Assembly: GCA_963762565.1 (NCBI GenBank)
Contig: CAVXLD010000012.1
Location: 480,001-544,000 of the forward strand
DNA: 64,000 bases
Reading direction: 5' to 3'
From: an uncultured Verrucomicrobiae bacterium
Lineage (GTDB): Bacteria > Verrucomicrobiota > Verrucomicrobiia > Chthoniobacterales > JAFAMB01
Positions within the stretch are counted from its first letter, which is position 1; each line of letters begins with the position of its first letter. Below, piece by piece: positions 1-64,000 of the stretch. A model generated the notes under the pieces. The model worked only from the letters and a program-made list of their open reading frames with translations. It was not told where the DNA came from and ran no database searches. The position numbers and the translations under genes were made by a program.

Positions 1-1092
1 CGCTGGGAAAGGTCGATCTGGCAAATAAGGCGCCGGATCGATCTCGCCTTTTACGCCCTGGACATGTTGGAGCACAAGCTTAGCCGTCGCGAGCGAAGCG
101 GTGATGCCGAGCCCCTCGTGCCCTGTCGCTAGAATCAACCCGGGAACTTCGGGGTACGGCCCAATCAACGGGAGACCATCGGGTGTCGCGCCCCGGAATC
201 CTGTCCAGATTCTGTTTACAACGCAGTCGCAGAGCGCCGGAACGAACGAAACCGCGCGTTTTAACATTCGATCCACAATGAGTGGTTCAACTTCAGGTTT
301 TAACTCGTACTCGCGGCTCGAACCAATCAGTAACTGTCCCGTACTGCGCGGCTGCAGATTAAAAGCCACTGAGGCAGGATCTGAGCCGTGTGCGCTTTGC
401 AGGTAGCCGGTCTCGATCAGTTGATGCCGAATCAGCGGCTCTGGTAACCTCTCGGTAATCGCAAGATGCCCTTTTCGTTTACGCAATGGCAGGCCCGGTA
501 GCAGGTCTGTCGCGTCGGCGCCCGTGGCCAGCACGATGTGCGACGCTTCCATGATTTCTCCGCCTGCCAACTCAACCGAATGCGGTCCAATCCTTTTGAC
601 TTCGGAACGGAAATATTTGGCTCCAGACCGAAAGGCTCGAACTAGGAGTTCGCTGGTTGCTATCGGAGCAGATAACACGGCATCCGCTGGGATTCTTAGC
701 CCTCCGATCACACCAGGAGCCAAGGCTGGCTCGAGTTCGAACAGTTTAGCCTGGTTCACGACATCCGCTTCGACGCCGTATTTACGAAAAAAATCCCGGC
801 GCAGTTCGATCGCTCTCATTTCGTCTTCGTTCGATGCCACCCACAATGTGCCCGTTGTCCGAAACTCGATTCGATCCGAGAGAGCCACCTGGTGCCAGAG
901 ACGTCTGGAATAAGCAGTGAGCTTGAGTTGAGCCTCGCTGTTGTCTAGTGCCAAGATGTGTCCCATCCCGACAGCCGTCGCCCCAGAGCCGGGTTCATTA
1001 CGTTCAAGCACTCCTACCGATAGGCCCGCCGCAGCTAATTCCTGTGTGCAAGCCGCCCCAACAATCCCAGCTCCAATGACCAAAACATCCAT
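1..1092 (-). CDS. FAD-dependent D-amino-acid oxidase family oxidoreductase (probable hydroxyproline dehydrogenase subunit); 3' end outside window
   Basis: Not in ORF track. Manual translation from ATG at 1092 gives MDVLVIGAGIVGAAC (GxGxxG FAD motif) and a C-terminal ATGHEGLGITASLATAKL motif; the frame runs off the left edge. Lies downstream of the epimerase gene. Confidence 0.85.
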   Translation of the reverse strand, partial: MDVLVIGAGIVGAACTQELAAAGLSVGVLERNEPGSGATAVGMGHILALDNSEAQLKLTAYSRRLWHQVALSDRIEFRTTGTLWVASNEDEMRAIELRRDFFRKYGVEADVVNQAKLFELEPALAPGVIGGLRIPADAVLSAPIATSELLVRAFRSGAKYFRSEVKRIGPHSVELAGGEIMEASHIVLATGADATDLLPGLPLRKRKGHLAITERLPEPLIRHQLIETGYLQSAHGSDPASVAFNLQPRSTGQLLIGSSREYELKPEVEPLIVDRMLKRAVSFVPALCDCVVNRIWTGFRGATPDGLPLIGPYPEVPGLILATGHEGLGITASLATAKLVLQHVQGVKGEIDPAPYLPDRPFPA

Positions 1093-1242
1093 CGAGGACT
1101 TATCTAAACCGCGAATGGACACGAATGAACACGAATATTTTAATCACGAATCGATCGATTACCGTCCCCGACCGCTGGCATTTGCCAAAGCCGTTAAACC
1201 TATCTGCGTAAATCTGCGTTCATCTGCGGTTAAATATTCGCG

Positions 1243-2238
1243 TCAATTCGTGTCCATTCGCGGTTCGTCTCTCATTCCTTTCTGTCTTTGGGTGAGCTCT
1301 TGTTTGTGTCCATTCGCGGTTGGGATCCCAAACTGAAATGGATCCTGCTCATCGAATACGATCTCGCCCTCAGCCGTTACAAAAGCGGATCCCGTGATCG
1401 TCGGAATCACTGCGCCTGCTTGATCAAATTGATAAACCGCGTCGAATAGGGTCAAAATGATGCTCTCTTGCCGCCAGACCTGGCCGGGGGAAAGTTTTCC
1501 TTCAGCGGAGAGGCAAGCCAGTTTAGCGCTGGTCCCGGTGCCACAGGGACTCCGGTCATAAGCGCCTCCCGGACAAAGCACGAAGTTCCGGCTATCAGCG
1601 ACCTGCGACGGCCCGAACAGCTCGATATGATCGACCTTTTGAGTTTCTGGCTCAAGCGCAAGCGCTCGCTTAACCCTGATGCAATAATCGGTTAACGTCG
1701 CGCGATTCTCTAAGTTGATTTGCAGGCCGTGATTCTCGATTAAGAAGAACCAATTCCCGCCCCAGGCGATGTCTCCTGCCACCTTACCTAAGCCGTCGAC
1801 GAATAACACATGGCCTTTTTCCGCTCGATACGAAGGAACGTTTTGCACCGAGACTCGTCCATCTATGTGAAGCGTGGCCCCAACAACGCCAGCCGGTGTA
1901 TCGATCCGGTGCGGTCCGGGTTGTAGTCTTCCGAGATAGGCTAGGGTCCGGATAAGGCCGATCGTCCCATGTCCACACATGTTGAGATAACCGACGTTAT
2001 TAAAAAAGATTACGCCGGCGGAGCAGGTAGGATCGGAAGGCGGGACCAAAAGCGCTCCGACTGTGGTATCGCCCGCTCTCGGTTCAGTACAAAAGGCGCG
2101 TCGATAGGAATCAAACTTTCTAGCCAATATCTCGCGGCGTTCGGATAAGTTGCCCGACCCCAGATCAAAAGGAGCATCCAGAATGACCCGAGTGGGCTCG
2201 CCCGCAGTATGCGAATCGACAAACCGAACCGAATGCAT
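1243..2238 (-). CDS. Proline racemase / 4-hydroxyproline 2-epimerase
   Basis: DSHTAGEPTR N-terminus and two catalytic Cys motifs, MCGHGT and DRSPCGTG. The last residues (EPRMDTN) are repeat-derived. Confidence 0.92.
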   Translation of the reverse strand: MHSVRFVDSHTAGEPTRVILDAPFDLGSGNLSERREILARKFDSYRRAFCTEPRAGDTTVGALLVPPSDPTCSAGVIFFNNVGYLNMCGHGTIGLIRTLAYLGRLQPGPHRIDTPAGVVGATLHIDGRVSVQNVPSYRAEKGHVLFVDGLGKVAGDIAWGGNWFFLIENHGLQINLENRATLTDYCIRVKRALALEPETQKVDHIELFGPSQVADSRNFVLCPGGAYDRSPCGTGTSAKLACLSAEGKLSPGQVWRQESIILTLFDAVYQFDQAGAVIPTITGSAFVTAEGEIVFDEQDPFQFGIPTANGHKQELTQRQKGMRDEPRMDTN

Positions 2239-2356
2239 GACGCCTAATCGACCCTATTTCACGCTTGTCAATCGCGGACGGGCGCACGAAGGGAACGAAA
2301 CAATAGCCTCGCGCAAAGGGCGCAAAGGACGCAAAGGGAAGACAGACGAACCGCAG

Positions 2357-2378
2357 CCCCGAAATTCTCCGGGGTCAA
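2357..2378 (+). repeat. 22-bp hairpin mini-element, consensus CCCCGAAATTCTCCGGGGTGAA (first copy)
   Basis: Full copies start at 2357, 4308, 12732, 20360, 20546, 22496, 23226, 26035, 26689, 31807, 36381, 37779, 41627 and 43938 (both strands). Partial copies at 14119 and 44730; nested composite at 57430. Confidence 0.95.
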
Positions 2379-2507
2379 ATTAACGCAGTCGCCTCGCCTT
2401 TCACCTTTCACCTTTCACCCTCTTCCCTTTGCGTCCGTTGCGTCCTCTGCGCGAGGTTTCTGCCTTCCGGGTTTTCGGGTCGCTGCGCGCCGCTCAGGGC
2501 GCCGATG

Positions 2508-2822
2508 CTACCTGGGCTCGAGATAGTAAACAATATGCCCGGTCGCCCAACTGTCTTGGCTATGCAACCGGATGGCCCACAAGCCGATACCTGCAACCAC
2601 GGCGACCAAGCATAACACTCGCGGAACCGCATGCGCCCGATACTCCGGCGACAGGTTGATCCAGCAGCCGATTACTCCGACGAGACAAAGCAAATCAAAA
2701 CCCATGGTCATAAGCTGCACCGTATGCATGGGATACTCGTGGCTCGGCGTAAATGCCCGCCACAGAAACGTCATGATCAAGATGAGCGAGAGAATCACAA
2801 AGAGATTTCTGGTGCTAAGCAT
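2508..2822 (-). CDS. Small membrane protein (about 3 TM), unknown function
   Basis: 104-aa ORF with three hydrophobic segments, lying between repeat blocks. Confidence 0.6.
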   Translation of the reverse strand: MLSTRNLFVILSLILIMTFLWRAFTPSHEYPMHTVQLMTMGFDLLCLVGVIGCWINLSPEYRAHAVPRVLCLVAVVAGIGLWAIRLHSQDSWATGHIVYYLEPR

Positions 2823-2950
2823 AGTTCAGTCGACACGTTAACCTCGGGACGGCAACCCGGTAAATAAGTGCAATTGCTTATAGTTCACGCGGTTTCACCT
2901 GTCTTTCCTTCGCGTCCTTTGCGCCCTTTGCGCGAGGCGTCTGCTATTTG

Positions 2951-3349
2951 CTATTTATCCTCTTCCTCCAGGATCGGTTTGATATCGATAATCGGTGTAC
3001 CGTTGATGGCTTCCAACGACTCAACCCTGATCCAGTGATCAGTTATGCTGACGATTTTGGTGCGATGAAGGCCAATCGGGTTAGGACGATCCGGAGAACG
3101 AGTTCCAAATACACCGCGCAAAGGGGTATGCGGATTATTACGAGGATGGGTTTTCAGAATGGTTCGGTCTGCTTGATGGAGCCACGTCAGAACCCAGATA
3201 TCCATTCCCGTTTTGAGACCATCAAGCGCTTCGATATAAGCCGGTCTGATTTCCAAACTAGCATGTGGTGCACCTTCATGGGCCTGACGCGGGGCCGAAG
3301 TTCGAGCCGTCAGATGCGAGTGAACACGGCCGATATGGGTGAGGTTCAT
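2951..3349 (-). CDS. tsaA: TsaA/TrmO (YaeB)-like SAM-binding protein
   Basis: GVFGTRSPDRPNPIGL and LEAINGTPIIDIKP motifs. Start reassigned to ATG 3349 because the upstream extension is repeat-derived. Confidence 0.85.
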   Translation of the reverse strand: MNLTHIGRVHSHLTARTSAPRQAHEGAPHASLEIRPAYIEALDGLKTGMDIWVLTWLHQADRTILKTHPRNNPHTPLRGVFGTRSPDRPNPIGLHRTKIVSITDHWIRVESLEAINGTPIIDIKPILEEEDK

Positions 3350-3576
3350 TACGCTTCCTCCAGGAACAATGCCTACGGCGCGAGGGACAAATAGCAAATC
3401 GCAAATAGCACATAGCAATCTACCGGCAGTTGGAGTCTGCTCCCGTCCTCCCCCAACAGCCGCCACCAGCCAAGCGCCAACGGCGCACTCAGTCCACTCC
3501 GTCAACTCAGTCCACTACGTCAACTCCCACCACCAATCACCAATCACCAATCACCTTTCACCTTTCACCTTCTCCC

Positions 3577-4125
3577 TCACCGGCACCCAGCCAGCATCGC
3601 GTAAACGATGACACCGGTAACCGACACATACAGCCAGACCGGAAACGTGAACCGCGCCAACCGCCGGTGAGCCGGAAACCGCCCTGTGAGCGACAAAAAG
3701 AACGTGATGAGAATCATCGGCAGAGCCACAACGGAAAGAGCAATGTGCGAGATGAGCAACGGAAAATAAACACCACGAACGAACCCTTGACCCTGAAAAT
3801 GCATGTCGCCGTGAAGCGCATGATTCGTGATGTAGGTCACGAGGAAAACCGTAGAAAAGATAAACGCGGTGAACATGGCGCCTCGATGCTCACTGATGCG
3901 TCTTGCCCGGATAAAAAAGTAGCCGGCAACCAAAGCAATCGACGAAAGAGCATTCAACAATGCGTTTAACGCGGGCAGAAAAAGGAGCTGAGTCCCGGCC
4001 ACATCAGTCGGCGCATGATAATAAACGAGCCAGCAAAGAAACAGACTGGCGAGAGCGCTGATCCCGATAATAGCGCCGATGACGCTGATTGGTGTCCGAG
4101 TGTTGTCGCTGGTGATCGTAGTCAT
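3577..4125 (-). CDS. DUF420 family membrane protein
   Basis: LPALNALLN, HRGAM, HRRLARFTFPVWLYVSVTGV motifs; start ATG 4125. Confidence 0.88.
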   Translation of the reverse strand: MTTITSDNTRTPISVIGAIIGISALASLFLCWLVYYHAPTDVAGTQLLFLPALNALLNALSSIALVAGYFFIRARRISEHRGAMFTAFIFSTVFLVTYITNHALHGDMHFQGQGFVRGVYFPLLISHIALSVVALPMILITFFLSLTGRFPAHRRLARFTFPVWLYVSVTGVIVYAMLAGCR

Positions 4126-4472
4126 TCCCCGAAAAAGAACACGAAACCAAATCTCACGCAAAGAACGCAAAGCCGCAAAGAAAAGACAGTAATAGCCGCG
4201 AAAGAGCACAAAGAACACAAAGAAAGCCTCGCGCAGAGGACGCAAAGGGCGCAGAGGGAGCGGAAGAACGTGAAAGGTGGAAAATCTCGAAAAAACACGA
4301 ACCGCAGCCCCGAAATTCTCCGAGGTGAAATGGACGCAGATAGGGTACGGAGGGGAGGGGAACCGCGTTTACGAGCGTGGGCTTGATGCCAGCGCGACAG
4401 CTACTCCTTGAACTTCTCGAACTCCTGCAACTCCTTGAACTCCCTTTTCTCTGCGCTTTTTGTGCCTTCGCA

Positions 4473-4504
4473 GCTTGCCGCGCCGTAGGCTCTGCGAAGG
4501 AGGG
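4473..4504 (+). repeat. 30-32 bp hairpin mini-element, consensus CCTGTCGCGCCGTAGGCTTGGCGAAGGCGGA (first copy)
   Basis: Related copies near 6721, 12837, 14153(-), 18845(-), 18885, 21580/21591, 21687, 23286, 24740, 27892(-), 36306, 36447 and 59525. Confidence 0.9.
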
Positions 4505-4508
4505 GCTA

Positions 4509-5570
4509 TTAAATCTTCCCCAGCGTTGGGACAAAGCGCATCTTTTGGAATTGATCAAAGAGCCGGAATAACATTTCCTCGGTATCGACCCATTCCAGGA
4601 AACCGTACCGCCGGCATTTGTTGGTGTCCGTCATAATATCGTACTCGATATTGAAAATGGCTTCGCCGAAAGGCCAGGAGACAGCTTGATCGAATGAATA
4701 ATCGAGTAAGCCATGTTGTTTAACGAGCCGTTGCCAGAGCGCGCCTTTGTCCGACATGAATAGAGCCAACGGGAGATGTTGCGGTGGCGCGTACTCCATT
4801 TTGAAATAGTTGGCCAGACGCGGCCAGAGATTACTCCAACGATTGAAATCGCCGTTAGTGATATTGAAAGCTTCCCCGTCACAACGATCATTGGTACCCG
4901 CCCATACAATGGCTTTCGCTAACAGCTCAGCATCGGTCATCTCCAATACGATCTCGTATGCCTTGGCCGTGCCCGGGAACCGGAAAGGTAACCCCATTTG
5001 TTTGCAGAGCACAGCGTACACCGCCAGAACAGTGGCCATGTTCATTGGGTTACCCACCGCGAACCCGCAGATGGAAGAAGGACGTAACGCTGACCAGGAC
5101 CAGGATTTACCAGCCGATCGAGTTTTAAGGTAATCCTCCTGATCATAATAAAAATTTGGCGGCATATGCCGCAGATCATCCTCCCGGGCGGGTGTCTTGT
5201 AAGGACCGAGGTGCGCGCCGTACCATTTGGCGCCTTCAAGAAGAACCACCTTTCGGAATTGGGTCGATGAACGTTCCACGGTCTCAACCAGGTTGATGAG
5301 CATCGCTAAGTTAGGTCCTACCTCATCGAACACGCTCTTCCCCCAATAGAGCGCGGAGTAGAAGACGTGAGTGACATCTCCGATATCTCTCAGTTTAGAT
5401 TCAACCGCGGACCGGTCACAAAGATCGACTGCGATATAGTTAGCGGATGTCTGAAATTCAGGGCTTCTCCGGGATAACCCGATCACTTCCCAATCACCGA
5501 GTGAGACCAGATGGTTGACAAGGGTGCGACCGGTAACGCCGAGCGCTCCGGCTACCAAGGCCTTCTTCAT
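4509..5570 (-). CDS. Atypical SDR oxidoreductase (PRISE / progesterone 5-beta-reductase-like)
   Basis: ALVAGALGVTG Rossmann motif, GAKWYGAHLGP, PPNFYYDQED. Confidence 0.9.
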   Translation of the reverse strand: MKKALVAGALGVTGRTLVNHLVSLGDWEVIGLSRRSPEFQTSANYIAVDLCDRSAVESKLRDIGDVTHVFYSALYWGKSVFDEVGPNLAMLINLVETVERSSTQFRKVVLLEGAKWYGAHLGPYKTPAREDDLRHMPPNFYYDQEDYLKTRSAGKSWSWSALRPSSICGFAVGNPMNMATVLAVYAVLCKQMGLPFRFPGTAKAYEIVLEMTDAELLAKAIVWAGTNDRCDGEAFNITNGDFNRWSNLWPRLANYFKMEYAPPQHLPLALFMSDKGALWQRLVKQHGLLDYSFDQAVSWPFGEAIFNIEYDIMTDTNKCRRYGFLEWVDTEEMLFRLFDQFQKMRFVPTLGKI

Positions 5571-5716
5571 GGAGAGAGAATCTCACGCAAAACCGCAAAG
5601 AAAAGACAACAACCGCAGATGGACGCAGATTTACACAGATAGGGTATGGGGGAGGAGAACCGGGTTTACGAGCCGACAGCCACTCCTTGAACTCCTTTTT
5701 TTTGCGCTTTTTGTGC

Positions 5717-5759
5717 CCTTGGCCGACGAAGCTAAAGGGGGAGGTGGGGCGAAGTCGGC
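5717..5759 (+). repeat. 42-bp long-loop variant of the hairpin mini-element (CCTTGGCCGACGAAGC-TAAAGGGGGAGRTGGG-GCGAAGTCGG)
   Basis: Other copies at 24811-24852 and 45422-45463, and a degenerate one at about 48422-48467. Confidence 0.85.
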
Positions 5760-5933
5760 TTTTCGCGGCTATTAGTTTTTTCCACCAATCACAATCACCT
5801 CTCGCCAATCACCTCCCACCTTTCACCTGGGCAACGATTTACAAGATTCACAGTATGTGTGGACGGCTTACCCCATCTTGTATTTTTAGGAGCACAGACT
5901 CCCGGAAACACAAACCGCACGATTTCCCCTAAA

Positions 5934-6464
5934 ATGCTGATGAGAAAAGAGCCGGCACCCCAAGTAGATCCGAGGGTGGTATGGTATAACCTCTGGGCTG
6001 ATACAGCGAATCATCTCATCTACCAGACGCTGGCGCTAAAGGCAGACGGAGACAGAAAACGATGGGAGATAGTCATCATCACGACTGCTTTCTCCTTTTC
6101 TATAATTACATTGATATTTTCGTTCGTTGGTCAGGAATGGTCCACGATAGTTACTCGGATCTCGGCCGCGATGACCGTCCTCTTATCCGGGTTGGGAGGC
6201 GTTCTGCAACTGAAAGAGGCCGCGAAGGAGCTCAAGGCGCATCGCGACAAACTATTTTCCCTTTCCTATCACTCCGAAAGGGTTTGGAACCTCGCCCGAG
6301 ATCGCTCCCAACAGGAGAACGCTAGCGCTGAGGCGGATGCAGCTGACAAGGAACGCTTAAGCATCCGCCAAGCAACGCCCTTGTGCAAAGTACCGGACGT
6401 CTTGGCTGAGACTTGCTTTCAGCGCGCGTCCAAAATTTTAAGCGACCGATATACCCACAAATAG
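5934..6464 (+). CDS. Two-TM helical membrane protein, SLATT-like architecture
   Basis: N-terminal helix, two adjacent TM segments, then AKELKAHRD and a helical tail. The family assignment is an inference. Confidence 0.6.
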   Translation: MLMRKEPAPQVDPRVVWYNLWADTANHLIYQTLALKADGDRKRWEIVIITTAFSFSIITLIFSFVGQEWSTIVTRISAAMTVLLSGLGGVLQLKEAAKELKAHRDKLFSLSYHSERVWNLARDRSQQENASAEADAADKERLSIRQATPLCKVPDVLAETCFQRASKILSDRYTHK

Positions 6465-6474
6465 GATACACACC

Positions 6475-6615
6475 ATGGTTGAAGACAAAAACAACCTGCC
6501 AAGCAAAGAAAAATCACACTGGGGAGGCGGAGGTGAAAAGGCATATGTCGACCCGCCAGAGTCAATCAACCCGCCCAACATGCCTGAGTCGGATCCGGAA
6601 CAGGGAGTGCAGTAA
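6475..6615 (+). CDS. 46-aa acidic, Pro-rich peptide
   Basis: MVEDKNNLPSKEKSHWGGGGEKAYVDPPESINPPNMPESDPEQGVQ. ATG lies 10 nt after the upstream stop, with AGGA overlapping that stop; below the ORF-track cutoff. Confidence 0.5.
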   Translation: MVEDKNNLPSKEKSHWGGGGEKAYVDPPESINPPNMPESDPEQGVQ

Positions 6616-6818
6616 AAGGGTGGCCACCTATCGATTCGCGGTCCATCTTTTATCTGCGTAAATCTGCGTCCATCTGCGGTTAAGTTTTGTATTCGTGTTA
6701 ATTCGTGTCCATTCGCTGCTATGTCCGCGCCGTAGGCTTGGCGAAGGCGGGGTCCCTTTATGCGTTCTTTGTGCTCTTTCGCGGCTATTCCTGTCTTCGA
6801 CCAATCACCAATCACCAA

Positions 6819-7889
6819 TCACCTCTCACCTCCACCCACCCCGGGATCACTCGACTGGCGAATAACTAACTTCGTCGGCAAAATAGTCTTTAACGGCCCT
6901 TTCTCTTTCAACAACGCCGCGACAGCCATCCGTCCTTTCTCCTCAAACGACTGATGCACCGTCGTTAATCGCGGGACACTCATTTTGGCCGCGGGGATAT
7001 CATCAAAGCCGACCACGGCTAAATCTTTCGGGATCCGCAATCCGAGCTTGGACGCAACCTCCATCACCCCAAGAGCCAGCCGGTCACTCGTGGCCAGGAT
7101 CGCGGTAGGACGCGGCTTCTGGTTAAGCAAATACTCGGCTGCGGCTCTACCGTCCTCCTCACTGCTCCGCAGGCATTCCCAGATTCTCACCGAACTTTTT
7201 ACTCCGCCTGACTCAATAACCCCGAGATACCCTTGCATCCGGCGCCGGGCTACTTCGAAACGTGCCTTACGCAAACGGCTTTTATCGATGGGTCCGGTGT
7301 ATCCGTCGGCCTGCAACGGGAAGGTCACGATGCCAAATCTTCGGTGCCCCAGCTCTCTGAGGTGCTGGGCACAGGCGCGAGCCGCCGCCCGCTCTTCAAT
7401 CCCGACGAACGGGACATTGGGAAGCAAGAATTGATCGACCACGACCATCGGCAGACCCCGATCCACGACCGGTTGGATGGTCGGGCCATCGTTCGGCATG
7501 GTGTAAATAATGAGACCGTCAACCGCAGCTCTTCTGAGGATACCCTCATAGCCTTCACCGCATTGCACGAGCAATAGACCGAGATGCCGTTCGCTGCATC
7601 CTTCGGCAACTCCGCTCAAGAATGCCGAAGCGGCCGGATCCTGGAAAACGTGGTACAAAGGAGAGGCGTACACCACGGCGATGGCGCCGGCGAAACCGGT
7701 TCGCAACATCCTGGCGGCAGGATTGGGTCCTGGATAATTGAGGGAACGCGCGGTAGCCAAAATCTTCTCCCGTAATTCGGGTGAAAGCTGATCCGGCCGG
7801 CTAAAAGCGTAAGACACGGAAGCAATCGAAACTCCGACGGCTTTAGCTACGTCGGTGAGCGTACCCCGGTCTTTTAACGAAGGTCTCAT
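6819..7889 (-). CDS. LacI family transcriptional regulator
   Basis: TLTDVAKAVGVSIASVS HTH; VVGFDDIP...LTTVHQ sugar-binding domain. Confidence 0.95.
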   Translation of the reverse strand: MRPSLKDRGTLTDVAKAVGVSIASVSYAFSRPDQLSPELREKILATARSLNYPGPNPAARMLRTGFAGAIAVVYASPLYHVFQDPAASAFLSGVAEGCSERHLGLLLVQCGEGYEGILRRAAVDGLIIYTMPNDGPTIQPVVDRGLPMVVVDQFLLPNVPFVGIEERAAARACAQHLRELGHRRFGIVTFPLQADGYTGPIDKSRLRKARFEVARRRMQGYLGVIESGGVKSSVRIWECLRSSEEDGRAAAEYLLNQKPRPTAILATSDRLALGVMEVASKLGLRIPKDLAVVGFDDIPAAKMSVPRLTTVHQSFEEKGRMAVAALLKEKGPLKTILPTKLVIRQSSDPGVGGGER

Positions 7890-7910
7890 GCGAGCGCAAT
7901 TTAGCCGGAT

Positions 7911-7983
7911 TTACTTAAAGCATTAAATTTCTTTTTTGACTTCTCCACTTTCTTTGGCTTTTATTACTTAAAGCATTAAGTAA
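7911..7983. promoter_or_regulatory. Two putative LacI operator sites flanking a TTGACT -35 box
   Basis: TTACTTAAAGCATTAAATTT (7911-7930) and TTACTTAA-AGCA-TTAAGTAA (7964-7983, perfect 8-bp arms); TTGACT at 7936-7941. Confidence 0.7.
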
Positions 7984-8097
7984 CTCTGCCCGCAAAGGCT
8001 GCTAATCCCCCCAAGCCATGGACTTACGGCACCTCCGATGTTCTTCAATCCTAGCGCACGGCGCGCTTCGTCCTTCCGCCTTTGCCAACGCCTGGTT

Positions 8098-8214
8098 GTG
8101 GAGCGTGCCTCGCTTGCGAGGCCGACTTGGGATGACGGAGGAAGTCTTGGCAAAGGCGCGGCTATTAAGGATTTCGGCGACCCCTTCGGCCTCGCAAGCG
8201 AGGCAGCGCTCCAC
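8098..8214. repeat. Inverted pair of REP-like elements GTGGAGCG(C)TGCCTCGCTTGCGAGGCCGA
   Basis: Copies at 8098(+) and 8186(-). Others near 10996, 12775, 14216, 18792, 21563, 26623, 28257, 36294, 38438, 41530, 45310, 48273 and 59366. Confidence 0.85.
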
Positions 8215-8266
8215 CAATCACCAATCACCACTCACTTCTCACTAACCAACCCCAAACCCCCTCCTT

Positions 8267-10987
8267 ATGTCTAAACACCGACTAAGATTCCCTCACCTTG
8301 GCGTCTTTGCGTCTTTGCGTGAGATTTTGCTTCCGTCCGCTCTCCCGCTGATCTTTCTCAGCGGTTCCTTACAATCCGGCTATGCCGGTCCCGGTGCCAC
8401 CGTCCCTTTTGTCAGCTATTACTCCAGCGATATGACCACCAACGGAACGCGCTTAGGCCCTGGCTATCAGCCGTTCACCGTTGAAGCGGAATCCGCGCAA
8501 CGCAGCTGCATTCAGCTTTCCCAAACCGGACAGTATGTCGAATTTAAGGCTCGCGGGTCGGCCAATGCTTTGGTCGTACGCTACAGCATTCCAGACACGC
8601 CAAGCGGGGGAGGGTTCGATTCCACCATCAGCGTTTATCAAAACGGCGTATTTTTGGACAAACTTCCGGTTACCTCGAAATACTCCTGGCTCTACGGCTT
8701 CTATTCGTGGACCAACAATCCGGCCGACGGTAATCCTCGGAATTTTTATGACGAGGTACGGCTGCTGGGTGTCAATATCGCTCCAAACGACACGATAACT
8801 CTGCAGAAGGATTCCGATGACAAGTCGCCTTACTATATCGTCACCTTGGTCGATTTAGAGCAGGTCCCGCCTCCCGGGTCGATGCCGACGAAAGGGAGTT
8901 GGCTTAATGTCAAAGATCCTCCCTACAATGCCACCGGTAACGGGGTTAAGGATGATTCAGTCGCCATCGACAAATGCATTGCGGACGCCATTACTCAGCA
9001 TAAAAATGTCTGGATACCGGCAGGTAACTACCTGGTTACACACGACATCACCAGCACCATTCCAGGTGACCTCGGTTTACACGACGTCACCATTCAAGGT
9101 GCGGGTATGTGGTACACCAACTTGGTTGGAAGTCCTAAACTATATACCGATCAGACCCGCCGGGTGCGCGTGATCGGAGGCGGAAGCAATGTTCACTTGG
9201 CTGATTTTGCTATCCAAGGAAAACTCAATTACCGGAGCGACCCCGAAGAGAACGATGGCCTGTTCGGTTCCTACGGCAAGGGATCGACCATCGAACGGGT
9301 TTGGGTAGAACATACCAAGGTCGGGTGTTGGCCGAGTAATTCCAACGGATTGGTCATCCGCGATTGTCGTATGCGGGATCTGATCGCAGACGGATACAAC
9401 CTGAATGTCGGGATGCGGAATACACTGGTAGAGAATTGCACCGCCCGCGGCACCGGCGACGACAGCTTTGCCATATGGCCGACCACCCCTCAGATCACGC
9501 AGGCGATTCCGCCGGTGCAGGTTTATTCTCCCGGCTATAACACGATCGATCATTGTACGGCTAGACTCAATTTCGTAGCCAGTGGAGGCGCGATTTATGG
9601 CGCTCCCGGTAATAAGATTACCAACTGCCTGTTCGAGGACATCCCGGTTGGTTGCGGCATCCTGATCAGCGGGCTTTTTGGCGAAGGAACTAACTACTTC
9701 AGCGGGAAGACTACGGTTGCCGATTGCGATCTGATTCGCACCGGCGGCTATGATTCAAATACACCGGGATGGTGGGCCGGGCTCAGGCTCGCTATGAATT
9801 CCGCCGGAATTACCAACGCCGGACTGTCAGGACTAACCATTTCGAACATAAACATTGAAGATAGTCTTGCCTACGGAGTTGCCATCGAGGCCAGTCAACC
9901 GTTGGACGATGCGATCCTGCAGAATGTGAATATCGGGAATTTCGGGTTGGCGCAGCCTGGATTCCACGCCGTTTGGGCCAATCCGCAAGCGGTGGGAAGC
10001 ATGACCCTTGAGGGTTCAACGATCAGTGAGACACCCACAGACGAATCGAGCACGTTCGACTTCAACTTGGATAACGCCACGGTGAGCGGTTCAATACCGG
10101 TAATACCAACTAGTTTGACCGCCACTGAGATTCAGCTCCCAGGGAATGCACAGGTGACGTTGAGCTGGCTGCCATCGCAATTTGCGACTAGCTACACGGT
10201 CAAACGAGCGAGCTCCTCTCGAGGACCTTTCTTCCCGATCGGCACCACGACCAATACTAGCTTTCAAGATAACGTGCCAGGCGGGGTGACCGACTACTAT
10301 GTCGTTTCCGCGTCGAATGAAAACGGTAAGAGCGATAACTCGGTGCCGGTGACGCCGGTGTTGAGTACCGGCATCACATTAACAGCGGGAACATTTAAGG
10401 ATGATTCCGTTCTTAGCCTAGTTAGTTCGCCCGGCGGTGTCGTGAGCTCGGTAGGATTAGGCTCTAATACGCCCGCTGAGACGACGGCGAACGGCTACGC
10501 CTTCCAGGGCTACACCGATTCTCTAGGTGGCGGCGGTACTTACTCCGGCACCAACACGGATAAAACCATTGCGGTCTCAAACTATGTAGGTGACCGCAGC
10601 GGTCTCGTGGGTCAGGCAAACACCGGCGATGCCGCATTCAACGCCGTCTTGAACAACATAGCGAACGGAAATACTCAAAATATCACAGTCACACTAAGCA
10701 GCTTAACGGTTGGTACCACCTACAACATCTTATTCCTTGAGACCGATGCGGTTGATCAGGAACCTCGCGGTTTTAATGTGACCTCGGGGACGGCGCAAAG
10801 CCCTACCCTATGGTTCGCGTTCGACCCAAATCAATATTACGTGGGTTCTTACGTTCTTGGGACGTTTACTGCTACCGCCACAACCCAGACGTTCGAGGTT
10901 GGCATCAGTTATACCAATTCCACCTACGCCCTGATTCCGACCGTTACCTCGCAACTTAACGCGATCCTAGTCGGCACCGCGCAGTGA
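8267..10987 (+). CDS. Secreted GH87-like alpha-1,3-glucanase/mycodextranase with FN3 and unknown C-terminal domain
   Basis: Signal peptide; GATVPF..., ANALVVRYSIPD, FYDEVR, TIQGAGMWYT, VWVEHTKVG, ARGTGDDSFAIW beta-helix motifs; FN3 VTLSW...SYTVKR...YYVVSASNENG. Confidence 0.85.
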   Translation: MSKHRLRFPHLGVFASLREILLPSALPLIFLSGSLQSGYAGPGATVPFVSYYSSDMTTNGTRLGPGYQPFTVEAESAQRSCIQLSQTGQYVEFKARGSANALVVRYSIPDTPSGGGFDSTISVYQNGVFLDKLPVTSKYSWLYGFYSWTNNPADGNPRNFYDEVRLLGVNIAPNDTITLQKDSDDKSPYYIVTLVDLEQVPPPGSMPTKGSWLNVKDPPYNATGNGVKDDSVAIDKCIADAITQHKNVWIPAGNYLVTHDITSTIPGDLGLHDVTIQGAGMWYTNLVGSPKLYTDQTRRVRVIGGGSNVHLADFAIQGKLNYRSDPEENDGLFGSYGKGSTIERVWVEHTKVGCWPSNSNGLVIRDCRMRDLIADGYNLNVGMRNTLVENCTARGTGDDSFAIWPTTPQITQAIPPVQVYSPGYNTIDHCTARLNFVASGGAIYGAPGNKITNCLFEDIPVGCGILISGLFGEGTNYFSGKTTVADCDLIRTGGYDSNTPGWWAGLRLAMNSAGITNAGLSGLTISNINIEDSLAYGVAIEASQPLDDAILQNVNIGNFGLAQPGFHAVWANPQAVGSMTLEGSTISETPTDESSTFDFNLDNATVSGSIPVIPTSLTATEIQLPGNAQVTLSWLPSQFATSYTVKRASSSRGPFFPIGTTTNTSFQDNVPGGVTDYYVVSASNENGKSDNSVPVTPVLSTGITLTAGTFKDDSVLSLVSSPGGVVSSVGLGSNTPAETTANGYAFQGYTDSLGGGGTYSGTNTDKTIAVSNYVGDRSGLVGQANTGDAAFNAVLNNIANGNTQNITVTLSSLTVGTTYNILFLETDAVDQEPRGFNVTSGTAQSPTLWFAFDPNQYYVGSYVLGTFTATATTQTFEVGISYTNSTYALIPTVTSQLNAILVGTAQ

Positions 10988-11224
10988 AGTGATTGGTGGA
11001 GCGTTGCCTTGCTTGCAAGGCCGAAAGGGGTCGCCACCTCTGGTGGCGACTCCGACGGTCGGAACAAACCCAAATAGCCGCAAAAAGGCGCGCAAGAAAA
11101 TGTGGTAGATGGGAGGATGCCTCCGTGAATCCGCACGGAGGCATCCTCTCTGACTGCTTTCAGGGCCGGCCCGTTTTTGGATCGAATACCTAAGCCACCG
11201 CTACGCGGCTATCACTCATCTCGC

Positions 11225-11260
11225 TTGACCTAATCCAGAGTGTGTAGTATTACCTACACA
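11225..11260 (+). promoter_or_regulatory. Sigma70-type promoter overlapped by a palindromic operator
   Basis: TTGACC (11225-30), 17-nt spacer, TATTAC (11248-53); inverted repeat TGTGTAG-n6-CTACACA (11241-11260). Confidence 0.65.
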
Positions 11261-11640
11261 TTGTTGCACCAAACAAAGATAAACACCCGGCCTTTGCTGA
11301 TTTCTTACGCGAACGACGCACGAAACTGGCTGAGACCGATTCCCGCCGCTATTCGCTCCGCCAAGTCGCTGGACGTATCGGAGTTGAGCCTTCCTATCTT
11401 TCGAAGATTGAACGCGGCTTGGAACCGCCTCCGGGTGAAGCCACCGCTATCACACTTGCCCGCGAGCTGGAGCTCGACCCCGACCTCCTTCTTGCCATGG
11501 CCGGCAAAGTCTCGTCTGAACTTCAAACCATCATCCGTAAACGCCCAAAACTATTTGGCGACCTGATCCGCGCCCTGAAAGACCAACCCGACCATGCCGT
11601 TCTCCGGATCGTACGCGAGGTCCGCGATGGCAAATGGTAA
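11260..11640 (+). CDS. XRE-family HTH transcriptional regulator (no canonical start; ATT at 11260 proposed)
   Basis: The frame of ORF 11419-11640 extends upstream as FADFLRERR...YSLRQVAGRIGVEPSYLSKIERG, back to an in-frame TAG at 11245-47. Confidence 0.8.
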   Translation: MVAPNKDKHPAFADFLRERRTKLAETDSRRYSLRQVAGRIGVEPSYLSKIERGLEPPPGEATAITLARELELDPDLLLAMAGKVSSELQTIIRKRPKLFGDLIRALKDQPDHAVLRIVREVRDGKW

Positions 11641-12671
11641 GTGAAGCGCCTCCCAGCTCCTGCCTTATGATCGAACTCAACCACGACTCCCTACGTTTCT
11701 CCTTCCCGGACCTACATCCGGATGCCCATTGCTCCGTCTCATTCCAACGTACCCTTCGGATTCCCGACGACGATAAGACTTGGCCATTGCCGCCTGGACT
11801 CGGCCGGTTTCCTGTGGTGCATGTCGATGATTTTGCGGCAAATTTACCCCGGAAGTGGTACGAACACGGCGGGGTTGCCTTTCCCATGTATCAATCCGAG
11901 GCCATGTGGATTTCCTTCTCTAGCGATGGGTATCCGTTCGCCATCAAGATCGCTGCAGGCAAAATCGACGCGATAACCGGGGGAGGGTGGTCCGTGCAAT
12001 TGATAGCGAAACCTCAAAACTATCTGATCCTACCGACTCAACCGTGGTTGGACGGCTTCGCGGTCAAGAAAGGCGTGATTCGCCAGTTCGTGGCCATGCC
12101 GTTAGGAAGCGGCTATTCCGCTGAAGAACAACTCACCGGCAAAGCCGAGCACGGCGGATTACAAATCGAAGTTTACCCGATGCGCCCGGAGATCTACAAA
12201 GAAAGAGTCGAGCCAACGCTACGAGCGAGGGTGGGGAGGTTTGTCGCTGAGCCCTGTCCAGGGATCGCATTGTCTGCGCCGAGCATGGGCCTGGCGCCCG
12301 GAGGCAAAATGCGCCAAGAAATCTATGAGGATAGATACGGCATCGATGTCTGGGATCGCGAGCATACCAGCCGCTGCTTCGTCCATCTCTGTAACTCGAT
12401 GGTTTGGCAAAGCATCACCGGTAAACGACCACTGTATCCGCCACCCACAGCCAAAAGCTACAGCGCCGCCGGCTTACCCTGGTTCGACTATTACCGGGAC
12501 GACGTGGATTCGTTAACCGGCAGTCAAGAATTAGATTCCCTGAAAACGGTTTCCCAATTGTCCCAAACCAAAGGCGACAACGCGTTACCGGAAAACGAAT
12601 CAGTAAACCTGAATCCAGATCAAATCCGTCACTTAGGAAAACCAAGAAAACTAGTTCGCGAAATGAACTAG
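11634..12671 (+). CDS. Conserved hypothetical protein (FQRTLRIPDD family)
   Basis: FQRTLRIPDD..PLPPGLGRFP, PMYQSEAMW, QPWLDG, IRQFVAMPLG, GLPWFDYY. Overlaps the HTH stop; alternative start 11667. Confidence 0.8.
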   Translation: MVSEAPPSSCLMIELNHDSLRFSFPDLHPDAHCSVSFQRTLRIPDDDKTWPLPPGLGRFPVVHVDDFAANLPRKWYEHGGVAFPMYQSEAMWISFSSDGYPFAIKIAAGKIDAITGGGWSVQLIAKPQNYLILPTQPWLDGFAVKKGVIRQFVAMPLGSGYSAEEQLTGKAEHGGLQIEVYPMRPEIYKERVEPTLRARVGRFVAEPCPGIALSAPSMGLAPGGKMRQEIYEDRYGIDVWDREHTSRCFVHLCNSMVWQSITGKRPLYPPPTAKSYSAAGLPWFDYYRDDVDSLTGSQELDSLKTVSQLSQTKGDNALPENESVNLNPDQIRHLGKPRKLVREMN

Positions 12672-12774
12672 CGAAAATGGACCGCGAATGGACGCGAATC
12701 GACACGAACACAGAGAAAAGATCAACCGCAGCCCCGAAATTCTCCGGGGTGAAATTTACTCAGATACGGGGACC

Positions 12775-13015
12775 GTGGAGCGCTGCCTCGCTGGCGAGGC
12801 CGAACGGTCGGAACAAATCTTTAATAGCCGCAAAAACCTGTCGCGCCCTAGGCTTGGCGAAGGCGGAAGGCACAAAAAGCGCAAAAAAATAAATCAGAGC
12901 GGAGCCCAGTGGAGGTGCGACCTGTCCGCCATAGCTGTGGGTCGATGTAGGCAGCGCTTTTTACCTTTCACTTTTCACCTCTCACCCGTCTTCCCTCTGC
13001 GTCCTCTGCGCGAGG
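12775..13015 (+). repeat. About 240-bp composite repeat, copy 1 (copy 2 at 18792-19080)
   Basis: Colinear, near-identical sequence including otherwise unique spacers such as GACCTGTCCGCCATAGCTGTGGGTCGATGTAGGCAGCGC. Confidence 0.9.
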
Positions 13016-13038
13016 CTTTTAAGATTCCCCACCGATCG

Positions 13039-13917
13039 TCAGAATTGAAACCTGACCGCTCCTTGGTCGGATCCGTTAGAAATAATCGCTTCGAACTGCC
13101 TCAGATCCGCACTTGGATGTACCTCAACGAGCCGGAGATGGTCGATGTTAGGCTGGGAGGTAACGCGCTGCACATCGTTCGTCTCGATGTTTTTGACCGA
13201 GACCACTTCCTTTGCCCCGTCCTGGAGCCAACCAACAATAACATACTTACCGAATGGACCGGGTCTCGGTTGCACCCGCGGCGCGGGAGTAGCTTGCGGA
13301 ACTACCGGATCACCCGGCGTTGCCGGATCTGGGGCGCTATGATCATTTGCATTCTGCGAAACCGCTCTCTGTTGACCTGCTAAACTAATCGGAACGTAGC
13401 CGTTACTGACGTACCCGCCATCCCCTTTGGGATCTACTATATCTCTGGGATCAACTATCCCTTTGGGATCTATCGGTCCTCTGGGATCTATCGATCCTCT
13501 GGGATCTGTCGATTCGCCGGAATTCGTTGGCCGCGCATTACCGTTGTTGATCACGATGATCACAGGCCTTTGTGGGGCGACATTGTTCGTTGATCTCGGC
13601 TGAACGTACCCCGACGAATTATCCCAGTACTGATAGTCCGGCGCAGAATCCGGTTCTAGATATGAATAGTCCAACGAATCGTCGTAGGGATAGCCGTAAG
13701 GATACCAATAAAGAGGCCAAGCGTACTGTTGAAAACGGATCGCCCGATTGCGAAAAGCGAAACGGTGGCCGCCCCGGTTGAAACCTCGAGGAGCAAACCC
13801 AGCATGAAAGCTGCGACCACTGAACCCACCGCGGCTAAACCCGCCGCGGGCAGGCCCAGCTTCAGAAATCACGGATAATGTTAAGAAGAGCCCCAGAAAC
13901 AACAATGGGATTTTCAC
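13039..13917 (-). CDS. Secreted low-complexity protein (RGGF-rich, Tyr/Pro-rich, DPRG repeats)
   Basis: GTG start at 13917 gives signal peptide MKIPLLFLGLFLTLSVISEA; five 18-bp units at about 13420-13510. Confidence 0.7.
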   Translation of the reverse strand: MKIPLLFLGLFLTLSVISEAGPARGGFSRGGFSGRSFHAGFAPRGFNRGGHRFAFRNRAIRFQQYAWPLYWYPYGYPYDDSLDYSYLEPDSAPDYQYWDNSSGYVQPRSTNNVAPQRPVIIVINNGNARPTNSGESTDPRGSIDPRGPIDPKGIVDPRDIVDPKGDGGYVSNGYVPISLAGQQRAVSQNANDHSAPDPATPGDPVVPQATPAPRVQPRPGPFGKYVIVGWLQDGAKEVVSVKNIETNDVQRVTSQPNIDHLRLVEVHPSADLRQFEAIISNGSDQGAVRFQF

Positions 13918-14327
13918 ACGCTTAAACCCGCCTTTCTTCTGTTCAGCAAAAAACCTCCACAAACATCGTCTCGTGCCAGGGCTTGTCAATGATCCGCGGA
14001 GAGCCTCGCGCAGAGGGTGAAAGGTGAAATGGTGATTGGTGATTGGTGATTGGTGATTGAGGCAAACGGCATAAAGCGCAGAAAAGTCACAGACCCATCT
14101 GCGTAAATCCGCGTTGATTTCACCCCGGAGAACGTCCTTCGGCGCGACAGGCTCCGCCTCCGCCAAGCCTATGGCGCGACAGGTTTTGGCGGCTATTGGA
14201 AATTTGTTCCGACCGTCGGCCTCGTCCCGCCGCCGCGGGAAGGCAGCGCTCCACCAATCACCAATCACTAATCACTAATCACCAATCACCTCTCACCCTC
14301 CGCGCCCTTTGCGTCCTCTGCGCGAGG

Positions 14328-17300
14328 TTATCTCTTCCCGCCCTCCGTAAGCCGCTGCACGAACACATAACAGACCGGGACCAGAAAGATGCCGATCAAC
14401 GTTGCGCAGGTCATACCGAATACTACCGCTGTACCCATAACCCCGCGCGCGGCTGCGCCTGAGCCGCTCGAAAGCATCAACGGAACACAACCAACGATAA
14501 ACGCCAGCGACGTCATTAGAATCGGGCGTAGCCGGAGCTTGGACGCTTCCAAAGCAGCTTCTATCGTCGATTTACCTTGTTCCTGTTGTAGCTTAGCAAA
14601 CTCCACAATCAGGATCGCATTCTTAGCCGCTAGACCGATTAACATCACTAATCCGATCTGGACATAAACGTTATTATCATAGCCGCGGACCAGCACCCCA
14701 ATGAACGTCCCGAGTACCACTAACGGTGTACACAACAGCACCGCAAATGGTAACGCCCAGCTTTCATACTGTGCCGCTAGTAACAAAAACACGAAAACAA
14801 CCGCCAAACCGAAAATCAGACCGGCTTCACCCTCCGACTTCTTTTCCTGGTAGGTTAACCCCGACCATTCATACCCAAATTCACGAGGCAATCCTTTCGC
14901 TACTTCGTCAATAGCGTTGAGCGCTTGGGCGGAACTATAGCCCGGCGCCGGTACTCCGGTAATTTCTGCAGCCTGATAAAGGTTATAACGAGAAACAAAA
15001 TTCGGTCCGGAGATCTGTTGGATATCCACCAGGGTGCTAAGCGGAACCATTTTCCCGTCCCGATTGCGAACATAGAAATCGCCGATCTTACTCGGTGTAT
15101 TCGTGTATTGCGGTTCGGCTTGGAGCAGCACTTTGAACACCCGGCCGAAGCGCACGAAATCGTTTACGTACAATCCGCTAAGATAAGCCTGCATCGTCTG
15201 ATAGACGCTGTCGACGCTCACCCCGGTGGCTCGCGCTTTTTCCCGATCCAGTTCAACTTTAATCTGTGGTGTAACCGCATTCAGCGTGGTGGTGAGGCGG
15301 CCGATTTCCGGGCGTTTCGCTGCTTCCGCCATGAATCGTTTTACTTGGGCCGCAAGGTGGTCAAACGATCCACCCGAACGATCCTGCAATTGCAGGGTGA
15401 ACCCGGAAGAGTTCCCATAGCCGGGAAGGGGAGGCGGCCCAAAGGCAAATATTCGCGCCTCGGGAAGCCTGAAAAGTTGGGCGTTAAGTTTCTGCACCAA
15501 AGCCTCAGCCTGCAGCTCGGGTGCATCCCGTTTTTTCCAATCATCGAGTCCCACAAAGATCAAAGCTGCGTTCGGTGCAGTTAATCCGTTCAAGATATTG
15601 AACCCGCAGATCGCTAAGCTCGATCGCACCCCCTTAGTGCCGGAAACGATTTGCTCAACTTTTTTTAGTACGGCATCCGTACGCTGCAACGACGCGCCTT
15701 CCGGAAGCTGTAAGGCAACAAAAATATAACCCTTGTCCTCGTCCGGAATAAACCCGCCCGGCAGCTGTTTCGATAATAACCAGATCCCGCCCACGATCAC
15801 CACCAGCATCAGCATTGAGCGCGCTGCTTTGCGCACAAAAAAATTGACGATATTGCCGTAACCCTTGGTAACCCGGTCGAACGATCGGTTGAACCAACCG
15901 AAAAACCAACCGAGTGGTCCTCGGCTTGCCTGCGGTTTTCGTAACAGGATCGCGCTGAGCGCCGGGCTAAGGGTTAGGGCGTTAATGGCCGAAAAAATGA
16001 CGGAGACAGCGATGGTGATGGCAAACTGCTGATAAAGGCGCCCGGTTACCCCGCTCATGAATGCGACCGGCACAAACACGGCGCAGAGGATCAATGCAAT
16101 GGCGATGACTGGCCCGGATACTTCCTTCATCGCTTGCACGGTGGCGTCATATGGGCTGAGCCCATGTTCGATATGATGCTGCACCGCTTCCACCACCACG
16201 ATGGCGTCATCCACCACGATACCGATGGCTAACACCATACCGAAAAGAGTGAGGGTGTTAACACTGAACCCAAGCATGGGAAAAGCGATGAAAGTACCTA
16301 ACAGCGATACTGGTACGGCCAGCATCGGGATGATGGTTGCCCGCCAGCTTTGCAGAAAAATGAAAACCACCACCAGAACCAGCCCGATAGCCTCGATCAA
16401 GGTGAGCTGAATCTTGTGCAATGAAGCCACAATCGGCGCGGTCGAATCCAGCGTGATCTCATACTCCATGTCCGGCGGGAATCGCGCTTCGCTCTCCTTC
16501 AGAATCCGGGTCACCTGTTCAGCGGTCTTGAGTGCGTTTGCTCCGGGAGCCAGATAAATACCTAAAGCTGCGCCTGGTGATTTATTAAGCCGGGCGCGCA
16601 GATCGTAAGTCTGGGCTCCGAGCTCAACTCGAGCCACATCCTTAATCTTTACCTGGGAACCGTCCGGGTTAGATCGCACTACAATATCAGCAAACTCGTT
16701 CGCCTCCCGTAACAACCCAACCGTGCGCACATTATATTGAGCCTCTTGTCCGGGCGGAGCCGGCTCTGAACCAACCGTGCCGGCCGGCGCCTGCGCATTT
16801 TGTTCGCGGACGGCCGCGGCGATTTCTTCCGGCGTGATCCCGAGTGCCGCCATTTTATCCGGCTGCACCCAGATGCGCATGGAGTAATCCTGGGCGGTGA
16901 AATTCTTAACATCGCCGACGCCGGAAACCCGTTTAATGGCGTCAACCAGGTTAATATTGGCATAGTTACCCAGAAAGATTGCGTCGTAGGTTCCTTTCGG
17001 AGAGTAAAGCCCTATCGCAAACAATAGATCCGGGCTTACCCGGTTGACCGTAACTCCTTCCCGTTTCACCGCGTCCGGAAGTTGCGCCTGGGCCTGGGAG
17101 ACACGGTTTTGGGTGTTGACCTGCATGATATCAACGTCGGTCCCGACGTCGAAAGTGACGCTCAACGTCATCGTGCCGTCGTTGGCGCTGTATGACTGCA
17201 TGTAGAGCATCTTGTCTACACCGTTGACCTGTGACTCGATCGGGATCGCGACCGAATCCATCACGGCTTGAGCAGCCGCACCGCGATAGCTCGAAGCGAC

Positions 17301-17432
17301 TGTAATCAGGGTAGGGCTGATCGATGGATACTCGGCGATCGGCAATCGGGTTAGCGTGAACACCCCAACGATCACGATGATGATCGAGATCACCATGGCA
17401 ACGATGGGGCGGCGGATGAAGAATTGAGCCAT
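14328..17432 (-). CDS. HAE1-family RND efflux permease (AcrB-like)
   Basis: MAQFFIRRPIVAMVI start, GIVVDDAIVVVE, GLAAKNAILIVEFA, RLRPILMTS. Confidence 0.97.
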   Translation of the reverse strand: MAQFFIRRPIVAMVISIIIVIVGVFTLTRLPIAEYPSISPTLITVASSYRGAAAQAVMDSVAIPIESQVNGVDKMLYMQSYSANDGTMTLSVTFDVGTDVDIMQVNTQNRVSQAQAQLPDAVKREGVTVNRVSPDLLFAIGLYSPKGTYDAIFLGNYANINLVDAIKRVSGVGDVKNFTAQDYSMRIWVQPDKMAALGITPEEIAAAVREQNAQAPAGTVGSEPAPPGQEAQYNVRTVGLLREANEFADIVVRSNPDGSQVKIKDVARVELGAQTYDLRARLNKSPGAALGIYLAPGANALKTAEQVTRILKESEARFPPDMEYEITLDSTAPIVASLHKIQLTLIEAIGLVLVVVFIFLQSWRATIIPMLAVPVSLLGTFIAFPMLGFSVNTLTLFGMVLAIGIVVDDAIVVVEAVQHHIEHGLSPYDATVQAMKEVSGPVIAIALILCAVFVPVAFMSGVTGRLYQQFAITIAVSVIFSAINALTLSPALSAILLRKPQASRGPLGWFFGWFNRSFDRVTKGYGNIVNFFVRKAARSMLMLVVIVGGIWLLSKQLPGGFIPDEDKGYIFVALQLPEGASLQRTDAVLKKVEQIVSGTKGVRSSLAICGFNILNGLTAPNAALIFVGLDDWKKRDAPELQAEALVQKLNAQLFRLPEARIFAFGPPPLPGYGNSSGFTLQLQDRSGGSFDHLAAQVKRFMAEAAKRPEIGRLTTTLNAVTPQIKVELDREKARATGVSVDSVYQTMQAYLSGLYVNDFVRFGRVFKVLLQAEPQYTNTPSKIGDFYVRNRDGKMVPLSTLVDIQQISGPNFVSRYNLYQAAEITGVPAPGYSSAQALNAIDEVAKGLPREFGYEWSGLTYQEKKSEGEAGLIFGLAVVFVFLLLAAQYESWALPFAVLLCTPLVVLGTFIGVLVRGYDNNVYVQIGLVMLIGLAAKNAILIVEFAKLQQEQGKSTIEAALEASKLRLRPILMTSLAFIVGCVPLMLSSGSGAAARGVMGTAVVFGMTCATLIGIFLVPVCYVFVQRLTEGGKR

Positions 17433-17436
17433 CTGC

Positions 17437-18594
17437 TTACTCGGTGGCCGCCGCCGGACTAGCGTTGGCTTGCGCGGCTGTCGGTTGTACCAATCCGCCA
17501 TCGGTCAACATTTGCAGACCTTCCACCACTACGCGCTCACCTGATTTAAGGCCGGTATCAATCAACCAGTCACTGCCGATTCTCGGTCCAACGGTGACGC
17601 TGCGCATGGAAGCTTTGTTGGCATCATCGACCACCCAGACAAAGTTCTTCCCTTGCATTTCCACTACCGCTCGCTGGGCTACTAGCAAGGCGCCGGTTCG
17701 GTCTTCTACCTTTAGCCGCACCCGAGCATATTGGCCGGGACGCAAAACGTTCCCCGGATTCGGAAAGAGAGCGGTCAACCGGATGGTCCCGGTATTCGGG
17801 TCTATCGCTCGGTCCGCGGCTAGAAGACGCCCTTTGTACGGATGCACCTTGCCATCGGCCCGGATCAACTCGAAATCTTCGCTCCGTTGTTCTAGCGGTT
17901 TAGCTAACAAAGCAGACACATCTTCCGCCCAAAGCAGGTATTCTTTCTCACTGACCCCAAATCGAAGCTCGATCGGATCTACCGTCGAAACTTTCGTGAT
18001 CTCGGCTCCACCGCCGCCCGCCGCCACAAAATTACCAACCGTAAAATCCGTTCGGCCGACGATCCCTTTGATCGGCGCCTTAATAGTAGCGAATTCAAGA
18101 TTCAGCTGTGCCTGATCCACGGCCGCGTGCTTGGCATCCACGGTTGCTTTTGCCGCCAAGTTGGCTTGGACCGCGTTTCGATAATCTTGTTCGCTGGCGA
18201 TTTTCTTATTGTAAAGATCGGTCTGACGTCGCTCGTCCTGATCCGTTTTCTGTTGGTTAGCAATCGCCTGCGCTAGGTCGGATTGTGCTTGCGCCAGCCC
18301 AGCTTCGTATTCCCGTGGATCGATACGAAGGAGCAGATCCCCTTCATTTACAACGGTTCCTTCATTGAAAGCGATCTCCTGCACATAGCCTTGTACCCGG
18401 GCCCGAATATCGACATTGGCCGAACCATCGAGTCTGCCGATCCATTCCTCGAAAATCGGCACATTCCGTGGTTCGACCGTCGCAACAATCACCGCCGGCG
18501 GAGGCGGTGTCGCCGTCGCCGCTTTCTTCTCATTGCAACCGGTGAGCAACAACGCTCCAGCGGCCAGCCGAGCCGCATCTTTAGACCGAATCAT
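17437..18594 (-). CDS. RND periplasmic adaptor (MFP) lipoprotein
   Basis: Lipobox LLTGC, DIRARVQG, IKAPIKG, LRPGQYAR. Start chosen at ATG 18594. Confidence 0.93.
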   Translation of the reverse strand: MIRSKDAARLAAGALLLTGCNEKKAATATPPPPAVIVATVEPRNVPIFEEWIGRLDGSANVDIRARVQGYVQEIAFNEGTVVNEGDLLLRIDPREYEAGLAQAQSDLAQAIANQQKTDQDERRQTDLYNKKIASEQDYRNAVQANLAAKATVDAKHAAVDQAQLNLEFATIKAPIKGIVGRTDFTVGNFVAAGGGGAEITKVSTVDPIELRFGVSEKEYLLWAEDVSALLAKPLEQRSEDFELIRADGKVHPYKGRLLAADRAIDPNTGTIRLTALFPNPGNVLRPGQYARVRLKVEDRTGALLVAQRAVVEMQGKNFVWVVDDANKASMRSVTVGPRIGSDWLIDTGLKSGERVVVEGLQMLTDGGLVQPTAAQANASPAAATE

Positions 18595-18741
18595 AAGAGG
18601 GGCAAGAAACCAGGCCTTTCTAGAGATTACAACCGCCCCGGTCAATCGCATTCTGGCCATTCGTTTATCCACCAACCGCAAATCACGGAACAAAACCTCG
18701 CGCAGCGGACGCAAAGGACGCAGAGGGAAGAGAGGTGAAAG

Positions 18742-18777
18742 GCCCGCCCTGAGCAAACATCAAGCGCGTCGAATGGG
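18742..18777 (+). repeat. Third mini-element family, GCCYGCCCTGAGC...GTCGAA(T)GGG
   Basis: Other copies at 33346-33380(-) and 59295-59352. Confidence 0.75.
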
Positions 18778-19128
18778 TGATTGTTGATTTCGTGGAGCGC
18801 TGCCTCGCTTGCGAGGCCGACGGTCGGAACAAATCTTTAATAGCCCCGCCTTCGCCAAGCCTACGGCGCGGCAAGCTGCAAAAACCTGTCGCGCCCTAGG
18901 CTTGGCGAAGGCGGAAGGCACAAAAAGCGCAAAAAAAATAAGTCAGAGCGAAGCCTTATGGAAGTGCGACCTGTCCGCCATAGCTGTGGGTCGATGTAGG
19001 CAGCGCTTTTTACCTTTCACTTTTCACTTTTCACCTCTCACCCGTCTTCCCTTTGCGTCCGTAGCGTCCTCTGCGCGAGGTTTTCTTTTGCGTTCTTTGT
19101 GCTCTTTTGCGGCTATTAAGGTTTTCCA

Positions 19129-19219
19129 CCAATCACCAATCGCCAATCACTAATCACTAATCACTAATCACTAATCACCGATCACCGATCACCGATCACC
19201 GATCACCGATCACCGATCA
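19129..19219. repeat. Heptamer tandem array, 13 units (3x CCAATCR, 4x CTAATCA, 6x CCGATCA)
   Basis: Read directly. Shorter arrays of the same family at about 3530, 14030, 14253, 19308, 20593 and many other gaps. Confidence 0.95.
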
Positions 19220-19343
19220 CCGCGGGCATGATAGACCGGACGACGTCCCCTGCGCGAGGTTTTCTTTTGCGTTCTTTGTGCTCTTTTGCGGCTATTAAGG
19301 TTTTCCACCAATCACCAATCACTAATCACCAATCACCGCGGGC

Positions 19344-20282
19344 ATGATAGACCGGACGACAAAAGGCGTTCTGCTGGGCTTTGCCTCCTTTGCCGTGTTC
19401 TCCTTTAGCGACGCCTGCGTCAAGCTGATCAACGGAGGTCTACCCCCTTATGAATCGGCCTTTTTCGGTGCGCTGTTTGGTCTGACCATCCTACCTTTTC
19501 TGTTACGCAAAGGGGATCATTGGATCGATATCATCAGCACAACGAACCTGCCCCTTTGGTTAATCAGATTCCTGGCCTATCCAATGGGCGTGATCGGCAG
19601 TGTTACTGCTTTCAGCCATTTATCAATGGCTGAGGCGTTCGTCCTGATCTTTCTGCAGCCCGCTTATATCACGGTGATGTCAGTCTTTTTCCTGAAGGAA
19701 CAGGTGGCTTGGCGGCGCTGGTGCGCCGTAGCAATTGGTTTCCTCGGAGTGCTGATTGTCCTTAGACCCGGCTTTCGCGCACTTTCAATCGGACATCTCG
19801 GCGCTCTGTTTGCTGGTCTTGGCGGCGCTATCTCCGTAGTGGCTTTCCGAGCGGCCAGAGGCAAAGAAAAGAATATCTCATTATTCGGCGCGGGAATCCT
19901 GGGTGGCGTCATTGTGTGCGGCCTACTGACCCTTCCGCGTTTCACGCTACCTAACGCGGACCAATGGGCGAAATTGGCTGGCTACGGATTGCTCGCCGCG
20001 TTCGCGAACGTGCTGACCATGCGAGCCGCGCGAGAGGCTCCAGCGGCCTATATCGGACCGACCCAATATAGTCAGATGCTTTGGGCGATCCTGCTCGGCT
20101 ATCTCCTGTTCGGCGACAGTGTCAACATACCCATCATGATCGGCATCGTGCTGATCGTAGCTTCAGGCCTCTTAACATTGATGCGCGAAAATGTCCGGGG
20201 AACCCCATTGCCTCCATCCGTCGGCGGGGAGCGCCACGTCGCGGCAGCCTTGGCCCCGGAGAACTCGCAGGAACAAATGTGA
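19344..20282 (+). CDS. EamA/DMT family transporter
   Basis: About 10 TM; FLKEQVAWRRW and PTQYSQMLWA motifs. Confidence 0.92.
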   Translation: MIDRTTKGVLLGFASFAVFSFSDACVKLINGGLPPYESAFFGALFGLTILPFLLRKGDHWIDIISTTNLPLWLIRFLAYPMGVIGSVTAFSHLSMAEAFVLIFLQPAYITVMSVFFLKEQVAWRRWCAVAIGFLGVLIVLRPGFRALSIGHLGALFAGLGGAISVVAFRAARGKEKNISLFGAGILGGVIVCGLLTLPRFTLPNADQWAKLAGYGLLAAFANVLTMRAAREAPAAYIGPTQYSQMLWAILLGYLLFGDSVNIPIMIGIVLIVASGLLTLMRENVRGTPLPPSVGGERHVAAALAPENSQEQM

Positions 20283-20332
20283 TTGGTGATTAGTGACTGG
20301 TGATTGGTGGGAAACCTCGACAGCGACGAAAG

Positions 20333-20458
20333 AGCGAAGCCTAGTAGAGCCGCGTAGCGTTTACCCCGGAGCATTTCGGGGGTGAAATAATTATAGCCTA
20401 GGGTGAGTCCTCGAGCCCTAGGTAAACAGGGAAAAGAGTACCAGCGCTGTAAGCGCGG
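20333..20458 (+). repeat. REP-like family AGCC.CGTAGCGGTGAAAT..ATAGCCTAGGG..CCCTAGG...CAGCGCTGAAAGCGCG
   Basis: Copies at about 20333, 22276, 25845 and 37590; fragments near 31735, 36251 and 41477. Confidence 0.8.
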
Positions 20459-20667
20459 CAGACTCGGTGTCGGCGTGCTGGCGGTCGATCCCGCGTGTGC
20501 GGCCTAGCCATTGTTGCAGGGGTCGCGAGCCTTGTCTGCGTAAATTTCACCCCGGAGAATTTCGGGGCTGCGGTTGATGTTTTTCCCCAACGCCAATCAC
20601 CAATCACCAATCACTAATCACTAATCACTAATCACCCGTCCCCCCTCTGCGCGAGGTTCTGTTCCGA

Positions 20668-22263
20668 TCACTTCTTTTGCAACAGGCTGAGTTCAACCTC
20701 TCTCGATGGTATCGGCGGAAAAAGAAAGGCAATTGCCGGGAACCGTCCCGTGGGAAAGACAAGGGCGGGGAGAGAGTAGTGATGACTCCTTAAAAGCTTG
20801 TAACCTCGACTTTCGATCTCGCCAGATGTCGTACCAAACCATTTCGGCCCAATTTTACTGTCCCAAAACACTATTGTCCCTGCCGGCCCTTTCTCTAAAA
20901 CCGAAAGTAGCTTCTCTCGATTCGTTGCCGGAGGACTATCTTTTAGGTTCCGGTTAAGATCGATACACATCCGGCCGTTGCTCCAGATTAGACCGGGCAG
21001 CGACGAATGCTGCGTTTGTAGCCAGTTCGCCATATCATCGATCGCAACTGCGTCACGCGCCCAAACCATCGAGTCCATGTAATGAACACTCTGCAGAATG
21101 GAAAAAATGATGACTACCCACCCGGCGACTGCCGCAAACGGGCGCAAGCTCTTCACTGAAAAAATTGTGTGCCAACCTTGCAGGGTTAACACAGCAATAG
21201 CCGCAGCAACCGAAACCATGTAACGCGGAAATCCTGCTTCCCCAAAAAGCCCGTACTTAACAAAAACCGAGTGTAACAAAAACAATACCAAGAAAACGGA
21301 CGTGATTAGTATCCAAGAGAGGGAACGGAATCCTCGTACCAAACCGACAATGAAGGGAACGATTAAAATGACACCCGCAAACTCTTGGCTACGCTGCGCG
21401 TAACTAAGAAACGTACCATGCCCATACATATCGGTGTGCCAAGTAGCGGGCCAATTATGCAAGATAAAGAGCGAATCACCGGTTAAGAGCAAAGCAGCCA
21501 ACCACCAGAGTACGACCCCGCTGGCGAGGATAACGATCGATCCCAACCGACGAAGTATCCCTTGGAGCGCTGCCTCGCTCTTGTCCTCCGACTTGTCCGA
21601 CGAAGCCTTGGCGAAGTCGGAAGCTTTAGCGAAGGAGGATGCGAGACCGTCGTGGCGTTCCCCGTCCGCCAAACACCGAACGCCGACTTGTCCTCCGAAG
21701 CCTTGGCGAAGGAGGAACTCCAACCGCCAAACGTCAAACGCCACCCATAAACCCCAAAGAAGACAGACAAATACTCCTTCCGGCCGGGCGAGAGGAAGAA
21801 GCGATGCAACTAACATCCCCGATTTTACCCGACCGCTAATATGACACCGAAGCGCGATCACTAGAAGTAGAGCAAACAACGGCTCGGTGAACAGACTCGA
21901 GTAAAGTTCGAAGAATGTCTGTTGACCAAGGAGCAGCGGTATTACCAGCCAAGCGCGCGACAAGTCTAGATCAGAAGCCAGCCGATAAGTCTGCCAGGCA
22001 ACGGCCACGCTGATAGCCAGAGCAAAGAATCGCGCTGGGACAAAACCGAGCGCGGCCACCGGTGCAAAAAGCGTGGTAAACAACGGACGCCCCCAGACAT
22101 CAACAAAATAAAAATGATCAACCCAGGCCGTACGAGCCATCAAGAAATGGTAATCGACATCTTGTTCCGGTGACCCTGGGAAAAGAAAAATCAACAGAAC
22201 ACCGATGACCGCCATGAATACCACGGCAATCAGCGCACGCCGCGAATCATCGACTTGTTGCAT
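20668..22263 (-). CDS. Multi-pass membrane protein, GT-C glycosyltransferase-like, with a repeat-derived in-frame insertion of about 60 aa
   Basis: WGRPLFT, FTEPLF, LARPEG and FPRY motifs with many TMs; hydrophilic insert LLRQGFGGQ...SSFAKASDFAKASSDKSEDK. Confidence 0.75.
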   Translation of the reverse strand: MQQVDDSRRALIAVVFMAVIGVLLIFLFPGSPEQDVDYHFLMARTAWVDHFYFVDVWGRPLFTTLFAPVAALGFVPARFFALAISVAVAWQTYRLASDLDLSRAWLVIPLLLGQQTFFELYSSLFTEPLFALLLVIALRCHISGRVKSGMLVASLLPLARPEGVFVCLLWGLWVAFDVWRLEFLLRQGFGGQVGVRCLADGERHDGLASSFAKASDFAKASSDKSEDKSEAALQGILRRLGSIVILASGVVLWWLAALLLTGDSLFILHNWPATWHTDMYGHGTFLSYAQRSQEFAGVILIVPFIVGLVRGFRSLSWILITSVFLVLFLLHSVFVKYGLFGEAGFPRYMVSVAAAIAVLTLQGWHTIFSVKSLRPFAAVAGWVVIIFSILQSVHYMDSMVWARDAVAIDDMANWLQTQHSSLPGLIWSNGRMCIDLNRNLKDSPPATNREKLLSVLEKGPAGTIVFWDSKIGPKWFGTTSGEIESRGYKLLRSHHYSLPALVFPTGRFPAIAFLFPPIPSREVELSLLQKK

Positions 22264-22567
22264 ACGGACTGGAAGAGCGGAGCCTAGTAGAGGTGCGAAG
22301 CACTGGAAAGAATTTAGCCTAGGGTGAAGCCCTAGGTATTCGATTTAAAAAACGCCCGGCGCTGAAGGCGCGCAAGAAATGTTGTCCCAAAGAACCCTTT
22401 GTGATTTCCCACGTGTTCTTGCCTAGCGACATCTTCCCACCAATCACGAATCACCAATCACCTTTCGCGCTCTTCCCGCCCCTATCTGCTTAAATTTCAC
22501 CCCGGAGAATTTCGGGGCTGCGGTTAGTCTGTCTTTCTTCGGGTGCACCATTCCCCCTGAGCGGCCA

Positions 22568-22900
22568 CTAACCAATCAACGCACGTAACTTGGCTCGGAC
22601 TTCGGCCAACTCAGCCGATGTTACCCGGCCTTTTGGCTGCGCCTTACCTTCGCGCCAATCGAGACTCTTCACCTGATCGGCTAGCACAACGCTGGAAGGC
22701 AAACCACCGATCTGGACCTCGAATGGATAACCCTTAATGTGGGTTGTTAGCGGACAACAGATTAGCAGACCAGCTTTCCGGTTGTACGCCGCCGGGCTAA
22801 GTACGAGCGCCGGACGATGCCCAGCCTGTTCGTAACCGGCCTGTGGCGTAAAATTCAGCCAGACGATCTCGCCGGCATCGGGCACGTATCCTCGCGCCAT
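22568..22900 (-). CDS. mazF: MazF/PemK endoribonuclease toxin
   Basis: YVPDAGEIVWLNFTPQAGYEQAGHRPALVLSP, ADQVKSLDWR. Confidence 0.95.
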   Translation of the reverse strand: MARGYVPDAGEIVWLNFTPQAGYEQAGHRPALVLSPAAYNRKAGLLICCPLTTHIKGYPFEVQIGGLPSSVVLADQVKSLDWREGKAQPKGRVTSAELAEVRAKLRALIG

Positions 22901-23142
22901 TACCAGGATTCTTCCCCTTGCGGAGACCCGGAATCGACCGCTTCATGCAAATTCTTCGGAGTTATCCGATCCACTAGCTCGTCTAGATCGTATCCCTTAG
23001 ACCGCACGGGTTTGAGAATGATCTTGCTTCCCTTTTCGGAAATATCGACGAGATCTTCGATTCGGATATCGGCAGCCTCCAAAATCGTTGCCGGAATTCG
23101 CACCGCCGCGCTATTACCCCATTTTTTTACCGTCGTTCTCAT
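22900..23142 (-). CDS. mazE: MazE/AbrB-fold antitoxin
   Basis: VKKWGNSAAVRIP, ITPKNLHE; overlaps the toxin start. Confidence 0.93.
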   Translation of the reverse strand: MRTTVKKWGNSAAVRIPATILEAADIRIEDLVDISEKGSKIILKPVRSKGYDLDELVDRITPKNLHEAVDSGSPQGEESW

Positions 23143-23145
23143 AGC

Positions 23146-23168
23146 GAGTATATACATCGTATATACTC
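23146..23168. promoter_or_regulatory. Putative mazEF autoregulatory operator
   Basis: Perfect inverted repeat GAGTATATAC-atc-GTATATACTC, 3 nt upstream of mazE. Confidence 0.7.
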
Positions 23169-23431
23169 ATAAGCGACTATTAGACAACCAAAAACCAATT
23201 GGGCGCTTCCTTCCCCAAAACCCATTTCACCCCGGAGAATTTCGGGGCTGCGGTTAGATCTGTCTTTCTTCGCTTCGATTCGTCGCCCGTCGCGCCGTAG
23301 GCTTTGCGGAGGCGGATTCATTCGCGGTCCGTCTTCAATCTGTCATTTGTCATTTGTCATCTGTCATACGCGTAGCGCCCTGCGGTTCGTGTTTTATTAG
23401 GCTTTTCGATTTAAGGTTATGATTGAGCCCA

Positions 23432-24682
23432 ATGGACCCGATTGATCCAGTCTCGGCCCCGCGGGGCTGCGCTTTGAGAAGCACGGCGGTGACACCCGAA
23501 GCTTATCGGGCACTATGGGGGTCCGCCCTTGGATATGCCATGGACGGGTTCGATCTCCTGATCCTTGGCTTCATGCTACGCCAGATTGCGAGTGACCTTC
23601 ATTTGAACGCTCCGCAGGCCGGGTCTCTGGTAACGGTAACACTCATTGGTGCGGTAGCTGGCGGTCTGCTGTTCGGTCTGCTCTCGGACCGGCTTGGACG
23701 GATCCGGGTATTGACCTGGACGATCGTTGTGTTCGCGGTGTTCACCGGCCTTTGCGCGTTCGCCCAAGATTATTGGGACCTTTTGGTTTATCGCGCCTTA
23801 GCCGGATTTGGGCTCGGTGGCGAGTTCGGGATCGGGATGGCGTTAGTCGCGGAAGCATGGCCGGCAGCAAAACGTGCCCGCGCATCATCCTACGTCGGGC
23901 TCGGCTGGCAATTCGGTGTCCTGGGCGCAGCGCTGGCGACACCGGCATTACTGCCGATCATCGGCTGGCGAGGAATGTTCGTGCTCGGCCTCTTTCCGGC
24001 CGCAGTCGCGTACGTAATCCGCCGCCACCTGGACGAACCGGAAGTGTTTACGGCCCGAGCCCATCATCAGCTTCCGTTATTCACCCGTTTACGGATGCTG
24101 ATAGACGATCGGGCAACGGCCCAAGTAAGTCTGGCCATGACGATCCTCTGCTCCGTGCAAAACTTTGGCTATTACGGCGTGATGATCTGGTTACCAAATT
24201 ATCTCTGTGGACGGTTCGGTTACAGTTTAACTCAGTCTGCCATATGGACTGCCGTAACCGTGGGCGGAATGATAGCCGGCATCTGGATCTTTGGCCACGT
24301 AGCCGACCGTCTCGGCCGGCGTCCGGCATTTGTTATCTATATGCTAGGTGCGGCGGTTTTAGTTATTGCCTACTCGCGTCTCACCGATGCAATCGCCTTG
24401 CTGGTAACAGGCGCAATCATGGGGTTCTTTGTTAACGGAATGCTGGGGGGTTACGGAGCGCTGATGAGTGAGTTATATCCTACGGAGGTCCGGGCGACAG
24501 CCCAAAACGTCTTGTTCAATCTCGGCCGAGCCATTGGCGGTCTAGGACCGGTTACCGTTGGAGCCGTGACCCTATGGTGGGGATTCCCCGTTGCCATCGC
24601 ATTACTCGCGTTGCTCTACCTGCTCGATCTTATCGTACTGCTGCTGTTCATCCCGGAAAAGCGCGGCGCAGAGGTGGGTTAG
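23432..24682 (+). CDS. MFS transporter (aromatic acid / sialate-like)
   Basis: GYAMDGFD, GLLSDRLGR, GLGGEFG, SELYPTEVRAT. Confidence 0.92.
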   Translation: MDPIDPVSAPRGCALRSTAVTPEAYRALWGSALGYAMDGFDLLILGFMLRQIASDLHLNAPQAGSLVTVTLIGAVAGGLLFGLLSDRLGRIRVLTWTIVVFAVFTGLCAFAQDYWDLLVYRALAGFGLGGEFGIGMALVAEAWPAAKRARASSYVGLGWQFGVLGAALATPALLPIIGWRGMFVLGLFPAAVAYVIRRHLDEPEVFTARAHHQLPLFTRLRMLIDDRATAQVSLAMTILCSVQNFGYYGVMIWLPNYLCGRFGYSLTQSAIWTAVTVGGMIAGIWIFGHVADRLGRRPAFVIYMLGAAVLVIAYSRLTDAIALLVTGAIMGFFVNGMLGGYGALMSELYPTEVRATAQNVLFNLGRAIGGLGPVTVGAVTLWWGFPVAIALLALLYLLDLIVLLLFIPEKRGAEVG

Positions 24683-24686
24683 TGAA

Positions 24687-24801
24687 CGCAAAGAGAAGAC
24701 AACAACCGCAGACGGACCCGCCTCCGCAAGGCCTTCGTAGCTTGCCGCGCCGTAGGCCTTGCGGAGGCGGGTCCATCTGCGGTTGTTGTCTTTTCTTTGC
24801 G
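24687..24801. repeat. Long palindrome (51-bp arms, 3 mismatches, 13-nt loop) between convergent genes
   Basis: 24687-24737 is the reverse complement of 24751-24801. Confidence 0.9.
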
Positions 24802-24917
24802 GCTTTGCGTCCTTGGCCGACGTAGCTAAAGGGGGAGATGGGGCGTAGTCTGCTTTGCGTGAGATTTTTCTTCGTCTTATCTTTGTGTCCTCTGTGTCTT
24901 TGTAGTGAAATTTGCGG

Positions 24918-25742
24918 CTATTCTAAAAAGAGGTCGGTGATCAATTCTTGTCGCGGATCAACCGCATAACCACTGAAATCGGTGACACCTGCTTCCCGCA
25001 AAACATCTTCGTCAATACAGAACTGCCCGGTAAAGCTTCTCGAGTCACGAGTTAGTATCACCTGCGCGGCGTCAGCCACAATTTCAGGGTTCCTACAACG
25101 GCTCTGCTCGATGCCTGGTATCAAGTTAAGCGCAGCCGTTCGAATGATGGTCTTCGGCCAGAGACAGTTAAACGCGACCCCGGCGTCCTTCCATTCGGCA
25201 GCAAGACCGAAGCTAACCATAGCCATAGCAAACTTAGAAACCGTGTAAGCGGTATGCTGCGCAAACCACCGCTGAGCCATCGAGATGGGAGGCGCTAACG
25301 TTAAAACGTGAGGATTTTCCCGGCCGATCAAATGAGGGAGACAGAGTTTCGAACAGAGGAATGTCCCGCGAACATTAACCTGCTGCATAAGATCGAATCG
25401 CTTGAGTTCAGTTACATCTGCCCGGGTCAACTGAATCGCGCTGGCATTGTTAACCAGAATATCGATTCCCCCAAAGGTCTTGACGCATTCCGCCACCGCA
25501 TACGCAACCTGTTCATCTGATCGAATGTCTACCGCCAACGGCAACGCTTTCCCGCCAGCCTGTTCGATCTGTTCCGCAGCCGTGTAAATGGTACCGGCCA
25601 ATCGGGGATGCGGCGTCACGGTTTTCGCAACCACCGCGACGTTAGCTCCGTCTCTAGCCGCCCGTAGCGCAATCGCCAGCCCAATCCCGCGACTGGCGCC
25701 GGTAATGAAGAGAGTACGACCCTTTAGGCTACGCTGTTCCAC
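24918..25742 (-). CDS. SDR oxidoreductase (HSDL2-like)
   Basis: ITGASRGIG, ILVNNASAI, YTVSK. Confidence 0.92.
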   Translation of the reverse strand: MEQRSLKGRTLFITGASRGIGLAIALRAARDGANVAVVAKTVTPHPRLAGTIYTAAEQIEQAGGKALPLAVDIRSDEQVAYAVAECVKTFGGIDILVNNASAIQLTRADVTELKRFDLMQQVNVRGTFLCSKLCLPHLIGRENPHVLTLAPPISMAQRWFAQHTAYTVSKFAMAMVSFGLAAEWKDAGVAFNCLWPKTIIRTAALNLIPGIEQSRCRNPEIVADAAQVILTRDSRSFTGQFCIDEDVLREAGVTDFSGYAVDPRQELITDLFLE

Positions 25743-26208
25743 AAGTCAGACCTTAATGATCTCGCGCCAACACGGCAAAGACGAACCGCAGATGGACGCA
25801 CAGGGGGAGGGTGAAAGGTGATTGGTGAAAGGTGAAAGGTAAAAAGCGGAGCCTAATAAAGCCGCGTAGCGGTGAAATATTTATAGCCTAGGGTGAGTCT
25901 GCGAGCCCTAGGAAAGCATCCAAAAGACCGCCCAGCGCTGAAAGCGCGCAAGAATCGCATCCCGAAGACCCACGACTCGCAAGCTCAATCTAGGCTCTCC
26001 TGTAACAGACCCATCTGCGTAAATCTGCATAAATTTCGCCCCGGAGAATTTCGGGGCTGCGGTTGTTGTCTTCTCTTTGCGGCTTTGCGTCTTGGCGTGA
26101 GATTTTCTCTTCGTCTTTTTTTGCGTTCTTTGTGTTCTTTTGCGGCTATTTCACCTTTCGAGATCGGAGCGCTTCGGCTATTGGTTATTAGAGATTCGCG
26201 AAGCGATT

Positions 26209-26529
26209 ATGTCTCTTTCTCGCATCATATTCCGCGATGTGCCCATAAATGCCTGGATCGATCGCTATGAAACGAGCCATCGGAACCCAGTTAACCGCGT
26301 CTTTCACACGTTTGGTATTCCCATGATCGCGGTTTCAATCCCGCTTTTCCTATTAGCTCCCCTGATTCGAGGATTTTGGAGAATCCCGCTGTCACTGTTT
26401 ACCTTGGGTTGGATCTGCCAATTTCTCGGACATATTGCCGAAGGCAAGCCACCAGAATTCCTCAAAGACTGGCGTTTTCTGTTGGTCGGACTTCGTTGGT
26501 GGCTGAGGACGATAGGTGATGCGAAATAA
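26209..26529 (+). CDS. DUF962 / Mpo1-like small membrane protein
   Basis: YETSHRNPVNRVFHTFGIP, QFLGHIAEGKPP. Confidence 0.85.
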   Translation: MSLSRIIFRDVPINAWIDRYETSHRNPVNRVFHTFGIPMIAVSIPLFLLAPLIRGFWRIPLSLFTLGWICQFLGHIAEGKPPEFLKDWRFLLVGLRWWLRTIGDAK

Positions 26530-26742
26530 CTGAGCCAGACTGCAGGTACCCCGCGATTCTTTTCCAGTTGTACCAAGTTTCCAAAGGCGGAGCGCTTACA
26601 AGTCACCTATTGGACTTCCTACGCCTCGCAAGCTCACTCCCGCGGCCGTGGAAAGGCACCGCTCCAAGGGCCCCCTATCTGCGTCCATTTCACCCCGGAG
26701 AATTTCGGGGCTGCGGTTAGTGTTTTATTTTGCGCGTCAACT

Positions 26743-27408
26743 ATGGCATTGAGGGCGATGCCACGATCAGGCTCGCAAGAAAGGGTTCAATCGGTTGGTG
26801 AAGAAATTGCCAACAGCGTCAGCTCCGGAATTTCATTGCTGGCCATCCTCTGCGGAATCCCTTTTCTCATCAGATCGGCGGCGCAACATGGAAGTAAACT
26901 GAGTCTAGCCGGTGTGATCGTCTTCGCGATCGCGATGGGGTTACTTTACCTGGCCTCCACCATCTATCATGCATGGCCGCGAACCGATCTGAAAAAACTC
27001 TTCCGCCTGTTCGACCACTCCGCGATCTTTCTTCTCATAGCCGGTACGTATACCCCATTCGCTCTCGGACCGTTGCGTGGGGTTTGGGGTTGGGTACTTC
27101 TCGGTACGGTTTGGTGTTTGGCGTTTTTGGGAATCGGGTTCAGAGCAATCGGCGGATTAAGATACCGGTGGATCTCGATTTGCTTGTATGTCGGTATGGG
27201 CTGGATGGCCGTTTTCGCGATTCGCCTGTTTTGGGTGTACGTACCGCTCGCCGGATTACTCTGGCTGGCCGCCGGCGGACTTGCTTACACCGGCGGGATC
27301 GCTTTCTACCTGGCCAAGCAGCTCCGTTATAGCCATTTCATCTGGCATCTGTTTGTCGCCACCGGAACCGCTTGCCACTTCTTCGCCGTCCTCTGGTACG
27401 CAGGCTAA
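26743..27408 (+). CDS. Hemolysin III / PAQR family membrane protein
   Basis: EEIANS, STIYH, DHSAIFLLIAGTYTP, HFIWHLFV. Confidence 0.93.
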   Translation: MALRAMPRSGSQERVQSVGEEIANSVSSGISLLAILCGIPFLIRSAAQHGSKLSLAGVIVFAIAMGLLYLASTIYHAWPRTDLKKLFRLFDHSAIFLLIAGTYTPFALGPLRGVWGWVLLGTVWCLAFLGIGFRAIGGLRYRWISICLYVGMGWMAVFAIRLFWVYVPLAGLLWLAAGGLAYTGGIAFYLAKQLRYSHFIWHLFVATGTACHFFAVLWYAG

Positions 27409-27837
27409 ATAGACGTCTCAACCTGGCTTCATTTGCACGTCCACGCAGAGAGCCAGCACCCAGCGCCATCGTCCTCGTTCTCGTCGTCGTCCTCGTCCTC
27501 GACATCGCGTTGCTAGGTCCCTGGCGTGTGCGCCCCAACGGCTCGAACAGGGCCCCTGATCGCCTCGGGCTTGTGGTTCCAGTTGCCGAGGGGCTGCGCG
27601 TTTACAAAAGAATGTTTTTCACGGCAAACGCCACGAAGGCCTCAAAGATGTGAGACTGGAAATCCGTCTTTGCGGCCTTTGCTCGCCCTTTGCGAGAGTT
27701 CGCGCCGCCGTTACTCGCGGCTTGCGAATATCTGCTGGACAACACAGTGACTTTCGACGTAAAGATCGCCAAGTGATCGTCCGTCGATTCTGACGGGCGC
27801 TCGAGCATTCAAGCAATCCTTAGCGCCCGATCACGCT

Positions 27838-27876
27838 GGGCAGCTGCCACCCGAAAGTGCAGCTGCCCTTTTTTTT
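27838..27876 (+). terminator. Intrinsic terminator-like hairpin
   Basis: GGGCAGCTGC...GCAGCTGCCC 10-bp stem followed by T8. Confidence 0.7.
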
Positions 27877-27990
27877 GCGCTTTTTGTGCCTTCCGCCTTC
27901 GCCAAGCCTGCGGCGCGACAGGTTTTTGCGGCTATTAAAGGTTTTCCACCAATCACTAATCACCACTCACCAATCACGTTCTTCCTTTGC

Positions 27991-28158
27991 CTACACGCGG
28001 CGCAAAAGCCTCCTAACGACCGCCTCCAAGCAACACAGTAATACCAGGAGCAGTATCAAGAATGGCGCCAGGACACATCCAGCGCACCCGCACCCGGGAC
28101 GCCGGGAGGGCGAAGAGTCGATACGAATTCGAGGAGGTCTTCGGAAGCGTAATCCCAC
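27991..28158 (-). CDS. Possible 55-aa single-TM protein
   Basis: GTG start; MGLRFRRPPRIRIDSSPSRRPGCGCAGCVLAPFLILLLVLLCCLEAVVRRLLRRV. Confidence 0.35.
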   Translation of the reverse strand: MGLRFRRPPRIRIDSSPSRRPGCGCAGCVLAPFLILLLVLLCCLEAVVRRLLRRV

Positions 28159-28237
28159 TGCCTAAAAACATAGTCCGATTGTTCCTTGGGGTAAACCACC
28201 GTTCACAAGGCTCTTCGTTCTCGTCCTCGTCCTTCCG

Positions 28238-28356
28238 CCTTCGCCGGTTCATCGCTGTGGAGCGCGCCTCGCTTGCGAGGCCGACATTGAGCGGGTGGCG
28301 ACATAGAGATTGGGCTACGGCGGACAGGCCGTCCTCGAATCCGGCCACGCGGAGTG
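28238..28356 (+). repeat. About 115-bp composite repeat (second copy 48254-48372)
   Basis: Both share CATTGAGCGGGTGGCGACATAGAGATTGGGCTACGGCGGACAGGC.GTCCTCGAATCCGGCCACGCGGAGTG after a REP-like unit. Confidence 0.9.
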
Positions 28357-28460
28357 CCTTCGGCATCTCCAACCCCGCGGCCGCGCGGTGCTTTTCGGAC
28401 TTCGCGCAGCACTCCTCACTCCATCACTCCATCGCTCCGCGTGGCCGGATTCGTTGAAGG

Positions 28461-28847
28461 CTATCTCGGCCCGGCGAGCCCGATCAAATGACCCTCTGGA
28501 TCCGTGAAGTGGCCGACGACGAGATCTGCCCCCGGGTTCTTTTCTGGGCCCATTCGGCGCGTCCCGCCGAGGCTCTCGGCTTTGCGGAGTGCAGCTTCGA
28601 CGTCGGGAACGCCGACGTAAAAGATCACGTAAGGGTCGTAGTCGACGCCTCCACCAACCCCACCCGGGATTCCTGTCCCATCACTGGTGGTGTTGCGGTT
28701 TACGAACCCGTAATTCCCCGGCTGGGAGATTGCTTTCGCGACCGGAGCGCTCGTGTCGAACTCCCATCCGAACAGATCGCCATAGTAACTCCGAAGCTTC
28801 CTGGCATCCTTCCCAATGATCTCAAAGTGCACAATTGGTTGTCCCAT
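28461..28847 (-). CDS. VOC/glyoxalase family protein
   Basis: PIVHFEIIG...YYGDLFGW, FTDPEGHLIGL. Confidence 0.9.
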   Translation of the reverse strand: MGQPIVHFEIIGKDARKLRSYYGDLFGWEFDTSAPVAKAISQPGNYGFVNRNTTSDGTGIPGGVGGGVDYDPYVIFYVGVPDVEAALRKAESLGGTRRMGPEKNPGADLVVGHFTDPEGHLIGLAGPR

Positions 28848-29243
28848 AGTGAGTATCTCCTCTGTTTACTTGTTCGTTTGACCTCAACAAATACGACGAA
28901 CGAGCTGTCGTCATTAGGACTGCGCCGGCTTCAATCGTCCTCGTCCTCGTGCTCGAAAGAGTTGTTCGCGGCGCGCCGTGTGTTCAGCGGTCGGAGTTTT
29001 TGGGCCAAATCGGTCACGAGAGTCCTTCGCGCACGGTCAGAATCGAGCACGAGGACGAGCACGAGCACGATGGGAGGCCGCGTCCCCTGAACTCCTTGTA
29101 CTCCTTGAACTCCTGAACTCCTGAACTCCTTCCCCCCTTCCCCTGTACTGGTCGGAAATCGTGCATTCTGAATCTGTGCAGACCTCGCCCCTTGACGCTA
29201 ATCTGGGCGAAAGATCGGTCTTTAGTACGACCCGCGCCAATAG

Positions 29244-31706
29244 ATGAACACTCTATTTCAGGACCTTCGTTTCGGCTGGCGTATGCTGCGCAAAAAGCCT
29301 GCCTTTACCGCGGTGACCATCCTGACGCTAGCCCTGGGTATTGGAGCCACCACCGCCATTTTCAGCATCGTCAACGCCGTGTTGTTGCGTTCTCTTCCGT
29401 ACCGTGACCCTGACGGTTTGGTGAAAATCATGTTCAGCAACCTGGGCACTGGATTGCACGATGTTCCTTTCTCAGTGCCCGAGTTCGATGATTTGAAGAA
29501 CCGGGCAGGCGTATTTGCAGAAGTCAGCGCGGTTTGGCCGACCAGCACGAATTTGACTGGAGCTAAAGAACCGCAACGCCTTGAGGCGCTCGCGGTCAGT
29601 CCTAACTACTTTTCCATGTTAGGCGCGACCCCACAGATCGGACGATTATTTGGCCCCGAGGATTTTGCGATTGGTTTCGCTCCGGCAGTCGTGATCAGCG
29701 ACAGCCTGTGGCGCCGCTCCTATGGCGCTGACCCCAACGTTCTTGGACGGACCCTGCATCTTGACAACGATCCGTATACGATCGTCGGTGTACTTCCTCC
29801 CGGATTCCGGCATCCTGGACGGACGATTTCGAGGGACGTGGAAGTATGGGTCACGGCAGGATTCAGTGCCGATCCTTTCCCTCAACCGACCCGCAGTCTC
29901 CGGCTGTTGCCTGGTGCCATCGGACGGCTAAAACCTGGCCTCAGCCAAGAGCAAGCTCAGGCCAAGCTGACTGCCATGGCGATCCAACTACGCCATGAGT
30001 TTGCCAAGGATTATCCACTGCCGGACCAATGGACCATTGAGATCCAACCCTTGCAGCAGTCTCTGGTAGGGAATGTCCGGCTGATGCTTCTGGTAGTGAT
30101 GGGTGCGGTCATCCTAGTCGTTCTGATTGTGTCGTTGAACATTGCCAATCTCCTCTTGGCGCGCGCTTCCACCAGACAAGCAGAAATGGCAGTGCGGTTG
30201 GCTCTGGGGTCAACCCGGGCCCGCCTGATTCGCCAGATGCTGACCGAATCTATGATGCTGTCGCTCTGCGGAAGTGTAATCGGTATAGCCATCGCGGGGA
30301 TCGGCTTAGGTTTTATACTTCGATTAGTGCCCGCTAACATTCCCCGACTCAACGAAGTTAGCGTCGACTGGGTCGTGCTCGCGTTTGCCTTGCTGATCTC
30401 GATTCTTGCTAGTGTGGTCTTCGGCCTTGCCCCAGCCATTCAATCGACGAAGTCCGATTTGTTCTTGGCAATTCGAGAAGGGGCCCGTGGTTCTGGTGAC
30501 AGCACCAAGACCAGCCGGTTACGTGATGGCCTAATTGTGTCTCAATTAACGTTTGCCGTGGTTATGATGGTTGGGGCCGGCCTACTGCTACGCACCTTCT
30601 GGGAACTGTTGCAGGTAAATCCAGGCTTCAATCCAGCCCGAGTGGTCGCTGCCGGCATCTGGCTCCCAGTCCCGAACGATCCCAAGGCAGATGCCTATAA
30701 CGGACTTGCCCCGCAAACGGCTTTTGCTCGGGAGCTACTACGGCGCATGAGGGCGATTCCAGGAGTTGACCTCGCTGGAATAACCTCCGCTTTGCCCGCC
30801 GCCAGCCAGACCCGTAGCGTTGCCCTGGCCATCGAGGACCACCCGACCGAATCCGCCCAAGATTTGCGGACTGAGATGATCAGGGTAAGCCCGGATTACT
30901 TCAAGGTGATGCAGGCGCCGCTCGTCCAAGGGCGCTTTTTCACCGAAAACGACGAAAGTGGCAAACAACTCGTCGCGATCGTTGATGAAACCACCGCTCA
31001 CCGTTACTGGACGGGCCGCGACCCACTCGGCCGGCGCCTCCGATTAGGAGAAGATGCCAGCCTTCCCTGGATCACCGTTGTTGGCATCGTCAAAGACATC
31101 AAGCATGACGGGATGGATATCAGTGGAGTTCCTCACATCTATGTTCCTATCTATCAAACCCAAGGCAGAGTGCTGAGTGTCGTGTTGCGGACCTCTTTAC
31201 CATCGTCTTCTTTGGAGGCCGAAATTCGACAACGTATCCAGAGCATCGATCCGGGCTTACCGGTGTTTGCTGTTTCCTCCATGATAGAGGTAATCGACAC
31301 ATCGCTCGCTCCGCATCGGTTTTCCGCAGGTCTGGTGGGCGGATTTGCGGGGCTCGCGCTTCTCTTGGCTTCCATCGGGATTTACGGCTTGCTGAATTAT
31401 ATGGTGAGCCAGCGCTCTCGCGAAATCGGTCTCCGGATGACCTTGGGGGCTCGGCCAACCGACATTATCAAACTGATCCTAAAAAAAGGCGCAGCTCTTG
31501 CCGGCTTCGGTATTGTGGCTGGTATGCTCCTGGCTGCGTCTGGCGCCCCGATGCTAGCAAGTTTGCTCTACGGCGTTCATCCCTTCGACACAGCGGTGTT
31601 TCTGATGGTGCCGCTGGTTTTACTGGCGGTAGCCCTTCTGGCTAGTTACATTCCCGCCCGGCGCGCGGCTAAAGTCGATCCAATCATTGCCCTGCGGAAA
31701 GGATAA
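29244..31706 (+). CDS. Duplicated MacB/FtsX-type ABC permease (ADOP-like)
   Basis: QDLRFGWRMLRKKPAFT, NIANLLLAR, QRSREIGLRMTLGA, PARRAAKVDP. Confidence 0.93.
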   Translation: MNTLFQDLRFGWRMLRKKPAFTAVTILTLALGIGATTAIFSIVNAVLLRSLPYRDPDGLVKIMFSNLGTGLHDVPFSVPEFDDLKNRAGVFAEVSAVWPTSTNLTGAKEPQRLEALAVSPNYFSMLGATPQIGRLFGPEDFAIGFAPAVVISDSLWRRSYGADPNVLGRTLHLDNDPYTIVGVLPPGFRHPGRTISRDVEVWVTAGFSADPFPQPTRSLRLLPGAIGRLKPGLSQEQAQAKLTAMAIQLRHEFAKDYPLPDQWTIEIQPLQQSLVGNVRLMLLVVMGAVILVVLIVSLNIANLLLARASTRQAEMAVRLALGSTRARLIRQMLTESMMLSLCGSVIGIAIAGIGLGFILRLVPANIPRLNEVSVDWVVLAFALLISILASVVFGLAPAIQSTKSDLFLAIREGARGSGDSTKTSRLRDGLIVSQLTFAVVMMVGAGLLLRTFWELLQVNPGFNPARVVAAGIWLPVPNDPKADAYNGLAPQTAFARELLRRMRAIPGVDLAGITSALPAASQTRSVALAIEDHPTESAQDLRTEMIRVSPDYFKVMQAPLVQGRFFTENDESGKQLVAIVDETTAHRYWTGRDPLGRRLRLGEDASLPWITVVGIVKDIKHDGMDISGVPHIYVPIYQTQGRVLSVVLRTSLPSSSLEAEIRQRIQSIDPGLPVFAVSSMIEVIDTSLAPHRFSAGLVGGFAGLALLLASIGIYGLLNYMVSQRSREIGLRMTLGARPTDIIKLILKKGAALAGFGIVAGMLLAASGAPMLASLLYGVHPFDTAVFLMVPLVLLAVALLASYIPARRAAKVDPIIALRKG

Positions 31707-32038
31707 ATCACCAATCACGTTTCCTCGGCCACCGCTAGGGACTATGCGTCGCACCTCCTTTAGGCTCCGCTCTACCGCCAATCCATCTGCGTAAATCTGC
31801 CTCCATTTTACCCCGGAGAATTTCGGGGCTGCGGTTGAATTGCCTTCCCTTTGCGCCTTTGCGTGAGATTTTATTCGTGTCCATTCGCGGTCCGTTTTTG
31901 CGTTTCTTCGCGGCTGTTAAGGTTTTCCACCAATCACTAATCACCACTCACCAATCACGCTCTTCCTCTCTTTGCGTGAGAATCCTTCTGGCTTCAGCGA
32001 TCACCTCGGGCTAAAACTTCATAGCACCCCCGCCGGCT

Positions 32039-33085
32039 ATGCCCGTGTCCGGAAAATTCGGTATCATTCGAAAGCTCAGGCGAAGCCTTGTGTATTTGCT
32101 CGCTGTTTTTGTGATCTCGGTCCTGGGGTATCTGAGCTTTGGATGGTCGTTGATTGATTCGGTTTACATGGTGGTGATCACCATGTTCAGCGTGGGGTTC
32201 GAGGAAGTACATCCGCTGGTTACTGTCTGGCAGAAAATCTTTACCATGCTGGTGATCATTGGCGGCACCAGCGCCGTCGTTTTCGTTATCGGCGAAGTCA
32301 TCCGTTTCATTACAGAAGGAGAAGTCTTAAAAGTGATCAAAGAACTTAAGAAAAGCCGGCAAGTCGAAGGGGTGGCTCAGCATACCATCATCTGCGGCTA
32401 TGGCCGGATCGGTCAGATTTTGGCGCATGATCTGAAGGCGCACGGATTCCCATTTGTGGTCGTAGACATTAACGATGAACGCTTGAGTATGGCCGAAGCC
32501 GAAGGTTGCCTTTTTGTCAAAGGCAGCGCGACTGAAGAAGAGACACTGATCAGCGCAGGAGCCGAACGCGCGTCGGTGTTAGCGACGGTTCTCCCCCAGG
32601 ACACGTTAAATGTGTTTATTACTCTGACCGCGCGGAACCTGAACCGAAACCTTCGGATTATTGCTAGGGGCGAACAACCCAGCACCGAGAAAAAGCTGCT
32701 GCAAGCCGGCGCAAACGAAGTCGTTCTCCCCGCTACGATTGGTGGGTCACGGATCGCACATATTATCACTCGCCCGGCCACGATGAATTTCCTGGGCGAT
32801 ACTCAAGCGATCATCGGTGAAGAACTAAAACGGCTCGGTGTAGAAATTGATGAACTACGTCTCCATCGACACACCTTTCTTATCGGGAAAAAAGTGCAGG
32901 AGTTACAAAATCTCGGTCAAGGAAATTTGCTGGTTCTGGCCATCCAACGAGCCGATGGGGCCATCTTGCAAAACGACTTTCTCCAAGAATCACTCGCCGA
33001 AGGTGACTCCGTTATCATCGTAGGCCGGAAACACGCTCTACCCTCAATCTTACGCGACGAAACGGAACGCGAAGAAATGCTTTAG
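32039..33085 (+). CDS. Potassium channel protein with TrkA-N/TrkA-C domains
   Basis: Pore motif TMFSVGFEE, IICGYGRIG RCK domain. Confidence 0.9.
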   Translation: MPVSGKFGIIRKLRRSLVYLLAVFVISVLGYLSFGWSLIDSVYMVVITMFSVGFEEVHPLVTVWQKIFTMLVIIGGTSAVVFVIGEVIRFITEGEVLKVIKELKKSRQVEGVAQHTIICGYGRIGQILAHDLKAHGFPFVVVDINDERLSMAEAEGCLFVKGSATEEETLISAGAERASVLATVLPQDTLNVFITLTARNLNRNLRIIARGEQPSTEKKLLQAGANEVVLPATIGGSRIAHIITRPATMNFLGDTQAIIGEELKRLGVEIDELRLHRHTFLIGKKVQELQNLGQGNLLVLAIQRADGAILQNDFLQESLAEGDSVIIVGRKHALPSILRDETEREEML

Positions 33086-33486
33086 CCGCGTTTTGAGCCC
33101 TTAGAAACATCTCGACCCGTGGAGAAGTCCTGACATTTGAGAAGAAAAACCGGAGAATAAATTCACCACAAAGACACAGAGAGCACAAAGGTCAAGGCCA
33201 AATACCCCCATCACTTTTCGCCAATCATCCTTCACCTTTGCCCCCTTTTGCCTCTTTGCGTGAGAATTAGTCTTCGCCTTTTTTTTGCCTTTTGCTCTCT
33301 TTCTGCGGCTATTAAGGTCTTCCACCAATCACTTCTCACCAATTACCCTTCGACGCGCCAAATGTTTGCTCAGAGCGGGCCTCCCACCGTATGCATTTCC
33401 GTTCCCTATCTGCGAAATCTGCGTTCATCTGCGGTTGAAGTTTTTTTCTTTTGCTTCTATTCGCGGTCCGTTTTCGAATTATTGAC

Positions 33487-34365
33487 CTACTTTAACTTTC
33501 GCCCCATTAGCTTTTCTAACACCCGTAAGGGAGCGGTGCTCTGATCATGCAGCCGGTTGATATCGAGAAGGAATGTTTGCTCGAGCTGGTATTGTCCGCG
33601 CATTTGGGCGTGCGAAACTTGGTCGGTAAAAGCTAACCAGGTAGAACCGGCGGGAAATTCCAATTTAACCTGCTCAGCTTCCAACTGATAACGTTGGTCG
33701 CGTTTCATCCGAGCTTGAAGGCATAGCATAATGTGATCATAGAAGGTTCGCCGGCTCTTGGTCGTGCTGGTTAGCATCAGAGCCACGCTCGAAAACGGGA
33801 AGGGCGGTTTTATCGAAGATAGGAAGCGCCCGGCTGTCTGTTCGAACGGTTCGCCAATTCGCCAGAGATGACTTTGGCCCTCGAGATTCACATTGCAGAA
33901 AAGCCTTAAGATCCGATTGCCTTGCACAGGTGACGATGGGAACGCGTCGATATGGAGCCGGGTATCATCCTCGCGCCATGCCCTAGGCCGAGCTTCGATC
34001 TCAATTGGGCGAAAGCTTGCTCGCACAGGGACAAGTCCGCTTCGATAGATCGGTAACAACCGGGTGACAGTTCCTTGGGCGAAAGCCGTAAATCCTGCCA
34101 TCATTTCTTGGAGTAATGATAGGCTGCGTCCCGCACTCTTGGTTCCATAGAGTTTCCGGTTGACCGGACTGAAGCTGACCGTCTTCGAGTGTTTGCGAAG
34201 TATAGATGGAGAAAAAAGAGGCTGATTGGAGTCCGGTACTGGGAATCCGTACCCAGGAAGAAACAGAATCTGGCCGGCTTCGAGAGCTTGAGCTGAACGA
34301 TAGCAGGTATCCGCTGCCACCGGGGACCGCCCCGGTGGAAGATCGACCGCCTCAATGTACTTCAT
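33487..34365 (-). CDS. Kdo hydroxylase (KdoO) family protein
   Basis: SFRPIE, DDTRLHIDAFPS, RILRLFCNVN, DQVSH..MRGQYQLEQT. Confidence 0.85.
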   Translation of the reverse strand: MKYIEAVDLPPGRSPVAADTCYRSAQALEAGQILFLPGYGFPVPDSNQPLFSPSILRKHSKTVSFSPVNRKLYGTKSAGRSLSLLQEMMAGFTAFAQGTVTRLLPIYRSGLVPVRASFRPIEIEARPRAWREDDTRLHIDAFPSSPVQGNRILRLFCNVNLEGQSHLWRIGEPFEQTAGRFLSSIKPPFPFSSVALMLTSTTKSRRTFYDHIMLCLQARMKRDQRYQLEAEQVKLEFPAGSTWLAFTDQVSHAQMRGQYQLEQTFLLDINRLHDQSTAPLRVLEKLMGRKLK

Positions 34366-34705
34366 AGTCTGAGGGGTTTAAGACGGGCAGCCGGGCGATG
34401 CGCTTGCCAAGCTAACCGTAAGCCCATTAAACTGAGCATATAGTTGATAATCTTCAACTTACAACAGTTTGTCTCAAAATGAGATTTTTCCTTGCCAGGT
34501 TGAGACAACACTTGGGGATCATTGGGCGAGCCTAGCTTAACTAGCCGCGGACAGATGGCGCCTGAGTTTCGTTGGCACGGAAGCTGCCTATCACTGAATG
34601 GGCCTGAGCCGGTAATGCAGGTCACTATCACATCTGCATGATCCTTGGTGACTACTTTCTAAGGTCGCTAAGCATCTAGTCTAACAGAGAAGCAGAGGAA
34701 CTAAC

Positions 34706-35962
34706 ATGAGCGTCGTAGCTGTCAACGCGCTAATCCGCTGGCTCCGCAACCGCGGCCGATCAGCGGAACAGCAGCTACGGAGCTGCGCGCTCTGTGGAAC
34801 GAAATTGGCCGCGGAGGCAATGGAGTGTCCGGTTTGTATGTTGCACGGAGCGCTTCGCCATAAATCTGCAACCGTCGACGAGCTATCTGTTACGCAAGAC
34901 GCAAAAGATTGTTCTGTTAAGGGCGTCGGATCGAGGTCGTTCGTCCGTCGCTTTGAGAACTACGAAGTGATGTTGGATCAGGAAGGTAACCCGCTCGAGT
35001 TAGGCCGCGGCGCGATGGGCATCACTTACAAAGGGCTCGACGTCGATTTGCAGGTCCCAGTAGCGATCAAAGTCATCAGCGAGAGATATCTTGATAACGA
35101 GTGGGCGCGCCTCCGTTTTTTGCGGGAAGCTCGAGCCGCGGCGAGAGTTCACCACTCGAACGTAGCTTCCGTGTTTCATCTAGGTTGGAGCGGTGGAAAT
35201 TACTTTTACGCGATGGAGTTTGTTCATGGTGAAACCTTGGAAAAATTAATTCGAAATTCTGGCAGATTAGCGATTCCAGTTGCACTCGAAGTTGTCGCCC
35301 AAGTGGCTTCCGGGTTGGCAGGTATTGACAAACAGGGCCTGGTTCACCGCGACATTAAACCAACCAATATTATGGTTCTTTGCCAGGAGAACCGCCTGGA
35401 GACCGTCAAAATTATCGATTTAGGGTTGGTTAAGGGTGTGACAGAAGAAAACACGATTTCGGTCCCGGGCAGCCTGGTTGGAACGCCAGCCTACGCCAGT
35501 CCCGAGCAGTTTGCCGGAGTAACCATCGATATTCGTTCTGACCTGTATTCGTTAGGCATCATGCTCTGGGAGATGGTCTCGGGTAAATTGCCTTTCGAAG
35601 GTTCGGCGGCGGAGTTGATGTATCAGCATCAATATGCCGCGCCGCCGGTTCAAAAGCTGCAAAACATTCGGGCGCAAGTTATAAGACTGCTCCGGGTTCT
35701 CCTGGAAAAGGATTCCAACCGCCGTTTTCAAGACCCTACGCAACTTCTGAACTCGATCACCAGCATTAAGAACGCGATCGCTGCTAGCGACGTTCTGACC
35801 ACGAATGGACCACGACGTATTAGCTATCGGGTATCAAATCGATTGCGAAGAATATTGCCAACAAAGAAGGCTTTTCGTTGGCCGGCGCGGATTGGATTGG
35901 TTTTGGGTTATCTTGCGCTTGGCGCCTTCTTTTCCCACGCGTATCGGGAAGCAAATCGCTGA
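34706..35962 (+). CDS. Hanks-type Ser/Thr protein kinase (C-terminal part decayed)
   Basis: LGRGAMG, VAIK, VHRDIKPTN, DLG, GTPAYASPEQ. Confidence 0.9.
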   Translation: MSVVAVNALIRWLRNRGRSAEQQLRSCALCGTKLAAEAMECPVCMLHGALRHKSATVDELSVTQDAKDCSVKGVGSRSFVRRFENYEVMLDQEGNPLELGRGAMGITYKGLDVDLQVPVAIKVISERYLDNEWARLRFLREARAAARVHHSNVASVFHLGWSGGNYFYAMEFVHGETLEKLIRNSGRLAIPVALEVVAQVASGLAGIDKQGLVHRDIKPTNIMVLCQENRLETVKIIDLGLVKGVTEENTISVPGSLVGTPAYASPEQFAGVTIDIRSDLYSLGIMLWEMVSGKLPFEGSAAELMYQHQYAAPPVQKLQNIRAQVIRLLRVLLEKDSNRRFQDPTQLLNSITSIKNAIAASDVLTTNGPRRISYRVSNRLRRILPTKKAFRWPARIGLVLGYLALGAFFSHAYREANR

Positions 35963-36251
35963 GGCATTGGGTGTCGCCAATGTGTTGGAAGGAGTTGTAC
36001 GTCGGAATGGTAATCGAGTTCGGGTAAGCGCAGAACTGATCGATGCCTGCAACGATCACATGACTTGGGCGGATAGTTATGACCTCGATGTTACCGATAT
36101 ATTTGCCATTCAGAGCGAGGTAGCTCAGGCGATTGCTCGGAAACTAACGGTGACTCTATCGGATGGTGAAACGGGGCGGAATGGACAAAAACCGAAGGGC
36201 AAACTTGAGGTCTATAACCCTTTCGCCAGAACCGGAGTAGCTGGTCCGTAG
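35955..36251 (+). pseudogene. Out-of-frame TolB-like domain remnant of a kinase-TolB-TPR protein
   Basis: IAEALGVANVLEGVVRRNGNRVRVSAELID...WADSYD...DIFAIQSEVAQAIA in a different frame from the kinase. Confidence 0.75.
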
Positions 36252-36478
36252 CACCGCTTTGCGGCTCTACTAGGCTTCGCATATCTAAGGCGGTCGGCCT
36301 CGCTACCTGTCGCGCCGTAGGCTTGGCGAAGGCGGAAGCGAGGCAGCGCTCCACAAAGGGCCTACCCCATCTGCGTAAATTTCACCCCGGAGAATTTCGG
36401 GGCTGCGTTTATCTGCGGTTGAATTTGTATTCGCGTTTATTCGTGGCCTGTCGCGCCGTAGGCCTGGCGGAGGCGGAT

Positions 36479-37432
36479 TCATTCGCGGTCCAAAAACTCC
36501 ACCACCCGCCGCTCAGACCAAGGCTCAATCCCGTGAACTAGATCAATAAACCCTAGGTGACCTCCCGACTTCGGCATCTCCAAGAACAGACTCGGATTAC
36601 CTTCTGCTTCCGTAACCGGAAACGATTCCGGGGTAAGCAACGGATCATCACAAGCAATCAAAATCAGGGTCGGAACGTTGATCCGATGCAGATACTGGCG
36701 AGCACTTGTCTTCCCCCAATAGTCTTCTGCATCACGAAAACCATGAATCGGTGCAGTATACCGATCATCGAATTCCTCGAATGTCCGGATCATGTGGATA
36801 CCGCTCACATCGAATTTATCGGGAAACCGAACTGCTTTAGCTTCAACTTTGGCGATCAAACTTTTGATAAAACTGCGTCGATAGATCCGGTTACTCCAAT
36901 GCCGGTCCAGCGCCCGTGCTGTAGCCGCAAGATTGAGCGGCGCAGAAATCGCAGCCGCACTCACTACCGCTGGATGCGGGCTCGATTCGCCCAAATATTT
37001 CAGGGTTACATTTCCTCCGAGACTGAACCCGACTAACGCGACCCGGGAATATCTGGTCGCCGCAAAATCAATCACCGCGCCGAGATCACCGGTCTCGCCA
37101 CTATGATAAAGCCGCGGTAACCGGTTCGTCTCCTGACTACAACCGCGAAAATCCCATACCAACACATCCCATCCCGCGGCATTGAGCTTTGCCGCCATCC
37201 CGCGAATGTAACGAGCATCAGCAGACCCCTCTAATCCATGTGAGAGAATGACCAGCCGGTCTGCACCGATCCGCGACCAGCCCAGATCAAGAAAATCGCC
37301 ATCGATCAACTCCAAGCGTTCACGCTGAAACGCAACATCCGACCGCGGCGGTAGTAAGGCTGATAGCACCGTCTGGATATGCCCGTTGCAAAGGAAGAAA
37401 GGCGGACGAAACCGGGAAACGAGAACAGGCAT
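36479..37432 (-). CDS. YheT-like alpha/beta hydrolase
   Basis: NGHIQT, HGLEGS, GFSLGG, DDP, GGHLGF. Confidence 0.92.
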   Translation of the reverse strand: MPVLVSRFRPPFFLCNGHIQTVLSALLPPRSDVAFQRERLELIDGDFLDLGWSRIGADRLVILSHGLEGSADARYIRGMAAKLNAAGWDVLVWDFRGCSQETNRLPRLYHSGETGDLGAVIDFAATRYSRVALVGFSLGGNVTLKYLGESSPHPAVVSAAAISAPLNLAATARALDRHWSNRIYRRSFIKSLIAKVEAKAVRFPDKFDVSGIHMIRTFEEFDDRYTAPIHGFRDAEDYWGKTSARQYLHRINVPTLILIACDDPLLTPESFPVTEAEGNPSLFLEMPKSGGHLGFIDLVHGIEPWSERRVVEFLDRE

Positions 37433-38604
37433 AACAGAGTATCCACGCGGAGCAAAGCGCTGACAAACAGACGGAAGCCGCAAGAGACACAAAAATGAAC
37501 CGCGAATGCACACGAATTGACACGAAAACAGAAGACTAAAGCGAACCACAGATAGACGCAGATTTACGCAGATAGGGGCCGCTAAAAGAAGCGAAGCCTA
37601 GTAAAGCCGCGAAGCGGTGGAATATCTATAGCTGCTAGGGTGAGTCTGCGAGCCCTAGGAAAGCATCCAAAAAACCGCCCAGCGCTGAAAGCGCGCAAGA
37701 ACCGCATCTCAAAGACCACGACTTGCAAGCTCAATCTAGGCTCCTGTAACAGACCCATCAGCGTAAATCTGCGTCCATTTTACCCCGAAGAATTTCGGGG
37801 CTGCGGTTCGTCTTTCTTCGCGGCTATTAAGCTTTTCCACTTGGCGTGAATTCGTGTCCATTCGCAACCTGGCGCGCCGTAGCGAGATAAGGTTGGCTGG
37901 CTGCAGCGAGCGCGAACTTCCTCTGGCTGTTTCAATGCTTCCAGATCAAACCGCTTAAAATCATGCGGCTGATCCCCGTGCACTTCTGCCGGCACCGGGT
38001 GCCGCAGGTGCGGTCTCAGCGCGATCAAGACCATTCCGAATCCATCCATGGTTTATCCTTCAGTTTGGTTCCTCTCCGCATTCTAGTTCCCTCACCTCGC
38101 AATGGTGGGTGCTTTCCAGAATGCCCAGGGGTCCCGATTTCCGGAAACCAAGCTGGACAGCTTTGGTCGTTTATTTAGAGATCACGCTAGCTCTCTTTAT
38201 AGACCCACCTTCCCGGATACCGTTCGAAGATCCCGCTGAGCAGCCACCGAATGCGTGAGATTTTCATTCGCGTCTATTCGTGTCCATTCGCGGTTCGTTT
38301 TTGTGCCTTTTGCGGCTATTGAATTCATCTGCGTAAATCTGCGTCCATCTGCGGTTGTTGTCTTTTCTTTGTGGCTTTGTGGCTTTGTGTCTTTGTGTGA
38401 GATTCTGGTTTTAACGCCCAAGGGGTGGCCACCCCGTTCGGCCTCGCAAGCAAGGCAGCGCTCCACGGGCGTCGCGGCTTCGCGGCGTTTGAGGTCTTCC
38501 ACCAATCACCAATCACCAATCACGTTCTTCCGCTTTGCGTCTTTGAGATAGACATCAAACCCGAGGGTCGCTAGACCAGTACCAGGCTGCCACCGAGCGC
38601 TCAG

Positions 38605-40269
38605 ATGAGCCCCGGCATCGAAATGAAGAAAGAAGAGCAGGCGCACAATTGGCGCATTATTTACACTCGAAGATCGATTATTTGTCGTTCCTGGATCAGT
38701 TGCCTCTCATTGGGAGCCGCTTGGTCGCTTCTCACATTGGGACTTTTTACTCAACCTGCCTATTGCCAACGGCAAGAATTCATCGGACGCGGAAACAGCT
38801 CTGTCAGCTGGGGAGTAGTCGAAGTTCAGAATGTTGATAAAGGCTCAGCAGAAGGTCGAATTGGTGACCGGATTGTTGTAAAAATAAAAAACTTCGACGG
38901 GTGGCTCGTCGAACAAATTGGCGACGGTAACTACCCGAAATCGACGACACCTGGCGAGGGTTTAGTTAACCTGATTAAAGCCGGCCTATTTAAATCAGCG
39001 CTCGATGCCAGGCATGAAGCCGGCGCTGAGGCCCACCAGTTGGGTGGAAACCTTGAAGATTGGTTCAAAAATGATAACCCGGCGACTGGACCCAATGCGA
39101 ACGATCGGGCAACCCGAATTAAGACCTTCAAAGACAAGTACGCCGTCCTGCTCCAGCAACTGCAAAAGGATTATAAAGAAAATCCTTATCAAGGAATTCG
39201 GGAGGCATACAACTATATCCAAACTGTGTTTGATCAGCAGGTAGCCGGGCTCCGCCTGAAAATTAACGATTATACGCTCGATAACATTGCTCCGTCGAGC
39301 TCCCGCATCAATGCAGAAGAATCAAGCGGCGAAGATTCTTACCATGATGTTCCCTTTGATCTGGATCCGCAGTTGAACGATGACGTCTGGCAGAAACTAC
39401 GTTCCCGCGTCTTTCCCTGGGGAACAGTTAATGTGACGCTGGTTACAAAGCTGACCGACCGGGAGCACGATTTTCCGACTGCCGTTGTTTCTGCTGACAA
39501 CCCTCAAGGAAACGAGCTCATTGCCCCTAAACACTTCAAGCTCTACACCGTTGACCCAGTTACACTTTGGGCGGCACTGGGGGTGGTGCTCTTTCTGGTT
39601 GTTTTATTTATATCCGTAGCGTTCCGCACTGATCTGCTCCGGGATCCAACCAGAAAATTGCGACCGGACAAAAATTTTCCATTTAGCCTTTCCCGGGTAC
39701 AAATGGCGTTCTGGCTTTTCATTATCGTATCGAGCTTCCTCTTCCTGTTTGTGGCGACCCAAAAAGTAACGGTGCTTAATGTTACTTGTCTCTGGCTCAT
39801 CGGCATTGGGTCCGGAACCGCGTTAGGAGCTGCTATCATCACTCCGTCCAGCGACCCAAACAGTACGAACCAGGCCGCTGAGAACAAAAAAATCCAAGCG
39901 GAAGTGGCCAACGAGAGGTCGCGACTGCGAGACCTGGAAAACAAAGCAAAACAAGGCGCCCTTGACCCGGCGCGACAACAGGCCCTAAACGATCTCCGTC
40001 AGAAAGACCTCCCGAGAGAATACACCGGCTTCTTCTCGCTACGACAAATGCTGATGGATCTAATTAGCGACGACGTTGAAGGGGTCGCCATCTATCGATT
40101 CCAGATGCTGGCTTGGACCATTGCCCTAGGGTTTGTCTTCGTGTTCAAAGTTGCCACCGAGCGGGCGATACCAACGTTCGACCTCGCCACACTCGGTCTT
40201 CTTGGAATCAGCTCCGGAACCTACCTCGGCTTCAAGTTACGGAACGACGATGGTACCGGACGAAAATAG
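38605..40269 (+). CDS. Large membrane protein of unknown function (soluble N-domain plus duplicated TM module)
   Basis: SLSRVQMAFW...LWLIGIGSGT and YRFQMLAWT...LGLLGISSGTYLGFK form an internal repeat; start uncertain. Confidence 0.8.
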   Translation: MSPGIEMKKEEQAHNWRIIYTRRSIICRSWISCLSLGAAWSLLTLGLFTQPAYCQRQEFIGRGNSSVSWGVVEVQNVDKGSAEGRIGDRIVVKIKNFDGWLVEQIGDGNYPKSTTPGEGLVNLIKAGLFKSALDARHEAGAEAHQLGGNLEDWFKNDNPATGPNANDRATRIKTFKDKYAVLLQQLQKDYKENPYQGIREAYNYIQTVFDQQVAGLRLKINDYTLDNIAPSSSRINAEESSGEDSYHDVPFDLDPQLNDDVWQKLRSRVFPWGTVNVTLVTKLTDREHDFPTAVVSADNPQGNELIAPKHFKLYTVDPVTLWAALGVVLFLVVLFISVAFRTDLLRDPTRKLRPDKNFPFSLSRVQMAFWLFIIVSSFLFLFVATQKVTVLNVTCLWLIGIGSGTALGAAIITPSSDPNSTNQAAENKKIQAEVANERSRLRDLENKAKQGALDPARQQALNDLRQKDLPREYTGFFSLRQMLMDLISDDVEGVAIYRFQMLAWTIALGFVFVFKVATERAIPTFDLATLGLLGISSGTYLGFKLRNDDGTGRK

Positions 40270-40305
40270 TCCACCTAAACACTCACAACAACTCCCACCC
40301 AAATA

Positions 40306-40764
40306 ATGTCTACTTCAAATCTCCGCCTGACCGCTTTACGTCTTCCTGTTCGGCGGCTTCTATCAGCGGTACCGGCACTCGTCCTCGTATTAACTGCGTG
40401 CAGCATCATCGCGCCGTACGACCAAGCAGCATACGAACACGCCACGAGTACCAAGGCAGAGGCACTCCTGTTAATGGACCGAGCGACGACATCGTACAGC
40501 CAGAATATGGACAAAATCGATGCGGTTATTTTAGATCTCAACAAAGCATACGAGTACGACAAGGGTCGGGTCAGAAACCAGGACACCGTGGGGATGTGGA
40601 CGAGATTGCTAAGCCCGGACAAACTCTTTGGCGCCTTTATCCGGACATGGAAAAGTAAAGGCCAACTTCCTCCCGGCTACATCGAATTGAAAAAGAAAGA
40701 TGTAGAAGGCGCCTTCGATCAGATCATTCAGCTTGAACAAGGAAAACAAAAAACAGGGACCTAG
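40306..40764 (+). CDS. Lipoprotein of unknown function
   Basis: Lipobox LTAC; helical mature domain ending AFDQIIQLEQGK. Confidence 0.8.
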   Translation: MSTSNLRLTALRLPVRRLLSAVPALVLVLTACSIIAPYDQAAYEHATSTKAEALLLMDRATTSYSQNMDKIDAVILDLNKAYEYDKGRVRNQDTVGMWTRLLSPDKLFGAFIRTWKSKGQLPPGYIELKKKDVEGAFDQIIQLEQGKQKTGT

Positions 40765-41055
40765 TGTCCTGTCCCATAAATAACGTGGCTTTCGTTGCGA
40801 TCAAAATGGGCCGCCGGCAAGGCGCGAGGAGGGCGCATATCTTGATCGATACGTAACCGACGAGCAACGCGGCCGCCGGCCCATTTTCATCGCAACCCTC
40901 CGGGCCGTGGCCAGTTGGCTGTTTTTCTGCGTTGCTTGCTCCTTACGTATCAATTTAGATATGCTCGTCGTTAGTGCCAGTGCGGCTCGCACCGCCTTGA
41001 AAAACAGCCAACTGACCGACGGCGAAAGCCACGCTATTTATGGGACAGGACACTA
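40762..41055. mobile_element. 290-bp MITE with 31-bp terminal inverted repeats and TA target duplication
   Basis: TA-GTGTCCTGTCCCATAAATAACGTGGCTTTCG ... CGAAAGCCACGCTATTTATGGGACAGGACAC-TA (1 mismatch); no transposase inside. Confidence 0.9.
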
Positions 41056-41067
41056 ATCAAACTTCTT

Positions 41068-41403
41068 ATGCCGACCTTTAATACCGACAATTTTGTCCAG
41101 GCCGTTCTCGCGGACGTGAGCAACCTCGCCGCCACGCTGTTTAAGAACTATGTAGGACAGGCCGAAACCGATGCCCGAGCTTTTATCCAAGCCTCCAAAG
41201 ATACCATCGCTAGCGCCGCTTCACTCTATCAGCAGGGCCAAATCGACCAAGACGAGCTCGAAGATATAATCAACGACCAGAAAGCCTTAGCCGAAATGCA
41301 CGCCCTAAAAGACACCGGGCTAGCCAGCGCCGCGATCGACACGTTCGTCGACGGAGTGATCCAGATCATGATCAATGCCGCCGTTGCCGCCTTGAAGATC
41401 TAA
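41068..41403 (+). CDS. Small acidic helical protein, unknown function
   Basis: 111-aa ORF; would lie 11 nt after the lipoprotein stop if the MITE were removed. Confidence 0.75.
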   Translation: MPTFNTDNFVQAVLADVSNLAATLFKNYVGQAETDARAFIQASKDTIASAASLYQQGQIDQDELEDIINDQKALAEMHALKDTGLASAAIDTFVDGVIQIMINAAVAALKI

Positions 41404-41786
41404 ATATTGCCCGTTCACGAGATTCCGCAGGGGCATCCTTTCTTTTGCGTCTTTTCTTGACCTACAATTGGTTCCAGTGCTTCGCACCTCTACTAGGCTG
41501 CGCGTCTAGTTGAGCGCTTCGCGCAGTTATCGGCCTCGCAAGCGAGGCAGCCCCTCCACGGGCGTCCGTCGGACAAGTCTCACCTCTACCAGGCTCCGAT
41601 TCTCGACCAAACCCATCTGCGTTAATTTCACCCCGGAGAATTTCGGGGCTGCGGTTGTTGTCTTCTCTCTGAGCCTTTCACCAATCACCAATCACGAATC
41701 ACCTCTCACCCTCTGCGTCCTTTACGCGAGGTTTTATTTGTCATCTGTCATCTGTCATGCGCTTCGCTCGGCTATTCGCGAAGCGC

Positions 41787-43733
41787 CTATTCCGGCCCGA
41801 AGGCGATGCCGTAGGATTGATTCCGGAGCGGAATCCCTTTAATCACCGAGCCGGTAGCGATATCGATCACCCACGCGGAGGTAGCACGTAAGTCGGTAGC
41901 CCACAGCTCGCTACCATCGTGCGTGATCGCTAGCGAACCTGGGGCTTGCCCGACAGGAATCATCTCCACAAATTTTTGCGTGGTTAGGTCGACTTCGAAA
42001 ATCCCCGCGGTACCGCTATCGGTAGCGAACACTTTCGTGCCATCGGGCGTAACCGCGATCCCCCCGGTTACCGGCTGGGTGGGGGGACTGGATGGGAGAT
42101 CCACGGCATGCGTGATTTTGTGGGTTGCAGTCGAGATCGTATACAGCGTATCGCTGAATCCTCCTATTACATAGATCGCTTTGCCATCCGCCGAAAGGGT
42201 GAGCGCCATCGGATAGCGAATGCGCGTGGCGCTTGTGACCTGACGCGTGCTGGTATCGATTCCGACGATCCAACAAATCGCGTTCCCAAAATCAGGCTGG
42301 GGATTGTTCACGGCCACGTACACGGTTTTTCCGTCCGGCGCGACGGCGATGAAAGAGGGATATCCCTGGTATTGGTTCGGAATCACAATCGTCTTTCTCT
42401 TGAACGTCTCGGCATCGACTACCGTTACCGAGTTCGAGAACGAGTTAGCCACATAGACGGTCGAGCTGTCCGGTGAAACCACGACACTCACGGGCTCGCT
42501 CCCCACCGGAACGCTATAAACAACCTTTTTCGAAGCGGTATCCACTGCGGCCAAAGCTCCCGACCCGAAATCGGTCACATACGCGCGTTTTCCGTCCGGG
42601 CTGACCGCCACGCCCCCGTACTCGAGGAAGAGCTGGCTGCCGTAGGTAATGGCTCCCACCGGCAAGTTGGCGGCTACACCTGTGCTATCGAGCGCTACTA
42701 AGTTGGACGTACCGGAGCTTGGACTCAGCAGCGTGCTCCCGTCCGGGCTGATCGCCATCCCGCCAACCGACGAAATCGAATCGATCAGCGCCTCCGTCTT
42801 ACGGGTCGCGACGTTCATGACCGCGATTTGCGGCCCATTCACTGGCACATAGGCGGTGCTCGAATCCGGCGAAAACAGAATCGCACCGGGCGATTGAACT
42901 GCCGGCAGCGTGATTGTGTTGGTGTCGAACGTGCTGGTTGAAATCACGACGATGATCGAAGTGACGCCGCGATACAGCGGGAATTCTCCCAGCCAAGCTT
43001 GCGACCCATCAGGAGTAATCTTGATAAAGCCCGCAGAAACATTAGAGGGTAGCGGAATGGTTTCAACGACCACGTAGTTCGCTGTGCTTACGACCTGAAC
43101 GCTTTCCTGCGGATTTCCAGTATTACCGACGGATGCGATATAGAGATACTTACCATCCGGCGTCACTGCCTGGCTGGCCGCCGATATAGAGGGAATCGTT
43201 TTCGTTACGCTAAGCGAGCCCGCGTTTATCACGTAGAGACCAACGGAACCGATGACGTACAACTTCGTTCCATCAGGACTCAGTGTCATAGCATCTACCG
43301 AATAATCGTGAATCGCGAGCTTGCCGGTCACCGTGTTGGAGGCAGTATCAATTGCAACGATATGGTAAAGGTTAGCCGCATCGAAAGACTCTGCATACAA
43401 CCTGGTACCGTCGGGACTAATAGCCTCCCACTGCACGGAAAACCCGACCTTAACCTTGGCAAGAGTTAATCCAGTAGTCGAGTTCAGCACCGACACCGAT
43501 GCTGAATTCGTGTTTGAAACATACACCTTGTTGCCGTCAGGCGAATAGACGGCTTGAAAAGCGTTTTGCCCAACGGTCCACTGCGCCTTTTGCTTATTCG
43601 TAGTGGTTTGAAAAACGTCGACAACCGAGGCGTTGTTGCAGCAATCCGAAATGTAGGCCACCTCCGCCGAAACCGGCGACGTGGCGGAAAAGAGCAGAGC
43701 GGCATAGCCGACGAAATACGTTCGCAATGACAT
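41787..43733 (-). CDS. Secreted YncE/YVTN repeat beta-propeller protein
   Basis: Signal peptide from ATG 43733; many SPDG..(V/L)YV repeats. Confidence 0.9.
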   Translation of the reverse strand: MSLRTYFVGYAALLFSATSPVSAEVAYISDCCNNASVVDVFQTTTNKQKAQWTVGQNAFQAVYSPDGNKVYVSNTNSASVSVLNSTTGLTLAKVKVGFSVQWEAISPDGTRLYAESFDAANLYHIVAIDTASNTVTGKLAIHDYSVDAMTLSPDGTKLYVIGSVGLYVINAGSLSVTKTIPSISAASQAVTPDGKYLYIASVGNTGNPQESVQVVSTANYVVVETIPLPSNVSAGFIKITPDGSQAWLGEFPLYRGVTSIIVVISTSTFDTNTITLPAVQSPGAILFSPDSSTAYVPVNGPQIAVMNVATRKTEALIDSISSVGGMAISPDGSTLLSPSSGTSNLVALDSTGVAANLPVGAITYGSQLFLEYGGVAVSPDGKRAYVTDFGSGALAAVDTASKKVVYSVPVGSEPVSVVVSPDSSTVYVANSFSNSVTVVDAETFKRKTIVIPNQYQGYPSFIAVAPDGKTVYVAVNNPQPDFGNAICWIVGIDTSTRQVTSATRIRYPMALTLSADGKAIYVIGGFSDTLYTISTATHKITHAVDLPSSPPTQPVTGGIAVTPDGTKVFATDSGTAGIFEVDLTTQKFVEMIPVGQAPGSLAITHDGSELWATDLRATSAWVIDIATGSVIKGIPLRNQSYGIAFGPE

Positions 43734-44235
43734 ACGGAACCTCCAGGGGAGGACGAGCATATCAAAGACTTGGTTCTTAGGGTAGAACGATTTGTTCGAC
43801 GCCAAGGCAGAAGGGTCACGCCTTTTGGGGCGTGTTGCCCAATTGGATGTCACACAACAAGACCCCAAGGGACACGAAGAGAACAAAATCTCACGCAAAG
43901 CCGCAAAGACGCCAAGCAGAGACAGATTTAACCACAGCCCCGAAATTCTCCGGGGTGAAATGAACACGGATTTACGCAGATGGATTTTCGAAAGACACCA
44001 GATTTACAAACATAGCAGAGTCTATCTGTGTCAATCTGTGTTCATCTGCGGTTCAGTCTGATTTGCTTTGTGTTTTCGTGCCTTCGTGTGAGGCCCTATT
44101 TGCGTTTATTCGTGTGCATTCGCGGTCCCTTTTTTTGCGTTCCTTGCGCTCTTTTGCGGCTATTCAGACTTAACGCCTCCGACCCACCCCATCTGCGTAT
44201 ATCTGTGTTCATCTGCGGTTCGTCTGTCTTCGTTT

Positions 44236-44619
44236 CTATTCACCTTCAATCGCGAAGCTTTCGATATACTTCGATGATTGTTGCTGTAACGGCTTAAGCT
44301 TTTGGAACTGTGGCGAAGAACGCCACCGTTCCGCATCGGCCAGACTAGGGAATTCGATCACCACGACTCGCTGAGGAGCGCGTCCATCAAATACCACTGC
44401 TTTCCCGCCACGCGCCAAGATTTTACCGTGGTAAGTCGTAACCACTGCGGCTGCTGCCTTCCCATATTTCTGGTATCCAACCGGATCAGTCACCTCAATA
44501 TTCGAAATCACAAATGCAGGCGGCGCCTTAGCCTGTCCTCCCTGGAGCCCGCTAATGGCGACAATGCCCATACCAACGCCGGCCAGAGTTGCCGTTACCG
44601 CTTTCAATTGAATCTTCAT
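44236..44619 (-). CDS. DUF1330 domain protein with N-terminal signal/TM segment
   Basis: YHGKILARGG, RVVVIEFPS...W..SPQFQ. Confidence 0.88.
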   Translation of the reverse strand: MKIQLKAVTATLAGVGMGIVAISGLQGGQAKAPPAFVISNIEVTDPVGYQKYGKAAAAVVTTYHGKILARGGKAVVFDGRAPQRVVVIEFPSLADAERWRSSPQFQKLKPLQQQSSKYIESFAIEGE

Positions 44620-44743
44620 GGCGATGGCAATCATGGGCAATTTGATAGGAAATGAGAAGTCAGGACTCTCAACGGCCGCTGTGTCTGACATGTTTCCGCC
44701 GGATCCTATCTGCGTAAATCCGTGTTCATTTCACCCCGGAGGA

Positions 44744-45391
44744 TTAGAATATCCGAGTCTCCTGAAGAGAGGGAGGGTTATCAACGGGCGTACCCGTTGA
44801 TCCCCCGAGCTGCCACGCCCCGATGCGCACGGTCTCACCGCCGGTGATCGCCACCTTCGCGTAGAGCGTCTCTTCGTTTAGATAATCCCGCGTCACATAG
44901 TCATTAAAGTTATCGAGCACCCTCTCCCGGCTAGGCCAGGTGAAACGGCAAAAGACGTAATAACTGCCGGGTGCGACGTGGCCAAAGCTGAAGTTCCCGT
45001 CGCCATCGGTGGTGGTTTTGCGTACGAATTGCGTTAGTCGGGGATCAAGCACCACCTCGGTAGGTGCATTTTGCCAAATGATACGAGCGACTTCATCCGT
45101 ATAGGCATTGGCCGGCATCAAGCCCACCGCGAGGTGATGCGCCACCCGGGTCTGCATCGGTTCCCAATGTGGATCTCCCATGTACCCGACGGCCCGGCCT
45201 GTGATGGCGGCGGAACCGGAAGATCGGATCAGGGCGAAAGCGGCCTCGTTAAATGGCGTAGCCATGTTCTCGCATGCAGCGAGGGCGAACAGCAGCAGTG
45301 GCCAAGTTATCGGCCTCGCAAGCGAGGCAGCGCTCCACGGGTGTCGCGTCTTCGCGGCGTTTGAGGTCTTCCACCAATCACTAATCACCAA
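44744..45391 (-). CDS. Putative lipoprotein with carboxypeptidase-regulatory-like domain; 5' end lies in repeats
   Basis: LLLFALAAC lipobox; TTTDGDGNFSFGHVAPGSYYV. The ORF-track start is inside a heptamer array. Confidence 0.6.
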   Translation of the reverse strand: MVISDWWKTSNAAKTRHPWSAASLARPITWPLLLFALAACENMATPFNEAAFALIRSSGSAAITGRAVGYMGDPHWEPMQTRVAHHLAVGLMPANAYTDEVARIIWQNAPTEVVLDPRLTQFVRKTTTDGDGNFSFGHVAPGSYYVFCRFTWPSRERVLDNFNDYVTRDYLNEETLYAKVAITGGETVRIGAWQLGGSTGTPVDNPPSLQETRIF

Positions 45392-45488
45392 TCACCTTTC
45401 ACGCTCTTCCGTGCTTTGCGTCCCTGGCCGACATAGCTAAAGGGGGAGATGGGGCGACGTCTGCTTTGGGCGAGATTTTTCTTCGTCT

Positions 45489-45749
45489 TTATTCGTCGCT
45501 ATTGCCGCGCGCGATGCCGTTCAAGCCGCTGGCTACGTTGCAGCCTGACCCGTTTTGCCGAAAGATTTGGCGCTGCTGATACCAAGCCGAGCGGTACTTA
45601 ACAATCCAGTCCATCAACGCACGCTCAAAGCCGATATCGTACCCGGCTTTTTCGCTTTCGATCCATTTGTGTCGCAAGATTTCCGCTCGTTCGGCTAAAA
45701 ATTCCTTATACAAGGATGAATTCCTAACCAGCTGAGAGACTTCTTCCAC
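45489..45749 (-). CDS. Small DUF4032-like protein
   Basis: SSLYKEFLAERAEILRHKWIESEKAGYDIGFERALMDW. Confidence 0.8.
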   Translation of the reverse strand: MEEVSQLVRNSSLYKEFLAERAEILRHKWIESEKAGYDIGFERALMDWIVKYRSAWYQQRQIFRQNGSGCNVASGLNGIARGNSDE

Positions 45750-46233
45750 GGGGGTGTAAAACTAGTTAGGGACACTAACGTCTTCCAATACTTATTTCGA
45801 AGTGTTACTAGACCTTCTGCGTATGGAAAAGAAGGTAAATGTTCAGGGCAGGCCTCTCACTTCCCACCTTTTATTGCTGCCAACGGTTAGTCGACAAAAG
45901 CGAAGAACGGCACCGGCCCGCGGCTTCAAATGCTCGGCAGAACTGTCCAAAGTAAAAAGACATGAGCCTATTTCTTCCCGTCTTAAAACCTCAACTTACA
46001 AACGGAAAGATCTCAAAGGTCACAAAGCCAAAAGACTTCTTACAGAAGCTAACGAAGCAAACGAAGGGTTGTGAAACGCTAAGCTAAACCCGGGCCGAAA
46101 ACCCCTTCGTTACCTTCTGTATCACCTCTGTTGCCTCCCTTACCTCCTGTTCAAACCGTCTGTCTTTGTGGCCTTTGTGATCTTTCCGTACTGTAGGAAT
46201 CGAATTGGGCAACACGCCTTTAAAGGCGTGACC

Positions 46234-46395
46234 CTATGTGTTAATCAGGAATTTCTGGAGAGGATCCCAATAGTGCGCTTTCCAGCCCGATGCGAAACTC
46301 TCCGCGTCGCCTTTAGGGAAGCCGGTATGATCAAATACGATTTTGGTTTCGCCGCCTTGTTCCACGAGTTCGAACTTCACAATCGAGTAGACGCC
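46234..46395 (-). pseudogene. 3' remnant of an SRPBCC/AHSA1 gene
   Basis: GVYSIVKFELVEQGGETKIVFDHTGFP...GWKAHYWDPL; no matching N-terminal half. Confidence 0.7.
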
Positions 46396-46458
46396 GAATA
46401 GACAAATCCCCTGAAAGCAAGAAGAATGCAGGATGCACAAGAAGTATAACGGAGAAAG

Positions 46459-48240
46459 ATGAGTTGCCAGCCGATCACCTACCTCATGTGGAAGTATCAA
46501 CCGCATTTCAGAGCTGCAGCGAAACACTTTGCCGAAAGGGTTTTCAAGGATCTAGATCAACTTTTCGAGCCGCAGCTATTTCTGGTTGGTATTCTCGCTG
46601 ATAGAAATCTGCAGCGTTTTCCCGCCTGTGTGGAGCCGGAAAAAGACTTTTGGATTCACTCGGAACGTTTCAATGGTGTGCTGGCACTAGCCCAGACTCT
46701 GAACCCGGCATATCCCGAAACCGGAATGCCTCAATCCCATCCTCTGGCTCAAGAGCGGCAAAATAAAACCTTATTCGATCGATCAATCCGTGATGCTATC
46801 AGGGAGACGATTGAGACGGAGTCATCAGCCAGCTTCAGTTTACGCTACTTCGTCTCACTTCCGACCAGGGTAGAAGGTTACCTGGTTTGTACGGTTCTCG
46901 GTTTGCAGCGCGAGGTAGTTCGTGCGCACTATGAACTGAAGCAATCTGTGGTCCGGATTCATAAACATAGAAATGCTGAGGTGGCGGTGTCGTTAATTGA
47001 CGCTGCCGCAAAAGAGTTTCTCGAGCGTTTGCGCCAGGAGCTTCTGAAACCTGATCCTGGCCTCGGCGAACTCGAGGTCGATCCGGAAGATATTATCTGT
47101 CTCGCTGGCCGGTCGCTCTGCAGAGATACGGTCGCGCGAATCGATCAACGCCGAATTGAAGGCATGCATGACCTCTTTAACGCATGCTCGACGATTTCAT
47201 CTCTTGGATACGAGAAATCGGTGGCATCGGGGCGTATGATCCTTTGCCGAAGGGATCACTTGTCGCTAAACCCCCGGATCTCACTGATAAAGCCGGAAAA
47301 GCTATCTAGATACCGGGCAGCAAGAAAACTTTTCCAGCTCGCATCCGGCGATCTCTCCCTGCATTCGGATTCCGAGGAGGTTTTTGGTTTAGTATCGCTT
47401 CGGGACTACGACGAAACCCAAGAGGACCTCTTTGAGATGCAGGTACTTGGTCATCAGCATTGGGAACTAAATCACGCTGGCAAAACGCTCATGAAAGTGG
47501 GGTACGGTATACCGTCTTTGCCGCGGTTGTCCTTTCATGAAGCCAAGCTACGGAGTGATTTAGCAAGAATCTTCAGATCAATAAGTCCAGAAGATACTAG
47601 TCGCCTGGTGACATTGATCCGGGCGGCTGAGGAAGTCTCGCACGGCGCCCTTTTGATCATCAGTGAGAATGCTGCCGCTGAGGCGCATCGCCTGCGAAAA
47701 GAGGGGATGCCGGTCGATGCGTGCTTACTCACGCCCGACCTGTTGCGACGTCTCACCACTATCGACGGAGCCATTCTGCTGTCGCCTGATGGCATGTGTC
47801 ACGGTTTCGGGACAATTCTGGATGGAATGGCTAGTGAGAGCGGCGATCCTAGCCGCGGGGCTCGCTTTAATTCTGCGCTCCGTTATGTAGAAGCAGCCTG
47901 GCCCTGCTTGGCGGTCGTGGTGTCACAGGATAGCGGAATTGACTTCATTCCAAACCTCCGGCCGGCTGTTCGACGGTCGGCTATAGATAAGGCAATCGCC
48001 GAAATCAAAGAATTGAAAGGTGCAACCCTGATAAGGAGGGACCGATATGATGCCGCTCTGGACTTTCTGGATGAACACCGCTTTTACCTTCGGAAAGAAG
48101 ATTGCGATACCATCATTTCAGTAGTCGAATTTGTCGAGGCAGCTCTCCGGAAGCAGGACAGAACAGGAATCTGGATCATCAGGCAGAAATTCGTACCAAA
48201 CCTTCACCTGGATGAAGAGTTATATTACCAGAAAGAATAA
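46459..48240 (+). CDS. Diadenylate cyclase (DisA_N/DAC)-like protein with long N-terminal putative sensor region
   Basis: HGALLII, IDGAILL, GTILDG, RGARFNSA, AVVVSQD in the C-terminal third. Confidence 0.82.
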   Translation: MSCQPITYLMWKYQPHFRAAAKHFAERVFKDLDQLFEPQLFLVGILADRNLQRFPACVEPEKDFWIHSERFNGVLALAQTLNPAYPETGMPQSHPLAQERQNKTLFDRSIRDAIRETIETESSASFSLRYFVSLPTRVEGYLVCTVLGLQREVVRAHYELKQSVVRIHKHRNAEVAVSLIDAAAKEFLERLRQELLKPDPGLGELEVDPEDIICLAGRSLCRDTVARIDQRRIEGMHDLFNACSTISSLGYEKSVASGRMILCRRDHLSLNPRISLIKPEKLSRYRAARKLFQLASGDLSLHSDSEEVFGLVSLRDYDETQEDLFEMQVLGHQHWELNHAGKTLMKVGYGIPSLPRLSFHEAKLRSDLARIFRSISPEDTSRLVTLIRAAEEVSHGALLIISENAAAEAHRLRKEGMPVDACLLTPDLLRRLTTIDGAILLSPDGMCHGFGTILDGMASESGDPSRGARFNSALRYVEAAWPCLAVVVSQDSGIDFIPNLRPAVRRSAIDKAIAEIKELKGATLIRRDRYDAALDFLDEHRFYLRKEDCDTIISVVEFVEAALRKQDRTGIWIIRQKFVPNLHLDEELYYQKE

Positions 48241-48615
48241 CGTGTCTTTAGCCCCTTCGCCGATTCATCGTTGTGGAGCGCGCCTCGCTTGCGAGGCCGA
48301 CATTGAGCGGGTGGCGACATAGAGATTGGGCTACGGCGGACAGGCTGTCCTCGAATCCGGCCACGCGGAGTGATGGAGTGTGGGAGTGTTGGAGTAGTGC
48401 GCCAAGTCCGAAAAGCATCCGCCTTGGCGGATTGGAGAAGCTAAAGGGGGAGATGGGGCGACGTCTGCTTTGGGTGAGATTTTTCTTCGCGTTTCTTCGT
48501 GTCACTCGCGATCCCTATCGGCTATCGGAATGCGCCATCTGTCATTTGTGATCTGTCATGCGCTTCGCTCCCTTCAGAGTTGCTATAAGCCGGTCGCGAA
48601 AGCTACGATCGCCGG

Positions 48616-48927
48616 ATGAAATCCAAGAAATCTAGGTTTCTTCTCTGCGGGGTTTTGGCAGCTTTACTGCCGGTTTCTGCGGGCCAGGCAGCGCAGGATT
48701 CGGCGTCGGCGTGGCATCCGACGACTTTTTTTGAGGCAGTCATAGCCTCCATCGTTTTCGGCGCAGTCGGGATCGTGCTGGCTGTCGGAGGTTTCAAACT
48801 GTTTGATCTGGTGACGCCGTTCAATCTCGAAAGAGAGATGTGCCAAAACAAGAATATCGCTGTGGGAATCCTATGCGGAGCGATCGTCATCGGCGTTTGC
48901 CACATCATAGCAGCATCGATGAGCTAA
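48616..48927 (+). CDS. DUF350 membrane protein
   Basis: FDLVTPFNLEREM...NIAVGI. Confidence 0.85.
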   Translation: MKSKKSRFLLCGVLAALLPVSAGQAAQDSASAWHPTTFFEAVIASIVFGAVGIVLAVGGFKLFDLVTPFNLEREMCQNKNIAVGILCGAIVIGVCHIIAASMS

Positions 48928-48955
48928 GAGCCCGGACTCTAAGTTTTTCACTCTG

Positions 48956-49210
48956 GTGAAGAAATCCCGAAGCGTCGTTCTGTTGATCACCGGATCGGTC
49001 GTGCTCGCCTCTTGCCAACAAAAGCCGGGTGCTTCTGAAGATATGCTCGCGACTCCGACTCCTACGGCAACGCCGGCGTCCTCATCCTCCAGCTGGCATT
49101 ATTTCTGGAGGAGTTGGCACATCCATTCTTTCTTCGGAAGTAGTTCCTTTTTCAGCGGTATTCTGCGCGGCGGTTTCGGGTCGCATGGTAAAGCCAGCAT
49201 AGCCACCTAG
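48956..49210 (+). CDS. Small lipoprotein (YgiB/DUF1190-like)
   Basis: MKKSRSVVL, LASC lipobox, C-terminal RGGFG; sits directly before the GSP synthase gene. Confidence 0.7.
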   Translation: MKKSRSVVLLITGSVVLASCQQKPGASEDMLATPTPTATPASSSSSWHYFWRSWHIHSFFGSSSFFSGILRGGFGSHGKASIAT

Positions 49211-49211
49211 C

Positions 49212-50324
49212 ATGGAACGCATGACCACCGATCCTCGCCCCGGCTGGCAGGCCAAAGTGGAAAAACTTGGTTTAAGTTTCCATTCTGCAGATGAAACTTA
49301 CTGGGACGAATCGGCCTACTATCTATTTACTGCTGCCGAGATTGATACGCTGGAAGCAGCGACTAACGAACTCCACCGAATCTGCCTTGAGGCGGTTCAG
49401 CATGTCATCGATGCAAACCTTTTTTCACGTTTTCAAATTCCGGACCGGTTTGTACGCCTGATCAAGAATTCGTGGGAACGAGAGGATCTATCGCTTTATG
49501 GACGGTTCGATCTTGCTTTCGAGGGAAAAACGGCGCCGAAAATGTACGAATACAATGCGGATACACCAACCTCGTTACTCGAGGCGAGTGTTATCCAGTG
49601 GCATTGGCTGGAGGAAAGGTTCCCCGAACGTGACCAATTCAATTCGATCCACGAGAAGCTCGTTGCGCGCTGGCGAGAAGGCGGATTGGACAGTTGTGTC
49701 CACTTCGCCTGTATCCGCGATCACAGCGAGGATTTTGCCACGACGGTGTATATGCAAGACACCGCCATCCAAGCTGGGTTAGAAACAAAACGCTTGTTCA
49801 TAGATGAGATCGGCTGGAACGGACGGCATTTCCTCGATTTGGAGAATGCCAGGATAACAACCTTGTTCAAACTGTATCCATGGGAATGGTTCATCGACGA
49901 GCGGTTTAGTCCTTACCTTCTCCGGGAACCATGGCAAATCATCGAGCCAGCCTGGAAAATGGTATTGAGCAACAAAAACATCCTGCCCCTGCTATGGGAG
50001 ATGTTCCCTAATCACCCAAACCTACTACCGGCCTACGCCACACCTGACCGACTTGGCGGCAGCCACGTCAAGAAGCCGGTATTCGGCCGGGAAGGCGCCA
50101 ACATCACGATCACAACCGACGGAACCGAGATTGGCACGGGCGGCGACTACGCTCAAGGCGCCTATATTTACCAGGCGCTCATGCCACCGCCGAAGTTCGA
50201 TGCCGTTTGTGCCGTCATCGGCTCCTGGATTGTGCGCGATGAGGCAGCGGGAATCGGCATCCGGGAAAGTAATGTTCCCATCACGGAGAATACCAGCCGC
50301 TTTATACCTCACCTTTTTTGTTAG
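49212..50324 (+). CDS. Glutathionylspermidine synthase family ATP-grasp ligase (YgiC/YjfC-like)
   Basis: YGRFDL, EYNADTPTSLLE, QFNSIHEKL, FKLYPWEW, GREGAN. Confidence 0.95.
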   Translation: MERMTTDPRPGWQAKVEKLGLSFHSADETYWDESAYYLFTAAEIDTLEAATNELHRICLEAVQHVIDANLFSRFQIPDRFVRLIKNSWEREDLSLYGRFDLAFEGKTAPKMYEYNADTPTSLLEASVIQWHWLEERFPERDQFNSIHEKLVARWREGGLDSCVHFACIRDHSEDFATTVYMQDTAIQAGLETKRLFIDEIGWNGRHFLDLENARITTLFKLYPWEWFIDERFSPYLLREPWQIIEPAWKMVLSNKNILPLLWEMFPNHPNLLPAYATPDRLGGSHVKKPVFGREGANITITTDGTEIGTGGDYAQGAYIYQALMPPPKFDAVCAVIGSWIVRDEAAGIGIRESNVPITENTSRFIPHLFC

Positions 50325-50411
50325 TTTCGGGCGAAGGAATCTTCCGCTGTAGCTCCTATTCGTTATTTGCTATTTGCTATCCGCGGAGCGCTGCCTCTCA
50401 CCGGTCACTTT

Positions 50412-51041
50412 TCACCGGTCACTTTTCACGATCCGCCACGATGGTTCCGTACTAAAATGGCAAATGATCAGTGCTTTCATATAGGCTTCCATATCAGCTT
50501 GTTTGCTGGTGGTAGGGAAAATTGTTTGCTGGAAATTCGTTAAGGCCGGTCGGTCCCGCCAGAATGAGGCGGCTAAAAAGCGGTCCGGGCTATGATCTAG
50601 CCGGCATATCAAAGCACCTAACATTCCGTCGGCACCTTCTAAAGCGGGGTTCCAGATCTGCATTTGTCTCGCCACGAAAATCGGGGAACTATCCGGCTCC
50701 AAAGTTGCATCAGTGATTCGGACGCACCCGGCCGATTCAACCAGAAACCGTGGATCCGATTCGCCAATTCGCATGATCACAGTGGCAACGCTGGTCTCAA
50801 TTCGCGCATAAGTCTCGGTCTGTGGCATAGCCAGATCGTCATGACCAGTCTCCAAGAACCGGCGATAGGTTCCCGGATCGCGCCAGATGGCTAAGATACC
50901 AGCCTTTGCCGGAAATGAGTCAAGCCATCCACCCACTTGACCCATGAACCCGTCGTAGCGTATTAGCTCCGCCCATCGTCTTTGCGCTTGATCGAAGGCC
51001 GCCCGATCCGAAGCCTCTGCTACGATCCATTTCACGAGCAT
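50412..51041 (-). CDS. YdbC/DUF4937 family (ABM-like) protein
   Basis: MLVKWI...FDQAQRRW...GFMGQVGGW. Confidence 0.75.
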   Translation of the reverse strand: MLVKWIVAEASDRAAFDQAQRRWAELIRYDGFMGQVGGWLDSFPAKAGILAIWRDPGTYRRFLETGHDDLAMPQTETYARIETSVATVIMRIGESDPRFLVESAGCVRITDATLEPDSSPIFVARQMQIWNPALEGADGMLGALICRLDHSPDRFLAASFWRDRPALTNFQQTIFPTTSKQADMEAYMKALIICHFSTEPSWRIVKSDR

Positions 51042-51058
51042 GACGCTCTACCTTGCGA

Positions 51059-51839
51059 CTAGATTTGCGTCCAGTCTAGCGTCTCCTTTGACGCACGGCG
51101 TAGCGCTGTCTGTTGATCTTGATCCCCTCGAAGTAGCTTCCGCATCTGGGCCACAAACTCAGTGCTACCCAATAAGACCGTGTACTTCAGACGGTCTTTC
51201 CAGTCCGTTTCCCAGTCCCCGGTTGCCGCCGCATCGCGGAGTTGGCGGCGAAAGGTCTCTTGACGCTTTCGCTGTGAGCCTTGGCCGAAGCACTCCAGAA
51301 TTGCCTGAGTACTTAGCCAATCAACCGGAGTTCTGGTTCCGGCAAAGTATCCGTAAGAACTCCATGGAAATTGCTCCAAGATCTCAACCCGCTGACGAGC
51401 CAGCTCTTTGGCGATCTCAACCTCCGAGCTTGCCCAACCTTCGTGACCGCCAGCGGCCTTAACCCGATCCGGATTGAGATGGATATAGCGGTTGATAATA
51501 ACCGCTTCGTCCGGTTCATGCAGAATCGCTTTAAAACGCCCCTGAAATAACGGACCAACCCGGCTGTACTTGCGGTTTAACCAAACGCTATAGCCAACGT
51601 TGAGCCAATGCATAGCCCGCCCTGAGGTTGGCTTCTGGCGTCTCGAGCTGCAGATGATAATGATTCGGCGTCAGCACGTAGCCATGAAGCTTGACCCCGA
51701 ACCGTCCCGGCAACGCGCTGAGTAGCTCCAAAAACCTTTCGTAACAACGCTGAGAACGGAAGATAGACCGTTTCTCGATGCCGCGGTTGAGCACGTGATA
51801 CCAGGCGCCTGGGAAATCAATCCGGGTCGGTCGAGCCAT
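51059..51839 (-). pseudogene. RAYT-like HUH (Y1) tyrosine transposase, frameshifted and probably 3'-truncated
   Basis: MARPTRIDFPGAWYHVLNRG...YVLTPNHYHL (HUH), one extra base near 51615-51622, then MHWLNVGYS...GPLFQGRFKA...RYIHLNP...PWSSY. Confidence 0.9.
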
Positions 51840-52051
51840 CCGGATTTTGTGCCAACCGCGGGTCAAAAACTCAAGACGATTCTGTGTAATGTATAGACGC
51901 GACCCCTTTAAACCCCGCTTGGAGGAGGCAAAGCAGAAGGATTGTTTTGGGATCTACATCGCTCATGACCGGCTTAGGTGGCGCCCCGGTCTCCCTGTGA
52001 AACATAAGCTCGCCCGCGCACTTCGCGAATAGCAAATACTCCTTCTTTGCG

Positions 52052-53250
52052 TCAGATCAGCGCTTGATAAACCAGATTAATAAAGCGCTCGAAGAGTGCG
52101 TGCTCGTCGTATGGGAGATGTTGGGTAAAGACGAGCATGACGAGTTCTTCTGCCGGATCCACGAGGCATAGGGTGGTCAATTTGCCGGCCCAGCCGAAGG
52201 AACCGAGTGTTCCCAGGGTACCCACCAGACCATTGTTTATACGAACGGCAACCCCGAGTCCTAAACCGTATCCCTGGGCAAAAGTCCGATTCGTAATGCG
52301 TAACCCGCCCAGATGATCGACGGTCATTTGCTCGAAGGCTTTTCGGCTCAAGATGCGAACCCCGTTTAGCTCGCCGCCATTACAAAGCATTTGTCCGAAA
52401 CGGCTGTAGTCTTCGATCGTTGAAAACAAGCCGGATCCACCCTCGGCAAATTTTTTTACCCCGTCGCTGACTTCAAACTCAAAACTCTCGACCGGTTGAA
52501 GCTCGCCGTTTTTGCCATGTTCGTAAACCTTGGCCAAACGATCCCTCTTGGCTTGGTCCACCACGAACCCGGTATCGACCATCCCGAGTGGGTCGAATAT
52601 TCGTTCCTTGAGGAAGTGATCAAACCTCGGCCACTCACGACCTCGACCACCCGCGCCAAAATGTCCATCGAAAACCCGTATTCATACATGGTTCCCGGCT
52701 CTCTTTTCAGCGGTAGCGCGGCTAACATCTTCACCAAATCTGCTAGTGACTCGGCTTTCTCCAGGCCGGCGGATCGATAGAGTTCGTCGACCGGTCCTTC
52801 GTCATCGCCGTAACTGTAACCGGAGCTGTGAGTAAAAAGATGATGGACGGTGATCGCGACTTCCGCCGGGATTAGTTCCCGGTGTTGGGCCGTGCCTCCA
52901 ACAAAGATCTTCATATCGCTGAACTCGGGAAGGTAGTCTTTGATCGAATGCGATAAGCCCAATTTCCCTTCTTCAATGAGGGTCAGAGCCGCCACACCAC
53001 TAACGATCTTCGTGAGGGAGTAGATCCGCGCGATGGTATCGCTTCTCATCGGTTTTCCCTGTTGCCGGTCTCGAAGTCCGGCGGCAAAGAAATCGGCTAC
53101 CTCGCCTTTGCGAAGCAAGAGAGCACAAATACCGGCATGCTTCCCTTCGTCTACGAACGACTCGATCCGGCGATGCAGCCGTTCCAGGCGTTGAACAGAA
53201 AAGCCAAGTTTCGCGGCGCCAGCGTTAGAAGCCGTTGCAGCAGTAGTCAC
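52052..53250 (-). pseudogene. Beta-lactamase-family serine hydrolase, split by a 1-bp frameshift
   Basis: IYSLTK (SxxK) and LFTHSSG in ORF 52456-53250; RFDHFLKERIFDPLGMVDTGF continues in the other frame from about 52628. Confidence 0.85.
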
Positions 53251-53515
53251 GCGGGCAACCTATGAAGGAGTTCGCGAAGTTCAAGGAGCTAACAGTCCGT
53301 GATTGGTGCCTTTATCTCTTAAGCGTCGCCCAAGAAAAAGACACGGTCGATCCAAACCTAGCTGAACAGCTCGGAGCGCTCAGTAGAAAAACCGACGAGG
53401 CATACAATAACGGCGACACCACCACCGGCTCAAGCCGCAACGCCGTCTCCGGCGCCGAGTCCTAGCAACCAATAGTATCTTGATACGCAGAGGTAAGAAA
53501 CGGGTAGGACATTTG

Positions 53516-55930
53516 TCATCCGTCATCTGTGAGCGCAACCAACAACTCACGCATCATTCCCCGCGCTCTCTCCCCGATGATGCTGCCTCCATGGACCTCG
53601 ATTGGCCGCCTTTCCTGACGACGAAAAAGCAAGGAGACCCGGTCGACTCTCGGATCCAGCTCGCCGCTCCGGTCTAGATTCACTGATATTCGAGACGAAT
53701 TGCAGTCAACCCTTAGCCGCCACCTCCAGAAATGGCCTTCCCGATGGCCTTCACTTTCACCGTCATCCTCAAAACACTCACACTCGAATTGCCCGCTGTC
53801 AGGATCCGGCCACACGTAGAAGGCGCGCAGATCATCCCGTTTGGAAAAGTGTTGCTCCGCGAGATTCAGCGCAATGGCGGAACCCGCCTTTGCCAACAGC
53901 GGCGGGCGATCCCAAGGGGCAGGTAGAACAATCTCCTGACCGCCAGAGAAATAAGCTCCGGTCCAGAAATCATACCAGCCGCAACCTTCAGGTAAGTAGA
54001 CGGGCCGCGCCAGTTGACTCGGCTCGACCACGGCAGGAACCAGCAGGTTCGCTCCCACCAACATATCGTCATTCTCATCGTAACACCGCTCATCGTCCGG
54101 GAAGTCAAAAAAGGTGGGCCGGATAACCGGTTCGTAATCTCGATGTGAACGCCAGAGCAAGTCGTACAAATAAGGGATCAGCTGGTAGCGCAGCTTAACT
54201 AAATCGGAAATGTAGGGCGTGATCTCCGGATACATCCAGGGCTCATTGGCAGATCCGTCATCGTTCCAGGAATGGATACTGAAGCGCGGCAGAAAAATCC
54301 CGAATTGCACCCAGCGCAGGAACAGTTCTTGGTCCGGCGCTGGTCCCGAAAAACCACCGATATCATGCCCCAGATTCGACACGCCGGACAACGCCAGTCC
54401 GATTCCCATTTTTAGGTTGTACCGGAGCGACTCCCAAGAGGTGTAATTGTCACCGGACCAAGTCTGTACATATCGGTGCATGCCGACGGCTCCGGACCGT
54501 GAAACTAGAAATGGCCGCTTGACGGGCGCGAATTCACGCTGGGCATCCCTCGAGGTTCGTATCATCAAGAGGGTTTGTAACACCTTCGCTTCGACTGCTC
54601 GCCGTGGCTGACCGAACCCGTGGATCTGGGGCGTTAGGCTCCAGATCTCAAACTCGTTGTTGTCATTCCAGGTCGCAGCGATGCCGTACTCGAGCAACGC
54701 CTCCTTGACTGAAGTTTTCCACCAATCCACCGTCTGCGGGTTGGTGAAGTCGAGATAAGCGCCCACCTCATCCCAGAACTGGGTCAGGGCCGGTTCTCCA
54801 TTCGGCTCATGCACGAAAAGTCCTTTGGCATCGGCCTCACCAAACCGAGGATGATCCCGCAGTAAACATGGTTTGATATTGGGACAAAGCCGAATGCCAT
54901 GCTCCAGAAAATGGCGTACGAAACCAGCCGGGTCGGGGAACTTGCCTCGATCCCAGTTGAACACATAACGTTTACCATCAATCGATGTGTAGCCGGATGA
55001 AAGATGGAACGAATCGCAGAGAATGTCGTGTTCATGGCAGCGCGCCAGGAACTCATTCATTTGTTCCTGGGCATTTGGAGCATCCGTATAAGCCATGGTT
55101 GAACCGGAGTAACCCAAACCCCATTTAGGGGTAAAAGCGGGCCGGCCGGTCAGCCAAGTATACCGGCGCACCACTTCCGCTAGAGTGGCGCCCGCAATGA
55201 AATAGTAGTCAAGATCGCCATAGTCGCCGACGAAATAGCGATAGTGACCGTGATAGTTATCAAGTTCGCGACCGAAATCGAACGTGCAGTCGGCGACGGT
55301 ATCATAGAAGAGGCCGAATCCCGTTTTTTGACGCCGTTTCCAAGTCAAATAGAAAGGGATATGTTTATAAAGCGGGTCGGTCGTTCTGGCGCTATAACCC
55401 ATCGCATCGACGTTAGTCAGCCGGTAGCTTTTGCCAGCTCGATTAGTGTCTCCGGCTCGTTCGCCCAAGCCGAAATACATTTCGTCAGGCTCACGTTTCA
55501 GATAGTGATGAACGCGGTCATCCCACCAACCGAAGTTGTAGCTTTGAGTCGCGCGATCCGCGGCCGCTGGCACCCACTGGTCGCCTTTCCTTGTCTCCCA
55601 CTCGCAGAAAAAGCCTTTCAACCTGATGGTGAGCCGAATGCTTTGAGTGGTCAACTTGAGTTGTTCGGGCGTTTCTACGAGTTCGAACCCAGGCAACGTA
55701 AAATGATCGAGATCGAAGCGGTCCCGGCCAGCCAAAGGAACATCTTCAAGTCCGGGGGCAATCGCCCAGGTCTTGGGAAAGCGTAGCTTTCCATCGGGAA
55801 GTACCAGGACCCGAATGATATCCTGCTCTAAGATGAAGAGATGAATCAGCTGGTTCTGCGAGCTCTGTAGTGTTATCCGAGCTCCGCTCCGCTCAGTGAT
55901 TGAAAAATTCGGTATCTCGCCAACGGACAT
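53516..55930 (-). CDS. GH31 alpha-glucosidase family glycoside hydrolase
   Basis: DPLYKHIPF, TWNDNNE nucleophile, TWSGDN, GHDIGGF. Confidence 0.95.
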   Translation of the reverse strand: MSVGEIPNFSITERSGARITLQSSQNQLIHLFILEQDIIRVLVLPDGKLRFPKTWAIAPGLEDVPLAGRDRFDLDHFTLPGFELVETPEQLKLTTQSIRLTIRLKGFFCEWETRKGDQWVPAAADRATQSYNFGWWDDRVHHYLKREPDEMYFGLGERAGDTNRAGKSYRLTNVDAMGYSARTTDPLYKHIPFYLTWKRRQKTGFGLFYDTVADCTFDFGRELDNYHGHYRYFVGDYGDLDYYFIAGATLAEVVRRYTWLTGRPAFTPKWGLGYSGSTMAYTDAPNAQEQMNEFLARCHEHDILCDSFHLSSGYTSIDGKRYVFNWDRGKFPDPAGFVRHFLEHGIRLCPNIKPCLLRDHPRFGEADAKGLFVHEPNGEPALTQFWDEVGAYLDFTNPQTVDWWKTSVKEALLEYGIAATWNDNNEFEIWSLTPQIHGFGQPRRAVEAKVLQTLLMIRTSRDAQREFAPVKRPFLVSRSGAVGMHRYVQTWSGDNYTSWESLRYNLKMGIGLALSGVSNLGHDIGGFSGPAPDQELFLRWVQFGIFLPRFSIHSWNDDGSANEPWMYPEITPYISDLVKLRYQLIPYLYDLLWRSHRDYEPVIRPTFFDFPDDERCYDENDDMLVGANLLVPAVVEPSQLARPVYLPEGCGWYDFWTGAYFSGGQEIVLPAPWDRPPLLAKAGSAIALNLAEQHFSKRDDLRAFYVWPDPDSGQFECECFEDDGESEGHREGHFWRWRLRVDCNSSRISVNLDRSGELDPRVDRVSLLFRRQERRPIEVHGGSIIGERARGMMRELLVALTDDG

Positions 55931-55945
55931 AGGAGTTTCCCGGAG

Positions 55946-57214
55946 TTAGATGGTGCTGCGCTTAGCCGTACCTCGGAGCAGCACAATGACCACCGTCGCC
56001 CCAATCAGATCGAACAAAGTTAAACAGGCAAACAAAGGGCCATACCCGATGGTTGTGGCCAGGGCGCCGACTATCAGCGAAAAGGTCAATCCGCCGGTCC
56101 AGGCGGCGGTGCCGGTGAGCCCGTTGGCCGTCGCCACTTCATGCGGATCAAACACATCAGCGCTCAATGTGTTCAGCAACGCCGAAATCATTTGGTGAGC
56201 GAAGCCTCCGATGCAGAACAGTGCAATCGCGAGATAAGGGCTGGCAGCCAGTCCGATACAGCCCGGTCCGATCATGAGAATCGCTCCCAAGACTATGCCG
56301 GCAATTCGCGAGGGGATTAGCTTCACCTTGAAATACTTCATCAAGAGCGGTGATAGATAACCGCCAAAGATTCCGCCCAGATCAGCCGCCAGGAAAGGCA
56401 GCCAGGCGAATATAGCGATCTGCTTCAGATCCATGTGGCGTTCGTTCGCCAGATAAAGCGGGATCCAGAAATTAAAGGTTTGCCAGGCCGGCTCGGCTAG
56501 GAAACGAGGTAGGGCGATCCCCCAGAACCGGGCAGAAGAGATAATCTCTAAGATCGGTGGCGGTTTCCGTACCTCTGCTGTGGCTTTCGTTTCCTGGCCC
56601 GCGAGAATGTAATCGCGCTCTTGGTCACCTAGTAACCAATGTTTACTCGGCGACCGGTAGAACAGCCACCAAAGCAGGGCAAAGATGAACCCCAGACCGC
56701 CTGTCACCACGAAGGCCATCTGCCAGCTCGATTGCACTAGAACCCAAATCACTAACGGCGGCGCCAGTAGAGCCCCGAGCGAGGTGCCCGCGTTGAAATA
56801 CCCAACTGCCACCGAGCGTTCTTTAGCTGGGAACCATTCCGAGATCGCCTTGATGCCGGCCGGAATAGCCGAGGCTTCGCTTAGTCCCAGCAATCCGCGA
56901 AAGCAGGCCAGCGAACCCCAACCGGTGGCCAGCGCGTGTAACAAATTCGCTACTGACCAGACAACCGCGAACAAAGCAAACCCAACTTTCAACCCCAAAA
57001 AGTCGAGTATATAGCCACACACAGATTGCATGACCGTGTAACCAACCTGGAAGGCCGCTACGATGTAGGAATATTGCTGGGTGGAGAAACTTAATTTCGT
57101 TTGCAGCACCGGGGCGAGAACCGCCAATGAATTACGTGCCAGGTAATTAATAATTGTCCCCAGACAGATCAGCCCGACTATCCACCAGCGGAGTCCTTTG
57201 AGCTTTTTCATCAT
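55946..57214 (-). CDS. MFS transporter, ExuT/ACS-like
   Basis: LRWWIVGL..GTIINYLAR, EWFPAKERS; co-oriented with GH31. Confidence 0.9.
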   Translation of the reverse strand: MMKKLKGLRWWIVGLICLGTIINYLARNSLAVLAPVLQTKLSFSTQQYSYIVAAFQVGYTVMQSVCGYILDFLGLKVGFALFAVVWSVANLLHALATGWGSLACFRGLLGLSEASAIPAGIKAISEWFPAKERSVAVGYFNAGTSLGALLAPPLVIWVLVQSSWQMAFVVTGGLGFIFALLWWLFYRSPSKHWLLGDQERDYILAGQETKATAEVRKPPPILEIISSARFWGIALPRFLAEPAWQTFNFWIPLYLANERHMDLKQIAIFAWLPFLAADLGGIFGGYLSPLLMKYFKVKLIPSRIAGIVLGAILMIGPGCIGLAASPYLAIALFCIGGFAHQMISALLNTLSADVFDPHEVATANGLTGTAAWTGGLTFSLIVGALATTIGYGPLFACLTLFDLIGATVVIVLLRGTAKRSTI

Positions 57215-57629
57215 TCTGTTGGGGGAACAGCCGCACCGATTACGCGCCCCGGCTTTTGGCGCGAAGCGTTTGCCCGTCGCTCATGTAAGGAGGCCGCCCG
57301 CTCGGGGTTTAGCCAAGCACGAAGAGGGCGGAAAAGGAAGAAAAATAACCGCAAACGAGCGCAAAGAAAGACGGCGAAAATCTCACGCAAAGACGCAAAG
57401 ACGCGAAGGAAAGACAGATTTGACCACAGCCCCCGAACCCCGAAAGCTGTTACCCCGGAAGTTTTCGGGGTTCGGGGGAACACTCTCCGGGGTGAAATGG
57501 ACAAAAATTGTGGAGGCGGTGAGGGGCGTTGCCGGCAAACGCTTGGATCTGAATAGTAGGCTTTGCAGAGCAGAGGCTACCTCGTCTTCCCTTCGCGTCT
57601 TTGCGGCCCTGCGTGAGATTTTCTTCTTC

Positions 57630-59201
57630 TTATCTGCGCAGCAGCATATTAATCCCGGCCGTTACTTCCTCCTCACCTCTGAGCTCCCTCCAACGCGCCC
57701 CCACATATCCATCCGGGCGAACTAACACCCCACCCTTGACCGAAATCCCATAAAGCTCCTCAAATCCGTCCCCAGCAAAATCGCGCTGATTCCGTAGAAC
57801 CCTTACCAAATCACTTTCCACACCCGTTAGTTGACACTCTCTTCCTGTCACCAGCACGAACGTCTCCCCAAAAAGATCCAGCGTAGATTTCTTGTCTCCG
57901 TGCCGATCGATCCATAAATGTGGGGCCCGAGAGCCGGGTCGAGCCGTAGGGTGATAATCATTGATCGGATCTCGAACCGCGGGCTTCTCCGTACCCTCTT
58001 CTATGAACGCACCAAACCCATAACTAAGACCAAGATCCTGGCCCAGCCCGGATCCACCTCTCTGGCTTTTACCTATCAATTCACGCACCTTGTCCCAATC
58101 ATTCTCTATCGCGATCGAAACAATCCTGAAGATCTCGTCTGCCGAACGATTCGTGTTCTGCATCGTCCAATGAGCGACGCCCTGCCGTTCCTGTTGATAC
58201 GTATCAAGGAGCGCCTGCCCAGCTCCACCGTTTATTACAAAAGCAAGCTTCCAAGCCAGGTTATGGACTCCTTGTAAGCCTGTGTTCAGCCCTAGGCCCC
58301 CGCTTGGGGAAAGTCGTGCAGCAGCATCGCCAACTAGAAATAGCCGGCCGCTCCGAAACTGCTGGGCGACCTTCGGGCTCATCACCCATGGCATAACGCT
58401 TAACACTTCGACCGGTTCATCGGGTAACCCGGAAGCCTTTCGAATCATTGATTCCAAGCGTTCCACCGGGAAATCATCGATGGTTTCTCCAGGCTGCAGA
58501 AAATGATGCATTAACCACAACTCTTCCCCGTCAATTGCAACAAAGAACTCAAAGAACTCATTCGAGATCGTATTATACAAAATCGCCGGACGTTCCTCTA
58601 AATGCGCTCCGTACCGCGCTCGGAACATCGTATTCAGAAAGTGTCCCATATCACCCGGGCCATCCGTTTCGATATTGAGTTTGCGCCGGACCCCGCTACC
58701 AGCGCCATCCGCAGCAACTACCCACGGTACATCGAGCAATTCGTTCCCCGGTAAACTCAACCTCACATAATCATCGCGAACCTCGACATCTTGAATCTCG
58801 GTGCCGAACCGAACAGTTGCCAGCGGCTCAGCCGATACCGCATCTGAGAGCACCTTTTCAGTCCTGGTCTGCGGACAATGCAAAGCGGTACAGGGCGTGA
58901 ATTCACTGTGAAGGTCAGTCACAGGAACTCGTCCCAGTTCTTCCCCGACTAGCGATTTAGACCAAATCGCTAAGAACCGATCGTCACGCCCAAGTAACCC
59001 TTCTGCGATCGCGTCGATTAACCCGAGTTGCCGATACAATTCCGCTGTCCGCCGAGAGACCCCCATAGCCTTTGGATGAGTCGAGATCCCGGGCTTCTTC
59101 TCAAAAACCGTGCACTTAACTCCCGCCCGGGCCAACAATAGGGCCGTCATCAATCCACAAGGCCCGGCGCCAACGATCGCAACTGCCGAATCTGAGTTCA
59201 T
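57630..59201 (-). CDS. FAD-dependent aromatic monooxygenase
   Basis: IVGAGPCG, AADGAGS, LVGDAA, GLNTGLQGVHNLAWKL, LVRPDGYV. Confidence 0.93.
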   Translation of the reverse strand: MNSDSAVAIVGAGPCGLMTALLLARAGVKCTVFEKKPGISTHPKAMGVSRRTAELYRQLGLIDAIAEGLLGRDDRFLAIWSKSLVGEELGRVPVTDLHSEFTPCTALHCPQTRTEKVLSDAVSAEPLATVRFGTEIQDVEVRDDYVRLSLPGNELLDVPWVVAADGAGSGVRRKLNIETDGPGDMGHFLNTMFRARYGAHLEERPAILYNTISNEFFEFFVAIDGEELWLMHHFLQPGETIDDFPVERLESMIRKASGLPDEPVEVLSVMPWVMSPKVAQQFRSGRLFLVGDAAARLSPSGGLGLNTGLQGVHNLAWKLAFVINGGAGQALLDTYQQERQGVAHWTMQNTNRSADEIFRIVSIAIENDWDKVRELIGKSQRGGSGLGQDLGLSYGFGAFIEEGTEKPAVRDPINDYHPTARPGSRAPHLWIDRHGDKKSTLDLFGETFVLVTGRECQLTGVESDLVRVLRNQRDFAGDGFEELYGISVKGGVLVRPDGYVGARWRELRGEEEVTAGINMLLRR

Positions 59202-59644
59202 TTCGCTTTTCCCACCATCAAAAGAACTCAAAAGAGCACAAAAAAATAAATCTCACGCAAAGCCGCAAAGCCGGAAAGGTTAAGAGGGTGGGGGGCCTGC
59301 CCTGAGCATCTCGACAAGCTCGATACAGGCAAGCTTTGAGCGCGTCGAAGGGTTAATAGCGATTCGTGGACCGCTGCCTCGCTCGCGAGGCCGACAACGC
59401 GAAGCGCCTAATCTGCGTTCATCTGCGGTTGAACTGTCTTTCCTTTGCGTCTTTGCGCCTTTGCGTGAGATTTTCATTCGCGTCCATTCGCGGTCCCTTT
59501 TTGCGTTCTTTGCGCTCTTCCGCCGCTTACCGCGCCGTAGGCCTTGCGGAGGCGGGGCTATTAACTCTTCCACCAATCACCTGTCACCAATCACGAATCA
59601 CTTCCCGCCTATAGCCATCTGTCATCTGTCATGCGCTTCGCCTC

Positions 59645-59770
59645 GGCTATCGGCTATCGGCTATTGGCTATTGGCTATTGGCTATTGGCTATTGGCTATT
59701 GGCTATTGGCTATTGGCTATTGGCTATTGGCTATTGGCTATTGGCTATTGGCTATTGGCTATTGGCTATT
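59645..59770. repeat. Heptamer tandem array, 2x GGCTATC + 16x GGCTATT
   Basis: Read directly; the last unit overlaps the PPK2 stop codon. Confidence 0.97.
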
Positions 59771-61265
59771 CGCGAAGCGACAGCGCCTGCCTAATCGCCT
59801 CGCAGACAGTCTCCAGCACCTTCACCCGAGCATACCATTTGCAGTTCGATTCCACGATCGTCCACGGTGCGTACGGCGTACTGGTCCGATACAACATCTC
59901 CTCAACTGCATCTCGGTACTGATCCAGTTTTGATCGATTTCGCCAGTCCTCTTCCGTGATCTTCCACTGCTTATGGACATCTTCCTTTCGCTCCTTAAAC
60001 CGTCGTAGCTGTTCGTCGGGATCGATTTGCAACCAGAACTTGAACAGGACCGTTCCGAAATGCACCAGCTGTTGTTCCATCGCGTTAATCTCTCGATACG
60101 CCCGTCGCCATTGGGCCTCAGTGCAGAACCCTTCAACCCGTTCGACCAGCACCCGGCCGTACCACGTCCGATCGAAGATCGCAATGTGCCCAGCCTTGGG
60201 CAACTGCGCCCAGAACCGCCAAAGATAATGGTGTGCCTTCTCGATATCATTCGGGGCGGCGATAGGTATTACCTCGTACCCCCGCGGATCCAGGTTTTGG
60301 GTTAACCGGCGAATATTCCCTCCTTTACCGGCCGCATCCCAGCCCTCATACGCGATGACCACAGGCATACGCCGCCGGTAGATCTGGTGCTCGAGCTCGC
60401 GAAGCCTGTTCTGGGCCTCCTTGAGCCGGTCAGTATACTCTTCGGCAGTTAACGACAAAGACAGATCCACATGATCGAGCGCGGTTGTCTTGAAAGCATT
60501 AATTGTCGGAGCCGGTTGAACCGCTGGCGCCGGTGCTTCGTCGCCTTTCCGGCCGGCAACCGCGACGCCACGCTCCAACGCATCGATCATGGTTGTGAAA
60601 GCCTTCAGAGTCGCGAACCGCCGGTCGTGAGCTTCGACCACGGTCCAAGGAGCGTATTCGGTGTCAGTCTCGGTTAACATGTTCTCGGCAGCTGCCAGGT
60701 ACTCGTCATAATGCTTATTCTGCCGTAGATCGGCTTCCGTCACTCGCCAGGCGGTCGCAGCGCTTTCCTTTAGAGCATCAAAGCGCTGTTTCTGTTCGTG
60801 CTTGGAGATGTGGAGGAAGAACTTAACCATCACCACCCCGTCATCGGTCAGTTGCCGCTCGAATGAACGGATGTCTTCTAATGCCTGGCGGAGTTGTTTC
60901 CCTTTGATCTGCCCTTCTACCCGGTCAGTCACGACCCGGCGATTCCAACTCCGATCGAAGATAGCCAACCGCCCCCGCGTTGGTGTGCGTTTCCAGAACC
61001 GCCACAGGAACGGATAAAACTTTTCCTCCTCCGTCGGCCCGCTTGCGCTGTAGACGGTGAACCCTCGCGGATCAAGCGGCAGAATTAACTGGTTGATCAA
61101 TGTTCCTTTGCCAGACGCACTCCAGCCTTCGAATACGATAATAACAGGGATCCCCTGAGCTTTAACTTGCCGCTGCAGGTCCGCCAACTTCAGGTCCAGA
61201 TCACTTTTGAGCCGTTTGTACTCAGCTTTTGCGACCTCCCGCGATAGATCGACGTTCTTGAGCAT
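59766..61265 (-). CDS. pap: Two-domain polyphosphate kinase 2 (polyphosphate:AMP phosphotransferase)
   Basis: Tandem PPK2 domains: FEGWSASGKG / YEGWDAAGKGG and FDRSW / FDRTWYGRV. Confidence 0.93.
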   Translation of the reverse strand: MLKNVDLSREVAKAEYKRLKSDLDLKLADLQRQVKAQGIPVIIVFEGWSASGKGTLINQLILPLDPRGFTVYSASGPTEEEKFYPFLWRFWKRTPTRGRLAIFDRSWNRRVVTDRVEGQIKGKQLRQALEDIRSFERQLTDDGVVMVKFFLHISKHEQKQRFDALKESAATAWRVTEADLRQNKHYDEYLAAAENMLTETDTEYAPWTVVEAHDRRFATLKAFTTMIDALERGVAVAGRKGDEAPAPAVQPAPTINAFKTTALDHVDLSLSLTAEEYTDRLKEAQNRLRELEHQIYRRRMPVVIAYEGWDAAGKGGNIRRLTQNLDPRGYEVIPIAAPNDIEKAHHYLWRFWAQLPKAGHIAIFDRTWYGRVLVERVEGFCTEAQWRRAYREINAMEQQLVHFGTVLFKFWLQIDPDEQLRRFKERKEDVHKQWKITEEDWRNRSKLDQYRDAVEEMLYRTSTPYAPWTIVESNCKWYARVKVLETVCEAIRQALSLRE

Positions 61266-61479
61266 AAAAGCACTCAGTTCAAATCATACCAGGATACCAT
61301 GTCTGTCCTAGCCTCCACAGATAAAAGCAATCGGAACTGATCAACGAATTGAAAGTACGCGAAATGGAATGAACGGGGGTGAATCACGTTCAAGGTCACG
61401 AAGATTCTACACCCATTCACCTTTCACCGGTCACCGCTCACCCTCTTCCTTTGCGGCTTTGCGTGAGATTTTTCTTCGC

Positions 61480-61649
61480 CTACTGCATGCCTTCAATCGC
61501 GGAGCTTTCGATATACTTCGATGATTGTTGCTGTATCGGCTTAAGCTTTTGGAACTCTGACGACGAACGCCACCGTTCCGCATCGGCCAGACTTGGGAAT
61601 TCAATCACCACGACTCGCTGAGGAGCGCGTCCATCAAATACCACCGCTT
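61480..61649 (-). pseudogene. 3' half of a DUF1330 paralog
   Basis: Near-identical DNA to about 44242-44402; similarity stops about 25 nt before the PIN toxin stop. Confidence 0.85.
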
Positions 61650-61673
61650 CTACGTCGGCCAGGGGAACGCCAC

Positions 61674-62087
61674 CTAAGAATTGAACGGATTCTTCACTCG
61701 AACACCGCCAAAATCCTGTCCATCGTTCAGGTCCTCCGAGTAAATGATATTACAGCCTGCCGCTTTAGCGGCTTCGATGATAGCAGCATCCCAGTAGGAA
61801 ATGCGGAACCTTTTCTTGGTGCCCAATGCCGCGTGCATCACTGGTAACGTCAGTTCTTGTATCTTGAACCGTTCCCACGAAGTGATTAAGGCAACGGCCT
61901 GATCATGGGTGATGCGATCCGCTTTCGTATCTCGAGTCGCCTGTACGTAAAATTCCTGTAACACCTGCACGGAGAGAGCACCATTTGGTTGATCCAGCAG
62001 ATTGAGGGCTTGAGCTGCTTTCGCTGCTTCTTCCGGATCAGTGCTCAACGCGTAAAGCAAGATATTAGTATCAATGAAATGCATCAC
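61674..62087 (-). CDS. PIN-domain (VapC-like) toxin
   Basis: FIDTNILLY, QVLQEF, SYWDAAI, YSEDL. Confidence 0.93.
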   Translation of the reverse strand: MMHFIDTNILLYALSTDPEEAAKAAQALNLLDQPNGALSVQVLQEFYVQATRDTKADRITHDQAVALITSWERFKIQELTLPVMHAALGTKKRFRISYWDAAIIEAAKAAGCNIIYSEDLNDGQDFGGVRVKNPFNS

Positions 62088-62314
62088 CGCTCATGAGCTG
62101 CTGCCCGGCCTAGTCGATCGGCTGCTCGAAACTTCTTGATCTTCTTCCGGGTTTGTTCCTGCAATTGTTTCAGCCGGTCCGTTATATCCTCTTGTCCAGC
62201 GAGTTGGATCAGAAAATCTCGGACCAGAGCCGATACCGACGTATCCGCTTGCGCCGCCCGGATCCGTGCTCGGCGGTACACTTCTTCATCTACGGCGATG
62301 GTTATATTCTTCAC
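62084..62314 (-). CDS. RHH-type antitoxin
   Basis: MKNITIAVDEEVYRRARIRAA...SVSALVRDFL; overlaps the toxin start. Confidence 0.88.
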   Translation of the reverse strand: MKNITIAVDEEVYRRARIRAAQADTSVSALVRDFLIQLAGQEDITDRLKQLQEQTRKKIKKFRAADRLGRAAAHER

Positions 62315-62333
62315 AGTTCCACAGTATCACAGT
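62312..62333. promoter_or_regulatory. Three CACAGT direct repeats (8-bp period) at the antitoxin start, possible operator
   Basis: 62312-17, 62320-25, 62328-33. Confidence 0.45.
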
Positions 62334-62471
62334 GACGAAGAAAATCTTGCTCGGCTACATTTGGGGGGCGAATGCTGCTGGAGCGGCTTTGGGAAGATAG
62401 CGTTAGCGTTACGTCGGATTGGGGGAGATGGGGAGGGAGCGGTCCTCATTCATGCCAGCAAAGGAGCAGCT

Positions 62472-62567
62472 CTAGCGCCTTGCAGGGAAGATCGTCCGTC
62501 GTTCGATTCCCCGATTCAAGACATGATACCAAGCTCCTGGGAAGTCCACGCGAGTTGCACGCGCCAT
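62472..62567 (-). pseudogene. 5' remnant of a second RAYT-like transposase
   Basis: MARATRVDFPGAWYHVLNRGIERRTIFPARR*, a paralog of the N-terminus at 51839; same upstream TATAGACGCGACCCC motif (62643-57 vs 51892-906). Confidence 0.85.
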
Positions 62568-63032
62568 GCCCGTGAGAGTCGCATCCAATAATAGATATAC
62601 AATAATAATATGTTATTATGATTCAAGAACTTAGTGTTTTGTTATAGACGCGACCCCGGGACCGACGCCCCAGAACACCAACGCATTAGTCCGGGCAGGG
62701 CTTCATCACTGAAGCACGCGCTTCCCTGCCCGGCTTCATCGAAACCCCCTCGATTGAAACCATCTTTGAAGGGCTAGAGTTGCAGCGAATCCGGCTTCAT
62801 CACGATCAGCAAATTCCAGAATGGTAGGGTCAGAGAAAATGGGGGTAAGTAAACAAACAAATCTTGACTAAGTCCATCTAGCGTTTGCTATGGGGTGTTC
62901 TTAACAAGGGTGTGCCCCTCCAAAAACCGCGGCTGTGTCGACCGGCGCTGAGCCTCAACCCCCTTTCACATTATATTTCCTCTAATTTCTCGTCTACATA
63001 TCAAGTAAACCTTCCAATCGACCACCAAAACT

Positions 63033-63338
63033 ATGCCTGAAATCTTTGTCGAGGTTAGGCCCAAAGGCGCTGGCGCTGGCGACTTAAGCGCGAGAGTCAG
63101 TAAGAAAGAACAATTACTAGATCGCATCGACGAGCTGGGTTCGAGTCTGCAAGAAATCTCAAACCGGCTTTCTAAGAAGCTGGATGAACTCTCCGCAAAA
63201 AAAGAGCCCGGCTGGAAGCTGAGGGAAGTATCACTTCAATTTTCTCTGGACTTAGAAACAGAGGCCGGCGTGATCATCGCCCGCACTAAAACCTCCGCCG
63301 GATTCGAAGCCACCTTTTCCTGGAAGTACGAAACCTGA
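63033..63338 (+). CDS. Trypsin-co-occurring domain protein (Trypco1/CU044_2847-like)
   Basis: C-terminal EVSLQFSLDLETEAGVIIARTKTSAGFEATFSW pattern, directly upstream of a trypsin-like gene. Confidence 0.8.
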   Translation: MPEIFVEVRPKGAGAGDLSARVSKKEQLLDRIDELGSSLQEISNRLSKKLDELSAKKEPGWKLREVSLQFSLDLETEAGVIIARTKTSAGFEATFSWKYET

Positions 63339-63350
63339 GGCGAAAAACCC

Positions 63351-64000
63351 GTGGAACCAGCCATCGCCCGCCTTTACGCCTTGGATCCGGAGACCGGGCC
63401 CCGCGGAACCGGTTTCGCAATCTCCCCTGATCTTGCTCTCACCGCGTTTCATTGCATTGGGAACCGTTCCACCGGTGAGATCCAATTTACCAAGGTCCGC
63501 TTTCAGTTCAGGAACGACATCGCGCTAGAAGCTGAATATCTCGCCGGAAACCCAAAAACCGACTTCGCCCTTCTACGCTTTAGCACTCCGCTTCCTTCAG
63601 ATCTTCGCCCGATTGGTTTAGCCAGTGGAGTGATCGAACGGAGCACGTACCGGGCGATTGGTTTTCCAGTAGGCTATGTTGGTGAAAATGGACCGGACCG
63701 ATTCACGGTTCAAGGCACCGTCACGGATTCTAAAGCTCGATTCACTGACGGCAGTCCGGCGCTACAGCTGCTTTGTCTTGAGTCTCTGGCTGAACTTTCA
63801 TTGCACGGTCTAAGTGGCGCACCGGTGCTGGTGGCAACCCGACAAGGTGAGTCAGCGATTGGATTGGTACGTTGGAATCATCCCCGGGAGAGCGACGACC
63901 GTTTCGCCACCGGCGCAACCATGTTTGCGTGTCCCATTGCTACTATCATCGAACAGGTGCCGGATATCCGGCCACTCGTTCATGAGATCTCGCCAATGGC
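63351..64000 (+). CDS. Trypsin-like serine protease domain protein; continues beyond window
   Basis: Not in ORF track. GTG at 63351; GTGFAI, LTAFHC (His), DFALL (Asp), GLSGAPV (Ser); open to the window end; no signal peptide. Confidence 0.88.
   Translation, partial: MEPAIARLYALDPETGPRGTGFAISPDLALTAFHCIGNRSTGEIQFTKVRFQFRNDIALEAEYLAGNPKTDFALLRFSTPLPSDLRPIGLASGVIERSTYRAIGFPVGYVGENGPDRFTVQGTVTDSKARFTDGSPALQLLCLESLAELSLHGLSGAPVLVATRQGESAIGLVRWNHPRESDDRFATGATMFACPIATIIEQVPDIRPLVHEISPM

Follow-up and report, generated by a model that had tools for sequence, protein, structure and literature searches.

A 22-nucleotide sequence, here termed 22a, recurs in intergenic regions of the 64,000-nucleotide stretch of DNA analyzed here (the window) and, on balance, probably belongs with the 'very small mobile repeats', as a discrete, non-autonomous module that inserts into DNA and is moved in trans. 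It enters as an exact unit, in a single orientation and with no target duplication; it lands at G^A junctions, chiefly CCGCAG^AT at the ends of repeat arrays, and it or its 22-nt siblings also land within the loop of a copy already in place, following CCCCGAA^A and giving rise to 44- and 67-nt forms.

A search for the 22-mer CCCCGAAATTCTCCGGGGTGAA returned 14 matches in the window at up to three mismatches (8 perfect, 4 with one mismatch and 2 with two), against 0 in 100 shuffles, confirming to the nucleotide the full copies that an earlier note on this DNA had listed; three partial or nested copies were missing from that list (Table 1). All 14 copies are intergenic. The module combines a 5-bp GC hairpin (CCCCG/CGGGG), a conserved 8-nt loop and a tail of 4 nt (TGAA or TAAA), with tail positions 19-20 holding 5 of the 8 mismatches found over the 308 positions of the 14 copies. 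Flanks of the form CAG^...^AT surround 13 of the 14 copies, and 11 of the 14 carry AACCGCAG^...^AT. At CAG^AT sites neither boundary can slide and a search for flanking direct repeats found none; there is therefore no target duplication, as the earlier note had claimed for a unit with exact boundaries. The CCCC end adjoins CAG in 13/13 array-borne window copies and in 28/28 copies of the 22a family in MAG loci.

The host repeat is made of arrays of the decamer ATNNACGCAG, whose units themselves end in GCAG^ and which, in a Verrucomicrobiota clade, serve as the arms of palindromic mosaics between genes. The module sits at a G^A junction, mainly CCGCAG^AT at the arrays' outer end (context A, AACCGCAG^AT); the second array unit, filled by copy 36381, counts as a separate context. 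The corresponding empty form, AACCGCAGATGGACGCAGAT, has 10 matches in the window at up to three mismatches, against 0.01 expected, and the six empty sites named previously (1212, 5611, 6662, 33417, 38337 and 59411) were all recovered within ~10 nt. The previously proposed target, CAG^AT, identifies the junction correctly but is too loose, since 11/26 CCGCAG^ sites are filled versus 1/23 ACGCAG^ sites (p = 0.0024). Half-filled inverted pairs of arrays occur in three genomes including the window, at 25784/26035, 37544/37779 and 43938/44034 in the latter and at L036 10001/10344 and L026 10001/10217 in its relatives.

Table 1. Filled, empty, nested and partial 22a sites in the window.
Feature	Position	Strand	Basis
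Empty host site, AACCGCAG^ATGAACGCAGAT	1212..1231	-	empty-form search
22a, tail TCAA, in AACCGCAG^ATTAACGCAG	2357..2378	+	22-mer search, flanks
22a, stem mismatch G16A, in AACCGCAG^ATGGACGCAGAT	4308..4329	+	22-mer search, flanks
Empty host site	5611..5630	+	empty-form search
Empty host site	6662..6681	-	empty-form search
22a, perfect	12732..12753	+	22-mer search, flanks
Partial 22a: 3' half TCTCCGGGGTGAA, normal right flank ATCAACGCGGATTTACGCAGAT; another module replaces 5' half	14119..14131	-	
22a, 2 mismatches, tail TAAA, unrelated repeat family, TTTCAC^CGCTACGCGG (context C)	20360..20381	-	alignment A1
22a, perfect	20546..20567	-	22-mer search, flanks
22a, perfect	22496..22517	-	22-mer search, flanks
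22a, perfect; right flank ATGGGT without further CGCAG unit	23226..23247	-	
Empty host site, inverted partner of filled 26035	25784..25803	+	
Empty context C site, GCGTAGCG^GTGAAAT, junction ~25871	25864..25878	+	alignment A1
22a, tail CGAA; filled arm of inverted pair, empty arm 25784(+)	26035..26056	-	
22a, perfect	26689..26710	-	22-mer search, flanks
22a, tail TAAA	31807..31828	-	22-mer search, flanks
Empty host site	33417..33436	-	empty-form search
22a, perfect, after second array unit (AACCGCAGATAAACGCAG^); flanks AAACGCAG^...^AT	36381..36402	-	
Empty host site, inverted partner of filled 37779	37544..37563	+	
Empty context C site, GCGAAGCG^GTGGAAT	37609..37623	+	alignment A1
22a, 2 mismatches; filled arm of inverted pair, empty arm 37544(+)	37779..37800	-	
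Empty host site	38337..38356	-	empty-form search
22a, perfect	41627..41648	-	22-mer search, flanks
22a, perfect, AACCACAG^...^AT; empty inverted array at 44034(-)	43938..43959	+	
Empty host site, inverted partner of filled 43938	44034..44053	-	
Empty host site	44201..44220	-	empty-form search
Partial 22a: 3' half CCTCCGGGGTGAA, normal right flank ATGAACACGGATTTACGCAGAT	44730..44742	-	
Triple-nested form, 67 nt, flanks CAG^ and ^ATGGAC	57430..57496	+	alignment A2, fold
Empty host site	59411..59430	-	empty-form search

The proposal that the 22-mer is independent of its usual host held up, as it is found in a second variant of the host repeat, in an unrelated repeat family and in its own loops, and as an orthologous indel. 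The second variant (context B, ATTACACAG^ATTACGCAGATT) is filled in loci L006, L027, L028 and L042 and empty in L036; seven context-B copies have extended flanks in common and are thus copies of a pre-filled block. The unrelated family (context C) carries 22a at window position 20360, as previously noted, and at position 2767 of locus L007. When aligned with six paralogs (window 25838, 37585 and 22268, and three in L007; alignment A1), the 20360 copy corresponds to a clean 22-column gap in 6/6, with a 1-nt slide ambiguity. A further context, GCAG^AG, was identified in a fourth MAG (locus L013).

In L031, L007 and at window 57430-57496 the module is nested, reaching 44 or 67 nt through insertions of exactly 22 nt into its own loop after CCCCGAA^A. 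In the window form, an outer 22a (57430-57437 plus 57482-57496) encloses a 22-nt sibling, CCCCGAAAGCT/TTCGGGGGAAC (57438-57448 plus 57471-57481), which in turn encloses a third, reverse-oriented 22-mer, CCCCGAAAACTTCCGGGGTAAC (57449-57470); the folding energy of the whole is -24.8 kcal/mol (z = -4.6). Across about 300 kb, neither 22-nt sibling (22b or 22c) was found standing alone, and nesting could therefore reflect local palindrome growth instead of insertion.

Four Verrucomicrobiota MAGs carry the identical 22a in the identical junction, and the genes that they share with the window display 71-73% nucleotide and 72-83% protein identity. Such sameness of 22a across genomes whose genes are ~72% identical, together with a loop conserved to the same degree as the stem, agrees with a conserved protein recognizing the module. 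Two sister MAGs, represented by L023 and L036, keep synteny across more than 9 kb (84-87% identity), and following the same ABC-transporter gene both harbor an array that contains 22a in L036 and lacks it in L023, with a gap of exactly 22 columns (alignment A6). This lone case of clean orthologous presence/absence provides the polymorphism in sister genomes that the earlier note had asked to be looked for. In a second orthologous region (IG2, alignment A5) both arms differ together. The indels there are composite, one of 33 nt and one of ~63 nt flanked by direct repeats of GCGGTT, so that gain or loss also affects entire array-plus-22a blocks. The states of 22a appear to have no polarity, such that insertion and precise excision would be indistinguishable, and the sequences bear no sign of current activity.

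An unlikely, if still credible, alternative is that 22a is a passive, optional module that entered a host array on only a few past occasions, perhaps through replication template switching at microhomologies, in composites that were then duplicated and reshuffled. 22a would travel within MITE- or REPIN-like palindromic composites, 100-300 bp long and made up of arrays and their neighbors, and filled and empty states would be swapped by gene conversion between paralogous arrays or palindrome arms. The composite indels of IG2 and the long common flanks of context-B copies agree with this, as does the concentration of 13/14 window and 26/28 MAG copies in one host-repeat family. Filled inverted pairs, moreover, lie 185-260 bp apart in 5/14 JAFAIO loci, one of them folding at -92.7 kcal/mol (z = -12.6), and the context C target, GTGAAAT, is 22a's own tail-plus-flank and resembles a microhomology. 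Passive carriage is nevertheless difficult to reconcile with the same 22-nt boundaries in at least four unrelated contexts, some without flank homology (context C, loop insertions), with the lone orthologous indel or with the half-filled pairs. Flank comparisons bear on both sides: the left flank often reaches to GAAGACA..AACCGCAG and the right flanks of copies 26035 and 37779 agree over at least 38 bp, but left and right flanks assort independently, and no two of the 14 window copies exceed 20 bp of ungapped homology at both flanks, contrary to descent of all copies from one duplicated pre-filled repeat. Typical ungapped homology is 8 bp on the left and 10-12 bp on the right, and 8-12 bp is short for RecA-type conversion.

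If 22a is instead a mobile module, its movement would involve a sequence-specific enzyme acting in trans that cuts and rejoins single-stranded DNA with no base lost or gained. An HUH-type tyrosine transesterase may be the best-fitting known chemistry, in which case it would cut the target after ...CAG^ and the 3' end of the element after ...TGAA^. We hold this HUH component as doubtful, an HUH/RAYT mechanism being plausible but unsupported. The previous assignment to HUH Y1/RAYT substrates fares poorly: a weak hairpin, the absence of a GTAG/CGTC tag at 22a, and a strand distribution of the window copies (10:4, p = 0.18) that is not significantly biased. The described CCCCG/CGGGG stem is present, but not its stability: it spans only 5-6 bp, two stem changes break pairs and neither is compensated, and as single-stranded DNA 22a folds at -5.2 kcal/mol (z = -1.2), with 21/200 shuffles folding at least as well. 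Nor was the expected transposase gene flanked by the motif recovered. The sole Y1_Tnp-like gene in the window (51059-51866; 23.9 bits versus a cutoff of 23) is frameshifted, with every 22a copy at least about 5 kb away, tblastn of its two pieces against the MAG loci gave no match, and no transposase was detected among the 94 ORFs that lie 1.5 kb or less from the 28 copies in related MAGs. We know of no enzyme that moves such very small mobile repeats.

Several established systems resemble 22a in part. IS200/IS605 elements insert 3' of a short specific sequence without target duplication, through single-stranded DNA hairpin chemistry and with a short cleavage motif of their own at the 3' end. 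They and their palindrome-associated derivatives require two different subterminal hairpins and at least 100 bp, whereas 22a has one hairpin in 22 nt, would be cut at the base of the hairpin and again 4 nt further 3', and lacks their strand bias at a significant level. Members of the IS91 family and Helitrons insert seamlessly at a short specific site and have a small GC hairpin a few nucleotides from the 3' end, as 22a does; three partial 22a copies retain the 3' half only, a similar trait, but all break in the loop, unlike the variable 5' points of IS91/Helitron partials, no Rep/helicase gene was seen, and the unit is complete at 22 nt. REP/REPIN sequences are likewise short, intergenic, abundant, capable of forming hairpins, often arranged in inverted pairs, conserved within clades and presumed to be moved in trans, and the window holds a Y1_Tnp-like gene. 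In contrast to REP/REPIN-RAYT systems, 22a has no tag and does not flank the RAYT-like gene, its 5-bp stem compares with 8-9 bp or more in published REP families as far as the available accounts describe them, and it is inserted within another repeat at a fixed junction. BIMEs and MITEs share the intergenic module mosaics and palindromic composites of 100-300 bp; BIME motifs, however, are juxtaposed, whereas 22a-type modules are inserted into one another at fixed nucleotides, and MITEs, in the accessible portions of the literature, have terminal inverted repeats, target duplications and a length of at least about 100 bp, all of which 22a lacks.

As we read it, the closest precedent is that of the cyanobacterial small dispersed repeats (SDRs), specifically SDR5 in HIP1. 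SDR families range from 21 to 27 nt and display nesting and hairpin potential. SDR1-8 were described in Nostocaceae cyanobacteria (Elhai et al. 2008, Genome Res 18:1484, as relayed by later papers), and SDR5, of 21 nt according to the available part of a later paper on SDRs, inserts between nucleotides 3 and 4 of HIP1, GCGATCGC. Although 22 nt stands as the length of 22a, its description in the earlier note as far smaller than usual hence does not make its size unprecedented. Beyond size class, the systems share precise insertion into a set position of another short iterated sequence, as well as short tandem heptamer-type repeats carried in the genome. They differ in phylum (Nostocaceae cyanobacteria versus Verrucomicrobiota) and in host repeat, an 8-bp palindrome versus a decamer array, likened here by description and not by sequence; exact 22-nt self-nesting and cross-species conservation also set 22a apart. 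No SDR-like repeats were found outside the Nostocaceae according to the accessible text of a later paper, and 22a, if our reading is true, would extend such modules, so far cyanobacterial only, to a soil-type Verrucomicrobiota bacterium and its relatives.

Mobility through a non-HUH agent is quite improbable in our estimation. A site-specific nuclease might act at the array junction, with ligation or repair capturing small hairpin DNA; an IS110-type recombinase or a reverse-transcriptase-based writer are further options. Two unrelated modules, 22a and one of 32-34 nt (in L007), use the ACGCAG^AT junction, an indication that the determinant lies in the target junction and not in one element's ends; array units end in GCAG^ as well, and a later paper, in the part available, proposes that directed cutting at HIP1 could partly explain the precise insertion of SDR5. 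The fixed orientation of 22a, however, speaks for the element being recognized along with the target, and no test run linked a candidate enzyme to the module, the single Uma2-family putative endonuclease gene, ~1.3 kb from a copy in L006, being one among 94 ORFs and thus no association. Highly improbable, finally, is a functional cis-element kept by selection as a site for a conserved host protein (chromosome organization, methylation, uptake or similar), which would fit the cross-genome identity, loop conservation and strictly intergenic location of 22a, and its divergence (8/308) below that of the adjoining host unit (hand count on window flanks), but leaves seamless arrival at new sites and self-nesting unexplained, is at odds with inconsistent placement relative to genes (toward the gene start in 9/14 copies and the gene end in 5/14, read from window gene positions), finds no Rfam family and no terminator-like T-run at window copies, and describes a function that may coexist with mobility.

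Precise module insertion is a general phenomenon in these genomes, whose intergenic regions combine short modules into mosaics of varying make-up. Modules of 32-42 nt insert as precisely as 22a, and the 32-34-nt module, present in 12 copies, lies precisely within a hairpin loop (window 36304), for which 4 empty sites were found in the window and 25 in the window and loci together.

The 22-nt module CCCCGAAATTCTCCGGGGTGAA is a real, non-random feature of this DNA: 14 matches with at most three mismatches were found in the 64-kb window, against none in 100 dinucleotide-preserving shuffles. Eight of the 14 copies are perfect, 8 of 308 positions are mismatched overall, chiefly at tail positions 19-20, and every copy falls outside a rough gene map covering about 75% of the window, that is, in non-coding DNA. 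The window itself is ordinary bacterial chromosome (about 54% G+C), with genes that include an RND efflux pump, transporters, glycosidases and a Ser/Thr kinase. No Rfam family was detected in it at the gathering threshold and no tRNA by ARAGORN, which rules out a known RNA element; an intrinsic terminator is ruled out by the lack of a T-run, and so is an uptake-signal-like sequence, since such signals spread through substitution and not through the insertion of blocks.

The copies share an oriented junction. Eleven of the 14 read AACCGCAG^[22]^AT, where ^ marks the insertion junction and [22] the module; one has AAACGCAG^ and another AACCACAG^ as its 5' flank, and GCAG^ or ACAG^ precedes 13 of the 14, the exception being the TCAC^ of the copy at 20360 (TTTCAC^[22]^CGCTACGCGG). 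The empty sequence AACCGCAGATGGACGCAGAT has 10 matches in the window (at most three mismatches; 0.01 expected), among which lie all the empty places listed in an earlier note that had described a 22-mer with filled and empty sites. The same note's proposal of insertion without target duplication agrees with the module boundaries, which are fixed and cannot be slid, and with the absence of a flanking direct repeat. Its placement of copy 20360 in a different repeat family was confirmed by alignment, in which the copy appears as a clean 22-column gap against 6/6 paralogs (A1). The target it had named, CAG^AT, is right as to the junction, but the actual choice is narrower: CCGCAG^ is filled in 11 cases and empty in 15 (11/26), versus one filled and 22 empty (1/23) for ACGCAG^ (Fisher p = 0.0024). 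The predicted hairpin is likewise present but weak, with a 5-6-bp stem of -5.2 kcal/mol as ssDNA (z = -1.2). Ten copies lie on the minus strand and four on the plus strand (p = 0.18), in a window of uniformly negative GC skew, and the empty arrays lean 7:3 in the same direction.

Scanning 185,579 species-representative genomes, the source genome not among them, with the 18-nt core of the module returned 52 loci, where by our own arithmetic about 17 chance matches to an 18-mer are expected. Four Verrucomicrobiota MAGs account for 18 of the loci (JAFAIO01, 14; JAFAZK01, 2; JAFAHI01, 1; JBEKYR01, 1), and the remaining 34, whose flanks are unrelated or which lack the tail, are unrelated hits (20 hits with unrelated flanks and 12 loci without any 22-mer match). 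The MAG loci hold 28 full copies in one orientation throughout, with CAG directly 5' in 28/28, and with A 3' in 26/28 and AT in 20/28. The presence of the same module in five independent assemblies rules out an assembly artefact, and the 62-nt filled site had no match among plasmids and phages. The sole syntenic genes between JAFAIO01 and the window, encoding a GH31 protein and an MFS transporter (71-73% DNA and 72-83% protein identity), span no 22-nt site at the JAFAIO01 locus concerned, L011; JAFAIO01 and the window organism are thus only fairly distantly related, yet module and host junction are the same in both. Further contexts comprise a second host-repeat variant in a 9-mer array (context B; ATTACACAG^[22]^ATTACGCAGATT in seven copies, with empty sites in another MAG), GCAG^[22]^AG in locus L013, and an unrelated repeat family (context C) that recurs in locus L007. 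Filled inverted pairs, 185-260 bp apart, occur in 5 of the 14 JAFAIO01 loci, and the pair in L011 folds as a long hairpin (-92.7 kcal/mol, z = -12.6).

Descent of all copies from the duplication of one pre-filled block, which the earlier note had named as fatal to its reading, is at odds with the flanks: in none of the pairs among the 14 window copies does ungapped homology exceed 20 bp on both sides; the usual extent is 8 bp to the left and 10-12 bp to the right, and where one flank is shared further, the opposite one is not. Some co-duplication is evident: the right flanks of copies 26035 and 37779 agree over at least 38 bp, and the context-B copies likewise have long flanks in common. Copies also nest. 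Three more partial or nested copies were found in the window (14119, 44730 and 57430-57496), and a nesting series runs from 22 to 44 to 67 nt, each step being an exact 22-nt gap (A2). A 22-nt sibling, CCCCGAAAGCTTTCGGGGGAAC, lies within the module loop after CCCCGAA^A in locus L031 (in the CCGCAG^AT decamer array, context A) and in L007 (context C), and at 57430-57496 the sibling is itself interrupted, again following CCCCCGAA^A, by a third 22-mer in reverse orientation, CCCCGAAAACTTCCGGGGTAAC. As the siblings never occur alone in about 300 kb, the nested forms may instead reflect local palindrome growth.

Orthologous loci provide one clean case of presence and absence. Loci L023 (JAFAIO01) and L036 (JAFAHI01), with 84-87% identity, are collinear over more than 9 kb. 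Directly behind the same ABC-transporter gene the L036 sequence is AACCGCAG[22]ATGAACACGCAGATTAACGCAGATAA and the L023 sequence AACCGCAG^ATGGACGCAGATTAACGCAGATAA, a 22-column gap placed by a narrower alignment (A6) after MAFFT had misplaced it in a long one (A3); this may be a gain in L036 or a loss from L023. The right arms of the same palindrome are empty in both loci (A4). The next intergenic region carries a filled pair in L023 and none in L036 (A5), through composite differences of 33 nt in one arm and about 63 nt in the other; GCGGTT direct repeats bound the longer one. From the patterns of A6 and A5, lone 22-nt indels and gain or loss of a whole array with its module both occur. In the orthologous palindromic region at L036 10100-10290 and L023 6080-6190, the outer arms are conserved and the centres unrelated; L036 has there an inverted pair of context-B 9-mer arrays, nested and about 170 bp in size.

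The usual host is a decamer array, (ATNNACGCAG)n ending in AACCGCAG, and such arrays are often the two arms of 100-300-bp palindromic composites. Inverted array pairs in the window are mostly half-filled, and half-filled pairs were seen in three genomes. The intergenic regions of the window are long and consist almost entirely of short modules in variable order, a setting that shows how about a quarter of this genome (coding, about 75%) can be made of nested short modules. The 22-nt module belongs to a set of small insertion modules, of which it is the cleanest and the most frequent. Another, of 32-34 nt with the core CGCGCCGTAGGCTTGGCGAAGGCGG, has 12 copies in the window and lies at precise insertion points within several different repeats, among them a GCCTCGC/GCGAGGC loop site whose empty form occurs four times in the window and 25 times in the window and loci together; a 42-nt module interrupts ATGGAC^GCAG beside a 22-nt copy in L007. 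Exact-flank scans for filled and empty pairs (10+10 and 9+9 nt) returned mostly self-hits or chance matches, and only cases checked by eye or alignment were used.

Locations of insertion modules, repeats and neighbouring genes in the window and in loci of relatives
Feature	Location	Strand	Details
32-34-nt module	window 36304-36335		loop of GCCTCGC^AAGCGAGGC hairpin
32-34-nt module	L007 8809-8840		ACGCAG^ATTTACGCAG, same junction as 22-nt module
32-34-nt module, other insertion contexts			AATAGCC^GCAAAAA; TGTGCC^TTTTGCGG
32-34-nt module, further positions	window 12834, 18846, 18880, 27891		
Intergenic modules			CCAATCA heptamers; CTTTGCG octamers; ATCTGCGNNN decamers
Intergenic modules			CACCTTT repeats; GGCTATT repeats; GCCTCGC/GCGAGGC hairpin
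Intergenic modules			32-34-nt CGCGCCGTAGGC...GGCGG module, and others
Orthologous palindromic region	L036 10100-10290; L023 6080-6190		
Long pure tandem arrays	window 59650-59765, 19100-19230		(GGCTATT)n, about 17 units; CCAATCA / CTAATCA / CCGATCA heptamer runs
Element with terminal inverted repeats	window 40765-41060		about 290 bp; repeats about 30 bp (TGTCCTGTCCCATAAATA...)
Membrane protein ORF	window 20668-22263	-	531 aa, no Pfam family
In-frame repeat modules in this ORF	window 21556-21650		GGAGCGCTGCCTCGC...
Y1_Tnp-like gene	window 51059-51866	-	ORFs 51588-51866 and 51059-51613
Truncated Y1 fragment	window 62475-62567	-	
TATAGACGCGACCCC	window ~51890, ~62650		upstream of both Y1 copies
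PF00144 gene	window 52052-53250	-	overlapping ORFs 52456-53250, 52052-52582
DUF1330 gene	window 44236-44691	-	
DUF1330 fragment	window 61489-61649		161 nt
DUF1330 in L031 (11 kb)	L031 3535-3816, 7815-7949, 10255-10593		
Uma2-family gene	L006 2203-2763	+	PF05685, E = 2e-35

Among known systems, the closest precedent is that of the small dispersed repeats (SDRs) of Nostocaceae cyanobacteria, for which Elhai et al. reportedly described in 2008 a size range of 21-27 nt, hairpins and nesting, and how such units excise and slot in seamlessly has been a question ever since. Like SDRs, the module is tiny (22 nt, versus about 21-27 nt), has many near-identical dispersed non-coding copies (14 in 64 kb), inserts precisely at a fixed position in another iterated sequence (CCGCAG^AT) without target duplication, and displays orthologous presence and absence, in one clean case (L036/L023) and a second region with composite indels only. 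Unlike them, it is hosted by Verrucomicrobiota rather than Nostocaceae, and the likeness is one of description. According to later papers, the HIP1-associated repeat SDR5 is 21 nt long and inserts between nucleotides 3 and 4 of HIP1, and one of these papers reports no SDR-like repeats outside the Nostocaceae. Our own search found no published description of such elements in Verrucomicrobia, nor of nested hairpin insertions without target duplication. The module is best regarded as a tiny, SDR-like unit of insertion in a phylum new to such elements, of a kind that is known but mechanistically unexplained.

Derivatives of IS200/IS605 resemble the module in inserting 3' of a fixed tetra- or pentanucleotide without target duplication (CAG^ in 28/28 MAG copies), but it has a single hairpin in its 22 nt instead of two distinct subterminal ones. 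REP and REPIN-RAYT elements are defined by GTAG (or CGTC) at one end of a palindrome whose stem is 8-9 bp or more; the module shares with them its frequent inverted doublets, whereas it ends in CCCC... and ...TGAA or TAAA with neither tag, its short stem is not stable, and no cognate RAYT gene flanked by it was found in the window or the MAG loci. A MITE derived from a DDE transposon is unlike it in target-site duplication and in ends that are inverted repeats beyond a 5-bp stem, and no Rep/helicase (Y2 HUH) gene of the IS91/Helitron type was seen among the scanned window ORFs or the 94 ORFs near the MAG copies.

Elements of this size have no coding capacity and no room for two transposon ends. 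What we observe is a unit whose ends and orientation are fixed, which prefers one junction, neither removes nor duplicates target bases, nests within itself and is conserved across species. A trans-acting enzyme would recognise both element and target, cutting and rejoining the DNA conservatively, and the HUH tyrosine transesterases would offer the best-known chemistry for such a reaction. The window contains a Y1_Tnp-like (IS200-like or RAYT-like) gene, split by a frameshift, whose translations show HUH-like NHYHL and a YIHLNP motif; it matches Pfam PF01797 at 23.9 bits (cutoff 23) and, weakly, the NCBIfam model for REP-associated tyrosine transposases. A second Y1 copy, which is truncated, matches it at 77% identity over 31 aa. 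The 22-mer flanks neither of them, the module copies nearest to the gene being a full one at 43938 and a nested one at 57430. The two pieces of the gene had no tblastn match in any MAG locus and no PDB relative, and its surroundings contain no informative inverted repeat. Of the 94 ORFs that lie no more than 1.5 kb from one of the 28 MAG copies, none is a transposase at E <= 1e-6; genes flanked by the exact core in the MAGs should have been captured, since the loci were fetched as DNA around the copies. The Y1 HUH assignment (IS200/IS605, RAYT) made in the earlier note fits the fixed 5' tetra- or pentanucleotide and the lack of target duplication; two subterminal hairpins, a GTAG tag and a flanked Y1 gene, which such systems would have, are not seen. 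We lean, with some reserve, towards the 22-nt unit being a mobile insertion module. Because the Y1 gene is frameshifted and unflanked, no transposase was found near the MAG copies, the strand lean falls short of significance, and there are one hairpin and no GTAG, we find its movement by an HUH enzyme doubtful.

These observations would also accommodate a mechanism built around the target junction rather than around one element, in that two unrelated modules use one junction and the array units themselves end in GCAG^. A broader idea, which we think rather improbable, is that the 22-nt module, the 10-nt units ending in ...GCAG^ and the 32-42-nt modules would all be products of one nick-and-join system that writes intergenic DNA modularly, forming the smallest transposable units known; this system would have come about, or been kept, without connection to the cyanobacterial SDR/heptamer-repeat system. 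If true, comparison across the two phyla could expose an enzyme common to both. A second, unrelated lineage with SDR behaviour offers a very clean target (CCGCAG^AT), exact 22-nt self-nesting, cross-species identity and at least one orthologous presence/absence. The question thereby becomes tractable by comparison: which gene family tracks the module in Verrucomicrobiota, and whether that of Nostocaceae is the same.

Several further features were noted in the window and the loci. The sole nuclease-like match among the 94 ORFs is a gene for a putative restriction endonuclease of the Uma2 family, at a distance of about 1.3 kb from the nearby 22-mer copy, a single case and not an association. The broken Y1 transposase-like gene adjoins a gene for a beta-lactamase-fold serine hydrolase (PF00144), which may itself be frameshifted. 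The two long tandem arrays of the window recall cyanobacterial short tandem heptamer repeats. The element with terminal inverted repeats looks MITE-like and common to a related MAG, its first 64 nt being 97% identical to locus L028. The ORF of the 531-aa membrane protein runs through intergenic repeat modules, an 87-nt piece of which is 97% identical to L036 and 83% to L023; the ABC-transporter ORF of L036 likewise runs through repeat modules, its stop being the TGA in the 22-mer tail. Finally, the DUF1330 gene and its fragment in the window, as well as the three L031 occurrences, are each embedded in repeat mosaics, and those in L031 share 65-96% amino acid identity with the window copy.

Follow-up and report, generated by a model that had tools for sequence, protein, structure and literature searches.

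The window, a stretch of 64,000 nt from a Verrucomicrobiae bacterium, carries on its minus strand (20668..22263) the gene of a polytopic membrane protein of 531 aa. Repeats lie in the part of this gene that encodes the loop between helices 163-186 and 228-261. The genome under study is named G000 and its relatives G001 and onwards; 41 genomes were searched.

The first layer of the nest is a REP unit on the plus strand. Its left half (TGGAGCGCTGCCTCGCT, 21563..21579) runs up to the hairpin apex, and its right half (TGCGAGACCG, 21640..21649) completes the hairpin GCCTCGC-TT-GCGAG(G/A)C of the canonical copies and of the intact unit in G002. The hairpin loop is split by 60 nt, consisting of a 30-nt element, E1, that is itself split at its position 18/19 by a second element, E2. 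E1 lies on the minus strand, with its 12-nt tail part at 21580..21591 (TCGGAGGACAAG on the coding strand) and its 18-nt head part at 21622..21639 (TCCTCCTTCGCTAAAGCT on the coding strand); the head was recovered by nhmmer as a partial match (C12:501639-501621, model positions 1-19), and both parts together make a full element. E2 (21592..21621, minus strand) is a full 30-nt copy scoring 27.3 bits in nhmmer. Its stem is TCCGAC/GTCGGA, as against TCCTCC/GGAGGA in E1 and E3, which constitutes a compensatory change. A sequence-only reading of this DNA had proposed exactly such a REP split by a 30-bp element, itself split by a second one, and its layout is confirmed; its E1/E2 junction lies 1 nt away from ours, both placements falling within a 2-nt 'GA' ambiguity.

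A third copy, E3 (21687..21716, minus strand), is a full A-type element of 30 nt with an nhmmer score of 33.1 bits. It sits at a unit boundary of a heptamer array on the same strand: on the coding strand, three units (TCGGCGT TCGGTGT TTGGCGG, 21663..21686) lie 3' of it and four units (GTGGCGT TTGACGT TTGGCGG TTGGAGT, 21717..21744) lie 5' of it. We count 4+3 units, or 49 nt, in place of the six units and 42 nt read previously. No match to the E3 30-mer, with up to 3 mismatches, occurs in any of 100 shuffles of the window. Once E3 is removed, the heptamer period gives an autocorrelation of 0.67 at lag 7 and 0.69 at lag 14, compared with 0.23-0.36 at other lags, a level reached by none of 5000 shuffles. 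Tandem Repeats Finder at score 30 reported nothing for the array, and Rfam gave no match at E ≤ 1 on 21400-21900. Between the REP and the heptamers, a spacer (21650..21662) contains GTGGCGTTCCCC, which, compared by eye, seems to resemble the reverse complement of the REP-array linker GGGGTCGCCAC.

Host gene and its protein

The host protein has no Pfam family at E ≤ 1 and no meaningful match in NCBIfam, and a PDB sequence search with the profile of its orthologs returned no match. Its AlphaFold2 model (pTM 0.73) was submitted to Foldseek, where ranks 1-33 are all held by GT-C enzymes, STT3, ALG12, ALG9, EmbC, ArnT and PglB among them; five of these matches have E ≤ 0.001, with a query TM-score of up to 0.55. 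Like GT-C enzymes, the modelled protein combines a multi-helix membrane core with a soluble C-terminal domain. It matches no curated family model (PMT, PMT_2, ArnT etc.); among its neighbours in the ESM Atlas are clusters of PMT_2 and PMT, which serve as leads only. On the strength of the model, the protein can be confidently described as a GT-C glycosyltransferase at the level of the fold. The earlier label of a membrane glycosyltransferase-like gene holds at that level, without a Pfam or NCBIfam family behind it. After helix 1, residues E33, Q34 and D35 (motif PEQD) are invariant in 8 orthologs and are candidates for an acidic catalytic motif in the first external loop.

The open reading frame is uninterrupted over 531 codons. 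Full-length orthologs exist in 8 relatives and share 125 invariant residues. For the N-terminal part of the gene, dN/dS is 0.10 against G002 and 0.13 against G003, and for the C-terminal part 0.17 and 0.155, respectively, all at dS of 0.6-0.8; the aligned loop codons, which are very few, give 0.31-0.47. Values of 0.10-0.17 on both flanks of the insert indicate that the gene is in use and that the insert is read through. The insert would thus be translated, as judged from selection on the downstream part of the gene. Residues 188-226 have a pLDDT below 50 in the AlphaFold2 model, and the insert probably adds new, disordered protein sequence to the inter-helix loop. By the positive-inside rule, this loop is probably cytoplasmic. 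Among RNA data, run X18 yielded a 230-nt contig of 90% likeness on 21323-21508, from a relative's copy of the gene, plus pieces made of repeat only.

Several expectations of the sequence-only reading are borne out here: the frame stays open through the inserts, these lie between two transmembrane helices, the gene is no pseudogene by its dN/dS on both flanks, and orthologs lacking the insert exist. A relative free of the repeats was expected to lack the loop sequence as well, and G001, with 0 REP and 0 element matches, does have a short loop. The predicted addition of about 60 aa was too large. The net gain is 45 aa (135 nt) relative to G001, G016 and G022, and 49 aa (147 nt) relative to G012 and G023.

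REP family and 30-nt element

The host REP belongs to a family with 271 copies in G000 (15-nt core, up to 1 mismatch); its 26-mer has 243 matches with up to 2 mismatches and none in the control. The genome holds 180-217 occurrences of the 11-mers of the REP half; most neighbouring words occur 1-20 times. The family has the characters of a REP, being a short imperfect palindrome (hairpin GCCTCGC-TT-GCGAGGC) in hundreds of mostly intergenic copies. Neighbouring units within 500 nt converge in 55 pairs (median spacing 208 nt), point the same way in another 55 (median 43 nt) and never diverge; the inverted doublets are those of a REPIN, and tandem arrays follow a 43-nt period. REPs are also found inside other G000 genes, among them a double uvrA, CobN and TamB. 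The loop is empty in 238 of the 271 copies and filled in 26, mostly by the family of the 30-nt element.

A protein of 348 aa with a Y1_Tnp domain (Pfam, 53 bits) is encoded at C1:531665-532708 of G000, with a 6-unit REP array directly after its gene, on one side only; against the RAYT model NF047646 it scores 49 bits, the cut-off being 80. Such a Y1 transposase beside a REP array was found in 24 of 41 relatives, and was not found in the element-rich G015, G021 and G024 nor in the REP-rich G003, genomes that are 61-87% complete. Across the 41 relatives, its presence has no clear relation to that of the elements.

The 30-nt element has 60 pattern matches in G000, against 1 for the reversed control, and 93 nhmmer matches of at least 19 bits; reversed controls gave none in all 41 genomes searched. 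The element is a hairpin with a covarying stem of 6 bp; both its 14-nt loop and its GGACAAG tail are conserved. Folded as DNA, the stem of 6 bp has a stability of -3.8 kcal/mol. At stem positions 4,5 and 22,23, nine pair combinations occur (GC/GC, TC/GA, GA/TC, GG/CC, CC/GG, GT/AC, CA/TG, CT/AG and TG/CA), and the 81 matches listed comprise 45 distinct 30-mers. The 30-mer was encountered in at least 122 genome stretches of many bacterial phyla and in 21 viral contigs, and its loop and tail keep their sequence all the way from Patescibacteria to Bradyrhizobium. Word searches of the literature outside subscription journals, on nested hairpins, REP and the sequence and peptide words of the element, found no description of the family. 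An autonomous form, with a gene between head and tail, was sought in G000, where only chance pairs appeared, with no transposase between heads and tails.

The sequences flanking the element read G (41/80), C (51/80), T (50/80) before it and T (46/80), C (47/80), G (54/80) after it, a signal to which nested copies contribute in part. These counts suggest that the element lands preferentially at GCT^TCG, often on the tip of another hairpin. The element nests in itself because its own loop carries GCT^TCG, so that each copy is a new landing site. Other nests split at 18/19 occur in G000 at C6:47978, C11:86885 and C7:402783, and the same split of head and tail is also seen in other phyla; one locus (L074) has at least 4 levels. 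Heads and tails are unequal in number at two loci, with 2 heads and 3 tails in L011 and 2 heads and 4 tails in L012, which shows that the 12-nt tail is subject to slippage as well.

The A-type copy has no stop codon in any of the six frames. The host gene reads the element in two frames, and other genes have it in other frames and orientations. Pfam recognised 9 of the 18 long ORFs tested that bear the element, with the copies internal. The proposal that the elements are multiples of a codon is true of the 30-nt A/B-type unit; subfamily C measures 31-32 nt and the heptamer array 49 nt, and there is no design rule.

Origin of the insert

Orthologs present several sites in a different state. In G002, the REP is unbroken at the same place, an empty site for E1 and E2 together. 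The G003 ortholog reads ...TTGGAGT|TCGGCGTTCGG and is exactly 30 nt shorter at E3, with no target duplication; it has a different hairpin where G000 and G002 have the genus-specific REP. The heptamer array is present in G003, shorter in G002 and absent in G001. A soil-metagenome contig of another study (run X6, record 25) is about 97% identical over 21645-21987, with 10 other differences and one 30-letter gap that is placed only as within these limits. Contigs of near-identical samples (run X2) retain the insert. A single X5 contig that joins 21580 to 21715 was considered as an allele and set aside as too weak. At another locus, a gene for a UvrD-like helicase contains the element in G000 and G002 and is exactly 30 nt shorter in G004.

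The doublet itself recurs. The E1+E2 60-mer is found once each in G000, G003, G004 and G005 of the 41 genomes, at different loci, and in diverged form in G002; in one case (G005) the host REP is absent. Identical E2 30-mers are found in G002, G004 and G005 of the 41, and in G000 the E2 subtype occurs only at the host locus.

We consider it probable that selfish repeat DNA has piled up here, in a loop that tolerates it, within a working gene of GT-C fold. As comparison of the orthologs shows, the ancestor of G000, G002 and G003 gained a heptamer array of GGCGTTT type and a hairpin just after the conserved WGLW motif. The 60 nt would then have entered the REP apex in G000 as a ready-made doublet, whether this was inserted or came by conversion from a REP copy that was already filled. 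The doublet was most likely copied in as one unit, since the same 60-mer stands at unrelated loci of sister genomes, and its orientation to the REP is unusual in the same way there. A loss of the 60 nt in G002 is as possible as a gain in G000; the difference is not polarised because G003 has another hairpin at this place and G001 has none. Finally, E3 was gained very recently as a single 30-nt copy at a heptamer unit boundary, without target duplication. Three things keep the frame: the A/B-type unit measures 30 nt, the A type is free of stops in six frames, and events that break the frame of a gene the cell needs do not persist.

The nest could also have been built within the host gene by two successive insertions, first of E1 into the REP loop and next of E2 into E1. 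Self-nesting of the element at 18/19 in several independent places and the empty REP of the G002 ortholog both accord with this route, which we nevertheless regard as unlikely: the same pairing of E1 type around E2 type (TCCGAC), in the same reversed orientation, stands elsewhere in G003, G004 and G002, and G005 has the pairing with no REP around it. In addition, the E2 subtype is confined to the host locus in G000, and none of the orthologs was seen with E1 alone. The claim that nesting generates new protein sequence is retained insofar as nested mini-elements do lie in frame; stepwise nesting in the host gene is unsupported, given the doublet at other loci. It is highly improbable, in our estimate, that no mobile element was involved and that local slippage or template switching in a quasi-palindrome duplicated the 18-nt head and the 12-nt tail. 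Such an origin would account for the surplus 12-nt tails without heads in L011 and L012, and the order head-head-tail-tail is also expected from duplicating each half (repeat families D1 and D3). However, a double, compensatory change on both stem strands sets E2 apart from E1, E3 is a gain of exactly 30 nt at a site that is unrelated and has no template nearby, and identical 30-mers occur at unrelated loci and in other phyla.

That the host gene is dead or its insert untranslated, with the frame kept by accident, is extremely unlikely. An open frame of 531 codons, dN/dS of 0.10-0.17 on either side of the insert (dS 0.6-0.8), the 125 invariant residues of full-length orthologs in 8 relatives and a confidently assigned GT-C fold all argue against it; the lack of a Pfam or NCBIfam family is a point in its favour. 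To a recruitment of the inserted peptide, for instance as a regulatory or interaction loop kept by selection, we also give a very low probability. A loop at this position is variable yet always present, and the insert is retained in the near-identical samples of run X2; on the other hand, the element is read in two frames within the host gene and in other frames and orientations elsewhere, E3 is polymorphic, and the loop has a dN/dS of 0.31-0.47 over very few codons and is modelled as disordered.

Within the preferred account of a pile-up of selfish repeats, the element may have been moved by a hairpin-guided single-strand cut-and-join of the Y1/HUH type (IS200/IS605 or RAYT), a working guess that we put forward tentatively. 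It is equally tentative that the 30-nt hairpin is among the smallest mobile DNA elements known, pan-bacterial and intrinsically self-nesting through the GCT^TCG of its own loop. If so, its spread across phyla would imply a very widespread host enzyme, or a horizontally travelling helper yet to be recognised, and the element would be a steady source of new, frame-neutral sequence in protein loops. The host gene illustrates, step by step, selfish hairpin DNA lengthening a loop of a protein that stays under selection, with a natural 'before' state for each layer. With its defined landing site GCT^TCG, covarying structure, self-nesting and lack of target duplication, the element offers a concrete, testable model for the long-standing question of how REP-like and SDR-like mini-repeats move, and its presence in cultured Bradyrhizobium makes it open to experiment. 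Annotators should be aware that the peptide motifs SSFAKASEDK, LLRQGFGGQ and LSSEALAKE, where they turn up in odd loops or 'hypothetical proteins', are translations of one DNA repeat.

Relation to known systems

A close likeness is to the small dispersed repeats (SDRs) of heterocyst-forming cyanobacteria, which Elhai and co-workers are said to have described in 2008 as nesting in their own copies and associating with heptamer arrays and larger repeats. These reportedly measure 21-27 nt and are confined to one cyanobacterial subgroup (Nostocaceae). The 30-nt element shares with them a size of tens of nucleotides and a hairpin whose stem changes are compensatory. Like them, it inserts precisely at a short site, with presence or absence between relatives, nests in itself and is associated with heptamers and larger repeats. 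It differs in its 30 nt, its occurrence in many phyla and the landing site in its own loop, thus lying outside the SDRs in size and taxon; the two are set apart by their descriptions, not by their sequences. SDR5, for its part, inserts precisely within the HIP1 octamer (PMC4390886).

As to movement, we compared the element with the IS200/IS605 family. Y1 transposition in that family inserts beside a short motif without target duplication. The 30-nt element likewise lies beside a short motif (GCT^TCG), with no target-site duplication at E3. It has a single hairpin instead of one near each end, no transposase could be tied to it, and the distribution of the Y1 gene does not match its own, all of which separates it from that family.

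Insertion in frame in functional genes is a trait shared with the Rickettsia palindromic elements (RPEs), which are about 100-150 bp long, known from Rickettsia only and not known to nest in themselves. The units described here measure 30 nt, cross phyla, are nested and have a Verrucomicrobiota host, and differ from RPEs in size and taxon. RPEs are palindromic repeats in frame in functional genes, translated as an extra surface peptide (Ogata et al. 2000, via PMC3733652).

For Verrucomicrobia, REPs that lie in frame within genes have been published before: Di Nocera, De Gregorio et al. (2013, PMC3733652) report them from a number of species, one of which is the verrucomicrobium Opitutus terrae (uvrA, ligase, helicases). 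In the same paper, in-ORF REP clusters encode 20-82 aa and some REP families lie within other palindromes; the passages concerned contain no 30-nt element in REP loops and no self-nesting. The REPs defined there carry a GTAG or CGTC tag; neither is present at the stem foot of the host REP, which begins GTGGAGCGC and whose copies read ...CCGTGGAGCGCTGCCTCGC.... Its converging inverted doublets, and the Y1 gene followed by a REP array (its protein scoring below the RAYT cut-off), do resemble the REPIN-RAYT system as portrayed by Bertels and Rainey (2011, PMC3116915).

Nested repeats in the host gene

The host gene, an ORF of 531 codons on the minus strand (20668-22263), carries three copies (E1, E2 and E3) of a 30-nt hairpin element. 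Read on the plus strand, the left half of a REP unit, TGGAGCGCTGCCTCGCT (21563-21579), is followed by the 12-nt part, or tail, of E1 (21580-21591), a complete 30-mer, E2 (21592-21621), the 18-nt part, or head, of E1 (21622-21639) and the right REP half, TGCGAGACCG (21640-21649). Once joined, the 12 and 18 nt of E1 form a 30-mer that belongs with the enclosed E2 in one family. This is the structure proposed in a sequence-only reading, except that the junction had been placed 1 nt away; both placements are equivalent through a shared 'GA'. The third copy, E3, lies at 21687-21716.

On the coding strand the element reads TCCNNC-TTCGCYAARGCTTC-GNNGGA-CAAG. Its stem is TCCTCC/GGAGGA in E1 and E3 and TCCGAC/GTCGGA in E2, a compensatory double change. 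Within the ORF the same element DNA is read in two frames, giving LLRQGFGGQ in E3 and SSFAKAS..DK in E1 and E2. None of 100 window shuffles contains a match to the E3 30-mer (up to 3 mismatches), and the 6.1-Mb genome has 180-217 occurrences of 11-mers from the 17-nt REP flank, against mostly 1-20 of neighbouring words. The position of E3 is exactly a unit boundary in an array of heptamers. With E3 removed, the autocorrelation of this array is 0.67 at lag 7 and 0.69 at lag 14 (0.23-0.36 at other lags), which none of 5000 shuffles matched; Tandem Repeats Finder did not detect the array at score 30. The array is thus real, but we count 4+3 units (49 nt) where six had been described.

Orthologs, selection and fold

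Full-length orthologs of the host gene were found in eight relatives. The distance from the ARPEG motif to the next WW is 141 nt in G012 and G023, 153 nt in G001, G016 and G022, 198 nt in G002, 207 nt in G003 and 288 nt in the genome studied, G000. The proposed insertion is favoured because the ortholog of G001, a genome of the same genus with no REP and no element matches, has a short loop. The G002 ortholog has an unbroken REP (GGCCTCGCAAGCGAGGCAGCGCTCCA, coding strand) exactly at the position where 60 further nt accompany the REP in G000. The E3 site reads TTGGAGT|TCGGCGTTCGG in G003, and E3 lies between both halves in G000: the difference is exactly 30 nt, with no target duplication and a 'TC'-ambiguous boundary. 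At the REP position G003 contains another hairpin, GGATCGCG-AGGA-CGCGATCC, of a family that hosts the element elsewhere in G000. Public soil metagenomes allow a look inside the population: contigs from the same study (run X2) support the nested structure and end at repeats. A 388-nt contig from another study (run X6, record 25), aligned over 21645-21987, differs by 10 letters and by a gap of 30 letters somewhere inside; this interval contains no 30-nt unit other than E3. Near residue 410 of the alignment, the G002 and G003 orthologs have a 13-14 aa insert (..REWETRMDANRS.. / ..GLRRDGLRMDANRS..) that is absent from G000, and the G002 ortholog continues for about 60 aa of similar repeat-derived sequence beyond the usual stop; other repeat families have therefore entered this gene elsewhere.

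Selection was estimated on both sides of the loop, with dS values of 0.6-0.8. The dN/dS ratio is 0.10 against G002 and 0.13 against G003 upstream (164 codons), and 0.17 and 0.155, respectively, downstream (292 codons). Judged from these low ratios, the host gene is functional and not the pseudogene that had been considered; since the selection downstream of the insert is in the same frame, the insert would be read through in translation.

The host protein matches no family in Pfam or NCBIfam, and searching PDB sequences with the ortholog profile gave no match. An AlphaFold2 model built with the eight orthologs as input has a mean pLDDT of 67.6 and a pTM of 0.73. Its Foldseek matches in the PDB at ranks 1-33 are all GT-C glycosyltransferases (STT3/OST, ALG12, ALG9, EmbC, ArnT, AglB, PglB, Pmt4, AftD); five of them have E ≤ 0.001, and the TM-score (query) goes up to 0.55. 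Some ESM Atlas neighbours are clusters with PMT_2 or PMT, which we treat as a lead. Helices 163-186 and 228-261 flank the repeats, and residues 188-226 have a pLDDT below 50. The short loops of repeat-free orthologs are Arg/Lys-rich and so, by the positive-inside rule, the loop is presumably cytoplasmic. Just upstream of the gene, on the minus strand, two small ORFs of 110 and 85 aa (22568-22900 and 22900-23157) overlap by one base, which by eye looks like a toxin-antitoxin-type layout.

The element and REP families

A degenerate 30-mer pattern has 60 matches in G000 (3 look spurious) against 1 in the reversed control, and an nhmmer profile finds 143 matches at E ≤ 1, 93 of them at 19 bits or more. 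Three subfamilies are discerned: A, of 30 nt, as in E3, with no stop codon in any of the six frames; B, also of 30 nt, which fills the loop of a hairpin, GGCGCGCGGGGA^CAGCGCGCC, at about 20 places; and C, of 31-32 nt, which occupies REP loops, a T-rich repeat and sites next to TATAGGAC-type heptamers. The elements had been described as codon multiples; 30 nt is intrinsic to A and B only, and a length divisible by three is therefore no rule of the family. In the window, the profile search places 31-nt C copies at 36306-36336 (in a REP loop), 27892-27922, 18846-18915 (an inverted pair), 12837-12867, 14153-14183 and 6727-6750; several sit in the T-rich repeat ..TTTGTGCCT^TTTTTGCGGC... Element position 18/19 is also the nesting point at C11:86885, C7:402783 and C6:47978; the last of these nests lies in a REP loop. 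At C1:16669, C3:105847 and about 18 other places, a hairpin, GGATCGCGAGGA^CAGCGATCC, has an E2-like element (TCCGACGTCGCC..) in its loop, and this element in turn is filled at 18/19 with about 29 nt of purine-rich sequence; other small sequences thus share the element's landing site.

The 15-nt core of the REP unit, ..GTGGAGCGCTGCCTCGC-TT-GCGAGGCCG.., has 271 copies in G000. The loop is empty in 238 of these and filled in 26, mostly with subfamily C; 7 lack a right half within 140 nt. Neighbours closer than 500 nt form 55 converging inverted pairs (median 208 nt), no diverging pairs and 55 direct pairs (median 43 nt), the latter being tandem arrays; the arrangement is REPIN-like. Matches to the REP 26-mer (up to 2 mismatches) number 243 in G000 (control 0), 187 in G003, 175 in G004, 35 in G002, 28 in G005 and 0 in G001, with two in G010 the only ones outside the genus, to which the family is confined among the 41 genomes searched. 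Published REP super-families have a GTAG/CGTC tag (PMC3733652), which this REP lacks. Among 12 Y1_Tnp matches in G000, one is a 348-aa ORF directly followed by a 6-unit REP array. It scores 53 bits with Pfam Y1_Tnp and 49 bits with the NCBIfam RAYT model (cut-off 80), a REPtron-like layout but not a proven REPtron. Two adjacent Y1 (IS200-like) transposase fragments with a DnaA-C-like tail, at 51056-51839 (G000:C12:531056-531839, minus strand), are 50-64% identical to this intact copy on C1, with one TAG stop between them, and look like a broken transposase copy.

Counting the 93 elements and 271 REPs together, 79 of 364 lie in a stop-free context with at least 60 codons on each side. A Pfam set of 18 such ORFs (404-1976 aa) has families in 17. 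In nine, the element lies between or within domains: a 30-nt element in a UvrD-like helicase-nuclease, a kinase/AAA/GAF/PAS/histidine-kinase protein, Cas4-Cas1 and GltX; a REP in a GlcD/Fe-S/CCG protein, a U32 peptidase, a double UvrA, TamB and CobN (twice). In the remaining eight it precedes the first domain and may be upstream of the true start. The helicase gene has its element in G000 and G002 and is exactly 30 nt shorter in G004. In the variable loop of this gene (C5:382553-385588), around nt 2360-2480, a GGCGWTS-type heptamer run is again found together with one 30-nt element, the same pairing as in the host gene. In-frame REPs are already published for Verrucomicrobia, in Opitutus terrae uvrA and others (PMC3733652).

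Beyond G000, the A/B pattern (up to 2 mismatches) occurs in 15 of 41 relatives, from 6 genera (controls all 0). Scanning a species-genome collection with TCCNNCTTCGCYAARGCTWYGNNGGACAAG gave at least 122 stretches, where our own arithmetic expects ~0.004 by chance (a 48-bit pattern against ~1.2e12 positions), and 21 viral contigs carry the element. Among the matches listed are Patescibacteria/Saccharibacteria, Verrucomicrobiota, Kiritimatiellia, Planctomycetota, Acidobacteriota, Elusimicrobia, Bdellovibrionota, Chloroflexota, Armatimonadota, Bacteroidota, Spirochaetia, a cyanobacterium, Alpha-, Gamma- and Deltaproteobacteria and cultured Bradyrhizobium. A set of 81 matches comprises 45 distinct 30-mers, and in these the two free stem positions change together with the bases they pair with, in nine combinations. 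Many hosts are palindromes centred on the element, for instance a GTAG REP (locus L099) or the Bradyrhizobium repeat ..GGATTGCT^TCGCT..CGCAATGAC. Loci L080, L088, L100, L122 and L123 again show nesting at 18/19, and in L074 at least three full heads, plus a fourth truncated by the contig end, are followed by five tails. Over 80 copies, the bases ahead of the element are G in 41, C in 51 and T in 50, and those that follow are T in 46, C in 47 and G in 54, a signal that comes partly from nested copies. This consensus, GCT^TCG, is the hexamer at element positions 16-21: the element carries its own landing site, hence the self-nesting.

Origin of the nest and likeness to known systems

The 60-mer doublet (E1-type head, full E2-type copy, E1-type tail; up to 3 mismatches, 41 genomes) occurs once each in G000, G003, G004 and G005, and G002 has a diverged copy. 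In G003 and G004 its host is a REP located where an unrelated gene ends, and in G005 it has no REP host. All REP-hosted doublets are oriented as in the host gene, opposite to the 12 other classified REP-loop copies of G000, where the E2 subtype is restricted to the host gene. At the ortholog of the G003/G004 locus (L025/L011), G000 has a REP loop with a different filling of ~48 nt (C7 ~571990-572060; stem TCCGGC...GCCGGA), so REP-loop contents turn over between sister genomes. The nest was probably assembled elsewhere and not inside the host gene; in the simplest reading, a ready-made doublet, or a REP already containing it, would have been copied into the host-gene REP in one step. Alternatively, the doublet may as well have been lost from G002, with its unbroken REP, instead of gained in G000. 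Tail slippage also happens, since 12-nt tails occur without heads (2 heads and 3 tails in L011, 2 and 4 in L012).

The analysis shows exact insertions without target duplication, a preference for GCT^TCG and hairpin tips, a covarying hairpin and a conserved loop and tail. Movement could proceed by a structure-guided single-strand cut-and-join, the mechanism of Y1/HUH enzymes. Against a link to Y1, the head-gene-tail form was not found in G000, and the Y1 protein that lies beside the REP array was found in 24 of 41 relatives, which do not include the REP-rich G003 or the element-rich genomes G015, G021 and G024, all of them incomplete. Instead of a Y1/HUH-like reaction, movement may be RNA-mediated, as has reportedly been proposed for cyanobacterial SDRs, or may result from repair-copying after nuclease cuts; an Rfam search of 21400-21900 gave no match.

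At the level of the gene the case is well documented; greater interest attaches to the cross-phylum element. In the open-access literature searched, we found no description of the 30-nt family, its spread across phyla or its self-carried target. In its behaviour the element resembles the SDRs of cyanobacteria, which are said to be tiny, site-specific, self-nesting hairpins in heptamer arrays. An insertion of SDR5 into HIP1 is described in PMC4390886. The element also behaves like the REPs found in ORFs and inside other palindromes, and like the RPEs, as both are presented in PMC3733652.
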